A DNA stretch of 49,804 nt, from the sequence record DRR723986_6629, one strand, 5' to 3'. The notes below the pieces were generated by a model. That model ran no database searches. It was given only the letters and a program-made list of their open reading frames with translations, and was not told where the DNA came from. This document shows positions 1 to 49,804 of the stretch, one piece after another. Numbering within the stretch: the stretch's first letter is position 1; each line of letters begins with the position of its first letter. The position numbers and the translations under genes were made by a program.

Positions 1-810
1 GTTTTCCATCGCGCCCATGTTGAAATCGTCGACCGCGACGATATTGAAGATATCCAGGTCGTATTCACGACCGAATACCTCTTCGTCCCAGCGCATCGAA
101 TTTTTCAGCGAGAGCATGGCATGCTCACACTTGCCGATGTCTTTCTGCTCAACATAGATATGCAGCGCGACCTCTCGACCACCGCAGGTGGTGAAGCGGT
201 CCTCGATTGACGCCAGGTCACCGGCGACCAGCGCGAACAGATAGGCCGGCTTGGGAAAAGGGTCATGCCAGCTGACCCGGTGCCGATTCTCCCCCAGCTG
301 CTCACTCCCGGTCCGGTTGCCGTTACTCAGCAACACCGGATAGCGCTTGCGGTCTGCCTCGATGCTGACCGAATAAGTCGACATGACGTCCGGCCGATCC
401 AGGTAATAGGTGATCTTACGGAAGCCCTCCGCCTCACACTGGGTGCAGAACATGGTCCGTGACTTGTACAGACCCTCGAGGGAGGTGTTTTCCTGGGGCA
501 GGATCCGGGTGACACAGCGCAACTCGAAGCTGTCCGGCACCTGGGCGATATGCAGGATCTCGCTATCAAGCTGGTATTCATCCACCGTCAGCGGGCGACC
601 ATCGATTTCCAGCGCGACCAGCTCCAGTTCCTGGCCGTGCAAGACCAGCGCCTCGCCGTCCAGTGAGGAATCGCTGCGTCGAAACGCCAGCCGCGAAGTC
701 ACCAGGGCGTGATCCTCATGCAGCTCAAAGTGCAGCTCCGTGGTGTCGATAACAAAGGCAGGGGGCCGGTAATCCTTGAGATAAATAGCGGTCGGGCGAG
801 CGTCTCGCAT
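1..810 (-). CDS. pepN: Aminopeptidase N (M1 family), 5' part; runs off the left edge
   Basis: Not in the ORF track. Minus strand from ATG at 810 reads MRDARPTAIYLKDYRPPAF..., includes NTSLEGLYKS and CEAEGFRKITY, and ends at VDDFNMGAMEN (M1 GAMEN motif) at position 1. Confidence 0.95.
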   Translation of the reverse strand, partial: MRDARPTAIYLKDYRPPAFVIDTTELHFELHEDHALVTSRLAFRRSDSSLDGEALVLHGQELELVALEIDGRPLTVDEYQLDSEILHIAQVPDSFELRCVTRILPQENTSLEGLYKSRTMFCTQCEAEGFRKITYYLDRPDVMSTYSVSIEADRKRYPVLLSNGNRTGSEQLGENRHRVSWHDPFPKPAYLFALVAGDLASIEDRFTTCGGREVALHIYVEQKDIGKCEHAMLSLKNSMRWDEEVFGREYDLDIFNIVAVDDFNMGAMEN

Positions 811-812
811 GG

Positions 813-1646
813 TCAGTCCTCTATCAGGGCGAGCTCGTAGCCGCCGTACTTGCGCATATTGATCACCCCGCTGTCGAAGATCAGGTACTGCCCCTTGATG
901 CCCATCAGGGTGCCCCCTACTTCGGGGGTCTTATCGAGGTTGAACGACTTCACCTTGGTGGGGTATTCCAGCACCGGGTAGCGAATACGGGTTTCCGGCT
1001 CGCCCTCGAGCACCGTGATGGCCTGCAGTCCATGGGCCTCGCGCAGTTGCTCTATCTCGGGCATGCACTCCTGAACCAGTTCGCGACGCGCCGCTTCGAG
1101 GTCCATGGGCTGCGCATCGCCCTTGAGCATTGCCTGCCAGTTGGTCTTATCGGCGATATGCCGGGCAAACAGCGTCTCGACCAGCCCGGACTGGAGCCTG
1201 CTGCTGACCCGGAAAATCGGCTGGGCCTGGGTTGCGCCCTGGTCCATCCAGCGCGTTGGGACCTGGGTGCCGCGGGTGATGCCGACCTTGAGACCGGAGG
1301 TATTGGCCAGGTAAACAAAGTGGTCAATCATGCAATTGGCCTCACCCCACTCGGGCTCCCGGCAGGTGCCCTCATGAAAGTGGCATTTTTCCGGGCTGAC
1401 GATGCAACTGTCGCATTGGGCCAGGCGACGGAAACAGGGGTAGCAATAGCCCTGGTTAAAACTCTTGTTGGTTTTACGCCCGCAATGTATGCAGTTGATC
1501 ACACCGCGATACGCCAGCCTCAGTGCCGAGCCCAGTCTCTCGTTAAGCGCTACTTCCTGGTCACCGAGCACCAACCGGTACTGTACCGGGTCCGCCAGTT
1601 CAGTGCGCATCTTGCGTATACCGCCAACGGCGATTTCCTGTCCCAC
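813..1646 (-). CDS. DUF2797 family protein (Cys-rich, probably Zn-binding)
   Basis: CIHCGRKTNKSFNQGYCYPC, CDSC, KVGITR and RWMDQGA motifs; GTG at 1646 follows a GGGAG RBS (ORF-track start 1709 overlaps the upstream gene). Confidence 0.85.
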   Translation of the reverse strand: MGQEIAVGGIRKMRTELADPVQYRLVLGDQEVALNERLGSALRLAYRGVINCIHCGRKTNKSFNQGYCYPCFRRLAQCDSCIVSPEKCHFHEGTCREPEWGEANCMIDHFVYLANTSGLKVGITRGTQVPTRWMDQGATQAQPIFRVSSRLQSGLVETLFARHIADKTNWQAMLKGDAQPMDLEAARRELVQECMPEIEQLREAHGLQAITVLEGEPETRIRYPVLEYPTKVKSFNLDKTPEVGGTLMGIKGQYLIFDSGVINMRKYGGYELALIED

Positions 1647-1659
1647 TGCGATCTCCCGC

Positions 1660-1917
1660 TCAGTTATCCATCCAGTTGAGCGGCACCTCCGGAGAATCGT
1701 CACAGACATCCCCCGCCTTGTGACCGCGATCGATATACCCTACCCGCTGCTCCTCCGGCAGGTGCTTTTCGCCCCAGGCGATCAAGGCCTGCATCACTGT
1801 CGCCCGTTGCTCGCCGCTGAGCGGGCGCCCATCCGGCCACTTACCCAACTCCATGGCGCGCTGCAGACTGGCATAGACCTCCGGAGTCAGGGTGTCGATC
1901 AGTGTCTGGTAGTCCAT
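1660..1917 (-). CDS. YeaC/DUF1315 family protein
   Basis: LTPEVYASLQRAMELGKWPDGRPLS matches the YeaC family pattern. Confidence 0.85.
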   Translation of the reverse strand: MDYQTLIDTLTPEVYASLQRAMELGKWPDGRPLSGEQRATVMQALIAWGEKHLPEEQRVGYIDRGHKAGDVCDDSPEVPLNWMDN

Positions 1918-1957
1918 AAGGGGCGTTCCGGGTTAGGGGGAGGCGATTATAACGGGA

Positions 1958-2815
1958 CTAGTTAGTGCCGTCCCCCAGGCGGGACAGCATGCCGAAGGCA
2001 GCGCCAAGCAGCGCGCCGGCTATCAGTCCGCCCAGGTGCGCCGCATTGGCGATTGCGCCGAAACCCAGCACCTCAACCACTCCCAGCATACACACCACTA
2101 GCCAGCCGACCATGAATACCATGATGGCAGTCGAGGGCTGGAAGGCCCACCGGGGCTGCAGGCGCCCAGCCACCCAGGCAAAGCCCAGCAGGCCGTAAAC
2201 CACGCCGGACATGCCGCCGAAAATAGCGGGGCCATCGAACAGATGCTGGGCAGTGTTGGAGACCAGCGCAATCACCAGGAACAGGCCGGCCATATTGACC
2301 GAGCCCATTTCCCGCTCCACGCGTGAGCCCAGCTCCCACAGCCACAGGCAGTTGAACACAATATGCAGCCAGCCGAAGTGGAGGAAAGCCGGGGTGATCA
2401 GGCGCCAGTACTCGCTGCCCATGCGACCAAACATGGCTTGCCCGTTCTCGACGGCAAACGGCGTGAATGTAAAGGTCGCCAGCCAACTGATCGGCGCCTG
2501 CAGCAGTAACAGCAGAAAGCCGGCAATGCTGCAGGCGATCAGCACCAGGGTTACTGGGGCAAAACGCCAGGCCAGGCCAGCTGGCCGGCGACCTGGCAAT
2601 GACCGGCGCTCCAGCTCGATGGAGACTCTGCCCTCACGCCAGGCCTGGTAAAGCTCCGCTACCGCAAGCGCGGCCTCGTCGCTGGCGACCATAATGACCT
2701 GCCGGCCGTCCTGCTCAAAAATGCGGTGCTGCACGCCCCGCTGGTGCAACAGCGCGGACAGCGGTAGCAGGTCCTCGTCGACGGGGACGCTGAGGGCAAT
2801 CCTATCCAGTGACAT
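1958..2815 (-). CDS. Rhomboid intramembrane serine protease (GlpG-like)
   Basis: WRLITPAFLHFGWLHIVFN, GMSGVVYG (catalytic Ser), AHLGGL (catalytic His); several TM segments. Confidence 0.92.
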   Translation of the reverse strand: MSLDRIALSVPVDEDLLPLSALLHQRGVQHRIFEQDGRQVIMVASDEAALAVAELYQAWREGRVSIELERRSLPGRRPAGLAWRFAPVTLVLIACSIAGFLLLLLQAPISWLATFTFTPFAVENGQAMFGRMGSEYWRLITPAFLHFGWLHIVFNCLWLWELGSRVEREMGSVNMAGLFLVIALVSNTAQHLFDGPAIFGGMSGVVYGLLGFAWVAGRLQPRWAFQPSTAIMVFMVGWLVVCMLGVVEVLGFGAIANAAHLGGLIAGALLGAAFGMLSRLGDGTN

Positions 2816-3700
2816 TCAGTTGACCAGCGCGTTGCTCCAGCGCAGCTTATCGCGGCAGCTGGCATAGAAGCTGTGCCCCAGCGGATGCAGCAGGGTGAGG
2901 TGATCCGGCTTCTTGGTAATGATCACCGAGTCGCCGGGGCGCGCGGTCATATTTACCTGGCCATCGCAGGTGACCGGGGGGTGAATGCGATTGCGCTCAA
3001 GGACGTCCAAACGGATCACACTGTCTCCATCGACCACGATGGGCCGACTGCTCAGCGCGTGGGGAAACATCGGCACCAGCACCACGGCATCCAGGGTCGG
3101 GTGCATGATCGGTCCCCCGCCTGACAGGGAATACGCTGTCGAGCCAGTGGGGGTTGAGACAATCAGGCCGTCGGCGCGCTGGCGATAAACAAAAGTATCA
3201 TCGATGTAGAGTTCGAGTTCGATCATCTGGGCCGATGTACCCGAGTTGACCACCACATCGTTCAGGGCATCGGCCTTGCCGACCGTCTTGCCCGCACGTA
3301 CTACCCGGGCATCGAGCAGGAACCGCTGCTCCCGGGTGAACTCACCGTCGAGGACGGCAGAAACCTGGGACTGCAGGTCGTCGGGGCTGATATCCGCGAG
3401 GAAGCCCAGCCTGCCGCGGTTCACACCCAACACCGGAGTGTTGTAACGGGCGAGAATACGGGACGCACTGAGCAGGCTGCCGTCGCCGCCGACCACAATA
3501 ACCATGTCGGCCAGCTCCCCGATCTGCTCAATGCCGTACCGGGTTATCGACTTGTCCGACACCAGCTCGTCGAGCCGGTCTTCGAGCAGGATTTCAACGC
3601 CGCGCCCGGCCAACAGGCTAAGCAACTCTGCCAGGACGATCTCGAGACCGTCCTGCTGGCTGCGCCCGATCAGGCCTATGCGCTTGAAAGATGCCGGCAT
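2816..3700 (-). CDS. nadK: NAD(+) kinase
   Basis: GGDGSLL, GVNRGRLGFL, LNDVVV and DGLIVSTPTGSTAYSLSGGGP motifs. Confidence 0.96.
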   Translation of the reverse strand: MPASFKRIGLIGRSQQDGLEIVLAELLSLLAGRGVEILLEDRLDELVSDKSITRYGIEQIGELADMVIVVGGDGSLLSASRILARYNTPVLGVNRGRLGFLADISPDDLQSQVSAVLDGEFTREQRFLLDARVVRAGKTVGKADALNDVVVNSGTSAQMIELELYIDDTFVYRQRADGLIVSTPTGSTAYSLSGGGPIMHPTLDAVVLVPMFPHALSSRPIVVDGDSVIRLDVLERNRIHPPVTCDGQVNMTARPGDSVIITKKPDHLTLLHPLGHSFYASCRDKLRWSNALVN

Positions 3701-3775
3701 CACGCGTGCACCCTGCTCAGTGAAGGACTGTTATTATAACCACGAAATGCAAGGCAGGCGCAGGAAACCCGGCCA

Positions 3776-4672
3776 ATGATCTACCGCAACGCCGCCGTGC
3801 GCGATATCGCCTGGGCATGCTTTTCCCCAGCCTTGATGCTGGCTCCCCGGCTCCGCGACCACGGTGACGGTGTCGACAACTGCGCCCTCGCCCTCACTCC
3901 CCAGCGCCGGGACTGGCTCGCCACGCTGGACGCCGACCCGACGCCCCTGCTCCACTATCTCGAGCAGCGCCCGGTGAACCGACTGGGCATTTACTTTGAA
4001 CGGCTCTGGCACTTCTTCCTTCAGGCCGACCCCGCCACTGAACTCGTCGCCCATAACCTGCCTGTACGCAACGACGGCGCCACCCTGGGCGAGTTCGACT
4101 GCCTGTACTTCTGCCACCAGCGCGGACGTCACGTTCATCTGGAGCTGGCCGTCAAATACTATCTGGGCTGGCAAATCTCCGGCCAGCCGGCCTGGCTTGG
4201 CCCCAACAGTGCTGATCGCCTGGACCTCAAAGTCGAGCGCATGCTGGGCCACCAGTCGGCTCTGGGGCTCACCGAACCGGGCAGGCGCGCGCTGGCCGGC
4301 ATCGGTATCACTGACTACGAACGGGAACTGGAGATCAAGGGCTACCTGTTCCAGCCGAGCGATGGATCCCTGCCCGAGCCACCGGGGTATAACAGCCAAC
4401 AGACGATGAGCACCTGGATTCGACTAAATACGCTGGCGCATTGGCTCAGTCAGCAGAAAGCCAGCAGCTACCGCCTGCTCTCGCGCTTGCAGTGGCTGGC
4501 TCCGGCCCGGGAAACTGCGGCCGACCTGGATACCACCCAATTGCTGGACCAGCTGCAGGCACGGCTGGAGGACTCGGGGCGGCCGGCGCTGGTTGCGGCC
4601 TTTGCCGGGTCCGGGGAAGAAACTGCGCGGTTCTTCGTTGTCAGTGAGCGCTGGCCAGATACACCAGCCTGA
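3776..4672 (+). CDS. DUF1853 family protein (PD-(D/E)XK-like motif)
   Basis: VRDIAWA, RLGIYFERLWHF, TLGEFD, HLELAVKYYL and WLGPN..DRLD motifs. Confidence 0.85.
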   Translation: MIYRNAAVRDIAWACFSPALMLAPRLRDHGDGVDNCALALTPQRRDWLATLDADPTPLLHYLEQRPVNRLGIYFERLWHFFLQADPATELVAHNLPVRNDGATLGEFDCLYFCHQRGRHVHLELAVKYYLGWQISGQPAWLGPNSADRLDLKVERMLGHQSALGLTEPGRRALAGIGITDYERELEIKGYLFQPSDGSLPEPPGYNSQQTMSTWIRLNTLAHWLSQQKASSYRLLSRLQWLAPARETAADLDTTQLLDQLQARLEDSGRPALVAAFAGSGEETARFFVVSERWPDTPA

Positions 4673-4768
4673 GTCACCACCCTGACCCAGCTTGGTTTTT
4701 TCAGGACCAGACGCTATCCTTGCCTGCCTGCAACCTGGCTAAAAATCAACCGAACAGAGGAACCACCC

Positions 4769-5455
4769 ATGATCAAGAATGCCCTGGCCACCGCCGCTGC
4801 AATAGCCCTGCTCACCGCCTGTAGCACTGAGCCCACCGTGCAGACCGGTGAAGACGCGGAAGTCGTCATGGGCAACCTGCACCGGGTAGATAACAGCCGC
4901 GCCGACATGGCCTACATTGATCCGCAGGCAGACTTCAGCAAGTACAACAAGATACTGCTGCGCCCGCTGGGCGTAGACAAAGTCGAGATAACCCAGCCCC
5001 AGCGATCAAGCTCGGTGGTCGGCAAGCGAGACTGGGAACTCACCGACAAGGACAAGGAAAACCTGCGGGCCGCCTACACGGAAGCCATGACCACGCACCT
5101 GCAGGACAAGTGCGGTTATCCCCTGGTCAGTGAGCCCGGCGACGATGTGCTGGAGATCGCCGCCATGATCACCGGCATCGCGCCCAGCGCCCCCAAGGAC
5201 GACAATTCCTCGCGCGCCGTCGGCCGCACCCGGGTTTACACTGAGGGTGGCGGCAGCATGGCGGTTGCGGTGGCCTATGGCGACTCGGAAACGGGCGAGG
5301 TGCTGGGAATCGTCAAGGACGTGCGCTCCAGCAGCAGCAGTGGCAACTGGGGCCTGAACAACTCGGTATCCAACATGGCCGACATCCGCCGCTTCTTTAA
5401 CAGCTGGGCCGTTCAGGTCTGCGACGGCCTGAACCGGGTGCACGGCAAGCAGTAA
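4769..5455 (+). CDS. DUF3313 family lipoprotein
   Basis: Lipobox LTAC; DFSKYNKILL and DSETGEVL motifs; GAGG RBS. Confidence 0.75.
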   Translation: MIKNALATAAAIALLTACSTEPTVQTGEDAEVVMGNLHRVDNSRADMAYIDPQADFSKYNKILLRPLGVDKVEITQPQRSSSVVGKRDWELTDKDKENLRAAYTEAMTTHLQDKCGYPLVSEPGDDVLEIAAMITGIAPSAPKDDNSSRAVGRTRVYTEGGGSMAVAVAYGDSETGEVLGIVKDVRSSSSSGNWGLNNSVSNMADIRRFFNSWAVQVCDGLNRVHGKQ

Positions 5456-5483
5456 GCAGCCCCTCCCCGACCCTTGTGGGGAC

Positions 5484-5521
5484 CAATAAAAAACGGAGCC
5501 ATAGGGCTCCGTTTTTTATTG
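5484..5521. terminator. Bidirectional rho-independent terminator
   Basis: CAATAAAAAACGGAGCC-ATAG-GGCTCCGTTTTTTATTG perfect inverted repeat with A/T tracts, between convergent genes. Confidence 0.9.
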
Positions 5522-5539
5522 TAAGGGGCTTAGCGGCGC

Positions 5540-6004
5540 TTAGCGCAGCCTGATCATGGGATCGAGCGGTGCACAGCTGGGCGCAGTCGTACTGATGATC
5601 GTGTACTTGTACTGCACGCCGTCAGCGCTGGCAGGTGCTTTCGACTCAATGTTCGGTGATGACACATAGGTCTTACCGGCTTTCTTTTCTATCGGCTTGC
5701 CGCCAACGAACGGGTCGAACCAGATAGTAAACTCGACATTCTCCAGGCTGTCCCCGGACTGGTCCACCGCCGTCCAGACAACCGTTTTCTTCACCGAGCG
5801 ATCAAAGTCGACCTCAGCAGGGACGACGCCGACAGGGCAATTACCACTGTCAAAGACCACCACCACGGGCGCACTGTCAGCGCTCAGCACGGGGCTGCCA
5901 GAGGCAGCAGCGCTGCCGGTTACCGGGGTTTGGGCAACACAGGATGCCACGGAAAGCGCCAGCACCGGCGCGCCTAAAGCGGATAAGATTTTTGGGGTAG
6001 GCAT
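5540..6004 (-). CDS. Hypothetical secreted protein or lipoprotein
   Basis: GGAG RBS, signal peptide with VASC lipobox-like motif, two further Cys, C-terminal YKYTI...LDPMI; ends just before the terminator. Confidence 0.7.
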   Translation of the reverse strand: MPTPKILSALGAPVLALSVASCVAQTPVTGSAAASGSPVLSADSAPVVVVFDSGNCPVGVVPAEVDFDRSVKKTVVWTAVDQSGDSLENVEFTIWFDPFVGGKPIEKKAGKTYVSSPNIESKAPASADGVQYKYTIISTTAPSCAPLDPMIRLR

Positions 6005-6137
6005 ACTGTTCTCCTTGAACGTTACTGACTGCCGCTACAACTCTCGGCTGGGGGTACGCCTTTCCCAATATAGACCAAATTACAATAAGTGGGGCTCATC
6101 TGCCGCAGCAGGCTGTCTTCGGGGCTGGGGCACGCGT

Positions 6138-7727
6138 TCAGCTCAGGCGGAATCCCTCGTAGCCTCTGGCCGCGACCTCGTTACACTTCTGCACGTACTC
6201 GGGGAATCCGAGTAAGGGCAGAAACACGCGCGGCTTACCCGGGATATTGGCGCCGAGGTACCAGGAGTTACAGCTGGGATACAGGGTGGTGTCGGCGACC
6301 TCGTTCACGTGGACAACCCAGGCTTCCTCCGCCTCGGGTTCCGGCTCCATCAGCCGGAAGCCCTGCGCTTCCATGTAGGCGATGCTGTCCGCGACGAACT
6401 CCACGTGCTGCTCGATGGTTGGCAACATATTCGTGAGCACCGAGGGGCTGCCTGGGCCGGTAATCATGAAAAAATTGGGAAAGCCCACGGTCTCCAGGCC
6501 CAGGTAGGTTTTTGGCCCTTCGGCCCATTTGTCCTTCAGCGATCGACCGCTGCGCCCGCGGATGTCAATCCGCTCCAGAGCGCCGGTCATGGCGTCAAAA
6601 CCGGTTGCGTAGACCAGGCAGTCGAGTGCGTACTCGTCGGTGCCGCTCCGGATGCCGCTCGCGGTAATGGTGTCGATACCCTGCTCGCTGACATCAACCA
6701 GCTTCACGTTGTCCCGGTTGTAGGTATCGAAATAGCCCGTGTCGGCGCACAGGCGTTTACACAGGATGGTCGTATCGGGGCAGAGTGTCTCAGCCACCTC
6801 GGGGTCGCGAACCGTGTGGCGAATCTTGTTGCGCACGAACTCTGCCGCCTGCTCATTTGCTTCCTTGTCGGTGAACAGGTCACCAAAGGCGCCGGCAAAC
6901 AGCAGACCGCCAAGACGCCAGTGGCGCTCGAACTGTTCCTCGCGCTCCTCGGGCGCCATCTCAAGGGTAAAGCCCTGGTTTTGCGGATGGCGGGCACCAA
7001 AGCCGACAACCTGCTGCTTGTTGCGTTCGCGCAGGTCCGGGTAACGCGCCTTGATTCGCCGCTGCAGTTCCGGGTCTAGCGGACCATTCCTGGCCGGAAC
7101 CGAGTAATTGGGGGTACGCTGGAAAACCGTGAGCTGCGCCGCCTGTTCGGCAATCAGCGGAATCGCCTGGATAGCCGAAGAGCCGGTGCCGATAACGCCT
7201 ACTCGCTGGCCACTGAAGTCTACGCCTTCATGGGGCCAATGCCCGGTGTGATAGATCTTCCCCTGGAATGCGTCCTGCCCTGGCAGCACCGGCATGTTAG
7301 GCACCGAGAGACAACCCGTGGCGGCAATAACATAGCGTGCGCGCACACTTTCTCCCGCCTCAGTAATTACCTGCCAGTCACCGCGCTGTTCATCGAATAC
7401 GGCGGAAGCCACCCGGGTATCAAACTGGATATCCCGACGCAGGTCGAACCGCTCCGCTACATGGCGGGCATAGTCGAGGATCTCGGGCTGGGCGGAATAT
7501 CGTTCACTCCATTCCCACTCCTGCTGCAGATCCTCGTCGAACTGGTAGGAGTACTCGACGCTCTCCACATCGCAACGAGCGCCCGGGTAGCGATTCCAGT
7601 ACCAGGTACCGCCAACATCGGAACCGGCCTCGTACACCTGGCAATCCAGGCCCTGCTGCCGCAGCTTGTGGAGCATGTACATACCAGCAAAGCCGGCACC
7701 GATAATTATGGCGTCTCGTTGTTGCAT
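6138..7727 (-). CDS. Type I Baeyer-Villiger monooxygenase (PAMO/CHMO/steroid monooxygenase-like)
   Basis: GAGFAG, GGTWYWNRYPGARCD, BVMO fingerprint FQGKIYHTGHWP, second Rossmann motif GTGSSA, ATGFD. Confidence 0.95.
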   Translation of the reverse strand: MQQRDAIIIGAGFAGMYMLHKLRQQGLDCQVYEAGSDVGGTWYWNRYPGARCDVESVEYSYQFDEDLQQEWEWSERYSAQPEILDYARHVAERFDLRRDIQFDTRVASAVFDEQRGDWQVITEAGESVRARYVIAATGCLSVPNMPVLPGQDAFQGKIYHTGHWPHEGVDFSGQRVGVIGTGSSAIQAIPLIAEQAAQLTVFQRTPNYSVPARNGPLDPELQRRIKARYPDLRERNKQQVVGFGARHPQNQGFTLEMAPEEREEQFERHWRLGGLLFAGAFGDLFTDKEANEQAAEFVRNKIRHTVRDPEVAETLCPDTTILCKRLCADTGYFDTYNRDNVKLVDVSEQGIDTITASGIRSGTDEYALDCLVYATGFDAMTGALERIDIRGRSGRSLKDKWAEGPKTYLGLETVGFPNFFMITGPGSPSVLTNMLPTIEQHVEFVADSIAYMEAQGFRLMEPEPEAEEAWVVHVNEVADTTLYPSCNSWYLGANIPGKPRVFLPLLGFPEYVQKCNEVAARGYEGFRLS

Positions 7728-7775
7728 GATTTCGTCCCGATTGATGAGCCGATGAGACGGCTTGGCAGTTGCGTT

Positions 7776-8765
7776 TCAGGATAGCCCGACATTATTTTTC
7801 TGCAGCACCTGTTCAGCCCGGTAGCTGGAACGCACCAGGACGCCGGACACAACTTCCAGGAAGCCTTTCTCCAGGCCCCACTGGCGGTAACGTTCAAATT
7901 CCGCGGGGGTCACGTAACGATCGATAGGAAAATGATTTGCCGTTGGCTGCAGGTACTGGCCGAAGGTCAGAATGTCCACGCCCGCCCCACGTAAATCATC
8001 CATAGCCTCGATGATTTCCTCCTCGGTCTCACCGAGTCCCAGCATAAGCGAGGTTTTGGTCAGCACATCAGGGCGATAGGTCTTGGCGTGGGCCAGTACC
8101 GCGAGCGTCTGTTCGTAGGTCGCACGCGGGTCCCGCACCGGGTGGGTCAGGCGGCGCACCGTCTCCACATTCTGGGCAAACACCTCGATGCCGGAATCGA
8201 GGACGGTCTCCACGTCATCCAGAGCGCCGAGAAAATCCGGGGTCAGCGCTTCCACGGCGGTCTCCGGATTCTGCTGTTTCACCTCGCGAACGCAGGCAGC
8301 ATAGTGGCCGGCGCCGCCATCGGGCAGATCGTCGCGGTTCACCGAGGTCAGGACCACATACTTCAAACCCATCAGGGACACGGACCGGGCGGTGTTGGCA
8401 GGCTCTTCCGCATCCAGCCAGCCACCCGGGTTACCCGTGTTCACCGCGCAGAAACGGCAGGCCCGGGTACAGACATCACCCATCAACATGATGGTTGCGG
8501 TACCGGCACTCCAGCACTCGCTCATATTCGGGCACTTGGCCTCCTCGCAGACCGTGGCCAGGCGGTGCTCATGGACGATGCTCTTGACCTTGTCGTAGGT
8601 CGCACCGCCTCGCGCGCGAATCCGCAGCCAGTCCGGCTTGGGCAGGCGCTCGCCACCGGCGGCACCCGCCTTCACGCCATCCTTGATCGCACGGACGCCG
8701 CGTGCCGTGGTGAATTTCTCACCGCTGGCTACCTGTACTGCGGGAATCAAGGTTGGTTTCTTCAT
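7776..8765 (-). CDS. lipA: Lipoyl synthase
   Basis: [12 protein letters not shown] (CX4CX5C), CTRACRFC (radical SAM), C-terminal RSSY; exact start uncertain. Confidence 0.95.
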
Positions 8766-8910
8766 CAGCTGGAGGTCTGCACCCGGCAGGATCTTGTGGC
8801 CGCTACGGTCTGCACTATACTGTATTTCGATGCCCCAGGCAGCGGCACATCGGTGCAAGCAGCGACGGGAAATACAGTACAGGTATCATTAATACGGAGC
8901 ACCCCAAACC

Positions 8911-9303
8911 ATGGATATGCAACAGGCCATCAGGACAGTTCTGGGGAAGTACGCCACGTTTACCGGCCGCGCCCCGCGCTCGGAATTCTGGTGGTGGGTG
9001 CTGGCCATGGTCCTGGTACAGGTCGTGCTGAGCCTCATTGATGGCTTCCTCATTGCCCCCATGCTGGGACAGGAACCCTTTGCGCCGGCGGCGGGCCAAC
9101 CGCTTTCCAGTATCGCGGGCCTGGCGCTGCTGATACCGTGTATCGCCGTGAGCGTCAGGCGCCTGCACGATATGGACAAGTCCGGCTGGTGGTATCTGCT
9201 GGGGCTGATACCCATCATCGGCACCCTGGTTTTGCTCTACTGGTATGTGCAGCGCGGCAACCTCGGCGCCAACCGGTTCGGCGAGGACCCCACGCCAGCC
9301 TGA
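8911..9303 (+). CDS. DUF805 family inner-membrane protein (YhaH/YhaI-like)
   Basis: YATFTGRAPRSEFWW, VRRLHDMDKSGWW and NRFGEDP motifs. Confidence 0.9.
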   Translation: MDMQQAIRTVLGKYATFTGRAPRSEFWWWVLAMVLVQVVLSLIDGFLIAPMLGQEPFAPAAGQPLSSIAGLALLIPCIAVSVRRLHDMDKSGWWYLLGLIPIIGTLVLLYWYVQRGNLGANRFGEDPTPA

Positions 9304-9421
9304 ACGATGCGCCGACGCCGGGCAGCACCGCCTGGCGGGCGTATACGGCAGTAAGACCGCAGCTCACTGCCGAGCGCGGCCTGTTACACTTGCTGCCCGC
9401 CCCTGCCCAGCGAACCGAGCC

Positions 9422-10801
9422 GTGACCACACTGTCCTTTGCTGCACTACCCCTGTCTCCCGCGCAGTTACAGAACCTTAGCGACCTGGGCTACCACGAGA
9501 TGACCCCGATCCAGGCAGCGGCCCTGCCCCCTGCGCTGCGCGGCAGCGACCTGATCGGCCAGGCGAAAACGGGTAGCGGCAAGACGGCGGCTTTTTCCAT
9601 CCCCCTGTTGAGCAAACTCAACCCCAGGGACTTCGGCACCCAGGCCCTGGTCCTTTGCCCGACTCGCGAACTGGCTTCCCAGGTCGCGGCGGAAATCCGG
9701 CGCCTGGCCCGATATCAGCAGAATATCAAGGTTGTGACCCTGTGCGGCGGCCAGCCCATCGGACCCCAGATCGGCTCGCTGGAACATGGCGCGCACGTGG
9801 TTGTCGGCACCCCCGGCCGGATCAAGGATCACTTGCGCAAACAAACCCTGACCCTGGACCGGGTAGCAACCCTGGTGCTCGACGAGGCCGACCGAATGCT
9901 GGACATGGGCTTTCAGGAAGATATCGAGCATATCCTTGGCCAGACCCCGAGCGCGCGACAGACCCTGCTGTTCTCGGCCACTTTTCCCGACAACATCCGG
10001 GCACTCAGCCAGCGCTTCCAGCGCGCGGCCGAAGAGATCAGCGTGGCCGCCGTGCACAGCCAGGCTGCTATTGAACAGCGCTTCTTTCTCTGTTCCGGGG
10101 ACGCGCGCGTCGCAGCCCTGATCCGCCTGCTGCAACATTACCAGGCACCGGCGGCGGTCATTTTCTGTAATACCCGGCAACAGGTGAGCACTGTCTGCGA
10201 GCAGCTCCGCGCCGCCGGCATCCATGCCGGCGCCCTGCACGGCGAGATGGAACAACGAGACCGCGACCAGATGCTCATTCGGTTCAAGCACCAGAGCAGC
10301 ACCTTGCTGGTCGCCACCGATGTCGCGGCACGTGGCCTGGATATCGACGAACTGCCGCTGGTGGTGAACTTCGAACTGCCACGGGATACCGATACCTATG
10401 TACACCGGATCGGCCGCACCGGTCGCGCTGGCAAGGATGGGCAGGCATTGAGCCTGTTTACCGAATCGGAGCGCCACCGGCTGGCCGGCATAGAGGCACG
10501 GCTGGGACACGAGGTGGAGTTCCAACTGATCAACGAGATCCCCGAGGGTGGGCCAGCCTTGCCGCCGCCTCCGTTCGTTACCCTGTGCATCCAGGGCGGG
10601 CGCAAGGACAAGGTGCGCGCCGGGGATATCCTGGGGGCGCTCACCGGCCAGGCAGGCATCGATGGTGCTGACGTGGGCAAAATCACCATCACCGACCACG
10701 CCGCCTATGTCGCGATAGCGCGCCAGACTGCACGCATAGCGCTTACCCAGCTGCAGGAAGGCAAGATCAAGGGCCGCAAATTCCGGGTGCGGCGACTCTA
10801 G
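9422..10801 (+). CDS. dbpA: ATP-dependent RNA helicase DbpA
   Basis: AKTGSGKT, PTRELA, DEAD, SAT, HRIGRTGR, plus C-terminal DbpA RNA-binding domain (GGRKDKVRAGDILGALT); GTG start at 9422. Confidence 0.95.
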   Translation: MTTLSFAALPLSPAQLQNLSDLGYHEMTPIQAAALPPALRGSDLIGQAKTGSGKTAAFSIPLLSKLNPRDFGTQALVLCPTRELASQVAAEIRRLARYQQNIKVVTLCGGQPIGPQIGSLEHGAHVVVGTPGRIKDHLRKQTLTLDRVATLVLDEADRMLDMGFQEDIEHILGQTPSARQTLLFSATFPDNIRALSQRFQRAAEEISVAAVHSQAAIEQRFFLCSGDARVAALIRLLQHYQAPAAVIFCNTRQQVSTVCEQLRAAGIHAGALHGEMEQRDRDQMLIRFKHQSSTLLVATDVAARGLDIDELPLVVNFELPRDTDTYVHRIGRTGRAGKDGQALSLFTESERHRLAGIEARLGHEVEFQLINEIPEGGPALPPPPFVTLCIQGGRKDKVRAGDILGALTGQAGIDGADVGKITITDHAAYVAIARQTARIALTQLQEGKIKGRKFRVRRL

Positions 10802-10877
10802 CAGGAGGGCGAGACCACCTCACCCGTCAGGGCCGGGCCCCGCCTCCCAGGGCCCGCAATCAGGCTGGCGATATTTC

Positions 10878-10930
10878 TTGACTAATATTCTGCGGTATTT
10901 TAACTTGCTAGACACAAACAAGCATGTTTC
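10878..10930 (+). promoter_or_regulatory. Sigma70-like promoter (TTGACT-N16-TTAACT) overlapped by palindromic operator A, ACTTGCT-N11-AGCATGT
   Basis: 10903-10930 matches 19024-19051 at 26 of 28 nt; both copies follow TTGACT at the same distance. Confidence 0.75.
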
Positions 10931-11019
10931 GATTGCAGGATAAAAATAGACACTCAATGGCCGCGCAGGCCCGGTGACAGCAACTATCTTGGGTAGAGCG
11001 CACCGCGGGATACAGCTAG

Positions 11020-11505
11020 ATGGAAAAAGACCCAATCAGCGTCGAGGCCCTCCTCGCCCGGATTACCGAACTCGAGGCTCGCGCAGCGATCCGGGACCTC
11101 GCGTCAGACTACTGTCACGGCTTCGACAAGCGTGATTTCGACCGCTTCCTCTCTATCTGGTGGGAAGACTGCGTCTGGGACATCGGCCCCCCATTCGGCC
11201 GCTTTGAGGGACACGATGGCATCCGTAGCGCCATCCACGACGTGCTGTGGCCCGTCTGGCAGGAATCCCATCACCTGACCACCAATCTCAGAATTGACTT
11301 TATTGACGCCGACAATGCCGAGTCCGTGTGCGACGTGGACTGCATCGGCACCCTGACTGACGACCCGGTGTGCCAGATGGTCGGCGCCACCTACCGGGAT
11401 CGCCTGCAAGCACGCGATGGCCAGTGGCGCATCCTGGAGCGCAAGGTCACGATCCACTATTTCAACCCGGTGACAGGCACGATCCTGGCACCACCACAAT
11501 CCTAA
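11020..11505 (+). CDS. NTF2/SnoaL-like lyase, LinA (HCH dehydrochlorinase)/BaiE-like
   Basis: RAAIRDL.SD, FDKR, SIWW, VLWP, H.TTNLR, RDG.W and YF.P..G...APP segments are colinear with LinA as I recall it; Y31, D36, H85 and R141 present. Confidence 0.85.
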   Translation: MEKDPISVEALLARITELEARAAIRDLASDYCHGFDKRDFDRFLSIWWEDCVWDIGPPFGRFEGHDGIRSAIHDVLWPVWQESHHLTTNLRIDFIDADNAESVCDVDCIGTLTDDPVCQMVGATYRDRLQARDGQWRILERKVTIHYFNPVTGTILAPPQS

Positions 11506-11566
11506 CCCTGAAAATTAACCGCAACGCTCGATAAATCAATAATTAAAGTACCCCCGGAGGTTACAC

Positions 11567-13828
11567 ATGAAAAAGACAAGCTTGAGCACCGCACTGGCTG
11601 TCGCCACCGCTTCTCTCGCTACAACCATGACCCCACTGGCTACCGCTCAATCGGAAGTCGGCGCGCTGGAAGAGATCGTGGTAACCGCACGTAAACGCAA
11701 GGAGGATCTGCAGGATGTCGGACTATCTGTCAGCGCTATGTCTGGCACTGAGATCGATCGCACGTTCGCCAGAGACATCAGGGACCTTGCCTTCATCTCG
11801 CCGAACCTGATTATCGACGATACCTCGCAGGGCCCGGGGGGCAATGCAGCCATGTATATCCGTGGCATCGGCGTCGCCGACGTAGAAAAGAACTTTGAAC
11901 CTGCAGTAGGCGTCACTATTGACGGGCTGTTCATCGGCGCCAACAGTGGCGCGATCCTCAGGAGCATCGACCTCGCCTCAGTGGAAGTATTGCGTGGCCC
12001 ACAGGGCACGCTGTTCGGTCGTAACACTATCGGGGGCACGATCAATGTCGAAAGAAGCAGGCCTACCGGAGAACTGGGCGGCAAAGTCCGTGCTGGTTAC
12101 GGCGATTATGATCATTACTGGCTTGACGGTATCCTGAACTTCGGCATTACCGATGATCTGGCAGTAAAGCTCAGCGCTGCAAAAAACAATCAGCGCGATG
12201 GCTACTTCAAGAACGTCAGTAACGGCAATGATGATGGTGCTGTAGATTACGAGTCCTACGGCATCAACTTGCTGTGGAATGCAACCGACACCCTGGAGTT
12301 TGAGTACACCTACCAGGATGAGGAAACGGTTCAGGATACGCCCCCACTGGTCAGCATGTCGCAGCCGGGCAGCAGCCTCAGCTGTGACGTCTACAACCTG
12401 TGCGCCAAATCTTTGACTACACCAAGTTCAGGCGACCGCTACAAAGTAACCACCCTGAGTTTTGAACCCACTACAGCGTCTCTGTCCCCGCCCCCTACCA
12501 GCATTGTGACATCGGCAATCGCTGATTTGATCCCAAACAATGATGACGCCACCTTTGATGCCGAAACCCATATCTTTGAAACACGCTGGGAAATCAGCGA
12601 CAGCCTGTCGCTGAACTACATCTACGGCACCTATGAAACACAGGAAACAGTCGTCACCAACTTCTCATCAGAGCCGATCATGCTGTTTGGCACGGATCGT
12701 CCTGCAGAATATGAGCAATTGAGTCATGAACTGAGATTTACCTATGATGCCGGCGGCCCACTAAAGCTTGTTGCGGGCGCCTACTACTGGGAGTCTGAGT
12801 ACGACATCCGCCTGCGCAGCTGGATTACGTTTGCCGTGCCCGATACCGTGTTGGACATCCCGCAAACGACGCACCAGGAAACAGATTCCCAGGCGATCTT
12901 TTTCGAAGGCGATTACGCGCTGACGGATGCCCTGACCCTGACCCTGGGGGGCCGCTACACCGAAGACGAGAAGCTGTCTGAGCAGCGCGGAAACCTGTCG
13001 ACAGGACCAAACGACCCCAAGGCGGATTGGTCCGAGTTCACACCTAAAGTGGGTATGCGCTATCGGCTGAATGACGATGCCATGGTCTATGCCACTTATG
13101 CCAAGGGTTATCGCAGCGGCGGCTTCAATGGCCGGGTTGATTCGCAACCCAGCGCCCGGATCCCTTATGACCCGGAGACTGTTGATAACTACGAACTCGG
13201 CTTCAAAACCGAATGGATGGACCAGCGAGTACGATTGAACGGTGCCGTGTTCTACATGGACTACCAGGACAAGCAGGAAGAAATTGGACTTGTGTCTGAT
13301 GGTGCCACCGGCCAGCGGATTTCGGTTTTCAACGCGGCTGATGCAACCATGCAGGGCGTGGAGCTTGAGTTACAGGCGATCGTCACCGAAGGTCTGAGCA
13401 TGCGAGCAAACCTTGGCTATCTTGATTCAGAGTACGACGAGTTTACCTATGACTCTGGCTTTGGCATCGTTGATAACAGCGGATTGGAATTCCGCCGGGC
13501 ACCCGAGTTTACGGGATCCGTAGATGCGACCTACGAGTGGCAGATGGGTGGTGGCGATGCCTGGGTAAGGGGTTCATACCGCTTCCTGGGTGAGCACTTT
13601 ATCGAACAGGCAAACCGTCCGGAGCTGTCGAATGATGATCAGCACCTGGTCGACATGTCGGTGAACTACGCTACCAATGGCCTCACCTTCAGCGTTTTCG
13701 GACGTAACCTGACTGAGGAAGACGGTTGGGCGCACGGCCTGTTCGTCTCCGGTCTGTTTACCTACGCATCGGCACGCGCGCCTCGTACCTGGGGTGTTGA
13801 AGTCACCTATGATTTTGGAGCCGAGTGA
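11567..13828 (+). CDS. TonB-dependent receptor 1
   Basis: Signal peptide, TonB box LEEIVVTARKR, plug motif VEVLRGPQGTLFGRNTIGG, GYRSGGFN, C-terminal PRTWGVEVTYDF; GGAGG RBS. Confidence 0.95.
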   Translation: MKKTSLSTALAVATASLATTMTPLATAQSEVGALEEIVVTARKRKEDLQDVGLSVSAMSGTEIDRTFARDIRDLAFISPNLIIDDTSQGPGGNAAMYIRGIGVADVEKNFEPAVGVTIDGLFIGANSGAILRSIDLASVEVLRGPQGTLFGRNTIGGTINVERSRPTGELGGKVRAGYGDYDHYWLDGILNFGITDDLAVKLSAAKNNQRDGYFKNVSNGNDDGAVDYESYGINLLWNATDTLEFEYTYQDEETVQDTPPLVSMSQPGSSLSCDVYNLCAKSLTTPSSGDRYKVTTLSFEPTTASLSPPPTSIVTSAIADLIPNNDDATFDAETHIFETRWEISDSLSLNYIYGTYETQETVVTNFSSEPIMLFGTDRPAEYEQLSHELRFTYDAGGPLKLVAGAYYWESEYDIRLRSWITFAVPDTVLDIPQTTHQETDSQAIFFEGDYALTDALTLTLGGRYTEDEKLSEQRGNLSTGPNDPKADWSEFTPKVGMRYRLNDDAMVYATYAKGYRSGGFNGRVDSQPSARIPYDPETVDNYELGFKTEWMDQRVRLNGAVFYMDYQDKQEEIGLVSDGATGQRISVFNAADATMQGVELELQAIVTEGLSMRANLGYLDSEYDEFTYDSGFGIVDNSGLEFRRAPEFTGSVDATYEWQMGGGDAWVRGSYRFLGEHFIEQANRPELSNDDQHLVDMSVNYATNGLTFSVFGRNLTEEDGWAHGLFVSGLFTYASARAPRTWGVEVTYDFGAE

Positions 13829-13859
13829 TCCGGCGATCAATGCAGTAGGGCCACTATCC

Positions 13860-13893
13860 ACTACGCATTCCCCACTTGCGGGGAATGCGTAGT
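13860..13893 (+). terminator. Intra-operon stem-loop (partial terminator or mRNA stabiliser)
   Basis: ACTACGCATTCCCC-ACTTGC-GGGGAATGCGTAGT perfect 14-bp stem with no strong U-tract. Confidence 0.6.
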
Positions 13894-13911
13894 TCCATAG
13901 CGAGGTAGCCA

Positions 13912-14487
13912 GTGAGCAAAGATCAACTAGCGCAATTACTAGACAAACAGGCCATATCAGAGGTTGTCATAACCTACGCCAGGGCCATAGATAGAATGGA
14001 TGAGCCGCTCCTACGCAGCGTGTTCCATCCCCACTCAACCCACAACCATTTCTACCAGGGCCCCTCTTCCGACCCCGGTCGGGCAGCAACCGAGAGCGAC
14101 CCGGGTGATTTCGTACGTTTTGCTTTCCAGGTGCTATCGGGCCATGTGCGCACACACCACCAGCTGGGCAACATCCTTGTTGAATTAGAAAGCGACACCA
14201 TTGCGCGGGTGGAGACTTACTTCACCGCACACCATCGCCAGCGTGCACTCGGCGATCCCCTGGCAGCCGATAACGCATTTGAAACCGAGATGGACTTCTT
14301 TGTCGGCGGACGCTATCTCGATCGCTTCGAGCTGGTTGCGGGTGAGTGGAAAATCGCACACCGTACCGGCATGACCGACTGGATGCGCATCGATGCACCG
14401 AGTTCCTTCGGCACTGCCGGCATTGATCAGGACACCGTGGGCAAACGCACGCCCGACGACTTCCTATACAAACTGAGTAGCATCTGA
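13912..14487 (+). CDS. NTF2/SnoaL-like family protein
   Basis: LLDKQAI..V..TYARAIDR, THHQLGN and GGRYLDRF...GEWKIAHR motifs; GAGG RBS with GTG start. Confidence 0.88.
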   Translation: MSKDQLAQLLDKQAISEVVITYARAIDRMDEPLLRSVFHPHSTHNHFYQGPSSDPGRAATESDPGDFVRFAFQVLSGHVRTHHQLGNILVELESDTIARVETYFTAHHRQRALGDPLAADNAFETEMDFFVGGRYLDRFELVAGEWKIAHRTGMTDWMRIDAPSSFGTAGIDQDTVGKRTPDDFLYKLSSI

Positions 14488-14521
14488 CACACAACAGACT
14501 CGTTATCAGGAGATACCCATT

Positions 14522-15358
14522 ATGGGAGACAGACTCGCAAACAAGGTCGCAGTGATCACCGGCGGTGCCAGTGGTATCGGCGCAGAAACCGCAGAAAAAT
14601 TTGTGCAACATGGCGCAAAGGTAGTTCTGGGCGACATTCAGGATGGTCCCGGCGAAGCCTTTGCCGCAAAGCTAGGCGACGGCGCTCGCTTTCGTCACTG
14701 CGACGTGACCAAAGAGTCGGACGTCGAGGCGCTGGTCAATACCGCCATCGAGGAGTTCGGCCAGATCGACATCATGTTCAATAACGCGGGCATCGTCGGT
14801 GCCATCGGCCCTCTGGATTCAACGCCCGCGGAAGAATGGAAGTTCACCCTGGACATTCTGCTCAACGGCGTGTTCTACGGCATGAAACACGCATCAAAGC
14901 ACATGAAAAAGGCCGGCTCCGGTTCGATTATCAGCATGTCCAGTGTCGCCGGGGTCACCGGTGGACTGGGGCCGCACGCCTATGCTGCAGCCAAGCACGC
15001 GGTGGTGGGCCTGACCCGCAATCTGGCGGCTGAAGTAGGCGCCTACGGGGTACGCGTGAACTGCATCGCACCCTACAGTGTGGCAACACCAATGGTGGCC
15101 CAGGCCTATCTCAGCGACCACACCGACGTTGAGGGCACCCTGAAAATGCTGACCGATGAGTCACCGTTGCGCGGCCGCCCCGGGCTCGCCGATGACGTGG
15201 CCAATGCCGTTCTTTGGTTGGCCAGTGACGAGTCTGGCTACACCAGCGGTCATACCCTGACTATCGATGCGGGCATCACTACCGGCTCGGTAGCCGGCCC
15301 CCCACGCTTCTCCGAGCATGTGCCCATGCAGCGTGAGGCTGGCAAGACCGGCATGTAA
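14522..15358 (+). CDS. Classical SDR oxidoreductase, secoisolariciresinol/xanthoxin dehydrogenase-like
   Basis: TGGASGIG, NNAG, catalytic YAAAK within GLGPHAYAAAKHAVVGLT, RVNCIAPYSVATPM. Confidence 0.9.
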   Translation: MGDRLANKVAVITGGASGIGAETAEKFVQHGAKVVLGDIQDGPGEAFAAKLGDGARFRHCDVTKESDVEALVNTAIEEFGQIDIMFNNAGIVGAIGPLDSTPAEEWKFTLDILLNGVFYGMKHASKHMKKAGSGSIISMSSVAGVTGGLGPHAYAAAKHAVVGLTRNLAAEVGAYGVRVNCIAPYSVATPMVAQAYLSDHTDVEGTLKMLTDESPLRGRPGLADDVANAVLWLASDESGYTSGHTLTIDAGITTGSVAGPPRFSEHVPMQREAGKTGM

Positions 15359-15400
15359 GACGCCAGCGGCGGCAAAACTTAGAGCTTAGCGGAGATAGGT

Positions 15401-15838
15401 ATGGGCCAGGATATAGACGAGCAGGCGATCCTGCAGTTGATGGTTGATTACTGCGACAGTGTCGATCGCGGCGATCTTGATGCCTTCGCGGGACTGTTTG
15501 CCGCGGGCGCATGGGGTATTGCCGGTGATCTCGCCCACGGAAGTGAGGCGGTAAGAGCCGTACTCGACAATGTGACGCTTTATGACGGGATACCAAACAC
15601 CCGCCACCTGATGTCCAATGTGCTGATCACAGTAGAGTCGGATGGGATAACGGCCAACGCAAGCAGTTGCATCACGGTCATGCAGTGCATCCCTGATGAC
15701 TTCCCACTGCAGGCAATTTTCATCGGCACCTATCACGACCGCCTGCGCAAGCGCGACAATGAGTGGTTTTTCGAAGAGCGTCTTATTGTGCCTAACCTGG
15801 TCGGCGATATGTCACGTCATCGCGGAGACATGGCCTAG
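15401..15838 (+). CDS. NTF2/SnoaL-like family protein
   Basis: DYCDSVDRGD, YDGIPNTRHLMSN and GTYHDR....EWFFEER motifs. Confidence 0.85.
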   Translation: MGQDIDEQAILQLMVDYCDSVDRGDLDAFAGLFAAGAWGIAGDLAHGSEAVRAVLDNVTLYDGIPNTRHLMSNVLITVESDGITANASSCITVMQCIPDDFPLQAIFIGTYHDRLRKRDNEWFFEERLIVPNLVGDMSRHRGDMA

Positions 15839-15929
15839 ACCCAGGCTACTGACATTGCCGCGGTTGCTCCCAAGGACAGCAGCCGCGGTAATAATCTTAT
15901 CTACGCCTCTTCACAGGCGCCAGTGCGCC

Positions 15930-17558
15930 CTAACCTGCCAGGCGCGAGAATTCCAACTCCGGGTAACCCTCGTTGGCTGATTCGTCCAACCTGTCGTAGT
16001 ACACGTTGGCACCGCCAAAGTAGATCAGCACGCGTGGTCGCTTGGTCTCAAGGTTTGCTCCCATCATCCAGGAATTCACCTTGTCGCCCTCCGCCATCAG
16101 GGTCGCGTTGTGCACTTCCGCCACGTGCGCGGTCCACTCGGCCTCGGCTTCCGGTTTCGGCGTGCAGACGTCGTAACCTTCGCGCTCCATGGTACTGATG
16201 CAGTTGGCGATCCACATCGCATTCTGCTCGATGGAGGTGGGCAGGTTGGCGAATGGCGCCTGCGGTCCGGTAATGATGAACATGTTGGGGAAGTCCGCCA
16301 CGCAGACGCCCATGATGGAGCTGGAGGTCTCGCGCCACTTCTCAGCCAGGCTCTGGCCACTGACACCACGAATCGGGAAGGCTTCCAGGGCACCAGTGTA
16401 GGCACTGAAGCCGGTCGCCAGCACAATGATGTCGAAGTCGTAGCTGTTCTCCGTGGTCCGGACACCGGTCTCGGTGATTTCGACGATCGGCTCCTTGTCC
16501 TTGATATCGATCAGGTGCACATCGTCGCGATCGAAACACTCGAGATAGCCGTGGTCCAGCGGCGGACGCTTGGCAAACAGCGGGTAGTCACCCAGCTTGG
16601 GCACCAGGATATCCGCGACTTCCGGATTCTTGATGCGCTCGCGCATCTTCCTGAGGATGAACTCCGAGGCCATATCGTTCGCTTCCTGGCTGCCCAGCAA
16701 GTCCTCGAAGGTCTCGAATACCCAGCGGAAGCTGCCGGTCCACTTCTCCTCGAAGATGCGCTCGCGCTCCTCCGGGGGTGTGTCCACGGCCATGCGGCCC
16801 TCAGCGGTGTCAAAGGCCATTCCAAACATGTGGTTGCGGCACTTGGCGACAATCTCGTCGTAATTTTCCTTGATTTCCTTTTCCCATTCCTCGGTCATCG
16901 GCGCCTGCATTGCCGGCAGGATGAAGTTCGGTGTGCGATGGAATACGGTGACGCTCTCGGCCTTTCCGCACATGGCGGGAACCATCTGCACGGTGGTGGC
17001 GCCGGCGCCGATGATCCCGATACGCTTACCCTCCCACTCAAGCCCTTCAGGCCAGCGGGAGGAGTGGAACAACGGACCCTTGAAGGTATCCATGCCCTTG
17101 ATTTTCGGGATGACCGGCTCGGAGATCATCCCCATGCCGCTGATAAAGTACTTACAGGTGAAGGTTTCCCCCTCACCGGTGGTGACCAGCCACTGACCGC
17201 TGTCCTTCTGGTAATCGGCGCTGACGATCTCGGTGTTGAGCTGGATGTCACGCCACATGTCGCACTTGTCGACCACGAAACGCATGTAATCCTGGGTCTC
17301 TTTCCAGTCCGGGTAACGCCGGGTCCACTTCCACTCCTGCAGCAATTCCTTGGAGAAGGTCAGGCAGTAGTAATAGCTCTCGCTATCCGTCATGGCGCCC
17401 GGGTAACGGTTCCAGGTCCAGGTACCGCCGACGTCGCTCGCCTTGTCGAACACCCTGATGGATTGGCCCGCCTCGCGGAGATAGTGGATCAATGCTATGC
17501 CGGCAAAGCCGGCGCCGATGACGATGGTATCGAAGTCTGGTTTTTGCTGAGACGCCAT
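15930..17558 (-). CDS. Type I Baeyer-Villiger monooxygenase 2
   Basis: GAGFAG, GGTWTWNRYPGA, fingerprint FKGPLFHSSRWP, GAGATT, KRP, ATGF. Confidence 0.95.
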   Translation of the reverse strand: MASQQKPDFDTIVIGAGFAGIALIHYLREAGQSIRVFDKASDVGGTWTWNRYPGAMTDSESYYYCLTFSKELLQEWKWTRRYPDWKETQDYMRFVVDKCDMWRDIQLNTEIVSADYQKDSGQWLVTTGEGETFTCKYFISGMGMISEPVIPKIKGMDTFKGPLFHSSRWPEGLEWEGKRIGIIGAGATTVQMVPAMCGKAESVTVFHRTPNFILPAMQAPMTEEWEKEIKENYDEIVAKCRNHMFGMAFDTAEGRMAVDTPPEERERIFEEKWTGSFRWVFETFEDLLGSQEANDMASEFILRKMRERIKNPEVADILVPKLGDYPLFAKRPPLDHGYLECFDRDDVHLIDIKDKEPIVEITETGVRTTENSYDFDIIVLATGFSAYTGALEAFPIRGVSGQSLAEKWRETSSSIMGVCVADFPNMFIITGPQAPFANLPTSIEQNAMWIANCISTMEREGYDVCTPKPEAEAEWTAHVAEVHNATLMAEGDKVNSWMMGANLETKRPRVLIYFGGANVYYDRLDESANEGYPELEFSRLAG

Positions 17559-17617
17559 GAACGTTCTCCTTGTCTTATATCGTTATCAATAGAGCCTATC
17601 CGGTTTCCTGCCTGGCC

Positions 17618-18913
17618 TTAACCCTCGAGGTAATGGCCGTATTTTTTCATCGCCTGCTCGCGCAGGGTCGGCGAGTGGTAGGTCGGGAAGAGGCCCGGTG
17701 CCGCCTCGTAGTCACGCAATACCGTGCGTGCAACCGTAACCTTATGCACTTCCGATGGTCCGTCAACAACACCCAGCTCGGGGATATCGGCCCACATATA
17801 CATCAGCGGGATCTCATCCGACATACCCAGGCTGCCGTGCAGGTGCATGGCGCGATATACGACTTCCTGCAATACCTTCGGGGTAGCCGCCTTGATCGCC
17901 GCGATCTCCTTGCGCACCTCCCGGTTGTATTCCTTGTGCTTATCGATCAACCACGCTGTATATAGCACATGCAGGCGGTACTGCAGTATCTGGGTGTAGC
18001 TGTCCGCAATCTTGTCCTGGGTAAGCTGCTTATTGGCCAGCAATTCACCCTTGGTGGTCCGGCTCAGCACCCGCTCACACATCATGTCCATGGCTTTCTT
18101 TAGCTTGCCCACGCTGCGCATGGCGTGGTGTACCCTGCCGCCGCCAAGCCGCGTCTGCGCCACCAGGAAGCCCTTGCCTTCTTCTCCGAGGAGATTTTCC
18201 GCCGGCACCCGGCAGTTGGTAAAGCGGATATAACCGTGCACGCCATCGCCCTGTTCGACATAGGGGCCGACAGCGGAGTTGCGCAGAATCTCCATGCCCG
18301 GCGTGCCCTTCTCCACCAGCACGATGGAGGCGCCTTCATGGATTGGACGATCGGGATTGGTGACGACCATCACCAGCAGGAACTCGGAGAACCGGGCGTG
18401 AGAGGCGAACCACTTCTCGCCGTTGATCACCCATTCATCGCCATCGCGGGTCGCCGTACAGGTGAACTCGGCGGGATCGGCACCGGCCTGGGGCTCGGTC
18501 ATCGAATAGCAGGAGGCAATCTTGCCGTCCAACAGCGGCTGCAGGTATTTCTCTTTCTGCTCCGGTGTACCGAAGTGCGCGAGAATCTCGGCATTGCCTG
18601 AGTCCGGCGCCTGGCAACCGAAGACGCTGGGACCAAAGCGGCTGCGCCCCAGGATCTCATTCATCAGGCCGAGTTTAACCTGGCCGTAGCCCTCACCACC
18701 CAGTTCCGGTCCGATGTGGCAGGCCCAGAGGCGCTTCTGCTTGACGATTTCCCTCAGCGGGGCCATCGCCTTTGCGGCAGGGGAATCAGGATCCCAGGGG
18801 TCACCTGGGCCGCGAAATACCAGGTCGAGCGGCTCGATCTCCTCGCGGGTGAATTCCTCGATCCAGTTGAGTTGCTCCTGGAATTCAGGATCGGTCTCAA
18901 AGCTCCAGCTCAC
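17618..18913 (-). CDS. Acyl-CoA dehydrogenase, ACAD10/ACAD11/LvaC-like subfamily
   Basis: CQAPDSGNAEIL, SMTEPQAGADP, INGEKW, RLGGGRVHHAMR and DGPSEVH motifs. Confidence 0.9.
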   Translation of the reverse strand: MSWSFETDPEFQEQLNWIEEFTREEIEPLDLVFRGPGDPWDPDSPAAKAMAPLREIVKQKRLWACHIGPELGGEGYGQVKLGLMNEILGRSRFGPSVFGCQAPDSGNAEILAHFGTPEQKEKYLQPLLDGKIASCYSMTEPQAGADPAEFTCTATRDGDEWVINGEKWFASHARFSEFLLVMVVTNPDRPIHEGASIVLVEKGTPGMEILRNSAVGPYVEQGDGVHGYIRFTNCRVPAENLLGEEGKGFLVAQTRLGGGRVHHAMRSVGKLKKAMDMMCERVLSRTTKGELLANKQLTQDKIADSYTQILQYRLHVLYTAWLIDKHKEYNREVRKEIAAIKAATPKVLQEVVYRAMHLHGSLGMSDEIPLMYMWADIPELGVVDGPSEVHKVTVARTVLRDYEAAPGLFPTYHSPTLREQAMKKYGHYLEG

Positions 18914-18998
18914 GGCGACACCTCAAATTGTCTTGGCCTGTAATGATAGCGGAATCTGCCCCGCCACCCAGGCGAAGCGTCCAACCCGACCTTATTTG

Positions 18999-19051
18999 TT
19001 GACTTGCGGGCCCCGCATCTTATACTTGCTAGACGCAAACAAGCAAGTTTC
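18999..19051. promoter_or_regulatory. Divergent promoter region: TTGACT-N16-TATACT overlapped by operator A, ACTTGCT-N11-AGCAAGT
   Basis: Perfect 7-bp inverted repeat at 19024-19048; near-identical copy at 10903-10927. Confidence 0.8.
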
Positions 19052-19069
19052 CAGGCGGACAAAAATAAG

Positions 19070-19801
19070 ATGACAGCACAAAAAGTCTGGCTCGTCACAG
19101 GTGCCTCCCGGGGCATCGGCCTGGCCACCGCTGAGCGGGCCATTGCCGCTGGTGACAAGGTCGCCCTGCTCGCCCGGGGCGACGTGGTACAGGAACTGGC
19201 TGCCGGCCTGGGAGCGGATGCGCTTGCCCTGCAGGCAGACGTCAGCGACCCCGCGCAAGTGCAGGCCGCCGTGGCCCGCCTGCAGGACCAATGGGGCAAG
19301 GTAGACCGCATCGTCAATAACGCCGGTTACCATCGCGGCGGCAAGATCGGCAAACTCAGCAGCACTGACTGGCAGGCCGTGCTCGACGTCAACCTGAGCG
19401 GTGCCCTGAACGTGATCACTGCCTGCAACGAGCTGATCAGCGACGATGGCGCCATTGTCAATGTCGGCGCCGTGGTGGGCTTTCGCGGCTTCCCCGGCGA
19501 CGCCGCCTACGCGGCATCAAAATCCGGCCTTGCCGGCCTTACCCGGGCCCTGGCGATCGAGTTCGCAGCCCGCGGCATCACCGTCAATCTCGTGATACCC
19601 GGCCTGGTGCTCACGGACATGACCGAGGGACTCTCCCCCAAGGCGCTTGAGTCCATGCGCCGCAAGATTCCGCTGCAACGCTACGGCGAACCGGCGGAAA
19701 TCGCCGACGTGATCCTGTGGGTCGCCGGGTCGCGCTACATGACCGGTGCCTTCATCCCCACCGACGGTGGCCTGATGTCCAGCTTCGGCATTGCGGGCTG
19801 A
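19070..19801 (+). CDS. SDR oxidoreductase (FabG/LvaD-like)
   Basis: TGASRGIG, NNAG, YAASK, IPLQRYGEPAEIA. Confidence 0.9.
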   Translation: MTAQKVWLVTGASRGIGLATAERAIAAGDKVALLARGDVVQELAAGLGADALALQADVSDPAQVQAAVARLQDQWGKVDRIVNNAGYHRGGKIGKLSSTDWQAVLDVNLSGALNVITACNELISDDGAIVNVGAVVGFRGFPGDAAYAASKSGLAGLTRALAIEFAARGITVNLVIPGLVLTDMTEGLSPKALESMRRKIPLQRYGEPAEIADVILWVAGSRYMTGAFIPTDGGLMSSFGIAG

Positions 19802-19802
19802 T

Positions 19803-20819
19803 ATGACAGCAGCTGACAATGCCCTGGCCCGCTGGTGCGAAACCCACCTGGGGTTGACCGGCGCGCGTATCGAACGCGAACTGAGTGGGGGTAATTCCAA
19901 CCTCACCCAACTGGTATTCACCGATCAGCGCCCCCTGGTAATGCGCAGCCCGCCGGCCAACACCATCTCACCGAAGGCCCATAAGGGCGTGGAGCGCGAA
20001 TACACGGTGATGCGCGCCCTGCACGGGCATGTACCGGTCCCGGAAGCCGTGGCCTGGTGCGACGACGCCAGCATCACCGGCCAGCCCTTCGCGCTCGTCG
20101 AACATATCGCCGGCGTGTCGATCAGCGACGAATTGCCCGCCGGGTATGACGGCGTTACCGCGATCAATGCCCTCGGCGAGCAGCTCAGCGACGCCCTGGC
20201 GGCCCTCGCCACCGCTCCCTGGCAGGCGCTTGGCCTCAGCAACTTCGGCAACCCGGACAATTTCCTGCTGCGCCAGATCGACCGCTGGCTCGCGGTGCGC
20301 GCTGACAGCAGCGTCAGGGACCTGCCGCAGATCGTCGAACTGGGCAACTGGCTCAGGAACAATCTGCCGGAGGACGCGCCGGTCGGTGTGGTACACGGCG
20401 ACTTTCATCTCGACAATACCCTGTGCCACCCCGAGCGCCCTGAGCTGCTGGCGGTGATCGACTGGGAAATGGCCAGTATCGGCGATCCACTGACCGACCT
20501 GGGGTTGTTCCTGATGTTCTGGGGCAATCAACGCAGCGCCAACCCGCCGGGCTTTGCGCATGTGCAGGCGGTGACGCGTTGCGCCGGGGTTGTCGACCGG
20601 CGCAGTCTGGCGCAACGCTGGGCACGCGCCAGCGGCCTTTCCATAGAGAAGCTCGACTTCTACCTGTGCTTCGCCTTCTGGCGCCTGGCGGCAATCGTCG
20701 AAGGTGCCTACGGGCTGTATGTGAACGGCAAGGTGGACACCCCCTATGCCCGGGGACTGGAGTACGACGTACCCGCCTTACTGGACGAAGCCGCGCGGGC
20801 GGCACAGGGAGACTGGTAA
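19803..20819 (+). CDS. APH-family phosphotransferase (ACAD10/11 kinase domain or LvaA-like)
   Basis: GGNSNLT, REYTVMRAL, HGDFHLDN and VIDWEMASIGDPLTDLG motifs. Confidence 0.9.
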   Translation: MTAADNALARWCETHLGLTGARIERELSGGNSNLTQLVFTDQRPLVMRSPPANTISPKAHKGVEREYTVMRALHGHVPVPEAVAWCDDASITGQPFALVEHIAGVSISDELPAGYDGVTAINALGEQLSDALAALATAPWQALGLSNFGNPDNFLLRQIDRWLAVRADSSVRDLPQIVELGNWLRNNLPEDAPVGVVHGDFHLDNTLCHPERPELLAVIDWEMASIGDPLTDLGLFLMFWGNQRSANPPGFAHVQAVTRCAGVVDRRSLAQRWARASGLSIEKLDFYLCFAFWRLAAIVEGAYGLYVNGKVDTPYARGLEYDVPALLDEAARAAQGDW

Positions 20820-22432
20820 TGCAGGCGACGATGATGCACACGCCGATGACCGTGCAGCTTATCCTGCAGCACGGCCAGGCGGTGTTCCCGAACAGCCGGG
20901 TGGGCACTTTTGACGGCGAATCGATCAGCTACAAACGCTACGAGGACATTGCGGCGGACGCGACCCGCCTCGCCGCTGCGCTGGACGAACTGGGCATCCG
21001 CCCCGGTGAGCGCGTGGCCACCTTCAGCTGGAACAACACCGCCCACATGGAGGCCTACCTGGCCATTCCCTCCATGGGCGCGATCATGCACACCGTCAAC
21101 ATCCGCCTGTCGCCGGAGCATATTGCCTACATCATCAACCATGCCGAAGACCGCGCCGTGCTGCTCGACGCCAGCCTGGTGGAACTGTTCGAACCCGTGC
21201 TGCCGCTGCTGGAAACCGTCGAACATATCGTGGTCATCGGCGACAGCGCCCACTTCGACGGGTTCACCTGTCACAACTACGAGGCGCTGCTGGACGCGCA
21301 GGCCCCTGAGTTCGACTGGCCGGAGCTGGATGAAACCCAGGCGGCGGCGATCTGCTACACCTCGGGTACGACCGGCAATCCAAAAGGCGTGGTATACAGT
21401 CACCGAACGACCTTTGTGCATTCCCTGGCATCCCGGGCCAGCGATACTTTCGGGATCAGCGAACACGATCGCATCCTGCTGTTGCCCTCCATGTTTCACG
21501 CCAACGCCTGGGGCCTGCCCTACAGCGGCTGGTTCAGCGGCAGCGACTTCATCATGCCCGGCCCGCACCTGCAGCTGCCGGGCATCGAAGCCATGGTCAG
21601 CCAGGCGCGACCAACCATCACCGCGATGGTACCCACCATCCTCGGGGACCTGCTGCGGGCTCCACCGGAGCGGGAGCTGGATATGCGTTGCTTCCGGATG
21701 CTGGTCTGCGGCGGATCTGCGGTAGCGCCGGCAATGATCGATGCCGCTCGCGAACAATGGGGAGTACCGGTACTGCAGGGTTGGGGTATGACCGAGACCA
21801 GCCCCCTGTGTGCGCTGTCGCACCCGCCCCGTGACCCCGGTCCCGGCGGCGAGACGCCCTGGCGCGCCAAGAGCGGACGGCCGGTCGCTGGCGTGCAGGT
21901 ACGGGTGGTTGACGATAAGGGCGAGCCGCTGGCGCACGATGGCCAGACGGTGGGCGAACTGCAGTTGCGCGGCCCCTGGATCACCGGTGGCTATCATCGC
22001 GGCGAATCGCCGGATTCGGTCACCGCTGACGGCTGGCTGAGAACCGGGGACGTGGGGCATATCGACGAACGTCACTACGTCACCCTGACCGACCGCACCA
22101 AGGACGTTATCAAGTCCGGCGGCGAATGGATCTCCTCGGTCGACCTGGAGAACATCCTGCTGGGCCATCCGGGCGTGCTCGAGGTAGCGGTGATCGCCAC
22201 CGCTGATGAACGCTGGCAGGAACGTCCTCTGGCCGTCGTGGTGACCCGCGATGCCAGCGTGGACGCAGCGGCACTGCGGGCCTACCTGAGCGGGAAAGTG
22301 GCCAGGTTCTGGATTCCCGAGTACTGGGCCTTCACCGACGAGATTGCCAAGACCAGCGTCGGCAAGCTGGACAAGAAACAGCTGCGCGCCGCCAACGAGA
22401 ACGGCGCACTGCCAATCCAGGAGGTTCGATGA
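20819..22432 (+). CDS. Fatty acyl-CoA ligase (AlkK/DmdB-like subfamily)
   Basis: YTSGTTGNPKG, GWGMTET, GWLRTGD, DRTKDVIKSGGEWISS, SVGKLDK; TAATG overlap with the upstream gene. Confidence 0.92.
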   Translation: MQATMMHTPMTVQLILQHGQAVFPNSRVGTFDGESISYKRYEDIAADATRLAAALDELGIRPGERVATFSWNNTAHMEAYLAIPSMGAIMHTVNIRLSPEHIAYIINHAEDRAVLLDASLVELFEPVLPLLETVEHIVVIGDSAHFDGFTCHNYEALLDAQAPEFDWPELDETQAAAICYTSGTTGNPKGVVYSHRTTFVHSLASRASDTFGISEHDRILLLPSMFHANAWGLPYSGWFSGSDFIMPGPHLQLPGIEAMVSQARPTITAMVPTILGDLLRAPPERELDMRCFRMLVCGGSAVAPAMIDAAREQWGVPVLQGWGMTETSPLCALSHPPRDPGPGGETPWRAKSGRPVAGVQVRVVDDKGEPLAHDGQTVGELQLRGPWITGGYHRGESPDSVTADGWLRTGDVGHIDERHYVTLTDRTKDVIKSGGEWISSVDLENILLGHPGVLEVAVIATADERWQERPLAVVVTRDASVDAAALRAYLSGKVARFWIPEYWAFTDEIAKTSVGKLDKKQLRAANENGALPIQEVR

Positions 22433-22436
22433 CAGC

Positions 22437-23084
22437 ATGAGCGAAAGCAGCGGAGATAACGCAGTGCTGGGCAAAATGACCCAGGCGGAGCGCACCGCGC
22501 TCTCGGATCAGCGCATGTTCCAGGCGGCGGTGACACTGATCAATGAGCGAGGCACGCAGAAGACAACGCTCAAGGACATCGGCGAGATGGCAGGCTACAG
22601 CCGCGGCCTGGCCAACTACCGCTTCGGCTCCAAGGACGGCTTTCTGCAGGAACTGTTTCACCAGTTCGACGGCCGCTGGAAGAACCATCTGGACAGCTAT
22701 ATTAAAGGCGAGTCTGGTATTGCCGCGGTACTGGCGGCGGCTAACGCCCTGCGTGATTTCCTGCAGAACGAGTCAGAGTATATGCGCGCCATGTATATCC
22801 TCTGGTACGAATCCCTGGGGCACGAGTCGGATATCCGTAACAGCCTGGCCGAACACCACCGGGTTTATCGCAAGGACGCCACCCGTTGGATCTCCCAGGG
22901 TATCGAAGACGGCGAGATAGACCCGGCCATCGATGCGGCGCAGTTTGCAGTGCAGTATTGCGCCTTTATTTTCGGCATCGTTTACCAGTGGCTGGTAAAC
23001 GCAGCCGCGCTCGACCTCGACGCGGTATTCAACGAATACGAAAAGAACATCCTGAAATTACTGAGCAAAAAGGAGTCCGCCTAA
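22437..23084 (+). CDS. TetR/AcrR family regulator (TetR-A)
   Basis: TQAERT...TTLKDIGEMAGYSRGLANYRFGSKDG helix-turn-helix. Confidence 0.93.
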   Translation: MSESSGDNAVLGKMTQAERTALSDQRMFQAAVTLINERGTQKTTLKDIGEMAGYSRGLANYRFGSKDGFLQELFHQFDGRWKNHLDSYIKGESGIAAVLAAANALRDFLQNESEYMRAMYILWYESLGHESDIRNSLAEHHRVYRKDATRWISQGIEDGEIDPAIDAAQFAVQYCAFIFGIVYQWLVNAAALDLDAVFNEYEKNILKLLSKKESA

Positions 23085-23890
23085 TGGCCTATCTCGATAC
23101 CGGTAACGGCAAGAACATCTACTACGAAGATTACGGCAGCGGCGACAGCGCCATTGTCCTGGTCCACGGCTGGGGCATGGGCCTGCGCATGTGGGACTAC
23201 AACCTCCCCGCGCTGATCCAGGCCGGCCACCGGGTAGTCGCGATCGACCATCGGGGCTGCGGACGCTCGGACAAGGACTTCGACGACTTCGGCATCGAAG
23301 CCATCGCCGGCGACGTGGTAGCGCTGGTGGGCAAGCTTGGCCTGAAGCACGTCGTGCTCAATGGCTGGTCACTGGGCGGTGCGGTGGTGGTTGCCGCAGC
23401 GGCACAGCTTGGCAGTACCTGCAGCGGCCTGTTTCTCACCTGTGCAGCGACGCCGGCTTATCTGCAGAAGCCGGACTTTCCGCACGGCGGTACGGATGAG
23501 GCTATGGCCGAGACCCTGGCCGCACTGACCGCTGACCGGGTAAATTTTCTCGCCGCCCTGTCGCAAGGTGTCTGCGCGGAAGGCACATCGGCGGACGTCA
23601 TCAGCTGGATGTGGCGCTGCTTCATGGAGGCCACTCCGATGGCGGCCCAGGGCCTGGCAGAGCTCGGCCCCCTGGACCAGCGCGATATGCTGGCCAGCCT
23701 TGGAATGCCAATCGTCAGCGCGGTGGGCGCACTGGACCAGGTGGTCGATCCCAACGTCTGCCGCTCGGTAAAGGATTACAATGCCGCGGCAACGATTATC
23801 GAGTTCGAGGCTTCCGGGCACGCCCCGCAAGTTGAGGAAGCCGCCCGCTATAACAGCGAATTGCTGGCATTCTGCAGCAATTGCCTCTAA
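23084..23890 (+). CDS. Alpha/beta hydrolase (esterase/lactonase-like)
   Basis: LVHGWG, DHRGCGRS, nucleophile GWSLGG, acid residue in LDQVV, His in SGHAP; TAATG coupling to TetR-A. Confidence 0.9.
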   Translation: MAYLDTGNGKNIYYEDYGSGDSAIVLVHGWGMGLRMWDYNLPALIQAGHRVVAIDHRGCGRSDKDFDDFGIEAIAGDVVALVGKLGLKHVVLNGWSLGGAVVVAAAAQLGSTCSGLFLTCAATPAYLQKPDFPHGGTDEAMAETLAALTADRVNFLAALSQGVCAEGTSADVISWMWRCFMEATPMAAQGLAELGPLDQRDMLASLGMPIVSAVGALDQVVDPNVCRSVKDYNAAATIIEFEASGHAPQVEEAARYNSELLAFCSNCL

Positions 23891-23907
23891 CACCGGAGTA
23901 ATTATTC

Positions 23908-24909
23908 ATGGCATCGCGCATCAACTACGGCCTGTGGTACGACTTCAGAAATCCGCTGGCCTGGCACCAGCCCAATGAGACCTTCTACGCCGAGCGCCTG
24001 CAGCAGATTGCCGACGCAGAGGAACTGGGTTTCTCGAGCTGCTGGCTGACCGAGCATCATTTTTGCGAGGACGGCTATACCCCATCGCCGCTGGTGATCG
24101 CCGCGGCGATCGGCGCGCGCACCAAGCGCATGCAGCTGGGTACCAACCTGATGCTGCTGCCGCTGCACGACCCGATCCGGGTAGCCGAGGATGCCGCCAC
24201 CCTGTCGCTGACGACTGGCGGCCGCTTCGACCTCGGCGTGGGCATCGGTTATCGGCAGTTGGAGTTCGATCAGTTCGGCCGCAAGATTTCCCACCGGCCC
24301 AGCCTGATCGAGGAAGGCATCGAGATCGTGCGCCGCGCCTGGTCTGGCGAGCCGGTCAATTTTTCCGGCAAGCGCTTCGAGGTAGGTGAGCTGTGCGTTA
24401 CCCCGACGCCGGACAAGCCTCCGGCCATCCTGCTGGGTGGCATGGTGCCACCCGCCATCGAGCGCGCAGCTCGCATCGCGGACGGCTTCCTGTGCACCGG
24501 CGGCATCGGATTGGATGTGTATGCAGAAGCGCTGGAAAAACAGGGTAAATCTGCCAGCGACGGATCGGTGGTGCTGGGTTGCTGGGCAATCATTGCCGAG
24601 GACCCGGAGGCAGAGGCGGCGCGCATCGGCGACCACGTGCTCTACCAGATCAACGAGTACATCAAATGGGGCGCGTTCGGCCCACCGGACCAGACACCCC
24701 TGTTTGAGGACTACAAGAGCGCGATTGAGAACGGGTTGTACGAGATGTGGGATGCCGACACGGCGGTGACCGAGCTGACCAAGCTCATTACTGCCTACCC
24801 CAATATCCGCGACATTCACTTCTGGGCCCAGTTCCCGGGTGAGAGCGTTGAGTCCGGCAACCGCCGCCTCGACTACATCGCGCGGGAAGTTCTGCCCCGG
24901 CTGCCCTGA
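23908..24909 (+). CDS. LLM-class (luciferase-like) flavin-dependent oxidoreductase
   Basis: WLTEHHFCEDGYTPSP, LHDPIRVAEDAA and GRFDLGVGIGYR motifs. Confidence 0.9.
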   Translation: MASRINYGLWYDFRNPLAWHQPNETFYAERLQQIADAEELGFSSCWLTEHHFCEDGYTPSPLVIAAAIGARTKRMQLGTNLMLLPLHDPIRVAEDAATLSLTTGGRFDLGVGIGYRQLEFDQFGRKISHRPSLIEEGIEIVRRAWSGEPVNFSGKRFEVGELCVTPTPDKPPAILLGGMVPPAIERAARIADGFLCTGGIGLDVYAEALEKQGKSASDGSVVLGCWAIIAEDPEAEAARIGDHVLYQINEYIKWGAFGPPDQTPLFEDYKSAIENGLYEMWDADTAVTELTKLITAYPNIRDIHFWAQFPGESVESGNRRLDYIAREVLPRLP

Positions 24910-24910
24910 T

Positions 24911-25531
24911 TTACTCCAGGCCGGTCAGCCGGAGCATGGTGCCCAGAAACAGGCTGTGGGCGCCCTCCAGGTCGATGTCGTCATCGAAGTACACTGCGGA
25001 GCGCAGGCCGATCATCAGCGCATAGGCCAGCTCCGCCGCATCGCGCGCTGACGGCATGAACAGCGCCGGGGCGGCGGCAAAGATTTCCGCCAGGAAGGCT
25101 TTACAGCGACTGTCGAATTCCGCCTTGGTGACCCGCAGCACATCGTCGTTCACGGCTGCACCAAAACACTCCAGCATGAAACCGATTTCCTTGCGTGTCC
25201 CTGTCTCGCCGCGAAACCAGAAATCGGCCAGGGCTTCAATCTGGTCCCGGGTTGAGAGCGTCTGCATCTCGTCCAGTCGCTGCACGAACTGCACCGAGAC
25301 ATTCTCAAAGTACTGCTCCAGCACGTCTTCCTTGCCCTTGAAATAATAGAGCAGGTGGCTGGCGCTCATGCCCGCACCCTGCGCCACATCAGCCAGGGTC
25401 GTCTTGACGTAGCCCTTCTCGAGAATGCAATCGTGGAGCGAACGGAAGATGCGTCGGCGCCGCTTGTCACCGCGGGAACCGCGTCGAGCAGCAGGTGCTT
25501 CACTAGCTGTTTGGGGCTGGAGGTCTGGCAT
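24911..25531 (-). CDS. TetR/AcrR family regulator (TetR-B)
   Basis: KGYVKTTLADVAQGAGMSASHLLYYFKGKEDVL helix-turn-helix; divergent from the 25658 operon; start chosen at ATG 25531. Confidence 0.9.
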   Translation of the reverse strand: MPDLQPQTASEAPAARRGSRGDKRRRRIFRSLHDCILEKGYVKTTLADVAQGAGMSASHLLYYFKGKEDVLEQYFENVSVQFVQRLDEMQTLSTRDQIEALADFWFRGETGTRKEIGFMLECFGAAVNDDVLRVTKAEFDSRCKAFLAEIFAAAPALFMPSARDAAELAYALMIGLRSAVYFDDDIDLEGAHSLFLGTMLRLTGLE

Positions 25532-25598
25532 GGCGCGCACCTTAGCAGTTCTGGCCCTGGCCGAGTAGCCGGAATAACCGCCGTCGCGGGCCAACTTC

Positions 25599-25627
25599 TT
25601 GAATTTAATTCAAATCTAACCTAACAT
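25599..25627 (+). promoter_or_regulatory. Operator B (TTGAAT-N3-ATTCAA) overlapping the -35 of promoter TTGAAT-N17-TAACAT
   Basis: Palindrome TTGAATTTAATTCAA at 25599-25613; -10 TAACAT at 25622-25627; second copy at 32395-32409. Confidence 0.75.
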
Positions 25628-25657
25628 CCAGCCAAACTTTAATAAAAGGATCGACCC

Positions 25658-26470
25658 ATGGGCGTCGCTGGACTGAGATTCGTAATCACCGGTGCCGCGG
25701 TCGGCATTGGGGCAGGAACCGCAAGATTGGCCGCCAGCCGTGGCGCCCGCGTAGTACTTGCGGACCTCAACGACGAGCAAGGCGAGGCGCTGGCTGCCGA
25801 GATCCGGGAGTCTGGTGGCGAGGCCGTTTATCGCCACTGTGATGTTACCGACGAGGTGCAGGTCAAGGCCCTGATGGCTACCGCCAAGGACGCTTTCGGC
25901 GGCATTGATGTGCTGCACAACAATGCGGGCATTCACGAAAGCCAGATCAGCACCGATCTCTCACTGGAGACCATGAGCCGGGAAACCTTCGAGACCATTC
26001 TCGGGGTCAACCTCACTGGCGCCTGGCTGTGCGCCAAGTACGCCCTGCCCTATCTCCGTGACAGCGAATATGCATCGATTATCAATGCCGGCTCCACCAG
26101 TTCACTCTCCGGCTACCCGCAGTGCCTGGCCTACGGCGCAAGCAAGGGCGGCATCATGCAACTCACCAAGATGCTCGCCGTGGACCTGGCCCCGGACAGC
26201 ATCCGGGTGAACTGCTACTGCCCGGGCTCGATTCACACCCAGATCGTCGACAAGTTTCTTGCCGCAGCGCCCGACCCGGAAGCGATGCTGAACACCATGA
26301 CCATGACCCACCTCGTGCCCCGGATGGGCCAGCCGGTAGACGTTGCCGAACTGGTCTGCTTCCTGGCGGGCCCGGAGTCCTCGTTCGTGAACGGTGCAGT
26401 ATGGACCATTGACGGCGGCTCTCTCGCCTGGCGCGGCACCCTTGATGTACTCGGAATGGAGACCCGTTAA
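25658..26470 (+). CDS. Classical SDR oxidoreductase
   Basis: TGAAVGIG, NNAG, YGASKGG, IRVNCYCPG. Confidence 0.92.
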   Translation: MGVAGLRFVITGAAVGIGAGTARLAASRGARVVLADLNDEQGEALAAEIRESGGEAVYRHCDVTDEVQVKALMATAKDAFGGIDVLHNNAGIHESQISTDLSLETMSRETFETILGVNLTGAWLCAKYALPYLRDSEYASIINAGSTSSLSGYPQCLAYGASKGGIMQLTKMLAVDLAPDSIRVNCYCPGSIHTQIVDKFLAAAPDPEAMLNTMTMTHLVPRMGQPVDVAELVCFLAGPESSFVNGAVWTIDGGSLAWRGTLDVLGMETR

Positions 26471-26886
26471 TGAGCCTTTCCCTCAACGACAAGCTGGCGA
26501 TTCACGAGCTGCTCTCCCGCTCAGCCTACGCCTTCGACGAAAAAGACCTGGATATGCTTGCCGACTGCTTTGCAGACCACGCGGTGTTCAGCATCCGCAT
26601 TGCCGGTGGAGACATGGTGGGCCCGTTCGACGGCAAGGAGGCGATCATGGAGCTCTACCGCTCATCGCTCGAGGTCCAGACTGATGTCCGCCGCCACGTG
26701 GTCTCCAATATCTTCTTCGACAGCGAAGACGGCGACCCGGTAGTCATTTCCAACCTGACCCTGATGGCAACTGAGAACGGGGAGATCAAACTCCTCAGCG
26801 CCGGCATCTACCGCGATACCGTCACCTCGACAGCGGATGGGTGGCGCCTCACCAACCGTCACCTGGACCTCGATCGCCCGTACTAG
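26470..26886 (+). CDS. NTF2/SnoaL-like family protein
   Basis: DKLAIHELL...FD, RRHVVSN and GIYRD.....GWRLTNR motifs; TAATG coupling. Confidence 0.85.
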   Translation: MSLSLNDKLAIHELLSRSAYAFDEKDLDMLADCFADHAVFSIRIAGGDMVGPFDGKEAIMELYRSSLEVQTDVRRHVVSNIFFDSEDGDPVVISNLTLMATENGEIKLLSAGIYRDTVTSTADGWRLTNRHLDLDRPY

Positions 26887-26897
26887 GACAGCATCAC

Positions 26898-28454
26898 GTG
26901 AATATCGGCAATATCCCCGCCAAGACCGCGCGCCTGGATCCCGGCCGCGAAGCTGTCATCGATGTGCACAGTGGCCGGCGCATCACCTATGGTGAGCTCG
27001 ACGAGCGCATTCGGCGGCTCGCCAATGGGCTGGCAGGCAAACTGGCGCTGGCGAAGGGAGAACGGGTCGCTATTCTCTCGCGCAACTGCATCGAGTACCT
27101 CGAGGTTTTCTACGCCTGTGCCCGCTGCGGCCTGGTCGCCCAGCCGCTGAACTGGCGCCTGGGCGAGGAGGAACTGTCGCGCATCCTGGCCGACGGCGAT
27201 CCGGCGGCTCTGGTATTTTCGGATGAATACGCCGCCACGGTAAGCCAGCTGCAGATACCGGCCGGCGTGCAGCACCAGCTCGCCTGGGGCGAATCCAGCG
27301 ATGGTAGTTACGAAGCACTGCTCAAGACCAGCGACGACCGGGAACCGGACCCCCTGGGAGAACACGGCGGCCACGACCCGGTGCTGATTCTCTACACCGG
27401 CGGCACCACCGGGGAGTCCAAAGGCGCCCTGCACACCCACCACAGCCTGTATATGGGCATGCTCAACCAGACCGTGGCGGAGCGCATCGTGCCGACCGAC
27501 GTCTACATGCTCACCGGGCAGATGTTCCACATCCCGGTGGCCCTGGCCATGAACTACCAGGCCCACGGTTGTCCCCTGGTGTTGATCAACTTCGAAGCCA
27601 GGCTCGCGCTCGAGGTGATCCAGCGGGAAAAAGTCACCGCCTTCCTCGGCGTCACCACCATGCTTAACTGGATGATGGCGGTGGAAAACTTCGATGACTA
27701 CGACCTCAGCAGCCTGCGCAACATCCAGTACGGCGGCGGCCCTATGCCACGCAGCGTGGTGGCGGCAGCGCTGGCGGCCTTCCCCTGCACCCTGATCCAG
27801 GGTTACGGCCAGACCGAGGGCATGACCATGAGCTTCCTGTCCCAGGAAGATCACCTGAAAGCCATAGCCGGTGAACACGACGAGCGTCTGGGTTCCTGCG
27901 GTCGGGAAGGCTTCGTGACTACAATCAAGCTGGTCGACGACGACGGCAATGAGGTACCGCGAGACGGCGCTACCCCCGGAGAAATTATCATCCGTTCCGA
28001 GGCCAATATGGTCGGCTACTGGCGCCGCCCCGACCTCACCGAAAAAACCCTGCGCGACGGCTGGATGTATACCGGCGATGTAGCCATGTGGGATGAGGAC
28101 GGCTACATCTTCATCGTCGACCGGGCCAAGGACATGATCATCTCCGGCGGTGAGAATATCTACAGCACGCAGGTTGAGGCCGCCATTCACCAGCACCCCG
28201 CGGTCCTTGAATCCGCTGTTTTCGGCGTACCCGATGAGGAATGGGGCGAGGCGGTAAAAGCCGTAGTTGTGCTCAAGCCGGGCGCCACCGCCACCGCCGC
28301 GGAGATCATTACCGCCGCCAGTGAACACCTGGCGTCCTACCAGAAACCCCGGTCGGTGGATTTTGTCGACAGCCTGCCCAAGGCGCCGACCGGGAAGATA
28401 CTCAAACGCGCGCTGCGCGATCCCTACTGGGAAAATCAGGGGAAAAACGTATGA
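26898..28454 (+). CDS. Acyl-CoA ligase (AMP-binding, FadD-like)
   Basis: YTGGTTGESKG, GYGQTE, GWMYTGD, DRAKDMIISGGENIYS, PTGKILK; GTG start after AGGA. Confidence 0.92.
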   Translation: MNIGNIPAKTARLDPGREAVIDVHSGRRITYGELDERIRRLANGLAGKLALAKGERVAILSRNCIEYLEVFYACARCGLVAQPLNWRLGEEELSRILADGDPAALVFSDEYAATVSQLQIPAGVQHQLAWGESSDGSYEALLKTSDDREPDPLGEHGGHDPVLILYTGGTTGESKGALHTHHSLYMGMLNQTVAERIVPTDVYMLTGQMFHIPVALAMNYQAHGCPLVLINFEARLALEVIQREKVTAFLGVTTMLNWMMAVENFDDYDLSSLRNIQYGGGPMPRSVVAAALAAFPCTLIQGYGQTEGMTMSFLSQEDHLKAIAGEHDERLGSCGREGFVTTIKLVDDDGNEVPRDGATPGEIIIRSEANMVGYWRRPDLTEKTLRDGWMYTGDVAMWDEDGYIFIVDRAKDMIISGGENIYSTQVEAAIHQHPAVLESAVFGVPDEEWGEAVKAVVVLKPGATATAAEIITAASEHLASYQKPRSVDFVDSLPKAPTGKILKRALRDPYWENQGKNV

Positions 28455-28906
28455 CTGCCCTGCTCGATGACAGCGTCCTGTCGGCTATCGGCCGCCGCAG
28501 TGAACCGCGGCGGGAACTGGTAACCCGTCGCGATATCCGCAAGTACGCCGTCGCCACAGACAATCGTCAGCGCAAGTACCTCGATGGCGATGAAGCGCCG
28601 CCGATGTTCCATGTACCGCTGTTCTGGGATGTGGTGGAACTGAACCAACTCAGTCCGGACGGCGTGTCGATCGATCCGCTGCTGCCGAAGTTTCCGCTGG
28701 AAAAAGCAATGGCGGGCGGCCTGCATATCGAATACCACAAGCCTGTCTACCCCGGCGACTGGCTGACCGCTACCCGTACCCTGACCAATATCTACGAGAA
28801 ACAGGGCCGCTCCGGCGCGCTGATTTTCTATGAGGTAGTAATGGAAATCTGCGATGACGATGGCGCACCGGTGATTACCGAGAAAACCACGAGGATCCTG
28901 CGATGA
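28451..28906 (+). CDS. MaoC-type hydratase N-terminal (hot-dog) subunit
   Basis: DIRKYAVAT, APPMF, MAGG...EYHKPVYPGD and KQGRSG.L.F motifs. Confidence 0.85.
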   Translation: MTALLDDSVLSAIGRRSEPRRELVTRRDIRKYAVATDNRQRKYLDGDEAPPMFHVPLFWDVVELNQLSPDGVSIDPLLPKFPLEKAMAGGLHIEYHKPVYPGDWLTATRTLTNIYEKQGRSGALIFYEVVMEICDDDGAPVITEKTTRILR

Positions 28907-29337
28907 CGGCATCGGCAGTGGCGGATCGCTTGCGCGATATCACGGTGGGCGATGCCTTGCCCGAGCGCGACTACACCCCGGACAACGTGCAGTTGATGCT
29001 GTACAACGCCGTCCTGTGGAACGGTCACCGAATTCATTTTGACGAACCCTACGCCCGCGAGGTGGAAGGCTATCCGGGACTGGTAATTGCTGGCCCCCTG
29101 CTCGGCGACTGGTTACACCAGTGCCTGGAGGAGTGGCTGGGTGACGACGGTCGCATTGCGTCCATCGAATACTCCAATCGCCTGGCATCGTATATCGGTG
29201 AAACCCTGACCGCGGGAGGCACGATTACAGCCTGCGATCATGACCGCCGGGAAGCTGAAGTCGAGGTGTTCATCCGCAACGAGGCGGGCGACGTTATCAC
29301 CCCCGGCAAGGCCATCGTCCGGTTTGACAAGCCGTGA
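28903..29337 (+). CDS. MaoC-type hydratase catalytic subunit (itaconyl/mesaconyl-CoA hydratase-like motif)
   Basis: WNGHRIHFDEPYAREVEGYPGLVIAGPL. Confidence 0.85.
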   Translation: MTASAVADRLRDITVGDALPERDYTPDNVQLMLYNAVLWNGHRIHFDEPYAREVEGYPGLVIAGPLLGDWLHQCLEEWLGDDGRIASIEYSNRLASYIGETLTAGGTITACDHDRREAEVEVFIRNEAGDVITPGKAIVRFDKP

Positions 29338-29356
29338 CCCGGGAGCGCGCGCGAGC

Positions 29357-30541
29357 ATGAACGCCGACACCGGTAATAGCCTCCGGGGCAAAGTCGCTAT
29401 CGTCGGAGTGGCCGACACCGAGGTCGGTATCATTCCCGACCGCACCGCCACCGAGTTGTGCGTGGAAGCCGCACTCGCCGCGCTCGCCGATGCAGGTATC
29501 CGCAAGGACCAGGTCGATGGGCTGATCACCTGCAACGCGATGTCCCAGCCGATGCTGTACCACGCCGAGGCAATCGCCGAATACCTGCAGATTTTTCCCC
29601 GCTACTGCCTGTCGGTGGGAGCCGGGGGCGGCACCACGTTTTCCATCCTTCATCACGCCGCCTCTGCTATCGCCACCGGCATGGCCGACACGGTACTGAT
29701 TTCCATGGCCGATAGCCTGCGCAGCGGGCTGACCCGCGACCAGGCCATGCTGATGCAGTCATCTACCGGGCATCCGCAGTTTGAACAGCCCTACGGTGCC
29801 ACGGTTCCCGCCTACTACGCGCTGATAGCGCAGGCACACATGGCGCGCTACGGCACCACCCCGGAGCAGCTGGCAGCCATCGCGGTTGCCGCTCGAGCGC
29901 ATGCTGCGCTCAACCCCGCGGCCCAGATGCGCGACCCCATTACGGTGGACGATGTGCTGCAGTCGCGGCTGATTGCCGACCCGCTGCGGCTGCTCGACTG
30001 CTCCCTGGTCTCCGACGGCGGTTCCGCAATCGTGATGACCTCCGCCGAGCGCGCCGCAGACTTTCCGCACGCGCCGGTGTACCTGCTGGGTGTCGGTGAA
30101 GGGCACAGCCACGAACACATCAGCCAGGCCCACGACCTCACCACGTCCGCGGCCCGGGAGTCCGGTGCGCGCGCCTACGAGATGGCCGGTCTTGGGCCCG
30201 CCGACATGGACCTGGCCCAGTTGTACGACTGTTTTACCCCTACCGTGCTGGTGGAACTGGAGGACCTGGGCTTCTGCGCCAAGGGCGAAAGTGGGCCCTT
30301 TGCCGCCTCGGGCGCCCTCGGTCCCGGCGGTGCGCTGCCGGTGAATACCCACGGCGGCCTGCTATCCCATTCGCACCCGGGCAACCCCGGGTCGATGTTC
30401 GCACTCACCGAAAGCGTGTGGCAGCTGCGTCACAGCGCCGGCGAGCGGCAAGTAGACGGAGCCCGGCACGCCCTGGTGCACGCCCAGGGAGGCATCATGT
30501 CCTCCCACACCACCCTGATCCTTGGCCGGGAGGCGAGCTGA
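29357..30541 (+). CDS. SCPx-type thiolase-superfamily protein without the nucleophilic Cys (Ltp2-like aldolase)
   Basis: AIVGVADT, GAGGGTT at the nucleophile position, LLDCSLVSDGG, LYDCFTP, NTHGGLLSHSHPG. Confidence 0.88.
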   Translation: MNADTGNSLRGKVAIVGVADTEVGIIPDRTATELCVEAALAALADAGIRKDQVDGLITCNAMSQPMLYHAEAIAEYLQIFPRYCLSVGAGGGTTFSILHHAASAIATGMADTVLISMADSLRSGLTRDQAMLMQSSTGHPQFEQPYGATVPAYYALIAQAHMARYGTTPEQLAAIAVAARAHAALNPAAQMRDPITVDDVLQSRLIADPLRLLDCSLVSDGGSAIVMTSAERAADFPHAPVYLLGVGEGHSHEHISQAHDLTTSAARESGARAYEMAGLGPADMDLAQLYDCFTPTVLVELEDLGFCAKGESGPFAASGALGPGGALPVNTHGGLLSHSHPGNPGSMFALTESVWQLRHSAGERQVDGARHALVHAQGGIMSSHTTLILGREAS

Positions 30542-30542
30542 T

Positions 30543-30947
30543 ATGGAACGCACCCTGCCGCCACTGACGCCGCTGACCGAGCCCTGGTTCGATGCCTGTC
30601 GCGAGGGCATCCTCACCCTTCAGTATTGCGGCAACTGCGAGCAGTACCAGTTCTACCCACGCATCCTGTGCAGCCACTGCGGAGGCCGCGAGCTTACCTG
30701 GCGAGCCGCCAGCGGCCGGGGAACCATCGCCAGTTTTTCGGTGGTGCGCCGCGCTATCTCCAAGGCCTATGATGCGCCCTATCTGGTCGGCCTGATCGAC
30801 CTGGAGGAAGGGCCGCGCATGATGAGTAACATCGTTGACTGCCCACCCGAGGACGTTCGCGTCGGCCAGGCTGTCGAGGTGAGTTTCGAAGCCTGGTCCG
30901 AGCGCATCGCCCTACCCGTTTTCAGAGTTCCGGATCGGAGGAATTGA
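30543..30947 (+). CDS. DUF35 Zn-ribbon/OB-fold protein (thiolase partner)
   Basis: CGNC...YPR..CSHC, ASGRGTI.SF and LEEGPRMMSNI motifs. Confidence 0.9.
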   Translation: MERTLPPLTPLTEPWFDACREGILTLQYCGNCEQYQFYPRILCSHCGGRELTWRAASGRGTIASFSVVRRAISKAYDAPYLVGLIDLEEGPRMMSNIVDCPPEDVRVGQAVEVSFEAWSERIALPVFRVPDRRN

Positions 30948-30949
30948 CC

Positions 30950-32308
30950 ATGAATGCACCCACTACCATTCCCGTTGCCATCATCAACCCGGACGCACCG
31001 GCCGAATCGCTGGAAGCCAAGCAACCCCCCGTCGACAACGGCACTGAGTGTTACAGCAAGGATGGCTACTTCAGCCGCGAGTACATGGCCAGGGAGTGGG
31101 ACAAGCTGTGGACCCGTAGCTGGTTGATCGCTGGCGTGGTCACCGACCTGCCCGAGGTAGGCGACTATTTCCTGTTCGACATCGGTCAGGAATCCATCAT
31201 CGTGACTCGCACCGAAGAGGGTCTGCGTGCCTTCTACAACGTCTGCAGCCACCGGGGCTCACGGCTGGTCAGTGCCGAACGCGGCAACAAGAAAGTATTC
31301 GTGTGCCCGTTCCACAGCTGGAGCTTCCACAATAACGGCGAGCTGCGCCGGGTTACCGACGAAGAAACCTTTCAACCCGAGGTGATACAGCATCGCCCGG
31401 GCCTGACCCCGGTAGCCTGCCAGGCACATGCCGGCATCATCTTTATCTGTATGGATGACAAGCCGCCGCCGCTCACGGAAATGATCGGCTTGCCGGAGGG
31501 CTATCTGGAGGCCTACCAGATCGACCAGATGAAGGTGGTGCGCCACGTGCGCAGCGAATGGGGTTCAAACTGGAAGGTCGGGGTCGAGGCATTTTACGAG
31601 AGCTATCACCTGCACGCGGTGCACCCGGAGACACGAGGCGTCATGGGCGACCTGAACGTCCAGTACGACCTCTACCCCAATGGCGCCAGCCGGATGATCG
31701 TGCCCCTGGGCCAGCCCAGCCCGCGTATGCACGACCAGGAGACCGTCAACGAGGGGCTCAAGATCATGCTCAAGGATGCCGGTGTTGACCCCGGCACCTT
31801 TGCCGGCAGCGCCGCGGATGTGCGCCGCGCGATTCAGGAAGGCAAGCGCCAACGCTCAGAGCGCCTGGGACTGGGCTACGAGCGATTCGTCGACGGACAG
31901 CTGTCCGACAGCTGGGCCACAGGCATCTTCCCCAATGTCCAGATCGGCTGCCACCCGGAAGCGGTATTCCTGATGCGCTTCCTGCCGCACGAGTCCAATC
32001 CCGAGCGCTTCTATTACGACACCATGACCCTGCTGATGCCCGCGGACGATCCGGATTACTGCCCACCGGGCTGGATGGGCCTGCCAGAGGGAACCGATGT
32101 CAGCGGCCAGATGCGCCCGGAGACCGAGCACTACACCATTGAGCAGGACGCCAATCTCGGCCAGGTACTCAGCCAGGATTCCACCCTCTTGCCTGTGGTC
32201 CAGCGGGGTATGCGCAGTCGCGGTTTCAAAGGCCAGCTGTGGGGCGAGCAGGAGCAGCGTCTGCGGCATTTCCATGTGGAACTGGAGCGGCGCCTGGCGG
32301 CAGAGTAA
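30950..32308 (+). CDS. Rieske non-heme iron oxygenase alpha subunit
   Basis: CSHRG...CPFHSW Rieske motif; NWK...EAFYESYHLHAVH Fe site; Asp in SQD; GGAGG RBS before ATG 30950. Confidence 0.93.
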   Translation: MNAPTTIPVAIINPDAPAESLEAKQPPVDNGTECYSKDGYFSREYMAREWDKLWTRSWLIAGVVTDLPEVGDYFLFDIGQESIIVTRTEEGLRAFYNVCSHRGSRLVSAERGNKKVFVCPFHSWSFHNNGELRRVTDEETFQPEVIQHRPGLTPVACQAHAGIIFICMDDKPPPLTEMIGLPEGYLEAYQIDQMKVVRHVRSEWGSNWKVGVEAFYESYHLHAVHPETRGVMGDLNVQYDLYPNGASRMIVPLGQPSPRMHDQETVNEGLKIMLKDAGVDPGTFAGSAADVRRAIQEGKRQRSERLGLGYERFVDGQLSDSWATGIFPNVQIGCHPEAVFLMRFLPHESNPERFYYDTMTLLMPADDPDYCPPGWMGLPEGTDVSGQMRPETEHYTIEQDANLGQVLSQDSTLLPVVQRGMRSRGFKGQLWGEQEQRLRHFHVELERRLAAE

Positions 32309-32366
32309 GCCGCCTGAGACGGGAGTGGCTGCCCTCACTAACGCCACTATTTGGAACATAATTGGC

Positions 32367-32409
32367 TTGACAAAAACCAGTGAGACGTCCAAAGTTGAAT
32401 AAGATTCAA
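32367..32409 (+). promoter_or_regulatory. Promoter (TTGACA-N17-CAAAGT) with operator B, TTGAAT-AAG-ATTCAA, over the start-site region
   Basis: TTGACA at 32367-32372; palindrome at 32395-32409 with the same arms as 25599-25613. Confidence 0.75.
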
Positions 32410-32453
32410 ATTCACCAAAACACCAATAATCAGCACCACGAGGGAGTATAAAA

Positions 32454-34922
32454 ATGAAGCCATTCCGGCATACCCTGCGGTACCTCAACTGGCTCAACAT
32501 CAAGGCAGCCCTGCTGCTGGGCCTGACACCCGCACTCGCGATCAATGCGCTGCCCGCCGGCGCACAACAGCTGGAAGAGGTACTGGTTACCGCAACCCGG
32601 CGCGCTGAGACCGATATCCAGCGCACACCGGTCGCGGTTACCCCGGTCAACGAAGCCCAGATCGATCGGATCATCCCCCGCGATCTCGGGGACGTGCTGA
32701 CCTATGCTCCCAACGTGATCGACGGTAAGCAGCCCGGCTTCAACGCGGCCAACTTCGCAATCCGCGGCGTCGGCCAGAATGGCATCATCCTGTACTTCGA
32801 AAACCAGGTCGGGGTGACCGTGGATGATTTTGTTATCCCGCATATCCAGACTGCCAATATCGAGATGCTGGACATCCAGAGCGTGGAAATCCTGCGCGGC
32901 CCCCAGGGCACGCTGTTCGGCAAGAACACAACGGGTGGCGTGATCAACGTCAAGACCAACCGCCCGGAGCTGCAGGAAAACAGCCTGGAGTTGCAGGGGC
33001 AGGTGGCAGAGTTCGGTACCTATGAAGCCAAGGGAGTGGGCAACTTCGCTTTCGGTGATAATTTCGCCATTCGCCTGGCTGCGATGTACCGCGAATCCGA
33101 CGGCTTCTATGAGAACGGTGCCGAATACGGCCCGGTAGCCGACTTCGGTGTGAACTACCCGCTGGTTGGCGCAACCGGCAAAGGAGACGGCTCGGACGTG
33201 GGCGGCGATGACCTGCTCTCCGGCCGGTTCAAGCTGCGCTGGCAGGCGACGGATGCCCTGGACATCAACTTTGCCTATGAGATGGTAAGAGACAGTGGCG
33301 ATTCGCCCCCATCGGTCAACGGCACTCCCGCCAATAGTGGCTACCTCTGGAATGCCCTGGGCTTCACCGCTGAATCCGGCAATCCGCTCGAGAACGCAGC
33401 CCTGACCAACCGCGACGACGCTCTCATGGGCATGAAGAAAAAAGGCCATGAGATCGACGTGGACGGCTACTACCTGAATGTGGACTGGGAACTGAGCGAT
33501 AGCTATAACCTGGTCGGCTTTGCCGGCTACCGCGAGACTGATTCCTGGCTGCCCAGCACCTACACCGGTGAAGTTGGCCCGGTGTCACTGTTCGATGCCA
33601 ACCGCCAGGATGAGCGCGAGACCACCCAATTGGAACTGCGCCTCAACTCAAACCTGGGCGGAAGCTTCAACTGGACCGGTGGCGTCTTCTACCAGAAGGA
33701 TGAAACCGTATTCACCGTCGCCCAGCTGCTGGGCTTCGTGGATATGACCCTGGATGCCGGCGCCCTGTTCGGCAACCCACTGTTCTTCAATGAAAACCCG
33801 CAGGTACTGTCGAATGCCCAGGATATGGAATCCTGGGCCGTTTATGCCGACGGCACCTGGGACCTTACCGATCGCTGGTCAATTGGCGGCGGTATCCGCT
33901 ACACCAATGAAGAGAAGGAGTGGACCGGGCGCAACCAGGTCTTCACCCAGGCCCTGACCGGCGGCTTCGACCCGAGTTTCACCTGGCGCGAGCTGGGCGA
34001 ACCTCTGGCGGCGGCAAATTTCTCGGCCTATCCCAGCGGAGTAGTGAAGGATAAAGAGGACTGGAGCGAGCCAACCTGGCGCCTGACAACCAGCTACCAG
34101 ATGAGTGACGACCTGTTCACCTACTTCACCTATTCCCGCGGCTTCAAGAGCGGCGGTTACAACGACCAGACCGGTACCGGCGGCAACCCGATTGAGCCTA
34201 TCCAGGCCCGTCCGGTTGACCCGGAGACAGCAGACTCGTTCGAGATCGGCCTGCGTTCGGAGATGCTGGATAACACACTGCGTCTTAACCTGACCGGCTT
34301 CTACGTGGTCTACGACGATTCCCAGCAGCAGCTGCTGGCTGAAATCGAAGCGGACCGTGATGGCGACGGCGTCAATGAGAGCACCTTCCAGGAAACCCGC
34401 TTCTTCAACGCGGCGGAGATCAACGTATTTGGTGCCGAGCTTGAGGCGACCTGGCTGGCGACAGACCATTTCACCATTCAGGGCAGCATCGGCGTACTGG
34501 ACAGTGAATTTGATTCCTTCCAGGCCGACACCAACTTTGACGGCACCATCGATACCGACCTCAGCAAGAACGATGTCGCGCGAGCGCCGGAACTCACCTG
34601 GAACGTTGACTTCCTCTATGACCATGGCTTCATGGGCGGCGAATTGGATTATGTGCTGAACGTCAACTACGTCGACGAGGCGGTCTATGCCTACACCGCA
34701 GTACCCGATACCAAGGACGGCCTGACTGATGATCGCACCCTGGTCAATGCCTCGATCACCTATCGCTCTGATGGCGGCTGGTGGGTGCGCGCTTTCGGCA
34801 AGAACCTGACCGATGAGGAATACCGGATCGGTGAGCTGCCGGTGGCAAACCTGTGGGTCATGTCATTCTACGGCGCACCTCGCATGTTCGGCGCCGAAGT
34901 GGGCATGGACTTCGACTGGTAA
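32454..34922 (+). CDS. TonB-dependent receptor 2
   Basis: Signal peptide, LEEVLVTATRR, VEILRGPQGTLFGKNTTGG, GFKSGGYN, C-terminal PRMFGAEVGMDFDW. Confidence 0.95.
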   Translation: MKPFRHTLRYLNWLNIKAALLLGLTPALAINALPAGAQQLEEVLVTATRRAETDIQRTPVAVTPVNEAQIDRIIPRDLGDVLTYAPNVIDGKQPGFNAANFAIRGVGQNGIILYFENQVGVTVDDFVIPHIQTANIEMLDIQSVEILRGPQGTLFGKNTTGGVINVKTNRPELQENSLELQGQVAEFGTYEAKGVGNFAFGDNFAIRLAAMYRESDGFYENGAEYGPVADFGVNYPLVGATGKGDGSDVGGDDLLSGRFKLRWQATDALDINFAYEMVRDSGDSPPSVNGTPANSGYLWNALGFTAESGNPLENAALTNRDDALMGMKKKGHEIDVDGYYLNVDWELSDSYNLVGFAGYRETDSWLPSTYTGEVGPVSLFDANRQDERETTQLELRLNSNLGGSFNWTGGVFYQKDETVFTVAQLLGFVDMTLDAGALFGNPLFFNENPQVLSNAQDMESWAVYADGTWDLTDRWSIGGGIRYTNEEKEWTGRNQVFTQALTGGFDPSFTWRELGEPLAAANFSAYPSGVVKDKEDWSEPTWRLTTSYQMSDDLFTYFTYSRGFKSGGYNDQTGTGGNPIEPIQARPVDPETADSFEIGLRSEMLDNTLRLNLTGFYVVYDDSQQQLLAEIEADRDGDGVNESTFQETRFFNAAEINVFGAELEATWLATDHFTIQGSIGVLDSEFDSFQADTNFDGTIDTDLSKNDVARAPELTWNVDFLYDHGFMGGELDYVLNVNYVDEAVYAYTAVPDTKDGLTDDRTLVNASITYRSDGGWWVRAFGKNLTDEEYRIGELPVANLWVMSFYGAPRMFGAEVGMDFDW

Positions 34923-34964
34923 GCTGCTCTATCGAACACCTTATGTCTTTGTACATAAACCCTG

Positions 34965-34988
34965 GGCCGGCTTTGCCGGCCTTTTTTT
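34965..34988 (+). terminator. Rho-independent terminator
   Basis: GGCCGGC-TTT-GCCGGCC followed by T7. Confidence 0.88.
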
Positions 34989-35034
34989 CGGCCCTACATT
35001 GCCGCAATGAACCCTACGGATATCACAGCTAGTC

Positions 35035-35955
35035 ATGGCGGAAATCATTCTTCACCATTTTGATATATCACCTTTCGCGGAGAAGATCCGTCTCGTTTTA
35101 GGTCTGAAGAAACTGAGTTGGCGGTCGGTAGATATCCCGCTGATTATGCCCAAGCCGGAGCTCACTGCGCTGACCGGCGGCTATCGCAAGACGCCGGTGA
35201 TGCAGATCGGAGCCGACATCTACTGCGATACACAGCGCATCGCTGAGGAATTGGAACAGCGCTTTCCCGAACCCACCCTGTTTCCAGGCAACAGCCGCGG
35301 GCTCTCCAGCGCCCTCAGCCAGTGGAGCGACATGGCATTTTTCCAACCGGGTGCCGGTTTGTCGATGGGCACCAATGCCGGCTTACCCGAGGATATCCTC
35401 CGGGACCGCCGGGCCTTCTTCAACTTCCTCGACTTCGACACCCTGCAGGAACAACTACCCCATCTTTACAGCCAGTTCCGCTGCCATCTGCAACTGGCAG
35501 ACGATATGCTCTCCGACGGCCGCGCATTCATACTTGGTGCGGCACCAGGGTGGGCGGATATCCTTGCCTACTTTCCCTTGTGGATGGGTCGGGGCAATAT
35601 CGCTGACGCGGTGCAGCTGGTGGAGGGTCTATCGGCACTTGCCGCATGGGAGACAAGAATGCTGTCGATCGGCCACGGCCAGGCAGTTGCCATGAGTTCG
35701 TCCGAGGCTATTGAAGTGGCTCGTAGCCATCGCAGTAGTGTAGGGCCTGTATGTGCTGCGGACGCCTGGCCCGCCGGTCTCGCGCCCGGCACGCCGGTCA
35801 CCGTTACACCGCAGGACTATGGCGCAGTCCCCGTCGCGGGACAGCTGCTGCGCCTGACGCATCGCGATATCGCGATTCAACGCAATGATCCACGCGCCGG
35901 TGACGTCGTGGTGCATTTCCCCAGATTGGGTTACAAGGTGGAGAAAACCGCATGA
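35035..35955 (+). CDS. Glutathione S-transferase family protein
   Basis: SPFAEKIRL, PKP.L.ALTGGYRKTPVMQIGADIYCDT and VHFPRLGY motifs. Confidence 0.9.
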   Translation: MAEIILHHFDISPFAEKIRLVLGLKKLSWRSVDIPLIMPKPELTALTGGYRKTPVMQIGADIYCDTQRIAEELEQRFPEPTLFPGNSRGLSSALSQWSDMAFFQPGAGLSMGTNAGLPEDILRDRRAFFNFLDFDTLQEQLPHLYSQFRCHLQLADDMLSDGRAFILGAAPGWADILAYFPLWMGRGNIADAVQLVEGLSALAAWETRMLSIGHGQAVAMSSSEAIEVARSHRSSVGPVCAADAWPAGLAPGTPVTVTPQDYGAVPVAGQLLRLTHRDIAIQRNDPRAGDVVVHFPRLGYKVEKTA

Positions 35956-37820
35956 GAGTAAGAATATATCGCGTTCTATTGAGTACCGCCTTGTGCGTGT
36001 TTGCACTCTCGAGTCCGGCTGCAGACACCGGGACCGCTGCCGCCGACGGTGAGCAACTGTATCTCGCACACTGCGCCCAGTGCCACGGTGGCAAGGTCGC
36101 CAAGGCGCCGCCGCTGAGCCTGTTGCAGATCATGTCTGGCAGCTCCATCCTCAGGGCAATGGAATCGGGCGTCATGCAGACCCATGCCGCCGCTATGAAC
36201 GGGAACGAGAAACGTGCCGTGGCGCGCTATCTCACCGGTATGGATCCGGACAATGCTTCAACCACCCTGCCCGCTCCGCGCTGTGAGGGCGACACCGCCC
36301 GCTTCGATTTCAAGCGTCCGCCAGCTACCGAAGGTTGGGGGGTAGGCCTTCACAATCAGCGCCACTTCGGCGCGAACATAACCGAGCTGACTGCGGAATC
36401 GCTGCCCCAACTTGAACTCAAGTGGGCTATCGCCTTTCCGGAAGCGATTCGGGCGCGCTCACAACCGGCGGTCGCCGGCGGCGCTGTCTACGTTGGCAGC
36501 CAGGACGGTACGGTCTACGCGCTGGACCGGGACACCGGCTGCATCCGCTGGGAGTTCTCTACGGTAGCGGAAGTCCGCACCGGCATCGTGGTCGCGCCCT
36601 GGGAGCCCAGCCAGCAGGCCAATCCCCTGCTCTACTTCGGTGACCTGGTAGGCAACGTGTATGCCGTCGATGCGGTAACCGGTGAACTGGCCTGGCGCGA
36701 CCGCCCCGATGACCATGCCAGCCTCACCCTGACGGCTGCGCCGGCGCTGTTTGAGGGCAAGCTGTACGTCCCGCTCTCGGCGCTGGAGGTTACCGCTGCC
36801 GCCGACCCGACCTATGCCTGCTGCACCTTCCGCGGCGGGGTGGCGGCCTATGACGCGCTCACCGGTGAACGCCTGTGGGTTGGTTACACCATAGACGAAG
36901 CGCCTCGCGTTGTCGGCCAGAACGCGGTCGGCACTGATCGCATTGCGCCATCGGGCGCGCCTGTCTGGAATACGCCGGCAATCGATGCGAAGCGCGGGCT
37001 CATGTACGTGGGCACCGGCGAGAATTACTCCTCACCGGCCAATGACACCAGCGACGCGATCATTGCCCTCAGCCTGGCTGACGGCAAGATCGCATGGCAC
37101 CGGCAAATGACCCCCGGCGACGCCTGGAACATGGGCTGCGAAACTGACGAACGCATCAACTGTCCGCCCGAGGACGGGCCGGATTACGATTTCGGTGCCG
37201 CCACCATCCTGGCGACCAATTCCGAGGGGCGCGACATCCTGTTAGCGGGACAGAAATCCGGCGCGGTATTCGGGCTGGATCCTGACCGCGACGGGGCAAT
37301 TGTCTGGCAGCAAAAACTGGGCCGGGGCGGTATCCAGGGCGGGGTGCATTTCGGCATGGCCGTTGACGGTGACACGCTGTACGTGCCGATGTCCGATTTC
37401 GACGGCGGTCCGCGCTGGCCCGGCGTCGCCAGACCAGGCATGTTTGCGCTGGATATCACCAGCGGCGAAACCCACTGGTACACTCCGGCCAGCGATGTCT
37501 GCGCCGGGCGCGAGTTCTGCCAGCCGGGCATCTCGGCGCCGGCGTCATCTCTCCCCGGAGGCGTGCTTGCCGGCGCGATGGATGGCCACCTGCGCGCCTA
37601 CGACGGCAAGACCGGCAAGGTCCTCTGGGATCTGGATACGGCAGTGGAATTCGATACGCTCGACGGCGGTCGCGCCCACGGCGGTTCCGTGGGCGGCGCC
37701 TCCGGCCCAGTGCTGAGCGGCGACATGCTGTTCATCAACTCAGGCTATGGGATCTACTTTCATATGCCCGGCAATGTACTGTTGGCATTCGGACCCCCGG
37801 ACCGCGCCACGAAGGACTGA
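35952..37820 (+). CDS. Quinohaemoprotein dehydrogenase (N-terminal cytochrome c plus PQQ beta-propeller; polyvinyl-alcohol dehydrogenase-like)
   Basis: Signal peptide, CAQCH haem motif, YACCTFRG, GPDYDFG, GQKSG, repeated A.D..TG...W propeller motifs, NSGYG...PGNVLLAF. Confidence 0.9.
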   Translation: MRVRIYRVLLSTALCVFALSSPAADTGTAAADGEQLYLAHCAQCHGGKVAKAPPLSLLQIMSGSSILRAMESGVMQTHAAAMNGNEKRAVARYLTGMDPDNASTTLPAPRCEGDTARFDFKRPPATEGWGVGLHNQRHFGANITELTAESLPQLELKWAIAFPEAIRARSQPAVAGGAVYVGSQDGTVYALDRDTGCIRWEFSTVAEVRTGIVVAPWEPSQQANPLLYFGDLVGNVYAVDAVTGELAWRDRPDDHASLTLTAAPALFEGKLYVPLSALEVTAAADPTYACCTFRGGVAAYDALTGERLWVGYTIDEAPRVVGQNAVGTDRIAPSGAPVWNTPAIDAKRGLMYVGTGENYSSPANDTSDAIIALSLADGKIAWHRQMTPGDAWNMGCETDERINCPPEDGPDYDFGAATILATNSEGRDILLAGQKSGAVFGLDPDRDGAIVWQQKLGRGGIQGGVHFGMAVDGDTLYVPMSDFDGGPRWPGVARPGMFALDITSGETHWYTPASDVCAGREFCQPGISAPASSLPGGVLAGAMDGHLRAYDGKTGKVLWDLDTAVEFDTLDGGRAHGGSVGGASGPVLSGDMLFINSGYGIYFHMPGNVLLAFGPPDRATKD

Positions 37821-38001
37821 CACCAGCTGGACTGACGCGCGCTGGCCGCCAGCGCGCTGGGGAGTGTCATTAGCCGCGGGAAATGCTGCGGGTCATGGCG
37901 CTCCACGCTTCCGCCTGCAGGTCGCCAGTCAGCTTTTCCAGTTCGCCCCCATCCAGCCAGACACAAAGCATTAAGCGGTAAATCGTTACCGCCGCCGGCA
38001 A

Positions 38002-39057
38002 TCAGTAGCTGCTGAAAAACTTCTGGATAGTGGCAGCGTCGCTTGTTTCAAGCAGCGCCAGTTTCAACAGAATCCTTGCTCGCGCAGGACCCAAATCGAG
38101 TGACGCCACGGTGCCCAGCGCATCGTCGTCAATCTCGACATTGCGACCAACCTGGCCGCCAGTCACCCGCGACGCACGTACCACGGCAACACCGCTCTTC
38201 ACTGCCGCGGCGACGGCTTGCAGCACCGGCGCACCCATATTCCCGTTACCTACCCCGGCAGTAACGATACCCCGGGCACCGCTGGCCACGGCCGCCTGAA
38301 CGAGATCGGGCGATGTATCAGCGGTAATGTAGATGACATCCACCCGCGGCAGCGCGGTGACACCCTCAATCGAGAAAGCGCTACCACCGGTGTGCTGGCG
38401 AAACGGCGCGCGGAACCAGCGGTTCTGGCCGTAGAGGCTGGTACCGATCAACCCATACTCCGGGGACCTGAAGGTCTGTACATCCGTGGTACTGGTCTTG
38501 GTAAACGAGCGAGCGCCATGAATATCGTCGTTGGCCACTACCAACACGCCACGCCCCGCCGCGCTCTTGTCTGCCGCCACAGCCACCGCGTTATACAGGT
38601 TGAGGGGGCCGTCTGCGGACAGTGCGGTCGAGGGACGCATTGCTGCGGTCATGACCACCGGCTTGTCACTGCGGACAACGAGATTGAGGAAGTAACTGGT
38701 TTCTTCCAGAGTATCGGTGCCATGGGTGATCACGATACCGTCAACCTCAGGTTTGCCGAGCAAGCTGTTGACGCGCTGTGCCAGAGTCAGCCAGATGGCA
38801 TCGGTCATATCCTGACTGCCCACGTTCGCCACCTGCTCCCCGCTGATCGTGGCCAGGTCATGGATCTGCGGTACCGCGCCCAGGAGAATATCCACTCCCA
38901 CCTGCCCCGAAGTGTAGGCGGCGTCGGTCTGGGTCTCGGCCGAGCCGGCGATTGTCCCCCCGGTAGCCAGGACGACAATATTCGGCAATGCTGCAGCCTG
39001 CGCCGTCACCAGCAGCCAGCAAACCAGCAGCCAGGATTTGCACAGAAAACTCGGCAT
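38002..39057 (-). CDS. ansB: Type II (periplasmic) L-asparaginase/glutaminase
   Basis: Signal peptide, ATGGTIAG, HGTDTLEE, SADGPLNL; ATG 39057 after AAGGA. Confidence 0.9.
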   Translation of the reverse strand: MPSFLCKSWLLVCWLLVTAQAAALPNIVVLATGGTIAGSAETQTDAAYTSGQVGVDILLGAVPQIHDLATISGEQVANVGSQDMTDAIWLTLAQRVNSLLGKPEVDGIVITHGTDTLEETSYFLNLVVRSDKPVVMTAAMRPSTALSADGPLNLYNAVAVAADKSAAGRGVLVVANDDIHGARSFTKTSTTDVQTFRSPEYGLIGTSLYGQNRWFRAPFRQHTGGSAFSIEGVTALPRVDVIYITADTSPDLVQAAVASGARGIVTAGVGNGNMGAPVLQAVAAAVKSGVAVVRASRVTGGQVGRNVEIDDDALGTVASLDLGPARARILLKLALLETSDAATIQKFFSSY

Positions 39058-39191
39058 GTTGTATTCCTTTTCGGGTCGCGGACGAGCCTTCTTATACTGT
39101 GTATTGCGGCGCACACGCAAGCTGAAGGATCGTGTGGTGGAACTCGGCAATATCTGGCTGAGGAACAGCCGGCCTGTGCAGGCCGGTCAGC

Positions 39192-40457
39192 TCAGGGTAG
39201 GTGATCCGTTGAGTCGGAGGGGCTCAGAGCCGCTATGCGCCGCTGTTCGCTGTCGACAAAATTCAGCCATTGCCGCGCCCACTGTTCGGTCTGTTCGTGC
39301 GCCGCTGCCTCCACAAAAGCCTTGCGCGCTGCTGCCAGACGATCTCCACGAGCCAACGCCATCCCAACCACCAGCCAGGCACTGCCCTCGTCCCGCAAAC
39401 CACCGCGCCGCAGCGCCTTGCGGGCCGCCGCCTCGGCGGGCTCCCACTGGTAGTTATCCATGTACAGGCGCGCAACCCGCAGGTACAACTCCCCGTCTTC
39501 CGCCATCGCAGCGGCGGCTTCGAGTGGCGGTAGCGCCCGCTCCTCCTCACCCGCCATATACCAGGCCTGGGATTCCATCTCGAGGTTCTGCCGGGTAGTC
39601 TCGATGCGCCCGCTTTCCATCTCCCGTTGCAACAGGTCCGCCGCCTTGTAAGGCATCCCTTTGGCCAGGAACAGATTTACCAGGCTCATCAGGTGATAGC
39701 TCTTTTCCAGCCGCTGGTCATCCAGCAGTGCCTCGATCAATGCGAGCTGCTTTTCGGTGTCGCCCAGTTGACCGTGTAGCGCGGCCAGATTGATCAGGTA
39801 GCGCTCCCGCGGATACAGCGCAACCAGTTCATAGAGCACCTCGCGCATGCTGGCAAAATCGTTCAATGAGTAATACACAGATGACAACAGCAACATCCAG
39901 TTCTCCCGGGGACGGGCGCCCGCGGCCTGCTGCATCTCGATCGCCTTCTGCAACGGCGCCAGGGCGCGTTGCCAGTCCTCCATGCCAACATAGGCCTGGG
40001 CCAGGATAATCTGGCTCTGCGCCTGCGGGTGTGCTGTTTCCGCCGCCAGCAACTGCAAGGCATATTTTTCCGCTTCCTTATAGCGCTCGGCCGCAAGGCA
40101 AACCTGGGCGACAGTGGTAAGCAAGGCGCGCACCTGGGTGCCTGGCAGTCCCGGTTGCTCCAGCGCCTCAAGGAAGCTGGCCAGGGCCTGGTCGTAGTTA
40201 TTGTCGTTGAAATAGGTGTAGCCCAACATATTGAGCGTATGTGCCCGCTCGTATCCATTGAGCTTTTTCTCGAGCAGGACCAGCAGCTGGGCGCGCGCCT
40301 CCAGCCACTGGTTCGCGTCGAACAGGGCCTGAATCTCGGAAATGGCCTCGTAGGTCTTCTGGGTGATGCCCGCCGCGGTGTCCTTCTCTTCGGCGGCACC
40401 ACCGGGAAGCACGATGAGAATCAGCCAAAGCGTGACAAGCGCCGCCAGCGTTTTCAT
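39192..40457 (-). CDS. TPR protein (TtpD-like) of the TonB operon
   Basis: Signal peptide, helical TPR-like repeats, last gene after tonB. Confidence 0.8.
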   Translation of the reverse strand: MKTLAALVTLWLILIVLPGGAAEEKDTAAGITQKTYEAISEIQALFDANQWLEARAQLLVLLEKKLNGYERAHTLNMLGYTYFNDNNYDQALASFLEALEQPGLPGTQVRALLTTVAQVCLAAERYKEAEKYALQLLAAETAHPQAQSQIILAQAYVGMEDWQRALAPLQKAIEMQQAAGARPRENWMLLLSSVYYSLNDFASMREVLYELVALYPRERYLINLAALHGQLGDTEKQLALIEALLDDQRLEKSYHLMSLVNLFLAKGMPYKAADLLQREMESGRIETTRQNLEMESQAWYMAGEEERALPPLEAAAAMAEDGELYLRVARLYMDNYQWEPAEAAARKALRRGGLRDEGSAWLVVGMALARGDRLAAARKAFVEAAAHEQTEQWARQWLNFVDSEQRRIAALSPSDSTDHLP

Positions 40458-41137
40458 CAGTTACCCGAACCTTCCTCACGGTAATAGAACATGTTCATGA
40501 CGCCGTGTACCTCCACTGCCTCACCGTCGATAACCCGCGGCTTGTACTTGAAGCGTAAGGCCGCATCGACCGAGGGTTTGGCGAAAAGGGAATCGCTGCA
40601 ATTCTCCTCATCGACCCTGACATCTTTCACGGTACCGGCAGTAGTGACGGTGTAGACCACCAGGCACTCGCCAAAGATGCCCGCCATAAGTGCCCGGCGC
40701 GGAAAGATTGGTGCCACCTTGACGATGGGCAGGTAGTCACCTTCACCAATGCCGAACCCGATATTGCCCCGGTCGAGGTTGACGCCACTATCCGCCGGCA
40801 TCATCGACACCGCCAGTTCCTGCCCGGAGGCATTGGCATTTTGCTGCAGCGGGGGCACCTCGGGCGCTTGTTCGAGTTTGGGTTTGGGCGGCTTGCGGTC
40901 CTTGCGATCAACGCTTTCCTCACGCTTCACCCTGACAAAATCCAGCATCTGTACCCGGGAGGCATCATCAAGCATGAGATCGGAAGAACTGATCAGGTAT
41001 TGCATAAACCAGCCCAGGGCCAGCGCAGAGGCAGCCCCAACACACACAGCGCCCAGTAGGCGCAGGTAATGCGCCAGGCTGCGGCCCTGGGCCAGCGCCT
41101 GGTCGACACCGGCAAGGCTGTTGTGCTCAACCGTCAT
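40457..41137 (-). CDS. tonB: Energy transducer TonB
   Basis: N-terminal TM, Pro/Lys linker, YLPIVKVAPIFP...G...V.YTV...G.V.D, FKYKPRVIDG. Confidence 0.9.
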   Translation of the reverse strand: MTVEHNSLAGVDQALAQGRSLAHYLRLLGAVCVGAASALALGWFMQYLISSSDLMLDDASRVQMLDFVRVKREESVDRKDRKPPKPKLEQAPEVPPLQQNANASGQELAVSMMPADSGVNLDRGNIGFGIGEGDYLPIVKVAPIFPRRALMAGIFGECLVVYTVTTAGTVKDVRVDEENCSDSLFAKPSVDAALRFKYKPRVIDGEAVEVHGVMNMFYYREEGSGN

Positions 41138-41534
41138 TCGCTGCCAGCGCGATATCAAAAACACCAGCCCGGCGGGAAGCGTCCATCACCTGGACCAGGG
41201 CATCGTTCTTGGATTCACGGTCGGCCTGGATCACAACCGTGCCTTTCGGGTTCTCCGCGTGCAGGCGTTCAATAATCGCGCGCACGGAGCGCACGTCGAC
41301 CTGCCGCCGGTTGATCCAGATATTGTTCTCGGCGTCGATGGCGATCAGGATGCTGGCCTTTTCCTGGACAACCGCGGTGGCGGCCGCTGGCTTGTCCACA
41401 TCGATACCCGCTTCCTTGATGAAAGTCGCCGTAACGATAAAGAAGATAAGCATGATGAAGACCACATCGAGCATCGGGGTGATGTCGATGGTGCTCTCAT
41501 CGTCCTCGGTCTGGCTTACCAGAATATTACGCAT
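41127..41534 (-). CDS. exbD: Biopolymer transporter ExbD
   Basis: IDITPMLDVVFIMLIFFIVT and VIQAD motifs. Confidence 0.93.
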   Translation of the reverse strand: MRNILVSQTEDDESTIDITPMLDVVFIMLIFFIVTATFIKEAGIDVDKPAAATAVVQEKASILIAIDAENNIWINRRQVDVRSVRAIIERLHAENPKGTVVIQADRESKNDALVQVMDASRRAGVFDIALAANDG

Positions 41535-42066
41535 CGACCCCTCCCACATCTATGAATCGAGCCTGTAGCGCTTCGCGCTCGGCGATCGCGCGACGCTCGG
41601 CAAATTTTCCTACCAGCATGCCAAAGATCGCGACGACCATGCCCGCCAGGGTTGAGACGGTCGCCTTCGAAACACCTGCGGCCATGGTGCGCGGGTTATT
41701 CGAACCGGTAGCCGCCAGCGCATCAAAAATCTCGAGCATACCGACCACGGTTCCCAAAAGGCCCAACAGCGGGCAGACCTTGATGATGATCCCGATCAGG
41801 GAATAGTTTTCCTTCAGCTCCGCCGAGATTCGGTGGCGCAGGTGGTTCTTGTACTGCTGCGCATACCAGCTCGACTTGTCGACCCGCTCGTACCACAGCC
41901 GGATGGCGCGCTTGGCCTGCATGGGGTAGACCACGTACAGGTAGTAGAGGCGCTCACAGAGCAGCGTCCACATAACGAAGGCCATGAACAGGATCAGGGC
42001 GAGAATCCCGCCGCCCAGCGACAGCAGATCACCCAACCAGGGGAGCCAGGTGTCGATAAAGACCAT
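41527..42066 (-). CDS. exbB: ExbB (MotA/TolQ/ExbB proton channel)
   Basis: CPLLGLLGTVVGM and MAAGVSKATVSTLAGM motifs. Confidence 0.88.
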   Translation of the reverse strand: MVFIDTWLPWLGDLLSLGGGILALILFMAFVMWTLLCERLYYLYVVYPMQAKRAIRLWYERVDKSSWYAQQYKNHLRHRISAELKENYSLIGIIIKVCPLLGLLGTVVGMLEIFDALAATGSNNPRTMAAGVSKATVSTLAGMVVAIFGMLVGKFAERRAIAEREALQARFIDVGGVDA

Positions 42067-43487
42067 CACGCCGGGCTGCCCTGCTCCGCTTTGGCTGCGA
42101 CCACGGCAACGGCTTCATGCTGCAGGATATCGGTGATCGAGCGTGCCCGCCCCTGCACCACGTTGTGCAGCAACAGGGTGGGAATGGCAACGCTAAGGCC
42201 AAGCACCGTGGTGATAAGCGCCTGGGAAATACCGCCGGCCATCAGTCGGGGATCGCCCGCACCGAACAGCGTTATAGCCTGGAAGGTGACAATCATGCCT
42301 GTCACTGTGCCCAGCAGACCCATCAGGGGCGCGATCGCGGCAATAATTTTCAGCAAAGGCAGATGGCGATTGATACGTGGCACTTCCCGCAGGACCGCCT
42401 CACCCATTTTCAGTTCCAGAGCCTCGATATCCAGCGCCTTGTCTTCCCGGTAGGTCAGCAGGATTCGGCCAAGCGCATTGTTCTCCTGCGGATTATTAAT
42501 ATCCTGCAACTGCTTGCGCATGCGCCCGGACTCGGCAACCAGGACCAGCAAGCGCCATAGCGCCAGCAACACACCCACTGCCCCGATGGCGATGATGAGG
42601 TATCCAATCACGCCGCCCTGATCCACCCGCTCGCGGAGGTTCGGGGCCTGGGTCAGGATACTCAGTAACTGACCCCGCACCGGATCAATGGCGAAGGGAT
42701 AGGCACCCTGCTCGCCATCGGCGATAGCGCGCGGCCCCTGCAGGTAGCGCGAGTCGGGCTGGCGGGCAAACTCGATCAGGCGCCCGGTCTCGGGCACGTA
42801 TTGCAGGTACTTCCCGTCGGCAACCACATTGAACAGCCCAACCCGGGTCACCTCCTGCTCCACTTCCGCACCCTCGGCACTCAGTACCGGCAGACTGCGA
42901 GTAACCACACGGCCGGACTCGACCATTTCACGCTGCAGCTCGAACCACAGCGCTTCGATTTCCGCCAGGGCCGGTAGCCGGTTGGCCTGACCCATACGAC
43001 CCGCGAAATCGACCAGGAACTCGTTGCGCTCCGGGTATTCGAGCTGGGTCAGCGAAACATGGAACTGGGCCTGGGCGTCACTGGCTACCTGCTGGAGAAC
43101 GCCAAACAGTTCCTTTAGTGAGCCCATGCGTTCCTTGAGGCGATCTTCCAGTTCGGAAATTTCCGACTCCTTTTCCTCGAACAGCGCTTCCCGAGCCTTA
43201 CTGATCGACTCCTGGCGCTGCTCTTCGGCCAGGGTATCGCGCAGCATTTGTTCGCGGCTCGAATGCTGCTTCCGAAAGCGCTCAAGGCGCTCATTATTGG
43301 CGCGCTCTTCTGCCACCCTGCCGGTCCGGACCGCGTCGAGCAAATCATCCAGGGACAAGGCATCAGCTGCCTTGTCGGGCGGCGTCTCATTGACGGGGGC
43401 ATCTGGCGGTCCCGTTTCCTCCTGTGCAATTCCGGCAACTGGCAGCGCCAGCAGTGTGGCAAGCAACACGGCAAGGTAAGTTCTCAT
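42066..43487 (-). CDS. Large MotA/TolQ/ExbB protein with periplasmic coiled coil (TtpC-like)
   Basis: Signal peptide, coiled coil, TRVGLFN, APLMGLLGTVTGMI, MAGGISQALITTVLGL. Confidence 0.88.
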   Translation of the reverse strand: MRTYLAVLLATLLALPVAGIAQEETGPPDAPVNETPPDKAADALSLDDLLDAVRTGRVAEERANNERLERFRKQHSSREQMLRDTLAEEQRQESISKAREALFEEKESEISELEDRLKERMGSLKELFGVLQQVASDAQAQFHVSLTQLEYPERNEFLVDFAGRMGQANRLPALAEIEALWFELQREMVESGRVVTRSLPVLSAEGAEVEQEVTRVGLFNVVADGKYLQYVPETGRLIEFARQPDSRYLQGPRAIADGEQGAYPFAIDPVRGQLLSILTQAPNLRERVDQGGVIGYLIIAIGAVGVLLALWRLLVLVAESGRMRKQLQDINNPQENNALGRILLTYREDKALDIEALELKMGEAVLREVPRINRHLPLLKIIAAIAPLMGLLGTVTGMIVTFQAITLFGAGDPRLMAGGISQALITTVLGLSVAIPTLLLHNVVQGRARSITDILQHEAVAVVAAKAEQGSPA

Positions 43488-44251
43488 CGACGTACCTCCT
43501 GCCTGGCATCAAGGGCGACCGAGATAAGTTCGGGGGCTATTTCCTGCCGTGAAACTTTCAGACCCTGATCGATGTAGCGTCGCCAGCGACCGGATGAGAG
43601 GGGCACCCACTGCTTGCCAGCCATGTCCCAGTAGCCGACGTCTTCGCTACCCACTATTCGGTACATCAGCGCCACCCGACCTACCCTGAGAAAATCTGCG
43701 TCGAAGCTGGCGCCCGTCAGGTCGAGTTTGCCCTTGTAGGCCTCGATAGTGCGCCCGTAGTCATTCTCGATCTGGTATGCCTCCATTACCCGACGGGTTT
43801 TCTCCGCCACCGTCACATCCGCGCGTGGCAGCAACTTGCGCAAACCCGCGACCCGCTTGCGACGTTCATCCAGGAGAAACGGCACGTCCAGTACGACAAA
43901 CTGGTCCAGACCGTCAACCATGCGCGACATAAGGGGAAGAATCTGACGCTCCACCGTTGCCACATCGGCGATCGAGGTCTGCAACACCGTGATTTCTTCA
44001 TCCTGCGCGTCCAGCTGCTGCTGCAGCATGCTGTTGTACATCCGCAGGCCCTGAACAAGCTTCAGGTGAGCGTAATAGTCGTCAACAATATCCCGGGTGT
44101 CTTGATGGAGTTTATCGACCTTTCCCTGGGCGGCCTGTCCCGCAGCGGTGCGCTCAATGCCCTCCCGCTCGATCTCTTCTACCTGGGCTTGTGCCAATGA
44201 TGTGGACAGGAACAGCAAACAGACGAATCTTATTATCAGCCGGTGTGGCAT
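43484..44251 (-). CDS. DUF3450 family protein (TtpB-like)
   Basis: DVPFLLDER, EKTRRVMEAYQIENDYGRTI and FLRVGRVALMY motifs; signal peptide. Confidence 0.88.
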   Translation of the reverse strand: MPHRLIIRFVCLLFLSTSLAQAQVEEIEREGIERTAAGQAAQGKVDKLHQDTRDIVDDYYAHLKLVQGLRMYNSMLQQQLDAQDEEITVLQTSIADVATVERQILPLMSRMVDGLDQFVVLDVPFLLDERRKRVAGLRKLLPRADVTVAEKTRRVMEAYQIENDYGRTIEAYKGKLDLTGASFDADFLRVGRVALMYRIVGSEDVGYWDMAGKQWVPLSSGRWRRYIDQGLKVSRQEIAPELISVALDARQEVRR

Positions 44252-44312
44252 GGGGCCTCCGATTGCTTTCACATGGCGGGAACGCGCACGCTAAATCCAT
44301 TTTATGAGGCCA

Positions 44313-44354
44313 AGCATACGCAGTGATTCGCCCCAGCTGATTGACTCATATCAA
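44313..44354 (-). promoter_or_regulatory. Putative FNR/ANR class II promoter of the ttp-tonB operon
   Basis: TTGAT-ATGA-GTCAA (minus strand, 44354-44341) and -10 TATGCT (44318-44313) place the site centre at about -41.5. Confidence 0.6.
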
Positions 44355-44454
44355 GAGCGATGCAGGATGCTGAACGGAATAACCTCACGGCCGTGCGGAG
44401 CCAGGAACAATGGCTAAGTCGACGACCAGGGTTTACAAGACTCAAGGGCGGTGA

Positions 44455-44490
44455 ATAGAAGAAGAAAGAATGCCAGGGTTCGATCCCGGC
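44455..44490 (-). terminator. Probable terminator after the 44494 gene
   Basis: Minus strand GCCGGG-ATCGAA-CCC(T)GGC followed by ATTCTTTCTTCTTCT. Confidence 0.5.
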
Positions 44491-44493
44491 GCT

Positions 44494-44802
44494 CTATTCC
44501 ATACCCGCCTGTTCGACCCGTCCGCGTGAATCCAGCCTGATGACGCATTTGGCGGCTCCAGCACCGAGGGGACTGTAGAACTCCATCCGCCGGCCTGATG
44601 GAGCGTCGAAGACCCGGTAGCGTGCAAGATTGGCCGTATCCAATTGCGCCATCACACTGGCCTCCGGGATACCGGGCGTGAAGTTGCCGCAGAGATAGAG
44701 CACCTCCTTCCTTGCCTCGTTCCAGAAAAATGCAGCAACTGACAGCAAGACCGCGAGCAGTAGAGCGGCGAACAGGTATATTGGCTTAAGGCGAGCATCC
44801 AT
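44494..44802 (-). CDS. Hypothetical membrane-anchored protein
   Basis: N-terminal TM helix, two Cys, followed by a terminator-like hairpin; start uncertain. Confidence 0.6.
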   Translation of the reverse strand: MDARLKPIYLFAALLLAVLLSVAAFFWNEARKEVLYLCGNFTPGIPEASVMAQLDTANLARYRVFDAPSGRRMEFYSPLGAGAAKCVIRLDSRGRVEQAGME

Positions 44803-45055
44803 CAGGTAGTAATTTAAGCACAAAAACTGCAACACGCAGAAACAATCTCTGGGGGCACCTGGTTACTTTTACCTCGAGCTTGTGCACGCTGGAAATCGCG
44901 CGCTCCAAACTGGAACCTGAACCCGTGTCTACTGGACAGGGAAAAACGTCTCAGGGGTAATTTCCAGTTGGCGTAAAACAGCATCTGGGCCTACTCTCTG
45001 CATTAGCTCGCCACTTATAGCTATGGCACCACTTCAATTATCAGGAGTATCTGCA

Positions 45056-45511
45056 ATGCTGGAAGAATTCAAGAAGTTTGCAATGCGAGGCAATGTCGTT
45101 GATATGGCGGTCGGCATAATCATCGGCGGAGCCTTTGGAACAATCGTTAAAAGCCTGGTCGCTGATGTCATCATGCCTCCTATCGGGCTTCTGCTCGGCG
45201 GAGTAGATTTCTCCGACTTCTTCGTGACCCTGAAAGACGGCGCGACCGCCGGCCCGTATGCGACCCTCGCGGCCGCCCAGGAGGCAGGCGCGGTCACTAT
45301 CAGCTATGGCGTTTTTATCAATGCGGTAATTAGCTTCCTCATTGTCGCCTTTGCGGTATTTCTGCTGATCAGGGCAATCAACAGGATGCAGGCCGAAGAA
45401 GAGGCGCCGCCGGCGGAGCCAACAGATAAGGACTGCCCTTACTGCCTGACCAAAATCGCCATCAAGGCGACCCGCTGCCCTAACTGCACGTCTGAGTTGG
45501 GCGGAGCATAA
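45056..45511 (+). CDS. mscL: Large-conductance mechanosensitive channel with C-terminal Zn ribbon
   Basis: [45 protein letters not shown]; tail CPYC-x10-CPNC; AGGAG RBS. Confidence 0.95.
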
Positions 45512-45534
45512 ATCGGCTCTAACGGCTGACAGCA

Positions 45535-45578
45535 AGCAGCGCCTGCTCTGCCAGGAGAAAGGGAGAGCGAGCGCTGCT
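45535..45578 (+). terminator. GC-rich hairpin downstream of mscL
   Basis: AGCAGCGC...GCTCT / AGAGC...GCGCTGCT stem with a weak U-tract. Confidence 0.45.
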
Positions 45579-45761
45579 ATTCCCCGACATTTGCAATTGG
45601 TACATCAATAGGCAAGACTCGCCTGCAAATCAGGGTTAACGACCATGGACATGGGATGCCGCATTGCCGGTGCGGCGGTGGCCCGCTATTTACCATGCGC
45701 CAATCCTGCCATCTGACGAAACGTCGTTGATGACAACTTTAAGAGCAAAGGAGATGTTCTG

Positions 45762-46817
45762 ATGCAATTGCGATCCGCTGTTTTGGCGTCACTGCTGGTA
45801 TTGTGCTCACAGGCGCGGGCAGATATCCCGGATATCGATTCCTCCGAGTGGTCCACTGACCCACGTGACTATGGCATGAGTCCCGGGGAATACATTCAGT
45901 CCGAGTCCCGTGCGTTTTTCCACGACTTTCTCTCTCGCTCCGGACTAAACAGGTTTTACCACTTCCAGGGCCTTACCAATGCTGCGGATCGTTGGGTGGT
46001 GTCGCCGAACAATGACACGATTTACTCCATTACCGTGGTAAACGCCTCTCAGGGATTCACCTTGAAACTGCCCGACGTTGGCGAACGCTTTATCTCTGCG
46101 CAAATCATCACCGAAAACCACATGACGCCTTTCTACATCTATGGTGGCGGTGTTCACAGTTTTTCAGCAGATGATTTCGATACGAGGTTCGTGGGGGTCG
46201 GAATACGAATTGGCACCGATGGCTCCACCGAGGATGTCAAAAAAGTCATCGAGACATTACAGCCACAGTACACCATTGAAGGCGCAGCCAACGATGATTC
46301 CCTGCCTCCCGTGGATATGGCAATACTCAAGCAGGTGCGTGAAGCCATGATCGCCGAGTATTCAAAGCTGGCGGACAGCTTCGACACCATGGTAAAGCGC
46401 ACTGAGGACGTCAAAGACTGGGAGAGATTCACCTACGTAACCGCAGGGGCCTGGGGACTCTCTGCCGATGAGAACGCCATGTACGCCATCGGTGGACCGA
46501 CAAATGCAGAGGGCGGAGCGTGCTACACGGCCAGCTTCTCCAAAGTGCCGGCCAAGGCGTTCTTCTCCATCACTGTCTACGGTCCGGAGAAATATCTGAT
46601 GACCGACGAGCACAATATTGTGAGCTCGAATCGGGGCATCAAACTCAAGGAGGACGGCAGCTTTGATGTCGCCTTCGGTGATAAGCAATGCAGACAGCAG
46701 GCCGACAACTATGTCGCGACGCCGGAGGATGGCTGGAGCTTTCTTCTGCGAGCCTACCGACCCGATGTCAAAGCCTTCAACGCCTACGAATTACCTGAAA
46801 TCACCCGGGTAGAGTGA
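45762..46817 (+). CDS. DUF1254/DUF1214 family exported protein
   Basis: Signal peptide, VVSPNNDTIYS, AFFSITVY, DGS..V.FG and GWSFLLRAYRP motifs. Confidence 0.82.
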   Translation: MQLRSAVLASLLVLCSQARADIPDIDSSEWSTDPRDYGMSPGEYIQSESRAFFHDFLSRSGLNRFYHFQGLTNAADRWVVSPNNDTIYSITVVNASQGFTLKLPDVGERFISAQIITENHMTPFYIYGGGVHSFSADDFDTRFVGVGIRIGTDGSTEDVKKVIETLQPQYTIEGAANDDSLPPVDMAILKQVREAMIAEYSKLADSFDTMVKRTEDVKDWERFTYVTAGAWGLSADENAMYAIGGPTNAEGGACYTASFSKVPAKAFFSITVYGPEKYLMTDEHNIVSSNRGIKLKEDGSFDVAFGDKQCRQQADNYVATPEDGWSFLLRAYRPDVKAFNAYELPEITRVE

Positions 46818-46878
46818 CGTCTCCGCGCTTCCCCGGTCGCATCCACTGCTTCCGGGCAAGCTGCAAACGCTACCGAGA

Positions 46879-48492
46879 TTAAAGCTGTGATTCTGGCACA
46901 ATCAGCGACATAAAACGGGTGCTGAAACGCTTCCAGGCCGTGGTATCGGGCTCCGTGGAAACCCGGCGTAACTCCCCCTCCTCCATCGTCACCCATTCGA
47001 TCTTGCCGTCTTCATCGAGTTCGACTTGATAGGCGATCGCCAGGATGTCAGTCTCAAATACGTCAGAGAGATACTGTGCGAGTTCGGGGCTTTCGAAATA
47101 CGCGCCCAGTTCGGTATTCAAAGCAATGGATCGCGGGTCCAGGTTGAAGGAGCCGACAAATATGTACCTGCGGTCAAAGCCGAACAGCTTGGCATGCAGG
47201 CTGGACCTTGAGGCGCCGATCCTGTTTCGCTGTTTGCGATACTTGCCTTCAGCCTCATGCGCCGCCGCCTTGAACTCGTACAGTGTCACACCACCGGCCA
47301 CCAGATCCTTGCGGTAGCGCATATAGCCGGCATGCACCAGGGGCACGTCATTGGCCTGCAGTGAATTGGTCAGGATACGTACCTGCACTCCCTTGTCGAC
47401 CAAACCGATAAGGTAGGCCGTCAAATCTTCCCCGGGCACAAAATAAGGCGATACGATGATCAACTCCTCACGGGTTCTCTGCATACCCTCCGCGAGCTTC
47501 GGGGCCAGATGGGTAGCCGAGCTTACTTCCCCGGCCTCGACCTTGCTGGGCTGGTCGTAGGCCAGCATCCACTCCGACCAGCTGTATTCAAACTCCCCAA
47601 GGCTTTTTATCTGCGAGGTTTCCATTGCCATGAGAATCTGGGCATAGCGACTGCTCCCCGCTGCTTCCAAAAAAGCCCTGGATTCCAGTCTGGCTGCTTC
47701 GATCTGTGCCTGGCTGGGGGGCTGCTCCGGTGCAAATGCCGCCAATGGATAAACCCACTCGCTGTTCCAGTACAGGTCGAACTGCTCTGACACTTCCTGC
47801 ACTATGGGTCCTACTGCCAACGCATCCATATCGCCAAAGTCGAGGTCTTCCGTGGCCGCGAAGTATTCGTCGCCTATGTTGCGGCCGCCAAAAATTGTGG
47901 CGACATTGTCAGCCGTCAGCGTTTTGTTGTGCATCCGCCGATTGATGCGCCGCGTGTCGGCGACGAAGTCCCGCGCCCGGCGCTCCCGACTGGAGAAGGG
48001 ATTGAAGAGCCTGATCTCCAGATTAGGATGCGCATCCAGCAGGAAAAGGACATCGTCCTTTCCCGCAGTGTCCAGGTCGTCGAGCAGCAGTCGCACCCGC
48101 ACACCGCGGTCGGCAGCCTGCAACAGCATCTCATGCAGAACCCGGCCGGTAAGGTCGGAGTGCCAGATGTAGTACTGCAGATCGAGAGATTTTTCCGCCG
48201 CCATCACCAGCCGCAAGCGGCTTGCATAGGCATCCTCACCCTGACCCAGGATATGGAAGCCGGACAGTTCCGGGTTTTCCTCCACCAAGGGCTGAAGCTG
48301 GCGCCACAAGAGGGTATCGCGGTTGTCCTCAAGGACGAAAGAAGGGGTGCGCTCGACGCTCTCAGGAAGAGATACACAGGCGCTCAGAAGAAGCGCCGTG
48401 GTTAAAAGCCAGAGAATCCTGCAGCTTGTTGCCCCGCTTGGCCTGAGCCAGTTCCCGGCATGAAGGAATGCAAAAAACGGCCTGTCAGTCAT
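46879..48492 (-). CDS. Phospholipase D family lipoprotein (cardiolipin synthase ClsC/YmdC-like)
   Basis: Two HKD motifs (RMHNKTLTAD, SLHAKLFGFD), GSFNLDPRS..LNTE, LDLQYYIW, lipobox LSAC; start uncertain. Confidence 0.9.
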   Translation of the reverse strand: MTDRPFFAFLHAGNWLRPSGATSCRILWLLTTALLLSACVSLPESVERTPSFVLEDNRDTLLWRQLQPLVEENPELSGFHILGQGEDAYASRLRLVMAAEKSLDLQYYIWHSDLTGRVLHEMLLQAADRGVRVRLLLDDLDTAGKDDVLFLLDAHPNLEIRLFNPFSSRERRARDFVADTRRINRRMHNKTLTADNVATIFGGRNIGDEYFAATEDLDFGDMDALAVGPIVQEVSEQFDLYWNSEWVYPLAAFAPEQPPSQAQIEAARLESRAFLEAAGSSRYAQILMAMETSQIKSLGEFEYSWSEWMLAYDQPSKVEAGEVSSATHLAPKLAEGMQRTREELIIVSPYFVPGEDLTAYLIGLVDKGVQVRILTNSLQANDVPLVHAGYMRYRKDLVAGGVTLYEFKAAAHEAEGKYRKQRNRIGASRSSLHAKLFGFDRRYIFVGSFNLDPRSIALNTELGAYFESPELAQYLSDVFETDILAIAYQVELDEDGKIEWVTMEEGELRRVSTEPDTTAWKRFSTRFMSLIVPESQL

Positions 48493-48842
48493 AAGCGATT
48501 CCAAACTACTGCTTCGAGGATCATACCCCAGCACTGAGGTGCCGGCCAAAGACCCTATAACAATAGCAATTTGAACCAAGGTTTTGCCCAACATAGAAAA
48601 ACATACCCTGTCATACTGAGTATGCTCGCTTTTTGAGCCCATGCGAGCGCTGCCCGCACTGACGATATAGCGGACATCTGAATTCTTTCTATAACGCCGG
48701 ATACAGCTAACAAATTGACAGATACCAGATTTTCAATCACTTTCCGGGATGCATCTGGCAACTAGCAAGATACCGTTGCCCTGAAGGCAATTCTGCATTC
48801 AGCCTTTTGAGCCCAATGGGTAAGACGAATTTCAGGAAAGGC

Positions 48843-49223
48843 ATGTTTGATCACATCGTATTCGGCGTTAGTAATTACACAGCGAGCAGGGATTTTTTTC
48901 TCAGGGCGCTAAAACCGCTGGGCCTGACTGTAGTATCTGAGGATTCGCTTGGGATTGAGCTTTGTCGACCCAACAACAATGCATCACTCTGCATCCGCCG
49001 AGACGGAAATGCAGCGGCGCATTTACACTTGGCATTCAAGGCCGAAAATCGCGGCCAGGTTGAAAGCTTTTACAGAGAGGCTATCGCGGCGGGCGCCAAA
49101 GCCAACGGCGCCCCCGGTCTTCGCCCGCAATACCATGCTGACTACTATGCTGCGTTTGTCATCGGTCCGGACGGACACAACATTGAAGTGGTTTGTCATG
49201 AACCCGAAAACCTTTCAGGGTAA
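48843..49223 (+). CDS. VOC (glyoxalase/bleomycin resistance) family protein
   Basis: MFDHIVFGV, HLAF.A, NGAPGLRPQYH and YYAAFVIGPDGHNIEVVCH motifs. Confidence 0.9.
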   Translation: MFDHIVFGVSNYTASRDFFLRALKPLGLTVVSEDSLGIELCRPNNNASLCIRRDGNAAAHLHLAFKAENRGQVESFYREAIAAGAKANGAPGLRPQYHADYYAAFVIGPDGHNIEVVCHEPENLSG

Positions 49224-49228
49224 GTCCT

Positions 49229-49678
49229 ATGACAGATTCAGAACTGAGCAAACGCCTTCTGGACGAACGCAACATCATTGCATGGACCTATGCCTACGCG
49301 ACTGCGCTGGACAGCAAGGCCTTCGATGATCTCGGCGCCCTGTTTACCGACGACATCCAGACGGACTACGGCGGTTATCAATGCGACGGTATGGGTGAAG
49401 TCCTGCATATGGTGGTATCCCATCTGGCCGGCTGTGGGCCCACACAGCACCTTTTCAGCAATCACAGGATAAACATCCAGGGTGACACGGCAGAGGTCGC
49501 CTTCTACGCCAATATCATGCACGCAGGCCTCGGGGACCAGAGCGATACACTGCTCACTATCTGGAGCGAGTACAGCGGCGTGTTCCTGCGTGATGGACAG
49601 GGCTGGCGAGCGTCACGGTTCAACCAGAATCCGATCAAGATGCAGGGCGATATGTCGATTCTGCAGGGTCCACAGTAA
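49229..49678 (+). CDS. NTF2/SnoaL-like family protein
   Basis: LLDERNI...YAYATALD, GPTQHLFSN and Y.....R...GWR motifs. Confidence 0.85.
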   Translation: MTDSELSKRLLDERNIIAWTYAYATALDSKAFDDLGALFTDDIQTDYGGYQCDGMGEVLHMVVSHLAGCGPTQHLFSNHRINIQGDTAEVAFYANIMHAGLGDQSDTLLTIWSEYSGVFLRDGQGWRASRFNQNPIKMQGDMSILQGPQ

Positions 49679-49736
49679 GTCGTCAGCCGAGACGATATCG
49701 ACCTGTGCGCGCAGCGTAAGTCCCGCCACCAGGCGC

Positions 49737-49769
49737 AAAAAAAAGCCCCACCGGATGGGTGAGGCTTTT
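49737..49769. terminator. Rho-independent terminator for the tRNA, possibly bidirectional
   Basis: A8-GCCCCACC...GGGTGAGGCTTTT imperfect stem with flanking A/T tracts. Confidence 0.7.
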
Positions 49770-49775
49770 CGAATA

Positions 49776-49804
49776 TGGCGGAGCGGACGGGACTCGAACC
49801 CGCG
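49776..49804 (-). tRNA. tRNA-Asp, 3' end (partial; anticodon outside the window)
   Basis: Reverse complement CGCGGGTTCGAGTCCCGTCCGCTCCGCCA: T-arm, acceptor stem, G discriminator and CCA typical of proteobacterial tRNA-Asp. Confidence 0.85.

Follow-up and report, generated by a model that had tools for sequence, protein, structure and literature searches.

Gene content of the locus

The block of DNA at positions 11020..37820 of the 49,804-nt record DRR723986_6629 (the whole record is hereafter called the window) raises the question of whether its genes form a single catabolic system, and on what kind of compound such a system might act. When gene families were called through Pfam and NCBIfam profile searches, 25 adjacent genes were found in this ~27-kb block; a previous sequence-only reading had counted 24. 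Each family named in that reading was borne out at its position (the label of PQQ dehydrogenase in part), and its two blocks, A and B, each with its own TonB-dependent receptor (TBDR), TetR regulator, and operator pair, were all found, with the operators kept in relatives. Related loci (77) were fetched by using the luciferase-like (LLM) protein; among these, 57 had enough upstream DNA, 47 had long downstream flanks, and 41 had long flanks for both the Lva-like core and the block B core described below. With a probability of about one half, the best explanation overall is that the locus is a conserved catabolic island of the Halieaceae (OM60/NOR5 clade), composed of separable modules and governed by two TetR repressors. 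We infer all reaction assignments in the island from family and motif. The island is a novel combination of already known modules. A literature search found no gene-for-gene match to a described pathway, in keeping with the earlier statement that no known pathway has this combination; the core of block A, however, maps onto the lva operon.

An Lva-like module in block A

The ACAD-fold enzyme of block A (17618..18913, minus strand) is of the ACAD10/11 (LvaC) type: it matched ACAD11 structures at 237-241 bits, compared with 153 bits for the best ordinary ACAD. Its Arg255, His263-Ala-Met-Arg266, and Asp384 aligned with R626, H634..R637, and D753 of ACAD11 (numbering of the ACAD11 paper, one position above the chain index in the alignment). 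Moreover, RLGGGRVHHAMR was kept in 51/51 ACAD orthologues, which were 80-93% identical. On the plus strand lie SDR2, a FabG-like reductase in the LvaD position (19070..19801, ORF opening at 19004, with the ATG at 19070 as the likely start; adh_short_C2, E 8e-58; 208 bits against the NCBIfam 3-oxoacyl-ACP reductase model, under its cutoff of 298), and an APH-family kinase of the LvaA or ACAD10/11 kinase-domain type (about 19791/19803..20819; APH, E 3.5e-43). The kinase matched structures 9o56 and 3dxp as well as the ACAD11 kinase domain in 8v3v (E 2.4e-36), and HGD[FY]HLDN was kept in all 53 of its 53 orthologues. The acyl-CoA ligase LIG1, in the LvaE position (20819..22432, plus strand; AMP-binding, E 2.6e-74), has a start that overlaps the stop codon of the kinase gene; it scored 600 bits against NF004837 (over the cutoff of 476) and 526 bits, below cutoff, against the MMPA-CoA ligase model.

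According to published work, ACAD10/11 (LvaA/LvaC) pairs convert 4-hydroxyacyl-CoA to 2-enoyl-CoA via a phosphate ester, and in LvaA/LvaC and the Burkholderia pseudomallei orthologues this chemistry is carried out by separate proteins. As judged by family and motif, the kinase and the ACAD are such a split pair, with the kinase predicted to be a 4-hydroxyacyl-CoA kinase and the ACAD a 4-phosphoacyl-CoA eliminase. Together with the adjacent SDR2 and LIG1, they resemble the lva operon and are termed here the Lva-like module. The sequence-only reading had missed this pair and had block A feed beta-oxidation; a role of the kinase and ACAD as general beta-oxidation genes was ruled out by the ACAD10/11-type matches and the kept catalytic columns.

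Other genes of block A

Block A opens with SnoaL1, a LinA-like protein of the NTF2 fold (11020..11505, plus strand; SnoaL_4, E 4e-25). SnoaL1 matched LinA structures 3s5c, 5kvb, and 3a76 over its full length (E 1e-30 to 4e-32; 3s5c, E 3.6e-32), its Asp36 and His85 occupy the columns of LinA Asp25 and His73, and GFDKR was kept in 7/7 orthologues; it is a probable eliminase or dehydratase. There follow, all on the plus strand, the outer-membrane receptor TBDR1 (11567..13828; plug and beta-barrel domains, signal peptide), which is 31% identical to TBDR2 of block B; SnoaL2 (13912..14487; NTF2 fold; SnoaL_4, E 3.8e-21), for which the NCBIfam search gave no match; SDR1 (14522..15358; adh_short_C2, E 4e-63), whose near NCBIfam matches include hydroxycyclohexanecarboxylate dehydrogenase models, below cutoffs; and SnoaL3 (15401..15838; NTF2 fold; SnoaL_4, E 4.6e-19; Ring_hydroxyl_B, weakly matched). 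At the other end of the block are an alpha/beta hydrolase (23084..23890, plus strand; Abhydrolase_1, E 9e-27) and LLM, a luciferase-like flavin monooxygenase or oxidoreductase (23908..24909, plus strand; Bac_luciferase, E 3e-54). The hydrolase is predicted to be an esterase or lactonase; its nearest NCBIfam models, all below cutoff, were BioH esterase and 3-oxoadipate enol-lactonase, GWSLGG was kept in 20/20 orthologues, and the gene was present in 56 of the 57 loci with enough upstream DNA. The best solved relatives of LLM are annotated as "alkanal monooxygenase alpha chain" and gave partial matches of 96-97 bits.

Downstream of the ACAD gene lies a type I Baeyer-Villiger monooxygenase (BVMO; 15930..17558, minus strand), which matched cyclohexanone monooxygenase 5m0z (E 1e-139) and, further, PAMO and steroid monooxygenase. 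Its FxGxxxHxxxWP stretch reads FKGPLFHSSRWP; among 25 orthologues the core was FHSSRWP in 19, FHS[CVA]RWP in 5, and MHSARWP in 1.

Block B encodes predicted activation, hydration, and cleavage enzymes

The genes from SDR3 through TBDR2, all on the plus strand, together span 25658-34922. SDR3 (25658..26470; adh_short_C2, E 5e-63) is followed by SnoaL4 (26470..26886; NTF2 fold; SnoaL_4, E 1.7e-19), which is weakly like a Rieske beta subunit (Ring_hydroxyl_B, E 7e-6). SnoaL4 was found in 30 of the 47 loci with long downstream flanks, a count equal to that of the block B core, and also in loci without a Rieske gene (e.g. L047, L050, L053, and L073 in the synteny table). The acyl-CoA ligase LIG2 (26898..28454, ORF opening at 26841; AMP-binding, E 1.7e-78) is 30% identical to LIG1. 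Two hotdog subunits come next: MaoC1, of the FAS1_DH_region type (28451..28906; PF13452, E 4.5e-19), is probably a non-catalytic partner, and the HadB-like MaoC2 (28903..29337; NCBIfam HadB model, E 1.7e-6; no match in the Pfam search) is probably the catalytic hydratase subunit, with LWN[GA]HRIH kept in 34/34 orthologues. The hydratase-2 motif has its catalytic Asp at the place where MaoC2 has Asn, and this substitution was counted against the best explanation.

The thiolase-fold protein that follows (29357..30541; Thiolase_C_1, E 2e-64) is a retro-aldolase candidate with a Sal/SLP-type YDCF. Its structure matches were 4u4e (337 bits), Ltp2 (6ok1; 218 bits), and CtSal (9myr; 211 bits). It resembles the Sal/Ltp2-type retro-aldolases in having no nucleophilic Cys (Gly occupies that column) and in carrying a YDCF-type motif: its YDCF (residues 329-332) aligns with YDHF of Ltp2 and YDCY of Sal, and [LIV]YDCF was kept in 32/32 orthologues. 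According to published accounts, CtSal relies for catalysis on Tyr and Cys within YDCY, and a Gly in place of the nucleophile rules out thiolysis. A thiolase was ruled out by the Gly in the nucleophile column and the YDCF motif. Adjoining is a stand-alone DUF35 protein with a zinc ribbon and an OB fold (30543..30947; OB_ChsH2_C, E 1e-23; zf-ChsH2, E 2e-12), presumed to be the partner of the retro-aldolase candidate; its C4 ribbon, Cys-x2-Cys-x10-Cys-x2-Cys, was kept in each of the 8 variants of the motif listed for 23 aligned orthologues. These features support the view that block B encodes putative enzymes for CoA activation, for hydration, and for breaking a C-C bond, the last being the thiolase-fold protein. 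Because the active site is of the retro-aldolase type and not that of a thiolase, a carbonyl product is plausible. The previously proposed removal of a side chain to give a ketone thus agrees with the aldolase motif, DUF35, and the MaoC pair; that the side chain is "branched" was a guess.

The last enzyme of the block is a Rieske non-haem iron oxygenase represented by its alpha subunit alone (30950..32308; Rieske and Ring_hydroxyl_A domains); it carries CSHRG, CPFHSW, and YESYHLHAVH, all conserved across 26 orthologues. Solved enzymes such as 3n0q, carnitine monooxygenase, and naphthalene dioxygenase matched its N-terminal half only (E about 1e-27); full-length relatives of 53-57% identity were found on alphaproteobacterial megaplasmids. 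No ferredoxin or reductase partner for it was found in the window. TBDR2 (32454..34922; plug and beta-barrel domains) completes the block.

Two further plus-strand genes lie downstream. One encodes a GST-like protein (35035..35955; GST_N_3, E 2e-16) in which only the N-terminal thioredoxin-like domain was recognised, and which directly follows the Rieske gene in L001, L006, L020, L027, L043, L048, L051, and L057. The other encodes a secreted protein in which an N-terminal cytochrome c domain is joined to a PQQ-like beta-propeller (35952..37820; PQQ_2, PQQ, and Cytochrome_CBB3), and which has a signal-peptide-like N-terminus and CAQCH. Its domains fit the earlier label of PQQ dehydrogenase, but the methanol/ethanol-family model gave only 116 bits, far below the cutoff of 480, over residues 129-393 of 622.

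Two operator pairs and two predicted regulons

Operator A occurs at 10903..10927 (unstranded; ACTTGCT-N11-AGCATGT, one arm mismatch), 93 bp upstream of SnoaL1, and at 19024..19048 as an exact ACTTGCT-N11-AGCAAGT; the copies share 23/25 bases, spacer included. The second copy overlaps a promoter-like TTGACT-16-TATACT (18999..19026, plus strand; whole element, 18999..19048), a consensus match only, with 3 such sites in the region versus 6.2 expected. Operator B (both copies unstranded) is a perfect palindrome, TTGAATTTAATTCAA, at 25599..25613 between TetR2 and SDR3 (TTGAAT-N3-ATTCAA), and recurs as TTGAATAAGATTCAA at 32395..32409, 45 bp upstream of TBDR2, with 2 mismatches to the typed 15-mer and both arms intact. 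Within the window, chance controls were weak for both: operator A gave 3 matches versus a shuffle mean of 1.55 (24/100 shuffles reaching 3), and operator B, at up to 3 mismatches, gave 3 versus 0.56 (2/100 reaching 3).

In related loci, operator A was present at the ACAD/SDR junction in 43/50 and operator B at the TetR2/SDR3 junction in 31/34, with swapped-operator controls of 0/34 and 1/50. A site resembling operator A precedes the SnoaL1 orthologue of L059, and operator B lies 3' of the Rieske gene in 11/21 loci. Because they are conserved at matching junctions, both operator pairs are considered real; since related loci of Halieaceae share both the synteny and the operators, the arrangement is not due to chance. 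Judged on sequence, the two pairs define two regulons. Predicted regulon A comprises the operons SnoaL1-TBDR1-SnoaL2-SDR1-SnoaL3, ACAD-BVMO, and SDR2-kinase-LIG1-TetR1-hydrolase-LLM; predicted regulon B comprises TetR2, the SDR3-SnoaL4-LIG2-MaoC1-MaoC2-aldolase-DUF35-Rieske operon, and TBDR2. TetR1 (22437..23084, ORF from 22344, plus strand; TetR_N, E 1e-10), a repressor gene inside the SDR2 operon, is presumed from co-occurrence to encode the binder of operator A. The divergent TetR2 (24911..25531, ORF to 25594, minus strand; TetR_N and TetR_C_6; likely start, the ATG at 25531) is the predicted repressor of block B. That the BVMO here belongs to regulon A and not to regulon B was counted against the best explanation. 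An operator-B-type palindrome was found directly upstream of BVMO or hydrolase in L005, L038, L044, L050, and L066; at strict BVMO/hydrolase junctions, an operator-B site was present in only 1/6.

Conservation and modularity in relatives

Gene order recurs among the 77 loci. LLM was 73-85% identical in 75/77, and 56/77 were labelled Halieaceae or a Halieaceae genus; the block is conserved among Halieaceae of coastal seas. For each protein, key motifs were unchanged in nearly all orthologues (20-53 of them, or 7 in the case of SnoaL1), and the catalytic motifs of the island proteins appear to be under selection. The Lva-like core was found in 48/57 loci, while 30/47 had the block B core. Among the 41 loci informative for both, 21 had both cores, 12 the Lva-like core only, 7 block B only, and 1 neither. 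The blocks thus co-occur (21/41), and yet the Lva-like module and block B are separable; given 12/41 with A only and 7/41 with B only, the earlier notion of "one system" holds for this genome type and not for the whole family. Because related genomes are not independent samples, these co-occurrence counts overstate the support.

The BVMO tracked block B, being present in 17/28 loci with block B versus 2/13 without it, which is consistent with a scheme in which block B makes a ketone and the BVMO uses it. L048 (Haliea alexandrii LZ-16-2) has both cores and no BVMO within 10 kb. The earlier proposal had a ring opened via a lactone; sequence does not tell whether the ketone is cyclic or an open-chain methyl ketone, and the product of the BVMO may equally be an ester formed from an open-chain ketone.

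Proposed pathway and candidate substrates

In the proposed scheme, a carboxylated hydrophobic compound would be imported and converted to a CoA ester by LIG2, the 2-enoyl-CoA would be hydrated by the MaoC pair, and C-C cleavage would yield acetyl- or propionyl-CoA and a ketone or aldehyde. No ACAD to make the 2-enoyl-CoA was found in block B; the scheme would therefore require that the acid be unsaturated from the start or that the Rieske enzyme act as a desaturase. Hydroxyl groups may be added or oxidised by the Rieske enzyme and SDR3. The BVMO (perhaps LLM too) would then convert the ketone to an ester or lactone, the alpha/beta hydrolase would open it, and LIG1 would re-activate the resulting acid. 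Finally, should a 4-oxo- or 4-hydroxyacyl-CoA block beta-oxidation, SDR2 would reduce it, the kinase would phosphorylate it, and the ACAD11/LvaC-type enzyme would yield a 2-enoyl-CoA, as in the lva pathway. The scheme leaves the four SnoaL_4 proteins, LLM, the GST-like protein, and the PQQ-like protein without a settled place.

The "alicyclic or terpenoid" substrate named earlier was a guess, the sole direct hints being an RPE65-family (carotenoid-cleavage-type) oxygenase in only 2/77 loci, adjoining BVMO in L066 and LLM in L045, and P450 genes in three (L045, L050, and L053). The L045 protein was nearest the 8'-apo-carotenoid 13,14-dioxygenase model (412 bits, under the cutoff of 675); the L066 copy scored equally for lignostilbene dioxygenase. 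Among the megaplasmid records carrying Rieske relatives, an algal phycosphere was the source of one and cyanobacterial aggregates that of another. As a first guess, the substrate may be an isoprenoid acid from phototrophs, of the apocarotenoid, retinoid, or phytol type. If so, hydration and retro-aldol cleavage of a 3-methyl-2-enoyl-CoA would release a methyl ketone, a natural substrate of BVMOs.

Gene content of the island

Between positions 11020 and 37820, 25 adjacent genes follow one another with hardly any unassigned DNA between them. The sequence-only reading had counted 24 genes here, and the gene families that it named were borne out. Its observation as a whole was confirmed, while its interpretation, in which block B removes a branched side chain to give a ketone and block A opens a ring through a lactone, was partly supported and is sharpened below. 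The G+C content of the window is ∼60%, and the neighbours of the island are genes for a DbpA helicase, a lipoyl synthase, a rhomboid protease and an NAD kinase, together with a DUF3450-ExbB-ExbB-ExbD-TonB-TPR set. These flanks resemble those of a marine gammaproteobacterium, in agreement with the related loci described below. Gene starts were refined from homologue alignments and neighbouring stop codons, several reading frames being open upstream of the likely start. Many stops and starts in the island overlap or abut, which fits an organization in operons. When compared with NCBIfam, no cluster gene scored above cutoff for a model of equivalog rank; the models that passed were of subfamily rank only, for LIG1 (600 vs. 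476 bits), SDR1, and SDR3. The DUF3450-ExbB-ExbB-ExbD-TonB-TPR set lies 1.4 kb downstream of the island (39192–44272, minus strand) and could be the energizer of TBDR1 and TBDR2; a pattern search of the window found no operator A or operator B site near it.

Conservation and modular composition in related loci

Related loci were retrieved by using LLM as the query, which was chosen for its position at the junction of the two blocks. None of the 77 loci collected (denoted by L numbers) is identical to the window, and the identity of LLM was 73–85% in 75 loci, 66% in one, and 34% in one. The titles of 56 of the 77 loci name Halieaceae, Haliea, Halioglobus, Luminiphilus, or Congregibacter, and all but one (76/77) derive from MAGs or single-cell assemblies, the exception being Haliea alexandrii LZ-16-2 (L048). 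As judged from these LLM-retrieved loci, the island is conserved across genomes of Haliea, Halioglobus, Luminiphilus, and Congregibacter. The flanks taken were 10 kb, which in many loci falls short of the TBDR1 operon or of the GST-PQQ genes.

Comparison of the window proteins with these loci by tblastn resolved the island into five modules. M1 comprises SnoaL1-TBDR1-SnoaL2-SDR1-SnoaL3, and M2 is the BVMO gene. M3 consists of ACAD, divergent from SDR2-kinase-LIG1-TetR1 (refined starts at 19070, 19803, 20819, and 22437, respectively), and M4 of hydrolase (refined start at 23084) and LLM. In M5, TetR2 (refined start at 25531) is divergent from SDR3-SnoaL4-LIG2-MaoC1-MaoC2-aldolase-DUF35-Rieske, and either TBDR2 or GST-PQQ follows. 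With orthologues called at identities of at least 40% and coverage of at least 60%, the M3 core (ACAD, kinase, and LIG1) was found in 48 of the 57 loci with at least 6.3 kb upstream, and the M5 core (LIG2, both MaoC genes, aldolase, and DUF35) in 30 of the 47 with at least 7.5 kb downstream; the Rieske gene was present in 24 of these 30. When the 41 loci with both flanks long enough were compared, 21 had both cores, 12 had M3 only, 7 had M5 only, and 1 had neither, these being counts from related genomes and not of independent events. Two calls are soft: L060 is without a match for the kinase only, and L059 has M1 between LLM and TetR2, with M5 out of range. The BVMO gene was present in 17 of 28 loci with M5, compared with 2 of 13 without it, and in 7 of 8 loci without M3, compared with 12 of 33 with it.

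Several loci carry further genes. In 18 Luminiphilus-type loci (L036 at 1525–3852, minus strand, and 17 others), a PQQ dehydrogenase of about 775 residues is encoded between SDR1 and ACAD; it scored 359 bits on the methanol/ethanol-family model, whose cutoff is 480, and FadB, an ordinary ACAD, and a GMC oxidoreductase are encoded downstream of LLM in these loci. A VOC/glyoxalase-fold protein of about 400 residues is encoded at L038 18154–19353, L047 14952–16160, L053 14953–16089, and L045 14753–15967. It follows DUF35 where the Rieske gene is absent (L038, L047, and L053), and the L045 copy, which occurs without block B and was the sole copy scanned, matched no NCBIfam model. Two loci without the Lva-like module (L023 at 2900–3979 and L073 at 5346–6425, both minus strand) encode EcKL/APH (ecdysteroid-kinase-like) kinases with an SDR alongside, and these kinases may provide another hydroxyl-phosphorylating step.

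Two operator pairs and two regulons

Operators A and B were found by reading two divergent promoter regions and were then confirmed by pattern search. Operator A, ACTTGCT-N11-AGCAAGT, is located at 19024–19048, where it overlaps the -10 hexamer of a TTGACT-16-TATACT match; a second copy at 10903–10927, upstream of the LinA-like gene, shares 23 of 25 bases with the first, spacer included. Operator B, TTGAAT-N3-ATTCAA, is located between TetR2 and SDR3 (25599–25613) and again upstream of TBDR2 (32395–32409). An inverted-repeat search with a minimum length of 10 detected no operator in the promoter regions, and shuffling of the window was a weak control, as three matches were reached by 2 of 100 shuffles for operator B and by 24 of 100 for operator A. 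The decision that the operators are real was therefore based on recurrence in the related loci. Of 50 loci, 43 had operator A between ACAD and SDR2, and operator B was found at the TetR2|SDR3 junction in 31 of 34 and after the Rieske gene in 11 of 21; swapped-operator controls gave 0/34 and 1/50. The earlier assignment of a separate TBDR, TetR, and operator pair to each block was thus correct. Which TetR protein binds which operator we infer from position and co-occurrence. A general scan gave 3 promoter-like sites (6.2 expected) and 12 terminator-like sites (12.0 expected), and the only promoter-like site used here is the one overlapping operator A, as a consensus match.

Operator sites also occur in other settings. 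Palindromes of the operator B type are found immediately upstream of either the BVMO or the hydrolase gene in L005, L038, L044, L050, and L066; at strict BVMO|hydrolase junctions, operator B was found in only one of six. In three Halioglobus loci (L059, L058, and L074) a SnoaL1 orthologue lies between LLM and TetR2, and in L059 the whole SnoaL1-TBDR1-SnoaL2-SDR1-SnoaL3 operon occupies this place with an operator A site ahead of it; the receptor operon thus moves as a unit. In L048 (position 20893) and L051 (position 20859), a further site of the operator A type occurs at the limit of the retrieved sequence, 173 bp downstream of the PQQ-like gene, and regulon A in these genomes may reach to genes past the island. 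An imperfect palindrome (GTCTTTGTACA / TGTACATAAAC) at 34945–34960 of the window, between TBDR2 and the GST gene, resembles neither operator.

A kinase-ACAD module predicted to act on 4-oxo and 4-hydroxy acyl-CoA

The island ACAD matched ACAD11 structures with 237–241 bits (E 3e-70) and the mycobacterial homologue 4hr3 with 251 bits, compared with 153 bits for the best ordinary ACAD. According to the ACAD10/11 literature, the ACAD domain of this type is recognizable by a catalytic Asp (D753 of mouse ACAD11) where Glu is usual, by an HCMR motif (H634 and R637), and by an upstream Arg (R626). Asp384 of the island protein (VDGPSEVH) falls in the same column as the Asp of the 8v3u stretch ADGPDEVH, and VDGP[ST]EVH is kept in 51/51 orthologues. 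Moreover, R255, H263, and R266 in RLGGGRVHHAMR align with RLGPGRIHHCMR, and this stretch of the island protein is unchanged in 51/51 orthologues; the motif reads HAMR instead of HCMR, with Ala in the Cys column as in 4hr3. With identities of 80–93%, ACAD surpasses all other island genes in conservation. The kinase gene, 890 bp from the ACAD gene, has its start overlapped by the SDR gene and its stop overlapped by the ligase gene. Its product matched the ACAD11 kinase domain (8v3v) over residues 32–314 with an E value of 2.4e-36, and the stand-alone bacterial proteins 9o56 and 3dxp matched better. In the kinase sequence HGD203FHLDN208, kept in 53/53 orthologues, the Asp and Asn may correspond, by their five-residue spacing, to the catalytic D220 and N225 of ACAD11.

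In the literature, ACAD10/11 and the separate bacterial LvaA and LvaC are described as phosphorylating 4-hydroxyacyl-CoA and then eliminating the phosphate to yield 2-enoyl-CoA. Because ACAD, kinase, SDR, and ligase together form a set like LvaD, LvaA, LvaE, and LvaC, we read M3 as a 4-oxo/4-hydroxyacyl-CoA module, and on these alignments we put the probability that M3 would act on such CoA esters at about 0.85. The sequence-only reading had named the kinase and ACAD families correctly and had overlooked that they form an ACAD10/11 (LvaA/LvaC) pair.

Like the Pseudomonas putida lva operon and mammalian ACAD10/ACAD11, the island has a kinase and an ACAD-fold enzyme with the Arg, His-x-Met-Arg, and Asp specific to ACAD10/11; in the mammalian proteins the two are fused, whereas in the island they are separate. 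As in the lva operon, an SDR and an acyl-CoA ligase share the operon, both matching only at family level, and the predicted chemistry would be the same, from 4-oxoacyl-CoA through 4-hydroxyacyl-CoA and 4-phosphoacyl-CoA to 2-enoyl-CoA. Unlike the lva genes, the island ACAD is divergently transcribed with the BVMO gene behind it, a TetR protein and a 25-bp operator provide the control, and the operon also holds hydrolase and LLM; in addition, no LvaB-like small gene was noticed in the island, a comparison made without the LvaB sequence as query. In P. putida, LvaA is the kinase, LvaC the ACAD-fold eliminase, LvaD the reductase, and LvaE the ligase, and these are grouped with LvaB under the lva regulator.

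A thiolase-fold aldolase candidate with presumed DUF35 and hotdog partners

Among solved structures, the aldolase candidate (29357–30541, refined start at 29357) matched 4u4e, an uncharacterized 'thiolase', with 337 bits, Ltp2 (6ok1) with 218, and CtSal (9myr) with 211. The nucleophilic Cys in AACASG of the thiolase 6esq aligns with Gly in the GAGGGTT of the candidate, as it does in Ltp2. With Gly at the nucleophile column, the protein does not qualify as a true SCP2-type thiolase; the Cys of the HDCF type is present. It carries YDCF at residues 329–332, which is kept in 32/32 orthologues. The Sal paper reports YDHF in Ltp2, YDCY in CtSal, and YDCF in TbSLP; it shows that CtSal uses this Tyr and Cys as its catalytic pair and contends that thiolysis is ruled out where Gly takes the nucleophile position. 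At the column of Ltp2 Tyr344 and Sal Gln352, the candidate has His (SHSHPG), as do thiolases and 4u4e.

The next gene (30543–30947, refined start at 30543) encodes a stand-alone DUF35 protein (zf-ChsH2 and OB_ChsH2_C) with a canonical four-Cys ribbon, and two hotdog genes lie upstream of the aldolase candidate. Of their products, MaoC1 is of the FAS1_DH type and probably non-catalytic, and MaoC2 is weakly HadB-like. The hydratase-2 motif carries a catalytic Asp; MaoC2 has Asn at this position, and the Asn is unchanged in 34/34 orthologues. This combination makes it probable, though less so than the assignment of M3, that M5 carries out hydration and retro-aldol cleavage of a CoA ester.

The likeness to Shy-Sal (Comamonas and Pseudomonas) and ChsH1-ChsH2-Ltp2 (Actinobacteria) extends to a thiolase fold without the nucleophilic Cys, a Y-D-[CH]-[FY] motif, and a presumed DUF35 zinc-ribbon/OB partner beside the aldolase candidate; the MaoC-type hydratase is in two subunits, as in ChsH1-ChsH2. 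Unlike those systems, the island has DUF35 as a separate gene rather than fused to a hydratase subunit, its aldolase candidate has the uncharacterized 4u4e as nearest solved relative and His at the Tyr344/Gln352 column, and it has neither a steroid ring-degradation context nor an ACAD ahead of the hydratase.

Oxygenases and associated proteins

The island BVMO is of type I, matching 5m0z over residues 1–534 with an E value of 1e-139, and is closest to cyclohexanone and phenylacetone monooxygenases. The type I fingerprint is FxGxxxHxxxW[PD], and FKGPLFHSSRWP was seen in the island protein. Type I BVMOs act together with esterases or lactonases in cyclohexanone, methyl-ketone, and keto-fatty-acid pathways, where a ketone is converted to an ester and then to an alcohol and an acid. 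Like these routes, the island groups an SDR, a type I BVMO, and an alpha/beta hydrolase; unlike them, it distributes these genes over two operons and links them to a 4-hydroxyacyl-CoA module. A second type I BVMO (6138–7727 of the window, minus strand), 39% identical to that of the island, adjoins lipoyl synthase outside both regulons. For LLM, comparison with solved relatives gave no usable functional hint.

SnoaL1 is a true relative of LinA (gamma-HCH dehydrochlorinase), whose dyad is Asp25-His73: the match is full-length (E 3.6e-32), and the dyad columns hold Asp36 and His85, which suggests an elimination or a dehydration as its reaction. No other lin-type genes were seen. The four SnoaL_4 proteins of the island share pairwise identities of 23–29%. 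A fifth SnoaL_4 protein (49229–49678, plus strand; E 1.9e-22), preceded by a glyoxalase-fold gene at 48807–49223, is unrelated in sequence to these four.

The Rieske alpha protein (refined start at 30950) has all metal ligands, in CSHRG, CPFHSW, and YESYHLHAVH. Lacking a true beta subunit, it belongs with the alpha3, monooxygenase-like group of Rieske non-haem iron oxygenases. Matches to solved enzymes are confined to its N-terminal half and are best with 3n0q and the carnitine monooxygenase CntA, both alpha-only enzymes. No dedicated ferredoxin or reductase was found near the gene among the surveyed ORFs of the window. SnoaL4 was considered as a beta subunit and rejected as a firm assignment, since it is present in Rieske-less loci and its match to beta subunits is weak. 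The PQQ-like protein behind block B, previously read as a PQQ dehydrogenase, is secreted and carries a cytochrome c domain at its N terminus; the PQQ-like propeller is present, but the methanol/ethanol dehydrogenase model covers residues 129–393 of 622 and scores 116 bits, far below its cutoff of 480.

Full-length relatives of the Rieske protein, with 53–57% identity, are encoded on megaplasmids of Niveispirillum, Novosphingobium, Croceicoccus, and Sphingobium. In Sphingobium sp. RAC03 and Croceicoccus marinus, the neighbours are genes for a TBDR, a PQQ beta-propeller, an OB-fold (DUF35) protein, a thiolase-like protein, SDRs, a hydratase, and TetR, with an NTF2-family gene in addition in RAC03. 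Niveispirillum cyanobacteriorum shares fewer of them (TBDR, SDR, two thiolase-family genes, a CoA transferase, and an AMP-binding protein), and its record shows no PQQ, OB-fold, or TetR gene among the Rieske neighbours. These neighbourhoods indicate that a relative of block B exists in Alphaproteobacteria. Unlike the island, the megaplasmid clusters have a CoA transferase instead of or beside the ligase, a crotonase-type rather than a MaoC-type hydratase, and added VOC and ABM proteins. No BVMO or kinase/ACAD pair was found within the stretches examined, and the records describe no function for these clusters.

One pathway or several, and candidate substrates

The sequence-only reading had taken the two blocks to belong together, and they do co-occur: 21 of 41 loci have the two cores side by side in a fixed order, which supports a single pathway. 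Against this, 19 of the 41 loci have one core only, the window BVMO belongs to regulon A, the repressors are separate, and only one of six strict BVMO|hydrolase junctions has an operator. The window could instead hold two or more independent pathways side by side, namely an Lva-like operon (ACAD, SDR2, kinase, LIG1, TetR1, and perhaps hydrolase and LLM) and block B for some other CoA-activated compound. The Lva-like operon would then act on free 4-oxo or 4-hydroxy acids and gamma-lactones, for which lipid-peroxidation products, oxylipins, or hydroxy fatty acids shortened by beta-oxidation could be the sources. Such independence is consistent with the separate operators and their lack of cross-occurrence (0/34 and 1/50 in the swapped controls), with the Lva-like core occurring without block B in 12 of 41 loci and the reverse in 7, and with the Luminiphilus-type loci, which surround the core with a full-length PQQ dehydrogenase, FadB, an ordinary ACAD, and a GMC oxidoreductase; in addition, the literature presents kinase/ACAD chemistry as a general way in for 4-hydroxy acids. 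However, besides the adjacency and kept order of the cores, hydrolase and LLM remain with block B where the Lva-like genes are missing (for example in L038, L047, L050, L053, L066, and L073), the BVMO gene tracks block B and not the Lva-like core, and sites of the operator B type stand ahead of the BVMO or hydrolase gene in five loci. We therefore regard independent pathways as possible but doubtful.

Two known types of pathway could also account for the island. In a steroid or bile-acid side-chain pathway, LIG2, the MaoC pair, the aldolase candidate, and DUF35 would act like Shy/Sal or ChsH1-ChsH2-Ltp2, the SDRs and SnoaL_4 proteins would serve as hydroxysteroid dehydrogenases and dehydratases, and the BVMO would be a steroid monooxygenase. 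The active-site design that the aldolase candidate has in common with Ltp2 and CtSal, the steroid-pathway counterparts of DUF35 and the MaoC genes, the match of the BVMO to the steroid monooxygenase 4ap3 (E 6e-113), and that of LIG2 to the steroid-24-oyl-CoA synthetase model (262 bits, cutoff 750) point in this direction. Yet 4u4e scores well above the steroid enzymes for the aldolase candidate, the BVMO is nearer to cyclohexanone and phenylacetone monooxygenases, and the Rieske protein has a Ring_hydroxyl_A domain with carnitine/stachydrine- and naphthalene-type matches and no KshA-type protein among them; moreover, no KshA-type, KstD, Hsa/Tes, or HIP-degradation genes occur among the surveyed ORFs of the window or the related loci, and a steroid role seems highly improbable. 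The bile-salt side-chain cluster of Sphingobium Chol11 was likewise rejected as a match and serves as a loose analogy only, its Rieske protein being KshA-like and an aldolase or thiolase being absent according to its description. The other type is an arylalkanoate or phenylpropanoid pathway following the logic of the upper-pathway ipf genes for ibuprofen in Sphingomonadaceae, in which a CoA ester is formed, the ring is oxygenated by a Rieske enzyme, and a thiolase-like protein with DUF35 removes the side chain as an acyl-CoA. The ipf genes comprise the CoA ligase ipfF, the Rieske alpha gene ipfA, the thiolase-like ipfD, and the DUF35 gene ipfE, and the same four kinds of gene stand together in the island. 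The thiolase encoded by ipfDE is reported to yield propionyl-CoA. An aromatic route would also fit the VOC/glyoxalase-fold protein behind DUF35 in three Rieske-less loci (and in L045), the score of 235 bits of the L066 RPE65 protein for lignostilbene dioxygenase, and the weak likeness of the hydrolase to meta-cleavage-product hydrolases. Unlike the ipf system, however, the island adds the MaoC pair, the BVMO, and the Lva-like module, the last two of which serve no purpose in an aromatic route, and a true beta subunit, ferredoxin, reductase, dihydrodiol dehydrogenase, and meta-cleavage lower pathway are all missing from the surveyed ORFs of the window. The ibuprofen plasmid MPO218 was not in the best 25 of 974 plasmid records for the Rieske protein (identities of 34–57%), which is probably no close relative of IpfA; ipf orthology was therefore dropped and ipf retained as an analogy of logic, and we consider an arylalkanoate pathway improbable.

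An isoprenoid acid, on thin evidence, is our first guess at the substrate, because it allows a scheme with a role for every core enzyme. By established chemistry, hydration and retro-aldol cleavage of a 3-methyl-2-enoyl-CoA would give acetyl-CoA and a methyl ketone, which the BVMO and an esterase would then remove, and isoprenoids shortened from the other end would leave 4-oxoacyl-CoA at their methyl-ketone ends. Other possible substrates are oxylipin-type or hydroxy fatty acids, steroids, and arylalkanoates. RPE65-family oxygenases are encoded in two loci without the kinase/ACAD module: one adjoins the BVMO gene in L066 (5405–6874, minus strand; E 5.5e-124) and one adjoins LLM in L045 (11394–12710, minus strand; E 1.2e-120). 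The L045 protein is nearest to the 8'-apo-carotenoid 13,14-dioxygenase model (412 bits, cutoff 675), while lignostilbene and apocarotenoid enzyme models score alike for that of L066. As they occur in only 2 of 77 loci, these oxygenases were rejected as general neighbours and retained as a hint. Upstream in L066 are a second LLM, a ligase, and a true thiolase, and P450 genes are present in L045, L050, and L053.

More specifically, Halieaceae might use the island on pigment-derived isoprenoid acids (apocarotenoids, retinoid-like, or phytol-derived) by an undescribed repeating route, a proposal that we offer tentatively and think unlikely as it stands. In such a route, CoA activation and hydration would be followed by Sal-type retro-aldol cleavage of the 3-methyl-2-enoyl-CoA to a methyl ketone, which Baeyer-Villiger oxidation and ester hydrolysis would clear, and an Lva/ACAD11-type kinase-eliminase pair would clear 4-oxo/4-hydroxy acyl-CoA remnants such as levulinyl-type ends.

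Significance of the island

Judged by sequence likeness, each module of the island has a known relative, in lva and ACAD10/11, Shy-Sal and ChsH-Ltp2, the BVMO-esterase routes, and, loosely, ipf. The earlier statement that no described pathway has this combination of genes held, none having been found in the open-access literature searched; a keyword look-up in two Halieaceae and bloom-genomics papers likewise found no description of the cluster. The island is a TetR-controlled, receptor-linked catabolic island of known modules in an undescribed combination, and no new kind of mechanism has been shown.

In the island, the 4-hydroxyacyl-CoA kinase/eliminase chemistry that was explained in mammals only recently would become tractable in a bacterial setting. 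The aldolase candidate bears the Tyr/Cys design outside steroid metabolism, which would widen the known scope of this enzyme type. In addition, operators A and B are ready-made and well-defined tools for inducer discovery. If the proposal of pigment-derived acids is true, the split bacterial ACAD10/11 pair would gain a natural role in marine pigment turnover. Coastal waters commonly harbour Halieaceae (OM60/NOR5), which are abundant in coastal phytoplankton blooms, and little is known of what they consume apart from polysaccharides; the island would mark a route of carbon turnover in blooms if an algal lipid or pigment product is its substrate. Found family-wide in an abundant marine clade and provided with clean regulatory handles, the island is likely a new setting for two recently explained enzyme types.

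What the first reader, a model, noticed from the sequence alone, without database searches (positions are those of the whole stretch)
11020..11505. LinA-like protein with a BaiE-type Tyr: candidate natural relative of HCH dehydrochlorinase
Seen and recalled: the protein aligns almost without gaps to LinA from sphingomonads (RAAI.DL.SD, DKR, SIWW.D..W.I, G...G..G, VLWP, H..TNLR..F..AD, DV...G.L, RDG.W, YF.P..G...APP). The LinA dyad D25/H73 maps to D36/H85 and R129 maps to R141. LinA K20 is replaced by Y31, giving the Tyr-x4-Asp/His set of the bile-acid dehydratase BaiE. Established: the origin of LinA is unresolved and known copies are usually IS-associated. Here it is the first gene of a regulated uptake and catabolism operon with no IS nearby. 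Inference: a dehydratase or dehydrohalogenase for a natural alicyclic substrate, such as algal halogenated terpenes, resembling the precursor of LinA.
Basis: partly seen in the sequence, partly recalled or inferred. Interest (0 to 1): 0.88.

Follow-up and report, generated by a model that had tools for sequence, protein, structure and literature searches.

The report
Natural relative of lindane dehydrochlorinase LinA
A marine bacterium carries a conserved, normally regulated enzyme gene that is among the closest natural relatives of the lindane-degrading enzyme LinA, which gives a testable lead to where LinA came from, although it is not LinA's nearest relative and probably acts on a natural ring compound rather than a chlorinated one.

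Summary
ORF 11020-11505 (+) encodes a 161-aa SnoaL_4 protein that aligns to LinA with one 1-residue gap (37% identity, E 2e-39). The predicted fold matches LinA at 1.0 A rmsd, and D36/H85/R141 map onto D25/H73/R129.

- Tyr31 is not a BaiE-type feature. It is the family default (90 of 99 representatives), and LinA's K/Q20 is the derived state.
- The protein is near LinA but not its sister. The sister is a Sphingomonas protein (43-46% identical to LinA) that also sits next to IS6100 on plasmid pISP0 of strain MM-1.
- Nothing links the locus to halogens.

New here:
- The gene belongs to a single-copy orthologous family, with relatives in 154 species genomes.
- Its pocket is invariant at 15 of 19 LinA active-site positions (90 of 90 rows).
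- A 21-nt operator-like motif occurs twice in the window. It ties the gene and its TonB receptor to a split ACAD10/11-like module with SDR, CoA ligase, TetR, esterase and luciferase-like monooxygenase. A cyclohexanone-monooxygenase-type BVMO lies between the two sites.

Most likely it is a His-Asp eliminase (dehydratase) or isomerase acting on an oxygenated alicyclic or lactone intermediate. It is a new member of a known kind.

The parts
10878..10883 (+). TTGACT hexamer (-35-like), 19 nt upstream of the operator-like motif
   Evidence: Read from the sequence. The same hexamer stands at the same distance before the second motif copy. The consensus promoter scan did not flag it.
10903..10923 (+). 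21-nt operator-like motif ACTTGCTAGACACAAACAAGC, 96 nt upstream of the ATG
   Evidence: One of exactly 2 matches in the window, with 0 expected in 100 shuffles. 46 of 96 sites found in 80 related loci lie within 300 nt upstream of the orthologue.
11020..11505 (+). LinA-like SnoaL_4/NTF2 enzyme (161 aa), with Y31, D36, H85 and R141
11567..13828 (+). TonB-dependent receptor, 61 nt downstream
   Evidence: Pfam Plug plus barrel. An orthologue is present in 72 of 80 loci and lies directly downstream in 47 of 70.
13912..14487 (+). Second SnoaL_4 protein (191 aa) with the same Y/D/H/R set
   Evidence: No PDB relative by sequence. Present in 46 of 80 loci.
14522..15358 (+). SDR oxidoreductase (SDR1)
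   Evidence: Present in 44 of 80 loci.
15401..15838 (+). Third SnoaL_4 protein (145 aa)
   Evidence: Present in 21 of 80 loci.
15930..17558 (-). Type I Baeyer-Villiger monooxygenase of cyclohexanone-monooxygenase type
   Evidence: PDB 5m0z 1.2e-139. Pfam. Present in 28 of 80 loci.
17618..18913 (-). ACAD10/11-type acyl-CoA dehydrogenase
   Evidence: PDB 4hr3 1.6e-73 and ACAD11 8v3u 3e-70, against 1.6e-43 or weaker for generic ACADs. 87-94% identical in Halieaceae loci.
19024..19044 (+). Second copy of the operator-like motif, in the divergent ACAD/SDR2 intergenic region, again 19 nt after a TTGACT (18999-19004)
   Evidence: 20 sites lie in the same intergenic position in related loci.
19070..19801 (+). 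SDR oxidoreductase (SDR2). The ORF is listed from TTG 19004, but ATG 19070 is the likely start.
19803..20819 (+). APH-family kinase like the ACAD11 kinase domain
   Evidence: PDB 9o56 4.8e-52, 3dxp 2.6e-50, ACAD11 2.4e-36. Start read.
20819..22432 (+). Acyl-CoA synthetase (ACS1)
   Evidence: Pfam AMP-binding. NCBIfam long-chain-fatty-acid--CoA ligase subfamily, 590 bits (on an in-frame fragment from 20879). Start read.
22437..23084 (+). TetR-family regulator inside the operon, the candidate binder of the motif (inferred)
   Evidence: Pfam TetR_N. Start read. Divergent from the orthologue in 2 of 71 loci and directly downstream of it in 1 of 70.
23084..23890 (+). Alpha/beta-hydrolase of the arylesterase / cofactor-free perhydrolase type (esterase or lactonase candidate)
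   Evidence: Directly downstream of the orthologue in 12 of 70 loci and in 9 of 10 sphingomonad loci.
23908..24909 (+). Luciferase-like flavin monooxygenase or oxidoreductase

Best explanation
The gene encodes a cytoplasmic, catalytically intact NTF2-fold (SnoaL_4) lyase. It belongs to a single-copy orthologous family of marine Halieaceae and other Gamma- and Alphaproteobacteria. The family is one of the nearest natural relatives of LinA, but it is neither LinA nor its sister group. In this window the gene leads an operon with a TonB-dependent receptor, two further SnoaL_4 proteins and an SDR. A shared 21-nt operator, probably bound by the TetR encoded in the second operon, links it to a six-gene operon (SDR, APH kinase, acyl-CoA synthetase, TetR, esterase/lactonase, luciferase-like monooxygenase) and to a divergent ACAD10/11-type dehydrogenase. 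A cyclohexanone-monooxygenase-type BVMO lies between the two sites; in related loci the motif also precedes that BVMO. Proposed mechanism (inferred): His85, polarised by Asp36, abstracts a proton next to a carbonyl that Tyr31 and Arg141 polarise. The result is beta-elimination of water (or of another oxygen leaving group) from a small oxygenated alicyclic or lactone intermediate. The product then passes through Baeyer-Villiger oxidation, ring opening, CoA activation and the 4-hydroxyacyl-CoA kinase/eliminase into beta-oxidation. Shown: homology, fold, residue conservation, gene linkage and the shared motif. Inferred: the reaction, the substrate class and the identity of the repressor.
For: Homology and fold. 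The AF2 model has pLDDT 96.5. LinA chains take Foldseek ranks 1-9, TMq 0.86-0.88, rmsd 1.0-1.3 A. Catalytic set: D36 and H85 are invariant in alignment A1; Y31 and R141 are at least 90% conserved. In 90 of 90 orthologue rows, Y31 C32 F35 D36 W53 I55 L76 W80 H85 V106 C108 A123 Y125 R141 V143 are invariant, which indicates one conserved small hydrophobic substrate. Tyr/Asp/His with a nearby Arg is the set used by the dehydratase BaiE (PMC11110704 passages). Single orthologue per genome: 3 of 3 genomes. Linkage: TBDR in 72 of 80 loci; at least one of ACAD/APH/SDR2/ACS1/ABH/LLM/BVMO in 43 of 80 loci, many of which are truncated. ACAD>LinA-like>ABH order in 9 of 10 sphingomonad loci, and ACAD upstream in 10 of 10. 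Regulon: the motif occurs twice in the window with 0 expected. There are 96 sites in 68 of 80 loci against 0-1 in shuffles. Module identity: ACAD11 3e-70, ACAD11 kinase domain 2.4e-36, CHMO 1.2e-139. Function of ACAD10/11 comes from the abstracts of PMC12440821 and PMC11342911. Native composition: gene 60.7% GC against 60.3% for the window.
Against: No substrate or activity was tested, and no characterised member of this orthologous family was found. The only characterised close relative, LinA, is a dehydrochlorinase and not a dehydratase. The pocket shares 9-10 of 19 positions with LinA, so activity on halogenated rings cannot be excluded from sequence. The reaction type (dehydration, isomerisation or another proton-abstraction chemistry) is not fixed by the conserved residues. 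The promoter scan did not call a promoter upstream of the gene. That the TetR binds the motif is an inference.
Confidence: 0.5

Rival explanations
1. It is an allylic (double-bond) isomerase rather than an eliminase. The same His-Asp base and Tyr/Arg oxyanion hole shift a double bond in an enone or butenolide. An example would be alpha,beta- to beta,gamma-butenolide, which the neighbouring enol-lactonase-like hydrolase then opens to a 4-oxo acid for the Lva/ACAD10/11-like module.
For: The conserved partners are an alpha/beta-hydrolase whose NCBIfam matches include 3-oxoadipate enol-lactonase (7.6e-24, below cut-off), and a module similar to ACAD11 for 4-hydroxyacyl-CoA. ACAD>LinA-like>ABH are adjacent in 9 of 10 sphingomonad loci. 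NTF2-fold ketosteroid isomerases use the same kind of proton shuttle (established knowledge, recalled).
Against: The nearest characterised relatives by sequence and structure (LinA, BaiE, scytalone dehydratase) are all eliminases. No ketosteroid isomerase ranks above position 50 in Foldseek.
Confidence: 0.2
2. One reading: it is a genuine dehydrohalogenase for natural halogenated alicyclics such as algal halogenated terpenes, with HCl or HBr elimination as in LinA.
For: It has the same dyad and fold as LinA. 9-10 of 19 LinA active-site positions are identical to LinA type 2. K20 and R129 are dispensable in LinA type 2. DNA holders are marine plankton metagenomes. Some pipelines already auto-name relatives 'hexachlorocyclohexane dehydrochlorinase'.
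Against: No other dehalogenation gene is in the regulon. The hydrolase matches haloalkane dehalogenase only at fold level (41.5 bits against a cut-off of 241). Its 'haloperoxidase' PDB hits are cofactor-free perhydrolase/arylesterase folds. The conserved Tyr31/Arg141 are the family default, found in hundreds of non-LinA proteins. The positions where LinA departs from the family (20, 21, 24, 68, 131) are the ones that are invariant here. All linked genes deal with oxygenated carbon skeletons.
Confidence: 0.1
3. It is non-catalytic: a ligand-binding or chaperone-like NTF2 protein that hands the imported hydrophobic substrate from the TonB receptor pathway to the enzymes, or an oxygenase beta-subunit-like partner.
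For: Many NTF2/SnoaL_4 proteins are non-enzymatic or are dioxygenase small subunits (PMC3924330, search listing only). One JGI relative is auto-named 'dioxygenase small subunit'. The gene is tightly coupled to a receptor gene.
Against: The complete Asp-His dyad plus Tyr and Arg are invariant in 90 of 90 rows. There is no signal peptide in the N-terminus (read directly). The only Rieske alpha subunit lies 19 kb away. It was not among the window proteins used as queries in the linkage comparison, so its linkage was not tested.
Confidence: 0.06

Closest known systems
LinA, gamma-hexachlorocyclohexane dehydrochlorinase of sphingomonads (PDB 3a76, 3s5c, 5kvb)
   Same: SnoaL_4 family. 37% identity over 150 residues with one 1-residue gap. 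Fold rmsd 1.0 A. D25/H73 dyad, W42, I44, L64, V94, C96 (type 2), A111 and Y113 (type 2) are shared, as are the IWW(D/E)D motif and the C-terminal YF.P..G...PP tail.
   Different: It lies outside the LinA clade. Pocket positions 20, 21, 24, 68, 71, 131-133 differ. The gene is native in composition and sits in a conserved regulon with no IS. By contrast, linA has 52.9% GC in a 59.4% locus, with IS6100 40 nt downstream. The neighbourhood of linA shares only generic similarity with this cluster.
'MM-1 type' NTF2 protein (WP_015449273 on pISP0 of Sphingomonas sp. MM-1; WP_056364533 in other Sphingomonas), uncharacterised
   Same: 43% identical to the window protein. Its pocket is family-like: Y, C, W68, C96, V109, A111, Y113, R129, V131. 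It has the same C-terminal tail.
   Different: It is the sister of LinA (97/99 and 99/99 support) and is 43-46% identical to LinA. On pISP0 it lies next to IS6100 and has 53.8% GC in a 63.9% locus. It is not in the ACAD/ABH context there.
[quoted passage not shown]
   Same: NTF2 fold, TMq 0.79-0.81. It has a Tyr-x4-Asp...His set plus an Arg (PMC11110704 passages).
   Different: Not detectable by phmmer at E <= 10. 19-20% identity. It acts on a steroid-CoA substrate in the bai operon of anaerobic Firmicutes. The shared Tyr is the SnoaL_4 default and not a BaiE signature.
Scytalone dehydratase (3std) and SteC of Comamonas testosteroni (steroid C12-beta dehydratase, NTF2 family)
   Same: NTF2-fold eliminases of water from hydroxy-ketone rings (PMC13101464 passages). 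This is the chemistry proposed here.
   Different: 11-13% identity and TMq 0.66-0.68 for scytalone dehydratase. SteC was not compared by sequence here.
ACAD10/ACAD11 (mammals) and the Pseudomonas putida lva operon, for the linked genes
   Same: The ACAD and the APH kinase of the regulon are most similar to the two domains of ACAD11. An SDR and an acyl-CoA synthetase accompany them as in lvaD/lvaE (the lva gene roles are recalled).
   Different: Here they are separate genes rather than one fused protein. They are joined to a TonB receptor, BVMO, esterase, luciferase-like enzyme and the LinA-like protein, none of which is part of the described systems. No sequence of Lva proteins was compared.

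Membership tests
Pfam SnoaL_4 (PF13577), NTF2-like superfamily | Match to the family model above its gathering score | tested here: met
   88.7 bits against a cut-off of 24, residues 17-142 over profile 2-126 of 126.
Pfam SnoaL_4 (PF13577), NTF2-like superfamily | Alpha+beta cone fold | tested here: met
   AF2 model pLDDT 96.5. All top Foldseek matches are NTF2-like folds.
LinA (HCH dehydrochlorinase) | Asp25-His73 catalytic dyad | tested here: met
   D36 and H85 align to it. The dyad is defined in PMC3507683.
LinA (HCH dehydrochlorinase) | Placement inside the LinA clade (known linA genes are more than 90% identical to each other, PMC5144681) | tested here: not met
   37% identity. It lies outside the 100/100 LinA clade and outside the LinA + MM-1-type clade.
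LinA (HCH dehydrochlorinase) | LinA substrate-pocket residues (K/Q20, L21, V24, I44, L64, F/Y68, V94, L/C96, I109, A111, F/Y113, A/G131, C132, T/M133; PMC3507683) | tested here: inconclusive
   9-10 of 19 listed positions are identical to LinA type 2. Positions 20, 21, 24, 68, 71, 131-133 differ and are invariant or nearly so within the family.
LinA (HCH dehydrochlorinase) | Dehydrochlorination of HCH isomers | not testable with these tools
   Needs an enzyme assay.
LinA (HCH dehydrochlorinase) | IS6100-associated, laterally acquired gene in sphingomonads | tested here: not met
   None of the 48 window ORFs scanned matched a transposase family, and the genes abut one another. Gene GC equals window GC. 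linA in pSRL1 has IS6100 directly downstream.
BaiE-type bile-acid 7-alpha-dehydratase | Tyr30/Asp35/His83 active centre | tested here: met
   Y31/D36/H85 have the same spacing. The same set is present in about 90 of 99 family representatives, so it does not discriminate.
BaiE-type bile-acid 7-alpha-dehydratase | Detectable sequence relationship to BaiE, and a bai-operon context | tested here: not met
   No BaiE chain at E <= 10 in phmmer against PDB. 19-20% identity in Foldseek. The neighbours are not bai genes.
ACAD10/11- or Lva-type 4-hydroxyacyl-CoA module (for the linked genes) | An ACAD most similar to the ACAD11 dehydrogenase domain, together with an APH kinase most similar to the ACAD11 kinase domain | tested here: met
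   ACAD11 3e-70 against 1.6e-43 or weaker for generic ACADs. ACAD11 kinase domain 2.4e-36.
ACAD10/11- or Lva-type 4-hydroxyacyl-CoA module (for the linked genes) | Phosphorylation and phosphate elimination of 4-hydroxyacyl-CoA | not testable with these tools
   Needs biochemistry.

The most novel reading that the evidence does not exclude
This orthologous family preserves the ancestral enzyme from which LinA was recruited. Its invariant pocket (Y, C, F/V, W, S/T, R, V at LinA positions 20, 21, 24, 68, 71, 129, 131) is also kept by LinA's sister, the Sphingomonas MM-1-type protein. LinA would then be that scaffold after a handful of pocket-opening substitutions in a laterally mobile sphingomonad copy. 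If so, the family has a natural alicyclic-ring elimination activity and a latent, measurable dehydrochlorinase activity. The route from natural enzyme to pesticide degrader could then be replayed residue by residue.
Probability: 0.25. Interest if true: 0.8.

Novelty: new member of a known kind. Interest (0 to 1): 0.55.

Why it matters
LinA is a textbook case of an enzyme for a man-made compound whose origin is unknown. A 2016 genome comparison still stated that linA has no significant similarity to anything except near-identical linA genes (PMC5144681, passage read). Four full-text searches found no paper describing natural LinA relatives.

This work shows that such relatives exist and are widespread. 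They have a strongly conserved pocket and sit in a defined, regulated catabolic pathway. An even closer relative lies unremarked on a plasmid of an HCH degrader. Together these turn the origin question into a bench experiment: assay the natural proteins on HCH, and exchange fewer than ten pocket residues.

Separately, the regulon joins a bacterial split ACAD10/11-like module to BVMO-type ring cleavage and TonB-dependent uptake in abundant marine Halieaceae. That is a lead for marine carbon turnover.

It also warns that metagenome pipelines which name these proteins 'HCH dehydrochlorinase' may overcount dehalogenation potential in the ocean.

Tried and rejected
- **Shared synteny between linA and this cluster.** Only generic similarity was found (ACAD 34%, LinC-type SDR 41%, receptor fragment 27%), so this is rejected as evidence of common ancestry of the neighbourhoods.
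- **LinA as query in the word-indexed search.** It returned 36 proteins, all 67-100% identical to LinA and many of them fragments. The method cannot see 35-46% relatives, so it says nothing about other lineages near LinA.
- **NCBIfam.** No model matched the protein at E <= 1e-10, and only generic names came back for the neighbours.
- **Consensus promoter/terminator scan and inverted-repeat search of the upstream region.** Neither found the motif. It came from k-mer counting across orthologous upstream regions.
- **AU tests.** An exclusive clade of the window family with LinA is not rejected (p 0.186, delta lnL 13.5), nor is one that also holds the MM-1 type (p 0.209). The 160-column protein cannot resolve this.
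- **Expression.** No RNA holder was listed, and read laying was not used.
- **Whole genome of the window** is not held.
- **Papers not held:** the BaiE structure paper PMC4755848 and the 2010 MMBR review PMC2832351. BaiE residues were taken from a review instead.
- **The ocean organohalide paper PMC12660952** mentions LinA only in the introduction and references. Its supplements, which may list LinA-like hits by taxon, could not be seen.
- **A wrong 'of' argument** was corrected through.
- **MM-1-type proteins in their native Sphingomonas context.** None at 70% identity or more was found in the 401 Sphingomonadaceae genomes sampled, so their natural neighbourhood remains unknown.
Full report
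**What is at the coordinates.** ORF 11020-11505 (+) starts with ATG and encodes 161 residues.
- It matches Pfam SnoaL_4 at 4e-25, 88.7 bits against a cut-off of 24.
- Against all PDB sequences, the three LinA entries score 3.6e-32 to 1.4e-30 over residues 15-159. The next protein scores only 1.4e-7.
- BLASTP to LinA of Sphingobium indicum B90A (translated from plasmid pSRL1) gives 55/150 identities (37%), one 1-residue gap and E 2e-39.
The mappings D25->D36, H73->H85, R129->R141 and K20->Y31 are right.
- An AlphaFold2 model built on 56 sequences has mean pLDDT 96.5. In Foldseek against the PDB, LinA chains fill ranks 1-9 (TMq 0.86-0.88, rmsd 1.0-1.3 A, 36-38% identity). Two uncharacterised Novosphingobium NTF2 proteins follow, then BaiE at rank 12 (TMq 0.81, 20% identity). 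Scytalone dehydratase is at rank 34.

**Is the likeness more than generic SnoaL_4 likeness?** Yes.
- In three genomes that carry an orthologue (handles G001-G003), there is one strong match each (E 8e-68 to 1e-82). Every other SnoaL_4 paralogue scores E 3e-10 or weaker, at most 41 bits. LinA scores 118 bits.
- The two further SnoaL_4 proteins in the same operon (13912-14487 and 15401-15838) do not reach LinA at E <= 0.001.
- Marks shared with LinA but rare in the wider family are the second Trp of IWW(D/E)D (9 of 99 representatives) and the C-terminal YF.P..G...PP tail (Pro-Pro in 6 and 12 of 99).

**The 'BaiE-type Tyr'.** I took the 99 full-length (140-200 aa) sequences out of the 150 best cluster representatives from the exhaustive search (1362 representatives at E <= 0.001, 197 at <= 1e-10, 18 at <= 1e-30). 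At the four key positions:

| LinA position | Residue | Representatives |
|---|---|---|
| K20 | Tyr | 90 of 99 |
| D25 | Asp | 98 of 99 |
| H73 | His | 98 of 99 |
| R129 | Arg | 89 of 99 |

- The operon's second SnoaL_4 protein and LinA's own sister group also have Tyr. So Tyr-x4-Asp...His...Arg is the default of this part of the family, and LinA (K, Q or L at position 20) is the exception.
- Within LinA itself, K20 and R129 are not fixed. LinA type 2 has Q20 and L129 and is about as active as type 1 (PMC3507683, passages read).
- BaiE does use Tyr30/Asp35/His83 plus Arg146 (PMC11110704, passages read). However, BaiE is not found by sequence at E <= 10.
- The Tyr is a reasonable hint at carbonyl-directed chemistry. 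It is not a special link to BaiE.

**Where it sits relative to LinA.** Three trees were built.
- *Quick tree*, 112 rows: 99 representatives, 8 family members, 3 LinA rows, the MM-1 plasmid protein and the window protein.
- *Careful tree*, 55 rows: the long-branched P0171 and P0187 were dropped, and 28 outgroup rows were picked from the higher-scoring full-length representatives.
- *Careful tree*, 74 rows: 41 orthologues translated from genome loci were added.

All three give the same picture:
- LinA's sister is a small group I call 'MM-1 type'. It comprises WP_015449273 on plasmid pISP0 of Sphingomonas sp. MM-1 and WP_056364533 of other Sphingomonas. These are 43-46% identical to LinA. Support for the sister relationship is 97/99 and 99/99.
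- This pair, the window's family (alpha and gamma branches) and two or three smaller lineages form a superclade (97/86, 84/92). Its internal order is unresolved.
- AU tests do not reject an exclusive clade of the window family with LinA (p 0.186) or with LinA plus the MM-1 type (p 0.209).
- Caveat: all rows were gathered with the window protein as query. The search with LinA as query is word-based and found only relatives at 67% identity or more. Lineages close to LinA but far from the window protein could therefore be missing.

So the protein is near the LinA clade but not its sister.

**The family.**
- The word-indexed search found 660 proteins at E <= 0.001 among 697 candidates. The best 120 are 63-86% identical. 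Named ones come from Halieaceae, such as Pseudohalioglobus sediminis and IMCC14734. Most are called 'NTF2 family' or 'ketosteroid isomerase-like'. One listed protein (P0056) is auto-named 'gamma-HCH dehydrochlorinase', as are three further relatives in the cluster look-up.
- In one genome per species, 154 stretches encode a relative. The best 80 loci are Halieaceae, other Pseudomonadales, Steroidobacteraceae, Rhodobiaceae and Novosphingobium.
- 11 of 401 sampled Sphingomonadaceae genomes carry it.
- Identity of 90 orthologue rows to LinA is 32-43%, highest in sphingomonads. L089 repeats L079, and L087 is identical to L082.
- At 19 LinA active-site positions taken from PMC3507683, the family is invariant in 90 of 90 rows at 15: Y31, C32, F35, D36, W53, I55, L76, W80, H85, V106, C108, A123, Y125, R141 and V143.
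- LinA type 2 is identical at 9, or 10 counting the Ile109 carried by 11 of the 90 rows. It differs at positions 20, 21, 24, 68, 71, 129 and 131-133.
- The MM-1 type keeps the family residues at 20, 21, 68, 96, 109, 111, 113, 129 and 131.
- This pattern fits a conserved ancestral pocket that LinA alone has remodelled. That is an inference.

**Surroundings.** The window is densely coding and no transposase was found among the 48 ORFs scanned. The gene's GC (60.7%) equals the window's (60.3%). By contrast, linA has 52.9% in a 59.4% locus and the MM-1-type gene has 53.8% in a 63.9% locus.

- *Downstream on the same strand:* a TonB-dependent receptor (61 nt gap), a second SnoaL_4 protein, an SDR and a third SnoaL_4 protein.
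- *On the opposite strand:* a BVMO whose best PDB matches are cyclohexanone monooxygenases (1.2e-139). Next to it is an acyl-CoA dehydrogenase closest to 4hr3 and to ACAD11 (3e-70, against 1.6e-43 or weaker for generic ACADs).
- *A tightly packed operon, with starts read:*
  - SDR (19070)
  - APH kinase (19803), similar to the ACAD11 kinase domain at 2.4e-36
  - acyl-CoA synthetase (20819)
  - TetR (22437)
  - alpha/beta-hydrolase of arylesterase/perhydrolase type (23084)
  - luciferase-like monooxygenase (23908)

ACAD10 and ACAD11 phosphorylate 4-hydroxyacyl-CoAs and eliminate the phosphate to feed beta-oxidation (abstracts of PMC12440821 and PMC11342911). The bacterial genes here look like a split version of that system. 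I recall a resemblance to the Pseudomonas putida lva operon, but I did not test it.

**Linkage.** Across the 80 loci:
- A receptor orthologue is present in 72.
- It lies directly downstream in 47 of the 70 loci with enough sequence.
- The hydrolase is directly downstream in 12 of 70.
- The ACAD is directly upstream in 13 of 71.
- At least one of ACAD/APH/SDR2/ACS1/ABH/LLM/BVMO lies within the locus in 43 of 80, and many loci are cut short.

In 10 of 10 further sphingomonad loci the ACAD is immediately upstream. In 9 of those 10 the hydrolase is immediately downstream; in the tenth the luciferase-like gene comes first. The gene order differs between lineages but the gene set is the same.

**A shared operator.**
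- K-mer counting over 80 upstream regions gave a conserved 21-mer.
- ACTTGCTAGACRCAAACAAGC occurs exactly twice in the 49.8-kb window, with no mismatch and 0 expected in 100 shuffles. One copy is at 10903-10923, 96 nt before the LinA-like ATG. The other is at 19024-19044, between the divergent ACAD and SDR-APH-ACS-TetR-hydrolase-LLM operon.
- Both copies stand 19 nt after a TTGACT hexamer, so the motif would overlap a -10 region. The simple promoter scan did not call either site.
- In the 80 loci there are 96 sites with up to 4 mismatches in 68 loci, 21 of them exact in 17 loci. Five shuffles gave 0-1 sites.
- 46 sites lie within 300 nt upstream of the LinA-like gene and 20 in the ACAD/SDR2 intergenic region. 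Others lie before BVMO, receptor or TetR genes.
- This shows a common cis-element. That it is the operator of the in-operon TetR is an inference.

**How it most likely works.** The shown facts are these:
- an intact, invariant Asp-His dyad with Tyr and Arg in a small hydrophobic pocket
- a cytoplasmic protein, since no signal peptide is seen in the sequence
- co-regulation with uptake and ring-ketone oxidation
- co-regulation with ester or lactone hydrolysis, CoA activation and a 4-hydroxyacyl-CoA module

From these I infer a proton-abstracting lyase. His85/Asp36 acts as the base, and Tyr31/Arg141 hold a carbonyl or leaving group. The enzyme would remove water from, or shift a double bond in, an oxygenated alicyclic or lactone intermediate of an imported natural compound.

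| Reading | Odds |
|---|---|
| Eliminase (dehydratase) | 0.5 |
| Isomerase | 0.2 |
| True dehydrohalogenase | 0.1 |
| Non-catalytic | about 0.06 |

No gene in the regulon points to halogen chemistry. The hydrolase's 'haloperoxidase' and 'haloalkane dehalogenase' matches are fold-level only. The only habitat evidence is that DNA holders are marine plankton metagenomes from one study.

[quoted passage not shown] Four full-text searches found no paper on natural LinA relatives. Subscription papers and supplements were not searchable. Databases do hold these proteins under generic or automatic names. I therefore rate this as a new, uncharacterised member of a known kind (LinA-like SnoaL_4 lyase) with a newly described regulon, and not as a new kind of system. 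The interest is moderate. It makes the origin of LinA experimentally approachable, but the best candidate for LinA's immediate kin is the MM-1-type protein and not this gene.

Noticed in passing
L002:8034-8477 (Sphingomonas sp. MM-1 plasmid pISP0, NC_020542.1 103667-104110): An NTF2 gene 43% identical to LinA, and its sister in all trees, lies about 780 nt downstream of an IS6100 transposase gene. Its GC is 53.8% in a 63.9% locus, much like linA (52.9%). The 2016 genome paper on this very strain says linA has no significant relatives.
   Followed up: partly
P0277 / P0325 (JGI metagenome proteins): These are LinA relatives at 76% identity, the only intermediates found between LinA and the 46% level. 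P0277 has Leu at position 20 and His in place of the catalytic Asp25.
   Followed up: partly
window 13912-14487 and 15401-15838: Two more SnoaL_4 proteins sit in the same operon. The first has the same Y/D/H/R set and no solved relative by sequence. Three NTF2 enzymes in one operon suggest several related steps on one substrate.
   Followed up: partly
window 17618-18913 (-) and 19803-20819 (+): Separate ACAD and APH-kinase genes each resemble one domain of mammalian ACAD11. This looks like a split bacterial counterpart of the 4-hydroxy-acid pathway. The ACAD is conserved at 87-94% among Halieaceae loci.
   Followed up: partly
window 25658-37820: A second catabolic block: SDR, acyl-CoA synthetase, MaoC-like hydratase, thiolase-like protein, Rieske oxygenase alpha subunit, second TonB receptor, GST, and a PQQ dehydrogenase with a cytochrome c domain. 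A divergent TetR lies at 24911-25594.
   Followed up: no
window 6138-7727 (-): A second flavin monooxygenase of BVMO/FMO type lies upstream, next to lipoyl synthase. Its relation to the regulon is unknown.
   Followed up: no
window 23084-23890: The hydrolase's best solved relatives are labelled bromo- or chloroperoxidase and arylesterase. These are cofactor-free perhydrolases of the alpha/beta-hydrolase fold, so the labels could be misread as a halogen link.
   Followed up: partly
L001:584-1822 (-) (S. indicum B90A pSRL1): The acyl-CoA dehydrogenase gene beside linX/linA is 34% identical (227 bits) to the window's ACAD11-type enzyme. That is too distant to show shared ancestry of the neighbourhoods.
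   Followed up: yes
window 39192-44272 (-): A TonB / ExbB / ExbB-like / DUF3450 / TPR energising cluster, probably serving the window's two TonB receptors.
   Followed up: no

What the first reader, a model, noticed from the sequence alone, without database searches (positions are those of the whole stretch)
15930..23890. BVMO and lactonase coupled to a split ACAD10/11 (Lva-like) phospho-acyl-CoA module
Seen: an ACAD with APDSGN, GGRVHHAMR and DGPSEVH motifs, an APH kinase, an SDR and a CoA ligase flank one operator, together with a BVMO and an alpha/beta hydrolase. Established: P. putida LvaA/C/D/E and mammalian ACAD10/11 convert 4-oxo/4-hydroxyacyl-CoA via 4-phosphoacyl-CoA to beta-oxidation intermediates. 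Inference: ketone to lactone or ester (BVMO), to hydroxy acid (hydrolase), to CoA ester, to phospho-acyl-CoA, to enoyl-CoA. I know no described case of this chemistry joined to a BVMO ring-opening route. No small LvaB-like gene was seen.
Basis: partly seen in the sequence, partly recalled or inferred. Interest (0 to 1): 0.76.

Follow-up and report, generated by a model that had tools for sequence, protein, structure and literature searches.

The report
Ketone-oxygenase and hydroxy-acid genes under one repressor
Marine bacteria of the Halieaceae family keep a ketone-oxidising enzyme, an esterase and a bacterial version of the mammalian ACAD10/11 hydroxy-fatty-acid pathway under one shared DNA switch, which suggests an undescribed route for breaking down oxygenated lipids or isoprenoids.

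Summary
All the genes named are at the stated coordinates, and the ACAD and kinase are of the ACAD10/11 / LvaC-LvaA type. The four residues that set mouse ACAD11 apart are present and invariant in 81 of 81 relatives.

The new result is a conserved 23-bp operator, ACTTGCTAGACGCAAACAAGCAA.
- It sits over the -10 box between ACAD and the SDR-kinase-ligase-TetR-hydrolase-LLM operon.
- A second copy lies upstream of a SnoaL-TonB receptor-SnoaL-SDR-SnoaL operon.
- In relatives where the BVMO has moved away from the ACAD, it has its own operator copy 101-240 bp upstream, in 13 of 13 loci.
- Scans of five whole genomes found 12 sites, all at these units.
- In 81 Halieaceae genomes, ACAD and BVMO orthologs occur together in 30, alone in 3, and neither in 48.

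So the BVMO and hydrolase belong to one small regulon with the Lva-like module. The chemical order of steps and the substrate remain inference. Ordinary BVMO lactones give 5- or 6-hydroxy acids, so beta-oxidation rounds or a parallel 4-oxo route must be assumed. No paper I could search describes this combination. I rate it a new variant of a known kind, interest 0.6.

The parts
10903..10925 (+). Second copy of the 23-bp operator (2 mismatches), about 95 bp upstream of the first SnoaL gene
   Evidence: 2 matches in the window at up to 3 mismatches, 0 in 100 shuffles. Orthologous copies lie upstream of SnoaL-TonB receptor operons in other genomes.
11020..11505 (+). SnoaL_4 (NTF2-like) protein, first gene of the receptor operon; no signal peptide seen
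   Evidence: Pfam PF13577, E 4e-25. Sequence. Orthologs at 62-68% identity lie directly downstream of operator copies in G002, G023 and G043.
11567..13828 (+). TonB-dependent outer-membrane receptor
   Evidence: Pfam Plug + TonB_dep_Rec_b-barrel. Present at 43% identity or more in 14 of 33 close loci.
13912..14487 (+). SnoaL_4 protein
   Evidence: Pfam PF13577.
14522..15358 (+). SDR1, short-chain dehydrogenase (candidate secondary-alcohol/ketone oxidoreductase)
   Evidence: Pfam adh_short_C2, E 4e-63. No NCBIfam equivalog reached its cut-off.
15401..15838 (+). SnoaL_4 protein
   Evidence: Pfam PF13577.
15930..17558 (-). Type I Baeyer-Villiger monooxygenase, CHMO/PAMO-like
   Evidence: 470 bits to Thermocrispum municipale CHMO 5m0z, 412 to PAMO, 381 to STMO, 365 to OTEMO. 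Type I motifs present. Lies 59 nt downstream of the ACAD on the same strand.
17618..18913 (-). ACAD10/11 / LvaC / FadE2-type acyl-CoA dehydrogenase-fold enzyme (predicted 4-phosphoacyl-CoA phosphate-eliminating enzyme)
   Evidence: 251 bits to 4hr3 and 240 to mouse ACAD11 8v3u, against 153 or less for ordinary ACADs. R255, H263, R266 and D384 align with ACAD11 R626, H634, R637 and D753. These residues are invariant in 81 of 81 sequences.
18999..19026 (+). Sigma-70-like promoter (TTGACT, 16 nt, TATACT) for the SDR2 operon
   Evidence: 10 of 12 matches. The -10 box overlaps the operator.
19024..19046 (.). 23-bp operator ACTTGCTAGACGCAAACAAGCAA (arms TTGCT/AGCAA, 11-nt spacer) in the divergent ACAD/SDR2 region
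   Evidence: There are 54 instances in 1.45 Mb of loci plus window and 0 in the reversed control. It lies next to the ACAD in 23 of 33 close loci and 0 of 47 distant loci.
19070..19801 (+). SDR2, in the LvaD position (candidate 4-oxoacyl-CoA reductase / 4-hydroxyacyl-CoA dehydrogenase)
   Evidence: Pfam adh_short_C2, E 8e-58. Present in 29 of 33 close loci, always next to the kinase.
19791..20819 (+). APH-fold kinase of the ACAD10/11 N-domain type (predicted 4-hydroxyacyl-CoA kinase)
   Evidence: 180 bits to 9o56, 175 to 3dxp, 125-129 to the mouse ACAD11 kinase domain. HGD204-N209 and D224-W-E motifs present.
20816..22432 (+). Acyl-CoA ligase (LvaE position), fatty-acid/medium-chain type
   Evidence: NCBIfam PRK06187 subfamily, 600 bits against a cut-off of 476. 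412 bits to T. thermophilus long-chain fatty acyl-CoA synthetase 1ult.
22500..23084 (+). TetR-family repressor (start codon not fixed; ORF opens at 22344), presumed binder of the operator
   Evidence: Pfam TetR_N + TetR_C. Encoded inside the operon in 20 of 33 close loci.
23084..23890 (+). Alpha/beta hydrolase of the aryl-esterase / non-haem haloperoxidase group (candidate ester or lactone hydrolase)
   Evidence: Pfam Abhydrolase_1. 107-111 bits to bromoperoxidase 3fob and the arylesterase chains led by 3hea/1va4. GWSLG nucleophile motif. Present in 27 of 33 close loci.
23908..24909 (+). Luciferase-like flavin monooxygenase/oxidoreductase, role unknown
   Evidence: Pfam Bac_luciferase, E 3e-54. 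Only weak solved relatives, 97 bits or less. Present in 18 of 33 close loci. Forms ABH-LLM-BVMO operons in L022 and L132.

Best explanation
This is a small, dedicated TetR-controlled regulon. It consists of three or four transcription units that share one 23-bp operator.

Units:
1. SnoaL-TonB receptor-SnoaL-SDR1-SnoaL, for uptake and first redox steps.
2. ACAD-BVMO.
3. SDR2-kinase-CoA ligase-TetR-hydrolase-LLM.

Proposed working, with the status of each step:
- A ketone- or secondary-alcohol-bearing aliphatic compound, most likely derived from lipid or isoprenoid, is taken up through the receptor (inferred).
- SDR1 sets the ketone (inferred).
- The CHMO-like BVMO inserts oxygen next to the ketone. 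The enzyme class is shown; the substrate is unknown.
- The aryl-esterase-type hydrolase opens the ester or lactone (inferred from family).
- The ligase makes the CoA ester. The family is shown.
- General beta-oxidation shortens the chain until an oxo or hydroxy group lies at C4 (inferred).
- SDR2 interconverts 4-oxo and 4-hydroxy, as LvaD does (inferred by position).
- The ACAD10/11-type kinase phosphorylates the 4-hydroxyl, and the ACAD10/11-type flavoenzyme eliminates phosphate to give 2-enoyl-CoA. This is inferred from family signature residues, and the activity has been shown for P. putida, B. pseudomallei and mammalian relatives.

The inducer presumably releases TetR from the operator, which overlaps the -10 box.

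Three points remain open:
- whether the BVMO/esterase and the kinase/ACAD act in series on one carbon skeleton, or in parallel on two kinds of oxo-group in one substrate class;
- the roles of the LLM and the SnoaL proteins;
- the identity of the substrate.
For: Family assignment:
- The ACAD scores 240-251 bits to ACAD11 and FadE2-type structures, against 153 or less for ordinary ACADs.
- ACAD11's R626, H634, R637 and catalytic D753 align with R255, H263, R266 and D384. These are invariant in 81 of 81 sequences.
- The kinase's best solved relatives are 9o56, 3dxp and the ACAD11 kinase domain.
- Split bacterial orthologs from B. pseudomallei replaced the ACAD10 domains in vitro.

Regulon:
- The operator is conserved in 15 of 17 aligned ACAD/SDR2 spacers.
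- The window holds 2 copies where 0 are expected.
- There are 54 instances in 1.45 Mb against 0 in the reversed control.
- The operator overlaps a 10-of-12 sigma-70 promoter.
- It lies next to the ACAD in 23 of 33 close loci and 0 of 47 distant ones.

BVMO membership:
- In the window the BVMO is 59 nt downstream of the ACAD, with no terminator-like site between them.
- In 13 of 13 loci where a BVMO ortholog of 76% identity or more is not beside the ACAD, an operator lies 101-240 bp upstream of its start. Three paralogs have none, 0 of 3.
- Genome-wide scans of 5 genomes (about 20.4 Mb) found 12 sites. All lie directly upstream of ACAD, SDR2-kinase, SnoaL-receptor or BVMO. The control found 0.

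Co-occurrence:
- In the same 81 Halieaceae genomes, the ACAD ortholog (82% identity or more) is in 31 and the BVMO ortholog (67% or more) in 32. Both are in 30, ACAD alone in 1, BVMO alone in 2, neither in 48.
- All 10 genomes whose ACAD locus lacked a complete BVMO match nevertheless hold an ortholog elsewhere.

Other families:
- Steroidobacteraceae L022 has ACAD-SnoaL-ABH-LLM-BVMO in one direction.
- L132 has ABH-LLM-BVMO and L131 has SnoaL-ABH-BVMO.

The hydrolase is kept in 27 of 33 close loci.
Against: - No biochemical or expression data exist for any of these genes, and no RNA data set was available.
- Repressor-operator binding is inferred from sequence conservation only.
- The chemistry does not connect directly. 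BVMO lactones of 5- or 6-membered ring ketones open to 5- or 6-hydroxy acids, and methyl-ketone esters give primary alcohols. A 4-hydroxyacyl-CoA arises only after further steps that the regulon does not encode.
- The BVMO lies within the 10 kb fetched on either side in only 11 of 33 close loci.
- Two BVMO orthologs of 65-67% identity (L084, L085) have no operator within 1.5 kb. Nor do the two BVMOs that lie convergent to the ACAD (L111, L114).
- One ACAD genome lacks a detected BVMO, and two BVMO genomes lack a detected ACAD.
- Co-occurrence within one family is inflated by shared descent.
- In Pseudohaliea rubra an SDR and a PQQ dehydrogenase sit where the window has the BVMO.
- The HYDxK lysine, which the preprint reports as essential in the C. 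thermarum kinase, is His here.
- That preprint shows alkylglycerol kinase activity for this kinase family.
- The LLM and five SnoaL proteins are unexplained.
Confidence: 0.5

Rival explanations
1. One regulon and one substrate class, but two parallel branches rather than a series. The substrates would be products of oxidative isoprenoid or lipid breakdown that carry methyl-ketone or gamma-oxo groups, such as isoprenoid methyl ketones and levulinate-like 4-oxo acids. The BVMO plus esterase would remove terminal or mid-chain ketones as esters. Ligase, SDR2, kinase and ACAD would deal with 4-oxo/4-hydroxy-acyl-CoA ends, exactly as in the P. putida levulinate pathway.
For: The gene set SDR-kinase-ligase plus ACAD mirrors LvaD-LvaA-LvaE-LvaC, which starts from a 4-oxo acid without any BVMO. 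BVMO products do not directly give 4-hydroxy acids (general chemistry, inference). The BVMO is often a separate transcription unit with its own operator.
Against: No substrate evidence at all. In Steroidobacteraceae and in the window the BVMO is co-transcribed with ACAD or ABH, which fits a series equally well. The isoprenoid-ketone idea rests on recalled chemistry, not on any call.
Confidence: 0.27
2. The kinase does not act on acyl-CoA. It phosphorylates a free lipid alcohol such as a 1-O-alkylglycerol, as lately reported for ACAD10-type kinase domains, including prokaryotic ones. The regulon would then serve ether-lipid, wax-type or related lipid turnover, with the ACAD acting on another substrate.
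For: The preprint 10.1101/2025.09.10.675409 (abstract and sections 6 and 12 read) reports that several prokaryotic ACAD10-kinase homologs phosphorylated chimyl alcohol, some needing acetyl-CoA. The window kinase's best solved relative is 9o56. I take 9o56 to be that study's C. thermarum structure, but the entry title does not say so.
Against: The kinase is always paired with an ACAD that keeps the phosphate-binding Arg/His/Arg set and catalytic Asp, and with a CoA ligase. This pairing fits a phospho-acyl-CoA intermediate. The preprint itself leaves the relation between the two activities open. A BVMO has no obvious role in ether-lipid cleavage.
Confidence: 0.1
3. The BVMO and hydrolase are merely neighbours of an ordinary 4-hydroxy-acid salvage module and share no function with it.
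For: The BVMO is absent from the 10 kb fetched on either side in 22 of 33 close loci. APH-ACAD pairs without any BVMO are common: 11 of 47 distant loci have an adjacent APH and none has a BVMO ortholog.
Against: The operator follows the BVMO when it is unlinked, in 13 of 13 loci. All 12 genome-wide sites lie at these units. Co-occurrence is 30 both, 3 single, 48 neither. ABH-LLM-BVMO operons occur in other families.
Confidence: 0.04
4. The regulon senses and destroys a lactone-type signalling molecule rather than serving growth on a carbon source.
For: TetR1 gives a weak match to the ScbR autoregulator-receptor model (39 bits, cut-off 150). The regulon includes a hydrolase of an esterase/lactonase-capable family.
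Against: The match is far below the cut-off. A TonB receptor, a CoA ligase and a complete feed into beta-oxidation point to catabolism for carbon. Nothing else in the calls supports signalling.
Confidence: 0.04

Closest known systems
Pseudomonas putida levulinate (lva) operon, lvaABCDE
   Same: Both have a kinase (LvaA-like APH), an ACAD-fold phosphate-eliminating enzyme (LvaC-like), an SDR in the LvaD position and an acyl-CoA ligase in the LvaE position. The expected chemistry is the same: 4-oxo/4-hydroxyacyl-CoA to 4-phosphoacyl-CoA to enoyl-CoA.
   Different: There is no 12-kDa LvaB. The repressor is TetR-type instead of LvaR. The ACAD is transcribed divergently. The regulon adds a type I BVMO, an esterase-type hydrolase, an LLM, a TonB receptor, three SnoaL proteins and a second SDR. 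Per, LvaA is only 29% identical to the ACAD10/11 kinase domains, and other bacterial kinases are closer. No direct sequence comparison with the P. putida proteins could be made here.
Mammalian ACAD10/ACAD11 and the split Burkholderia pseudomallei orthologs
   Same: Same kinase fold and same ACAD subfamily. The R, H-x-M-R and catalytic Asp residues are conserved. As in B. pseudomallei, the two domains are separate proteins.
   Different: The motif is HAMR instead of HCMR. There is no HAD domain. The genes are embedded in a regulon with oxygenase, hydrolase and uptake genes. The physiological substrate is unknown.
Classical BVMO-plus-hydrolase ketone pathways (cyclohexanone chnB/chnC, methyl-ketone BVMO/esterase pairs, the M. 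tuberculosis mymA operon); recalled, not looked up
   Same: A type I BVMO is paired with an alpha/beta hydrolase, dehydrogenases and, in some cases, an acyl-CoA ligase. The BVMO here is closest to CHMO and PAMO.
   Different: As far as I recall, and as far as my searches show, those pathways carry on through alcohol and aldehyde dehydrogenases to diacids or alcohols. None includes an ACAD10/11-type kinase/ACAD pair.

Membership tests
ACAD10/11 / LvaC (FadE2-like) subfamily of acyl-CoA dehydrogenases | Closer in sequence to ACAD11/FadE2-type proteins than to ordinary ACADs | tested here: met
   251 bits (4hr3) and 237-241 bits (mouse and human ACAD11), against 153 or less for the best ordinary ACAD.
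ACAD10/11 / LvaC (FadE2-like) subfamily of acyl-CoA dehydrogenases | Catalytic aspartate (mouse ACAD11 D753) in place of the usual glutamate | tested here: met
   D384 in DGPSEVH aligns with the ACAD11 LADGPDEVH Asp. Invariant in 81 of 81 sequences.
ACAD10/11 / LvaC (FadE2-like) subfamily of acyl-CoA dehydrogenases | Upstream Arg (R626) plus the H-C-M-R motif (H634, R637) proposed to hold the phosphate | tested here: met
   R255, H263 and R266 align and are invariant in 81 of 81 sequences. The Cys position is Ala in 77 and Gly in 4, so the motif reads HAMR.
ACAD10/11 / LvaC (FadE2-like) subfamily of acyl-CoA dehydrogenases | Converts 4-phosphoacyl-CoA to 2-enoyl-CoA and has no ordinary dehydrogenase activity | not testable with these tools
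   Needs an enzyme assay.
ACAD10/11-type (LvaA-like) APH-fold kinase | APH fold, with the ACAD10/11 kinase domains among the nearest relatives | tested here: met
   PF01636, E 3.5e-43. 9o56 180 bits, 3dxp 175 bits, ACAD11 residues 47-329 at 125-129 bits.
ACAD10/11-type (LvaA-like) APH-fold kinase | Catalytic Asp and Asn, and the metal-binding DWE motif | tested here: met
   H-G-D204-F-H-L-D-N209 and D224-W-E226.
ACAD10/11-type (LvaA-like) APH-fold kinase | Lys of the HYDxK motif (essential in the C. thermarum enzyme) | tested here: not met
   The position is His206 here and Arg in 3dxp (alignment). Its meaning for substrate choice is unknown.
P. putida-type lva operon | Small LvaB partner protein next to the kinase | tested here: not met
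   No unassigned gap larger than about 70 nt between 19070 and 24909. LvaB is also absent from P. citronellolis.
P. putida-type lva operon | Orthology of the SDR and the ligase to LvaD and LvaE | not tested
   Only family level (SDR, AMP-binding) and gene position are shown. No P. putida sequences were available.
Type I Baeyer-Villiger monooxygenase | FAD Rossmann motif, the FxGxxxHxxxW[P/D] fingerprint, the long type I motif, and full-length similarity to characterised BVMOs | tested here: met
   Motifs at residues 15, 159 and 44. 470 bits over residues 1-534 to TmCHMO.
Aryl-esterase / non-haem haloperoxidase group of alpha/beta hydrolases | GxSxG nucleophile elbow and full-length similarity to members of the group | tested here: met
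   GWSLG at residue 95. 107 bits over residues 9-265 to the arylesterase chains led by 3hea/1va4. Lactonase versus esterase activity cannot be tested here.
TetR-operator regulon | Conserved operator at the promoters of all member units, with the repressor encoded in the regulon | tested here: met
   Physical binding and the inducer cannot be tested here.

The most novel reading that the evidence does not exclude
Abundant marine Halieaceae (OM60/NOR5 relatives), together with some Steroidobacteraceae and Sphingomonadales, run a previously undescribed catabolic route. In it, Baeyer-Villiger oxygenation and ester or lactone hydrolysis produce hydroxy acids, whose 4-hydroxyacyl-CoA remnants are cleared by phosphorylation and elimination. 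This would be the first physiological context for bacterial ACAD10/11-type enzymes beyond levulinate. It would also be a handle on how oxygenated lipid or isoprenoid carbon is turned over in the sea.
Probability: 0.35. Interest if true: 0.75.

Novelty: new variant of a known kind. Interest (0 to 1): 0.6.

Why it matters
Bacterial ACAD10/11-like kinase/ACAD pairs are widespread. The genome scan matched more than 590 relatives of this ACAD alone. Their only defined bacterial role so far is levulinate catabolism in Pseudomonas.

This regulon links the pair to a BVMO, an esterase and an outer-membrane receptor. It has a compact, conserved operator and a repressor encoded within the regulon. That makes the natural substrate directly findable, because whatever releases the TetR from the 23-bp site is the inducer. 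Two cultured relatives carry the system.

If the coupling holds, it adds a new downstream branch to Baeyer-Villiger ketone pathways. It would also explain how hydroxy acids that stall beta-oxidation at C4 are handled in common marine heterotrophs.

Tried and rejected
- Earlier findings and the window's own genome were not available.
- The inverted-repeat tool found nothing at a minimum length of 8. The operator arms are only 5-7 bp, and the site was found by alignment instead.
- NCBIfam gave no equivalog above cut-off for any regulon protein. Only the ligase passed a subfamily model.
- The LLM, and by NCBIfam the SnoaL proteins, have no informative relatives.
- The Rand et al. 2017 lva paper is not held. 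I tried to reach P. putida lva genes through the control genomes, but Pseudomonas is not among them.
- Expression: no RNA holder was listed for the 9-kb stretch.
- I considered whether the neighbouring TetR2-controlled cluster (24911-32308: SDR, SnoaL, ligase, MaoC-like, thiolase-like, Rieske) makes this a steroid or terpenoid ring pathway. Its genes are kept in only 2-5 of 33 close loci and it carries no operator copy. I treat it as a separate unit.
- Chance adjacency of the BVMO was considered and rejected.
- In Steroidobacteraceae genomes an operator-like site with 5 mismatches lies 68-151 bp upstream of the BVMO (L128, L130). At that mismatch level I count it only as a hint.
- Structure prediction, complex prediction and the large protein-database searches were not used. 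Family membership was already settled by the solved-structure searches.

Full report
**What is there.** The window is about 60% G+C. Its ACAD gene is 93% identical to that of Pseudohalioglobus sediminis, and the next best relatives are other Halieaceae. The stretch also occurs in marine plankton metagenome runs.

Pfam gives this map:
- SnoaL_4, 11020-11505 (+)
- TonB-dependent receptor, 11567-13828 (+)
- SnoaL_4, 13912-14487 (+)
- SDR1, 14522-15358 (+)
- SnoaL_4, 15401-15838 (+)
- BVMO, 15930-17558 (-)
- ACAD, 17618-18913 (-)
- SDR2, 19070-19801 (+)
- APH kinase, 19791-20819 (+)
- acyl-CoA ligase, about 20816-22432 (+)
- TetR, about 22500-23084 (+)
- alpha/beta hydrolase, about 23084-23890 (+)
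- luciferase-like monooxygenase (LLM), 23908-24909 (+)
- a second, divergent TetR, 24911-25594 (-)

The plus-strand genes from SDR2 to LLM overlap or are separated by less than 70 nt. The BVMO follows the ACAD after 59 nt, and no terminator-like site lies between them.

**Is the ACAD/kinase pair of the ACAD10/11 type?** Yes, by sequence.
- The ACAD scores 251 bits to the FadE2-type structure 4hr3 and 237-241 bits to mouse and human ACAD11. The best ordinary ACAD reaches 153 bits.
- Rashan et al. 2025 (PMC12440821, passages read) name a catalytic Asp (D753), R626 and the HCMR motif (H634, R637) as unique to ACAD10/11 and LvaC. In the alignment these fall on D384, R255, H263 and R266 of the window protein.
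- All four are invariant in the window protein plus 80 relatives, 81 of 81. The Cys of HCMR is Ala in 77 and Gly in 4.
- The kinase's best solved relatives are 9o56 (180 bits), 3dxp (175 bits) and the kinase domain of mouse ACAD11 (125-129 bits). It keeps the catalytic Asp and Asn and the DWE motif.
- Paquay et al. 2024 (PMC11342911, passages read) showed that separate kinase and ACAD proteins of Burkholderia pseudomallei can replace the ACAD10 domains in vitro. A split bacterial form is therefore established biochemistry.
- The SDR and ligase occupy the positions of LvaD (levulinyl-CoA reductase) and LvaE. I could test that only at family level.
- There is no room for a 12-kDa LvaB. P. citronellolis lacks one too.

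**The BVMO and the hydrolase.**
- The BVMO is a canonical type I enzyme. It scores 470 bits over its full length to Thermocrispum municipale cyclohexanone monooxygenase, 412 to PAMO, 381 to steroid monooxygenase and 365 to OTEMO. The FAD Rossmann motif and both type I BVMO fingerprint motifs are present; only one GxGxxG match was found.
- The hydrolase's nearest solved relatives are the bromoperoxidase 3fob (111 bits) and the arylesterase chains led by 3hea/1va4 (107 bits). These belong to the aryl-esterase / non-haem haloperoxidase group. It has a GWSLG nucleophile elbow. Whether it prefers lactones or open esters cannot be told.
- The LLM has only weak relatives, 97 bits or less.

**Conservation of the neighbourhood.** A scan of one genome per species found more than 590 relatives of the ACAD, and I kept 80 loci. 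I ran tblastn of the window's proteins against them. Among the 33 loci with an ACAD of 66% identity or more, many of them short or cut, the counts are:

| Gene | Loci with it (of 33) |
|---|---|
| SDR2 | 29 |
| kinase | 27 |
| hydrolase | 27 |
| ligase | 25 |
| TetR | 20 |
| LLM | 18 |
| TonB receptor | 14 |
| BVMO | 11 |

Among the 47 loci with an ACAD of 57-62% identity, none holds an ortholog of any of these genes. Eleven have a distant APH next to the ACAD. The BVMO/hydrolase association is therefore a property of this ortholog group, not of ACAD10/11-like pairs in general.

The order is rearranged between families. In a Steroidobacteraceae genome (L022) the genes read ligase-kinase-SDR2, then divergently ACAD-SnoaL-hydrolase-LLM-BVMO.

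**The operator.** I aligned the ACAD/SDR2 spacers of 17 loci. They are unalignable except for one block, ACTTGCTAGACGCAAACAAGCAA, present in 15 of 17.
- In the window it lies at 19024-19046. It overlaps the -10 box of a 10-of-12 sigma-70-like promoter that faces SDR2.
- A second copy with 2 mismatches lies at 10903-10925, about 95 bp upstream of the SnoaL-receptor operon. No match was seen in 100 shuffles.
- Across all fetched DNA (1.45 Mb) there are 54 instances at 4 mismatches or fewer, and none in reversed sequences.
- The site lies next to the ACAD in 23 of 33 close loci and in 0 of 47 distant loci.
- Extra copies lie upstream of SnoaL/receptor operons (L004, L012, L022) and about 260 bp upstream of a BVMO that lies 8 kb from the ACAD (L032).

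**Does the BVMO belong?** Three independent tests say yes.

(a) Co-occurrence. In one sample of 81 Halieaceae genomes, the ACAD ortholog (82-93% identity; the next best paralog is 56% or less) is in 31, and the BVMO ortholog (67-86%) is in 32.

| | Genomes (of 81) |
|---|---|
| both | 30 |
| ACAD only (at a contig edge) | 1 |
| BVMO only | 2 |
| neither | 48 |

Of the 30 with both, the two genes are adjacent in 17 and unlinked in 13. Shared descent inflates such a table, but the changing linkage argues against mere hitch-hiking.

(b) The operator travels with the gene. I fetched 13 loci in which a BVMO ortholog of 76% identity or more is not beside the ACAD: 11 of the 13 unlinked genomes plus the 2 BVMO-only genomes. 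In all 13 the operator lies 101-240 bp upstream of the BVMO start. Three BVMO paralogs (30-38% identity) have none.

Exceptions must be stated. Two orthologs of 65-67% identity that lie 10-13 kb from the ACAD (L084, L085) have no site within 1.5 kb. Nor do the two BVMOs that lie convergent to the ACAD (L111, L114).

(c) Genome-wide scans of five genomes (about 20.4 Mb, 3 mismatches or fewer) gave 12 sites, and 0 for the reversed pattern. Every site is directly upstream of ACAD, SDR2-kinase, SnoaL-receptor or BVMO. The regulon is thus small and dedicated, and the BVMO is one of its three or four units.

Beyond Halieaceae, five further genomes whose ACAD locus lacked the BVMO all hold an ortholog (63-80% identity; three of the five only as fragments at contig ends). 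Two of them show hydrolase-LLM-BVMO or SnoaL-hydrolase-BVMO in a row.

**How it most likely works.**

Shown:
- the enzyme families;
- the signature residues;
- the shared operator over a promoter;
- the conserved membership of the regulon.

Inferred:
- A TetR repressor, released by an unknown inducer, controls uptake (receptor) and redox priming (SDR1, SnoaL proteins).
- It also controls oxygen insertion next to a ketone (BVMO), ester or lactone opening (hydrolase) and CoA activation (ligase).
- It also controls the Lva/ACAD10/11 sequence: 4-oxo to 4-hydroxy (SDR2), to 4-phospho (kinase), to 2-enoyl-CoA (ACAD).

The weak point is chemical. A BVMO acting on 5- or 6-membered ring ketones yields 5- or 6-hydroxy acids, and acting on methyl ketones it yields acetate esters of primary alcohols. 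A 4-hydroxyacyl-CoA follows only if general beta-oxidation first shortens a hydroxy acid whose hydroxyl is at an even position (6-hydroxy to 4-hydroxy, for example). The alternative is that the two modules act in parallel on two kinds of oxo-group in one substrate family.

I therefore give 0.5 to the serial or closely coupled pathway and 0.27 to the parallel version. I give 0.1 to a different kinase substrate, because a preprint reports 1-O-alkylglycerol kinase activity for ACAD10-type kinase domains, including prokaryotic ones, and leaves the relation to the 4-hydroxyacyl-CoA activity open. Candidate natural substrates are isoprenoid methyl ketones and levulinate-like 4-oxo acids from oxidative isoprenoid breakdown, keto/hydroxy fatty acids and alkyl-substituted cyclic ketones. 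These are my own suggestions from general chemistry, not from any call.

**Comparison with what is known.** By gene content and residues, the kinase/ACAD/SDR/ligase core works like the P. putida lva system and like ACAD10/11. It differs in several ways:
- it lacks LvaB;
- it is regulated by TetR;
- its ACAD is divergently transcribed;
- it recruits a BVMO, an esterase-type hydrolase, an LLM, a TonB receptor and NTF2-like proteins.

Classical BVMO/hydrolase ketone pathways, which I recall rather than looked up, continue through alcohol and aldehyde dehydrogenases.

**Literature searches.**
- No held paper contains LvaA or LvaC together with 'Baeyer-Villiger'; the hits came from LvaA plus LvaC alone.
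- One genome note contains BVMO + acyl-CoA dehydrogenase + phosphotransferase + gene cluster + esterase, and I saw only its listing.
- The listed papers on 4-phosphoacyl-CoA terms are by title the levulinate and ACAD10/11 work or vitamin B6 studies.
- The one paper that mentions Halieaceae and BVMO discusses BVMOs in another clade.
- One search added nothing.
- The library lacks most subscription journals, so this is absence in what I could search, not proof.

**Verdict.** It is a new variant of a known kind, with interest 0.6.

Noticed in passing
window 24911-37820: A second divergent TetR unit. TetR2 (-) faces SDR, SnoaL_4, AMP-ligase, MaoC-like hotdog, thiolase-like (Thiolase_C_1) and Rieske oxygenase alpha subunit, followed by another TonB receptor, a GST and a PQQ dehydrogenase. 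It looks like a separate lipid or side-chain degradation module. It has no copy of the 23-bp operator, and its genes are kept in only 2-5 of 33 close loci.
   Followed up: partly
window 6138-7727 (-): A second FMO-like flavin monooxygenase (529 aa, Pyr_redox_3/FMO-like), next to a radical-SAM gene at 7776-8858. It lies outside the regulon.
   Followed up: no
L004 11293-14263 (Pseudohaliea rubra): Directly downstream of the ACAD, where the window has the BVMO, this genome has an SDR and a PQQ-dependent dehydrogenase. Its BVMO ortholog sits on another contig with its own operator.
   Followed up: partly
G070:C48:900-2498 (L114): The BVMO ortholog of this small (1.7 Mb) genome carries one in-frame TAG and lies convergent to the ACAD. 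This could be a pseudogene or a sequencing error.
   Followed up: no
G021 (genome of L001) and the Halieaceae sample: The closest genome holds 11 APH-family genes. Several Halieaceae hold a second or third FadE2/ACAD11-like paralog at 45-56% identity. These bacteria thus carry several kinase/ACAD10/11-like systems, of which this regulon is one.
   Followed up: no
G043:C1:644809-644967 (L121/L127): In this genome two operator copies 136 bp apart lie between a divergent SnoaL-receptor unit and the ACAD. SDR2-kinase and the BVMO each have their own copy elsewhere. That makes four separate units.
   Followed up: partly
window 40457-44272 (-): A cluster of DUF3450, two MotA/ExbB-family genes, TonB_C and a TPR protein. 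This is a likely energising system for the window's TonB receptors.
   Followed up: no
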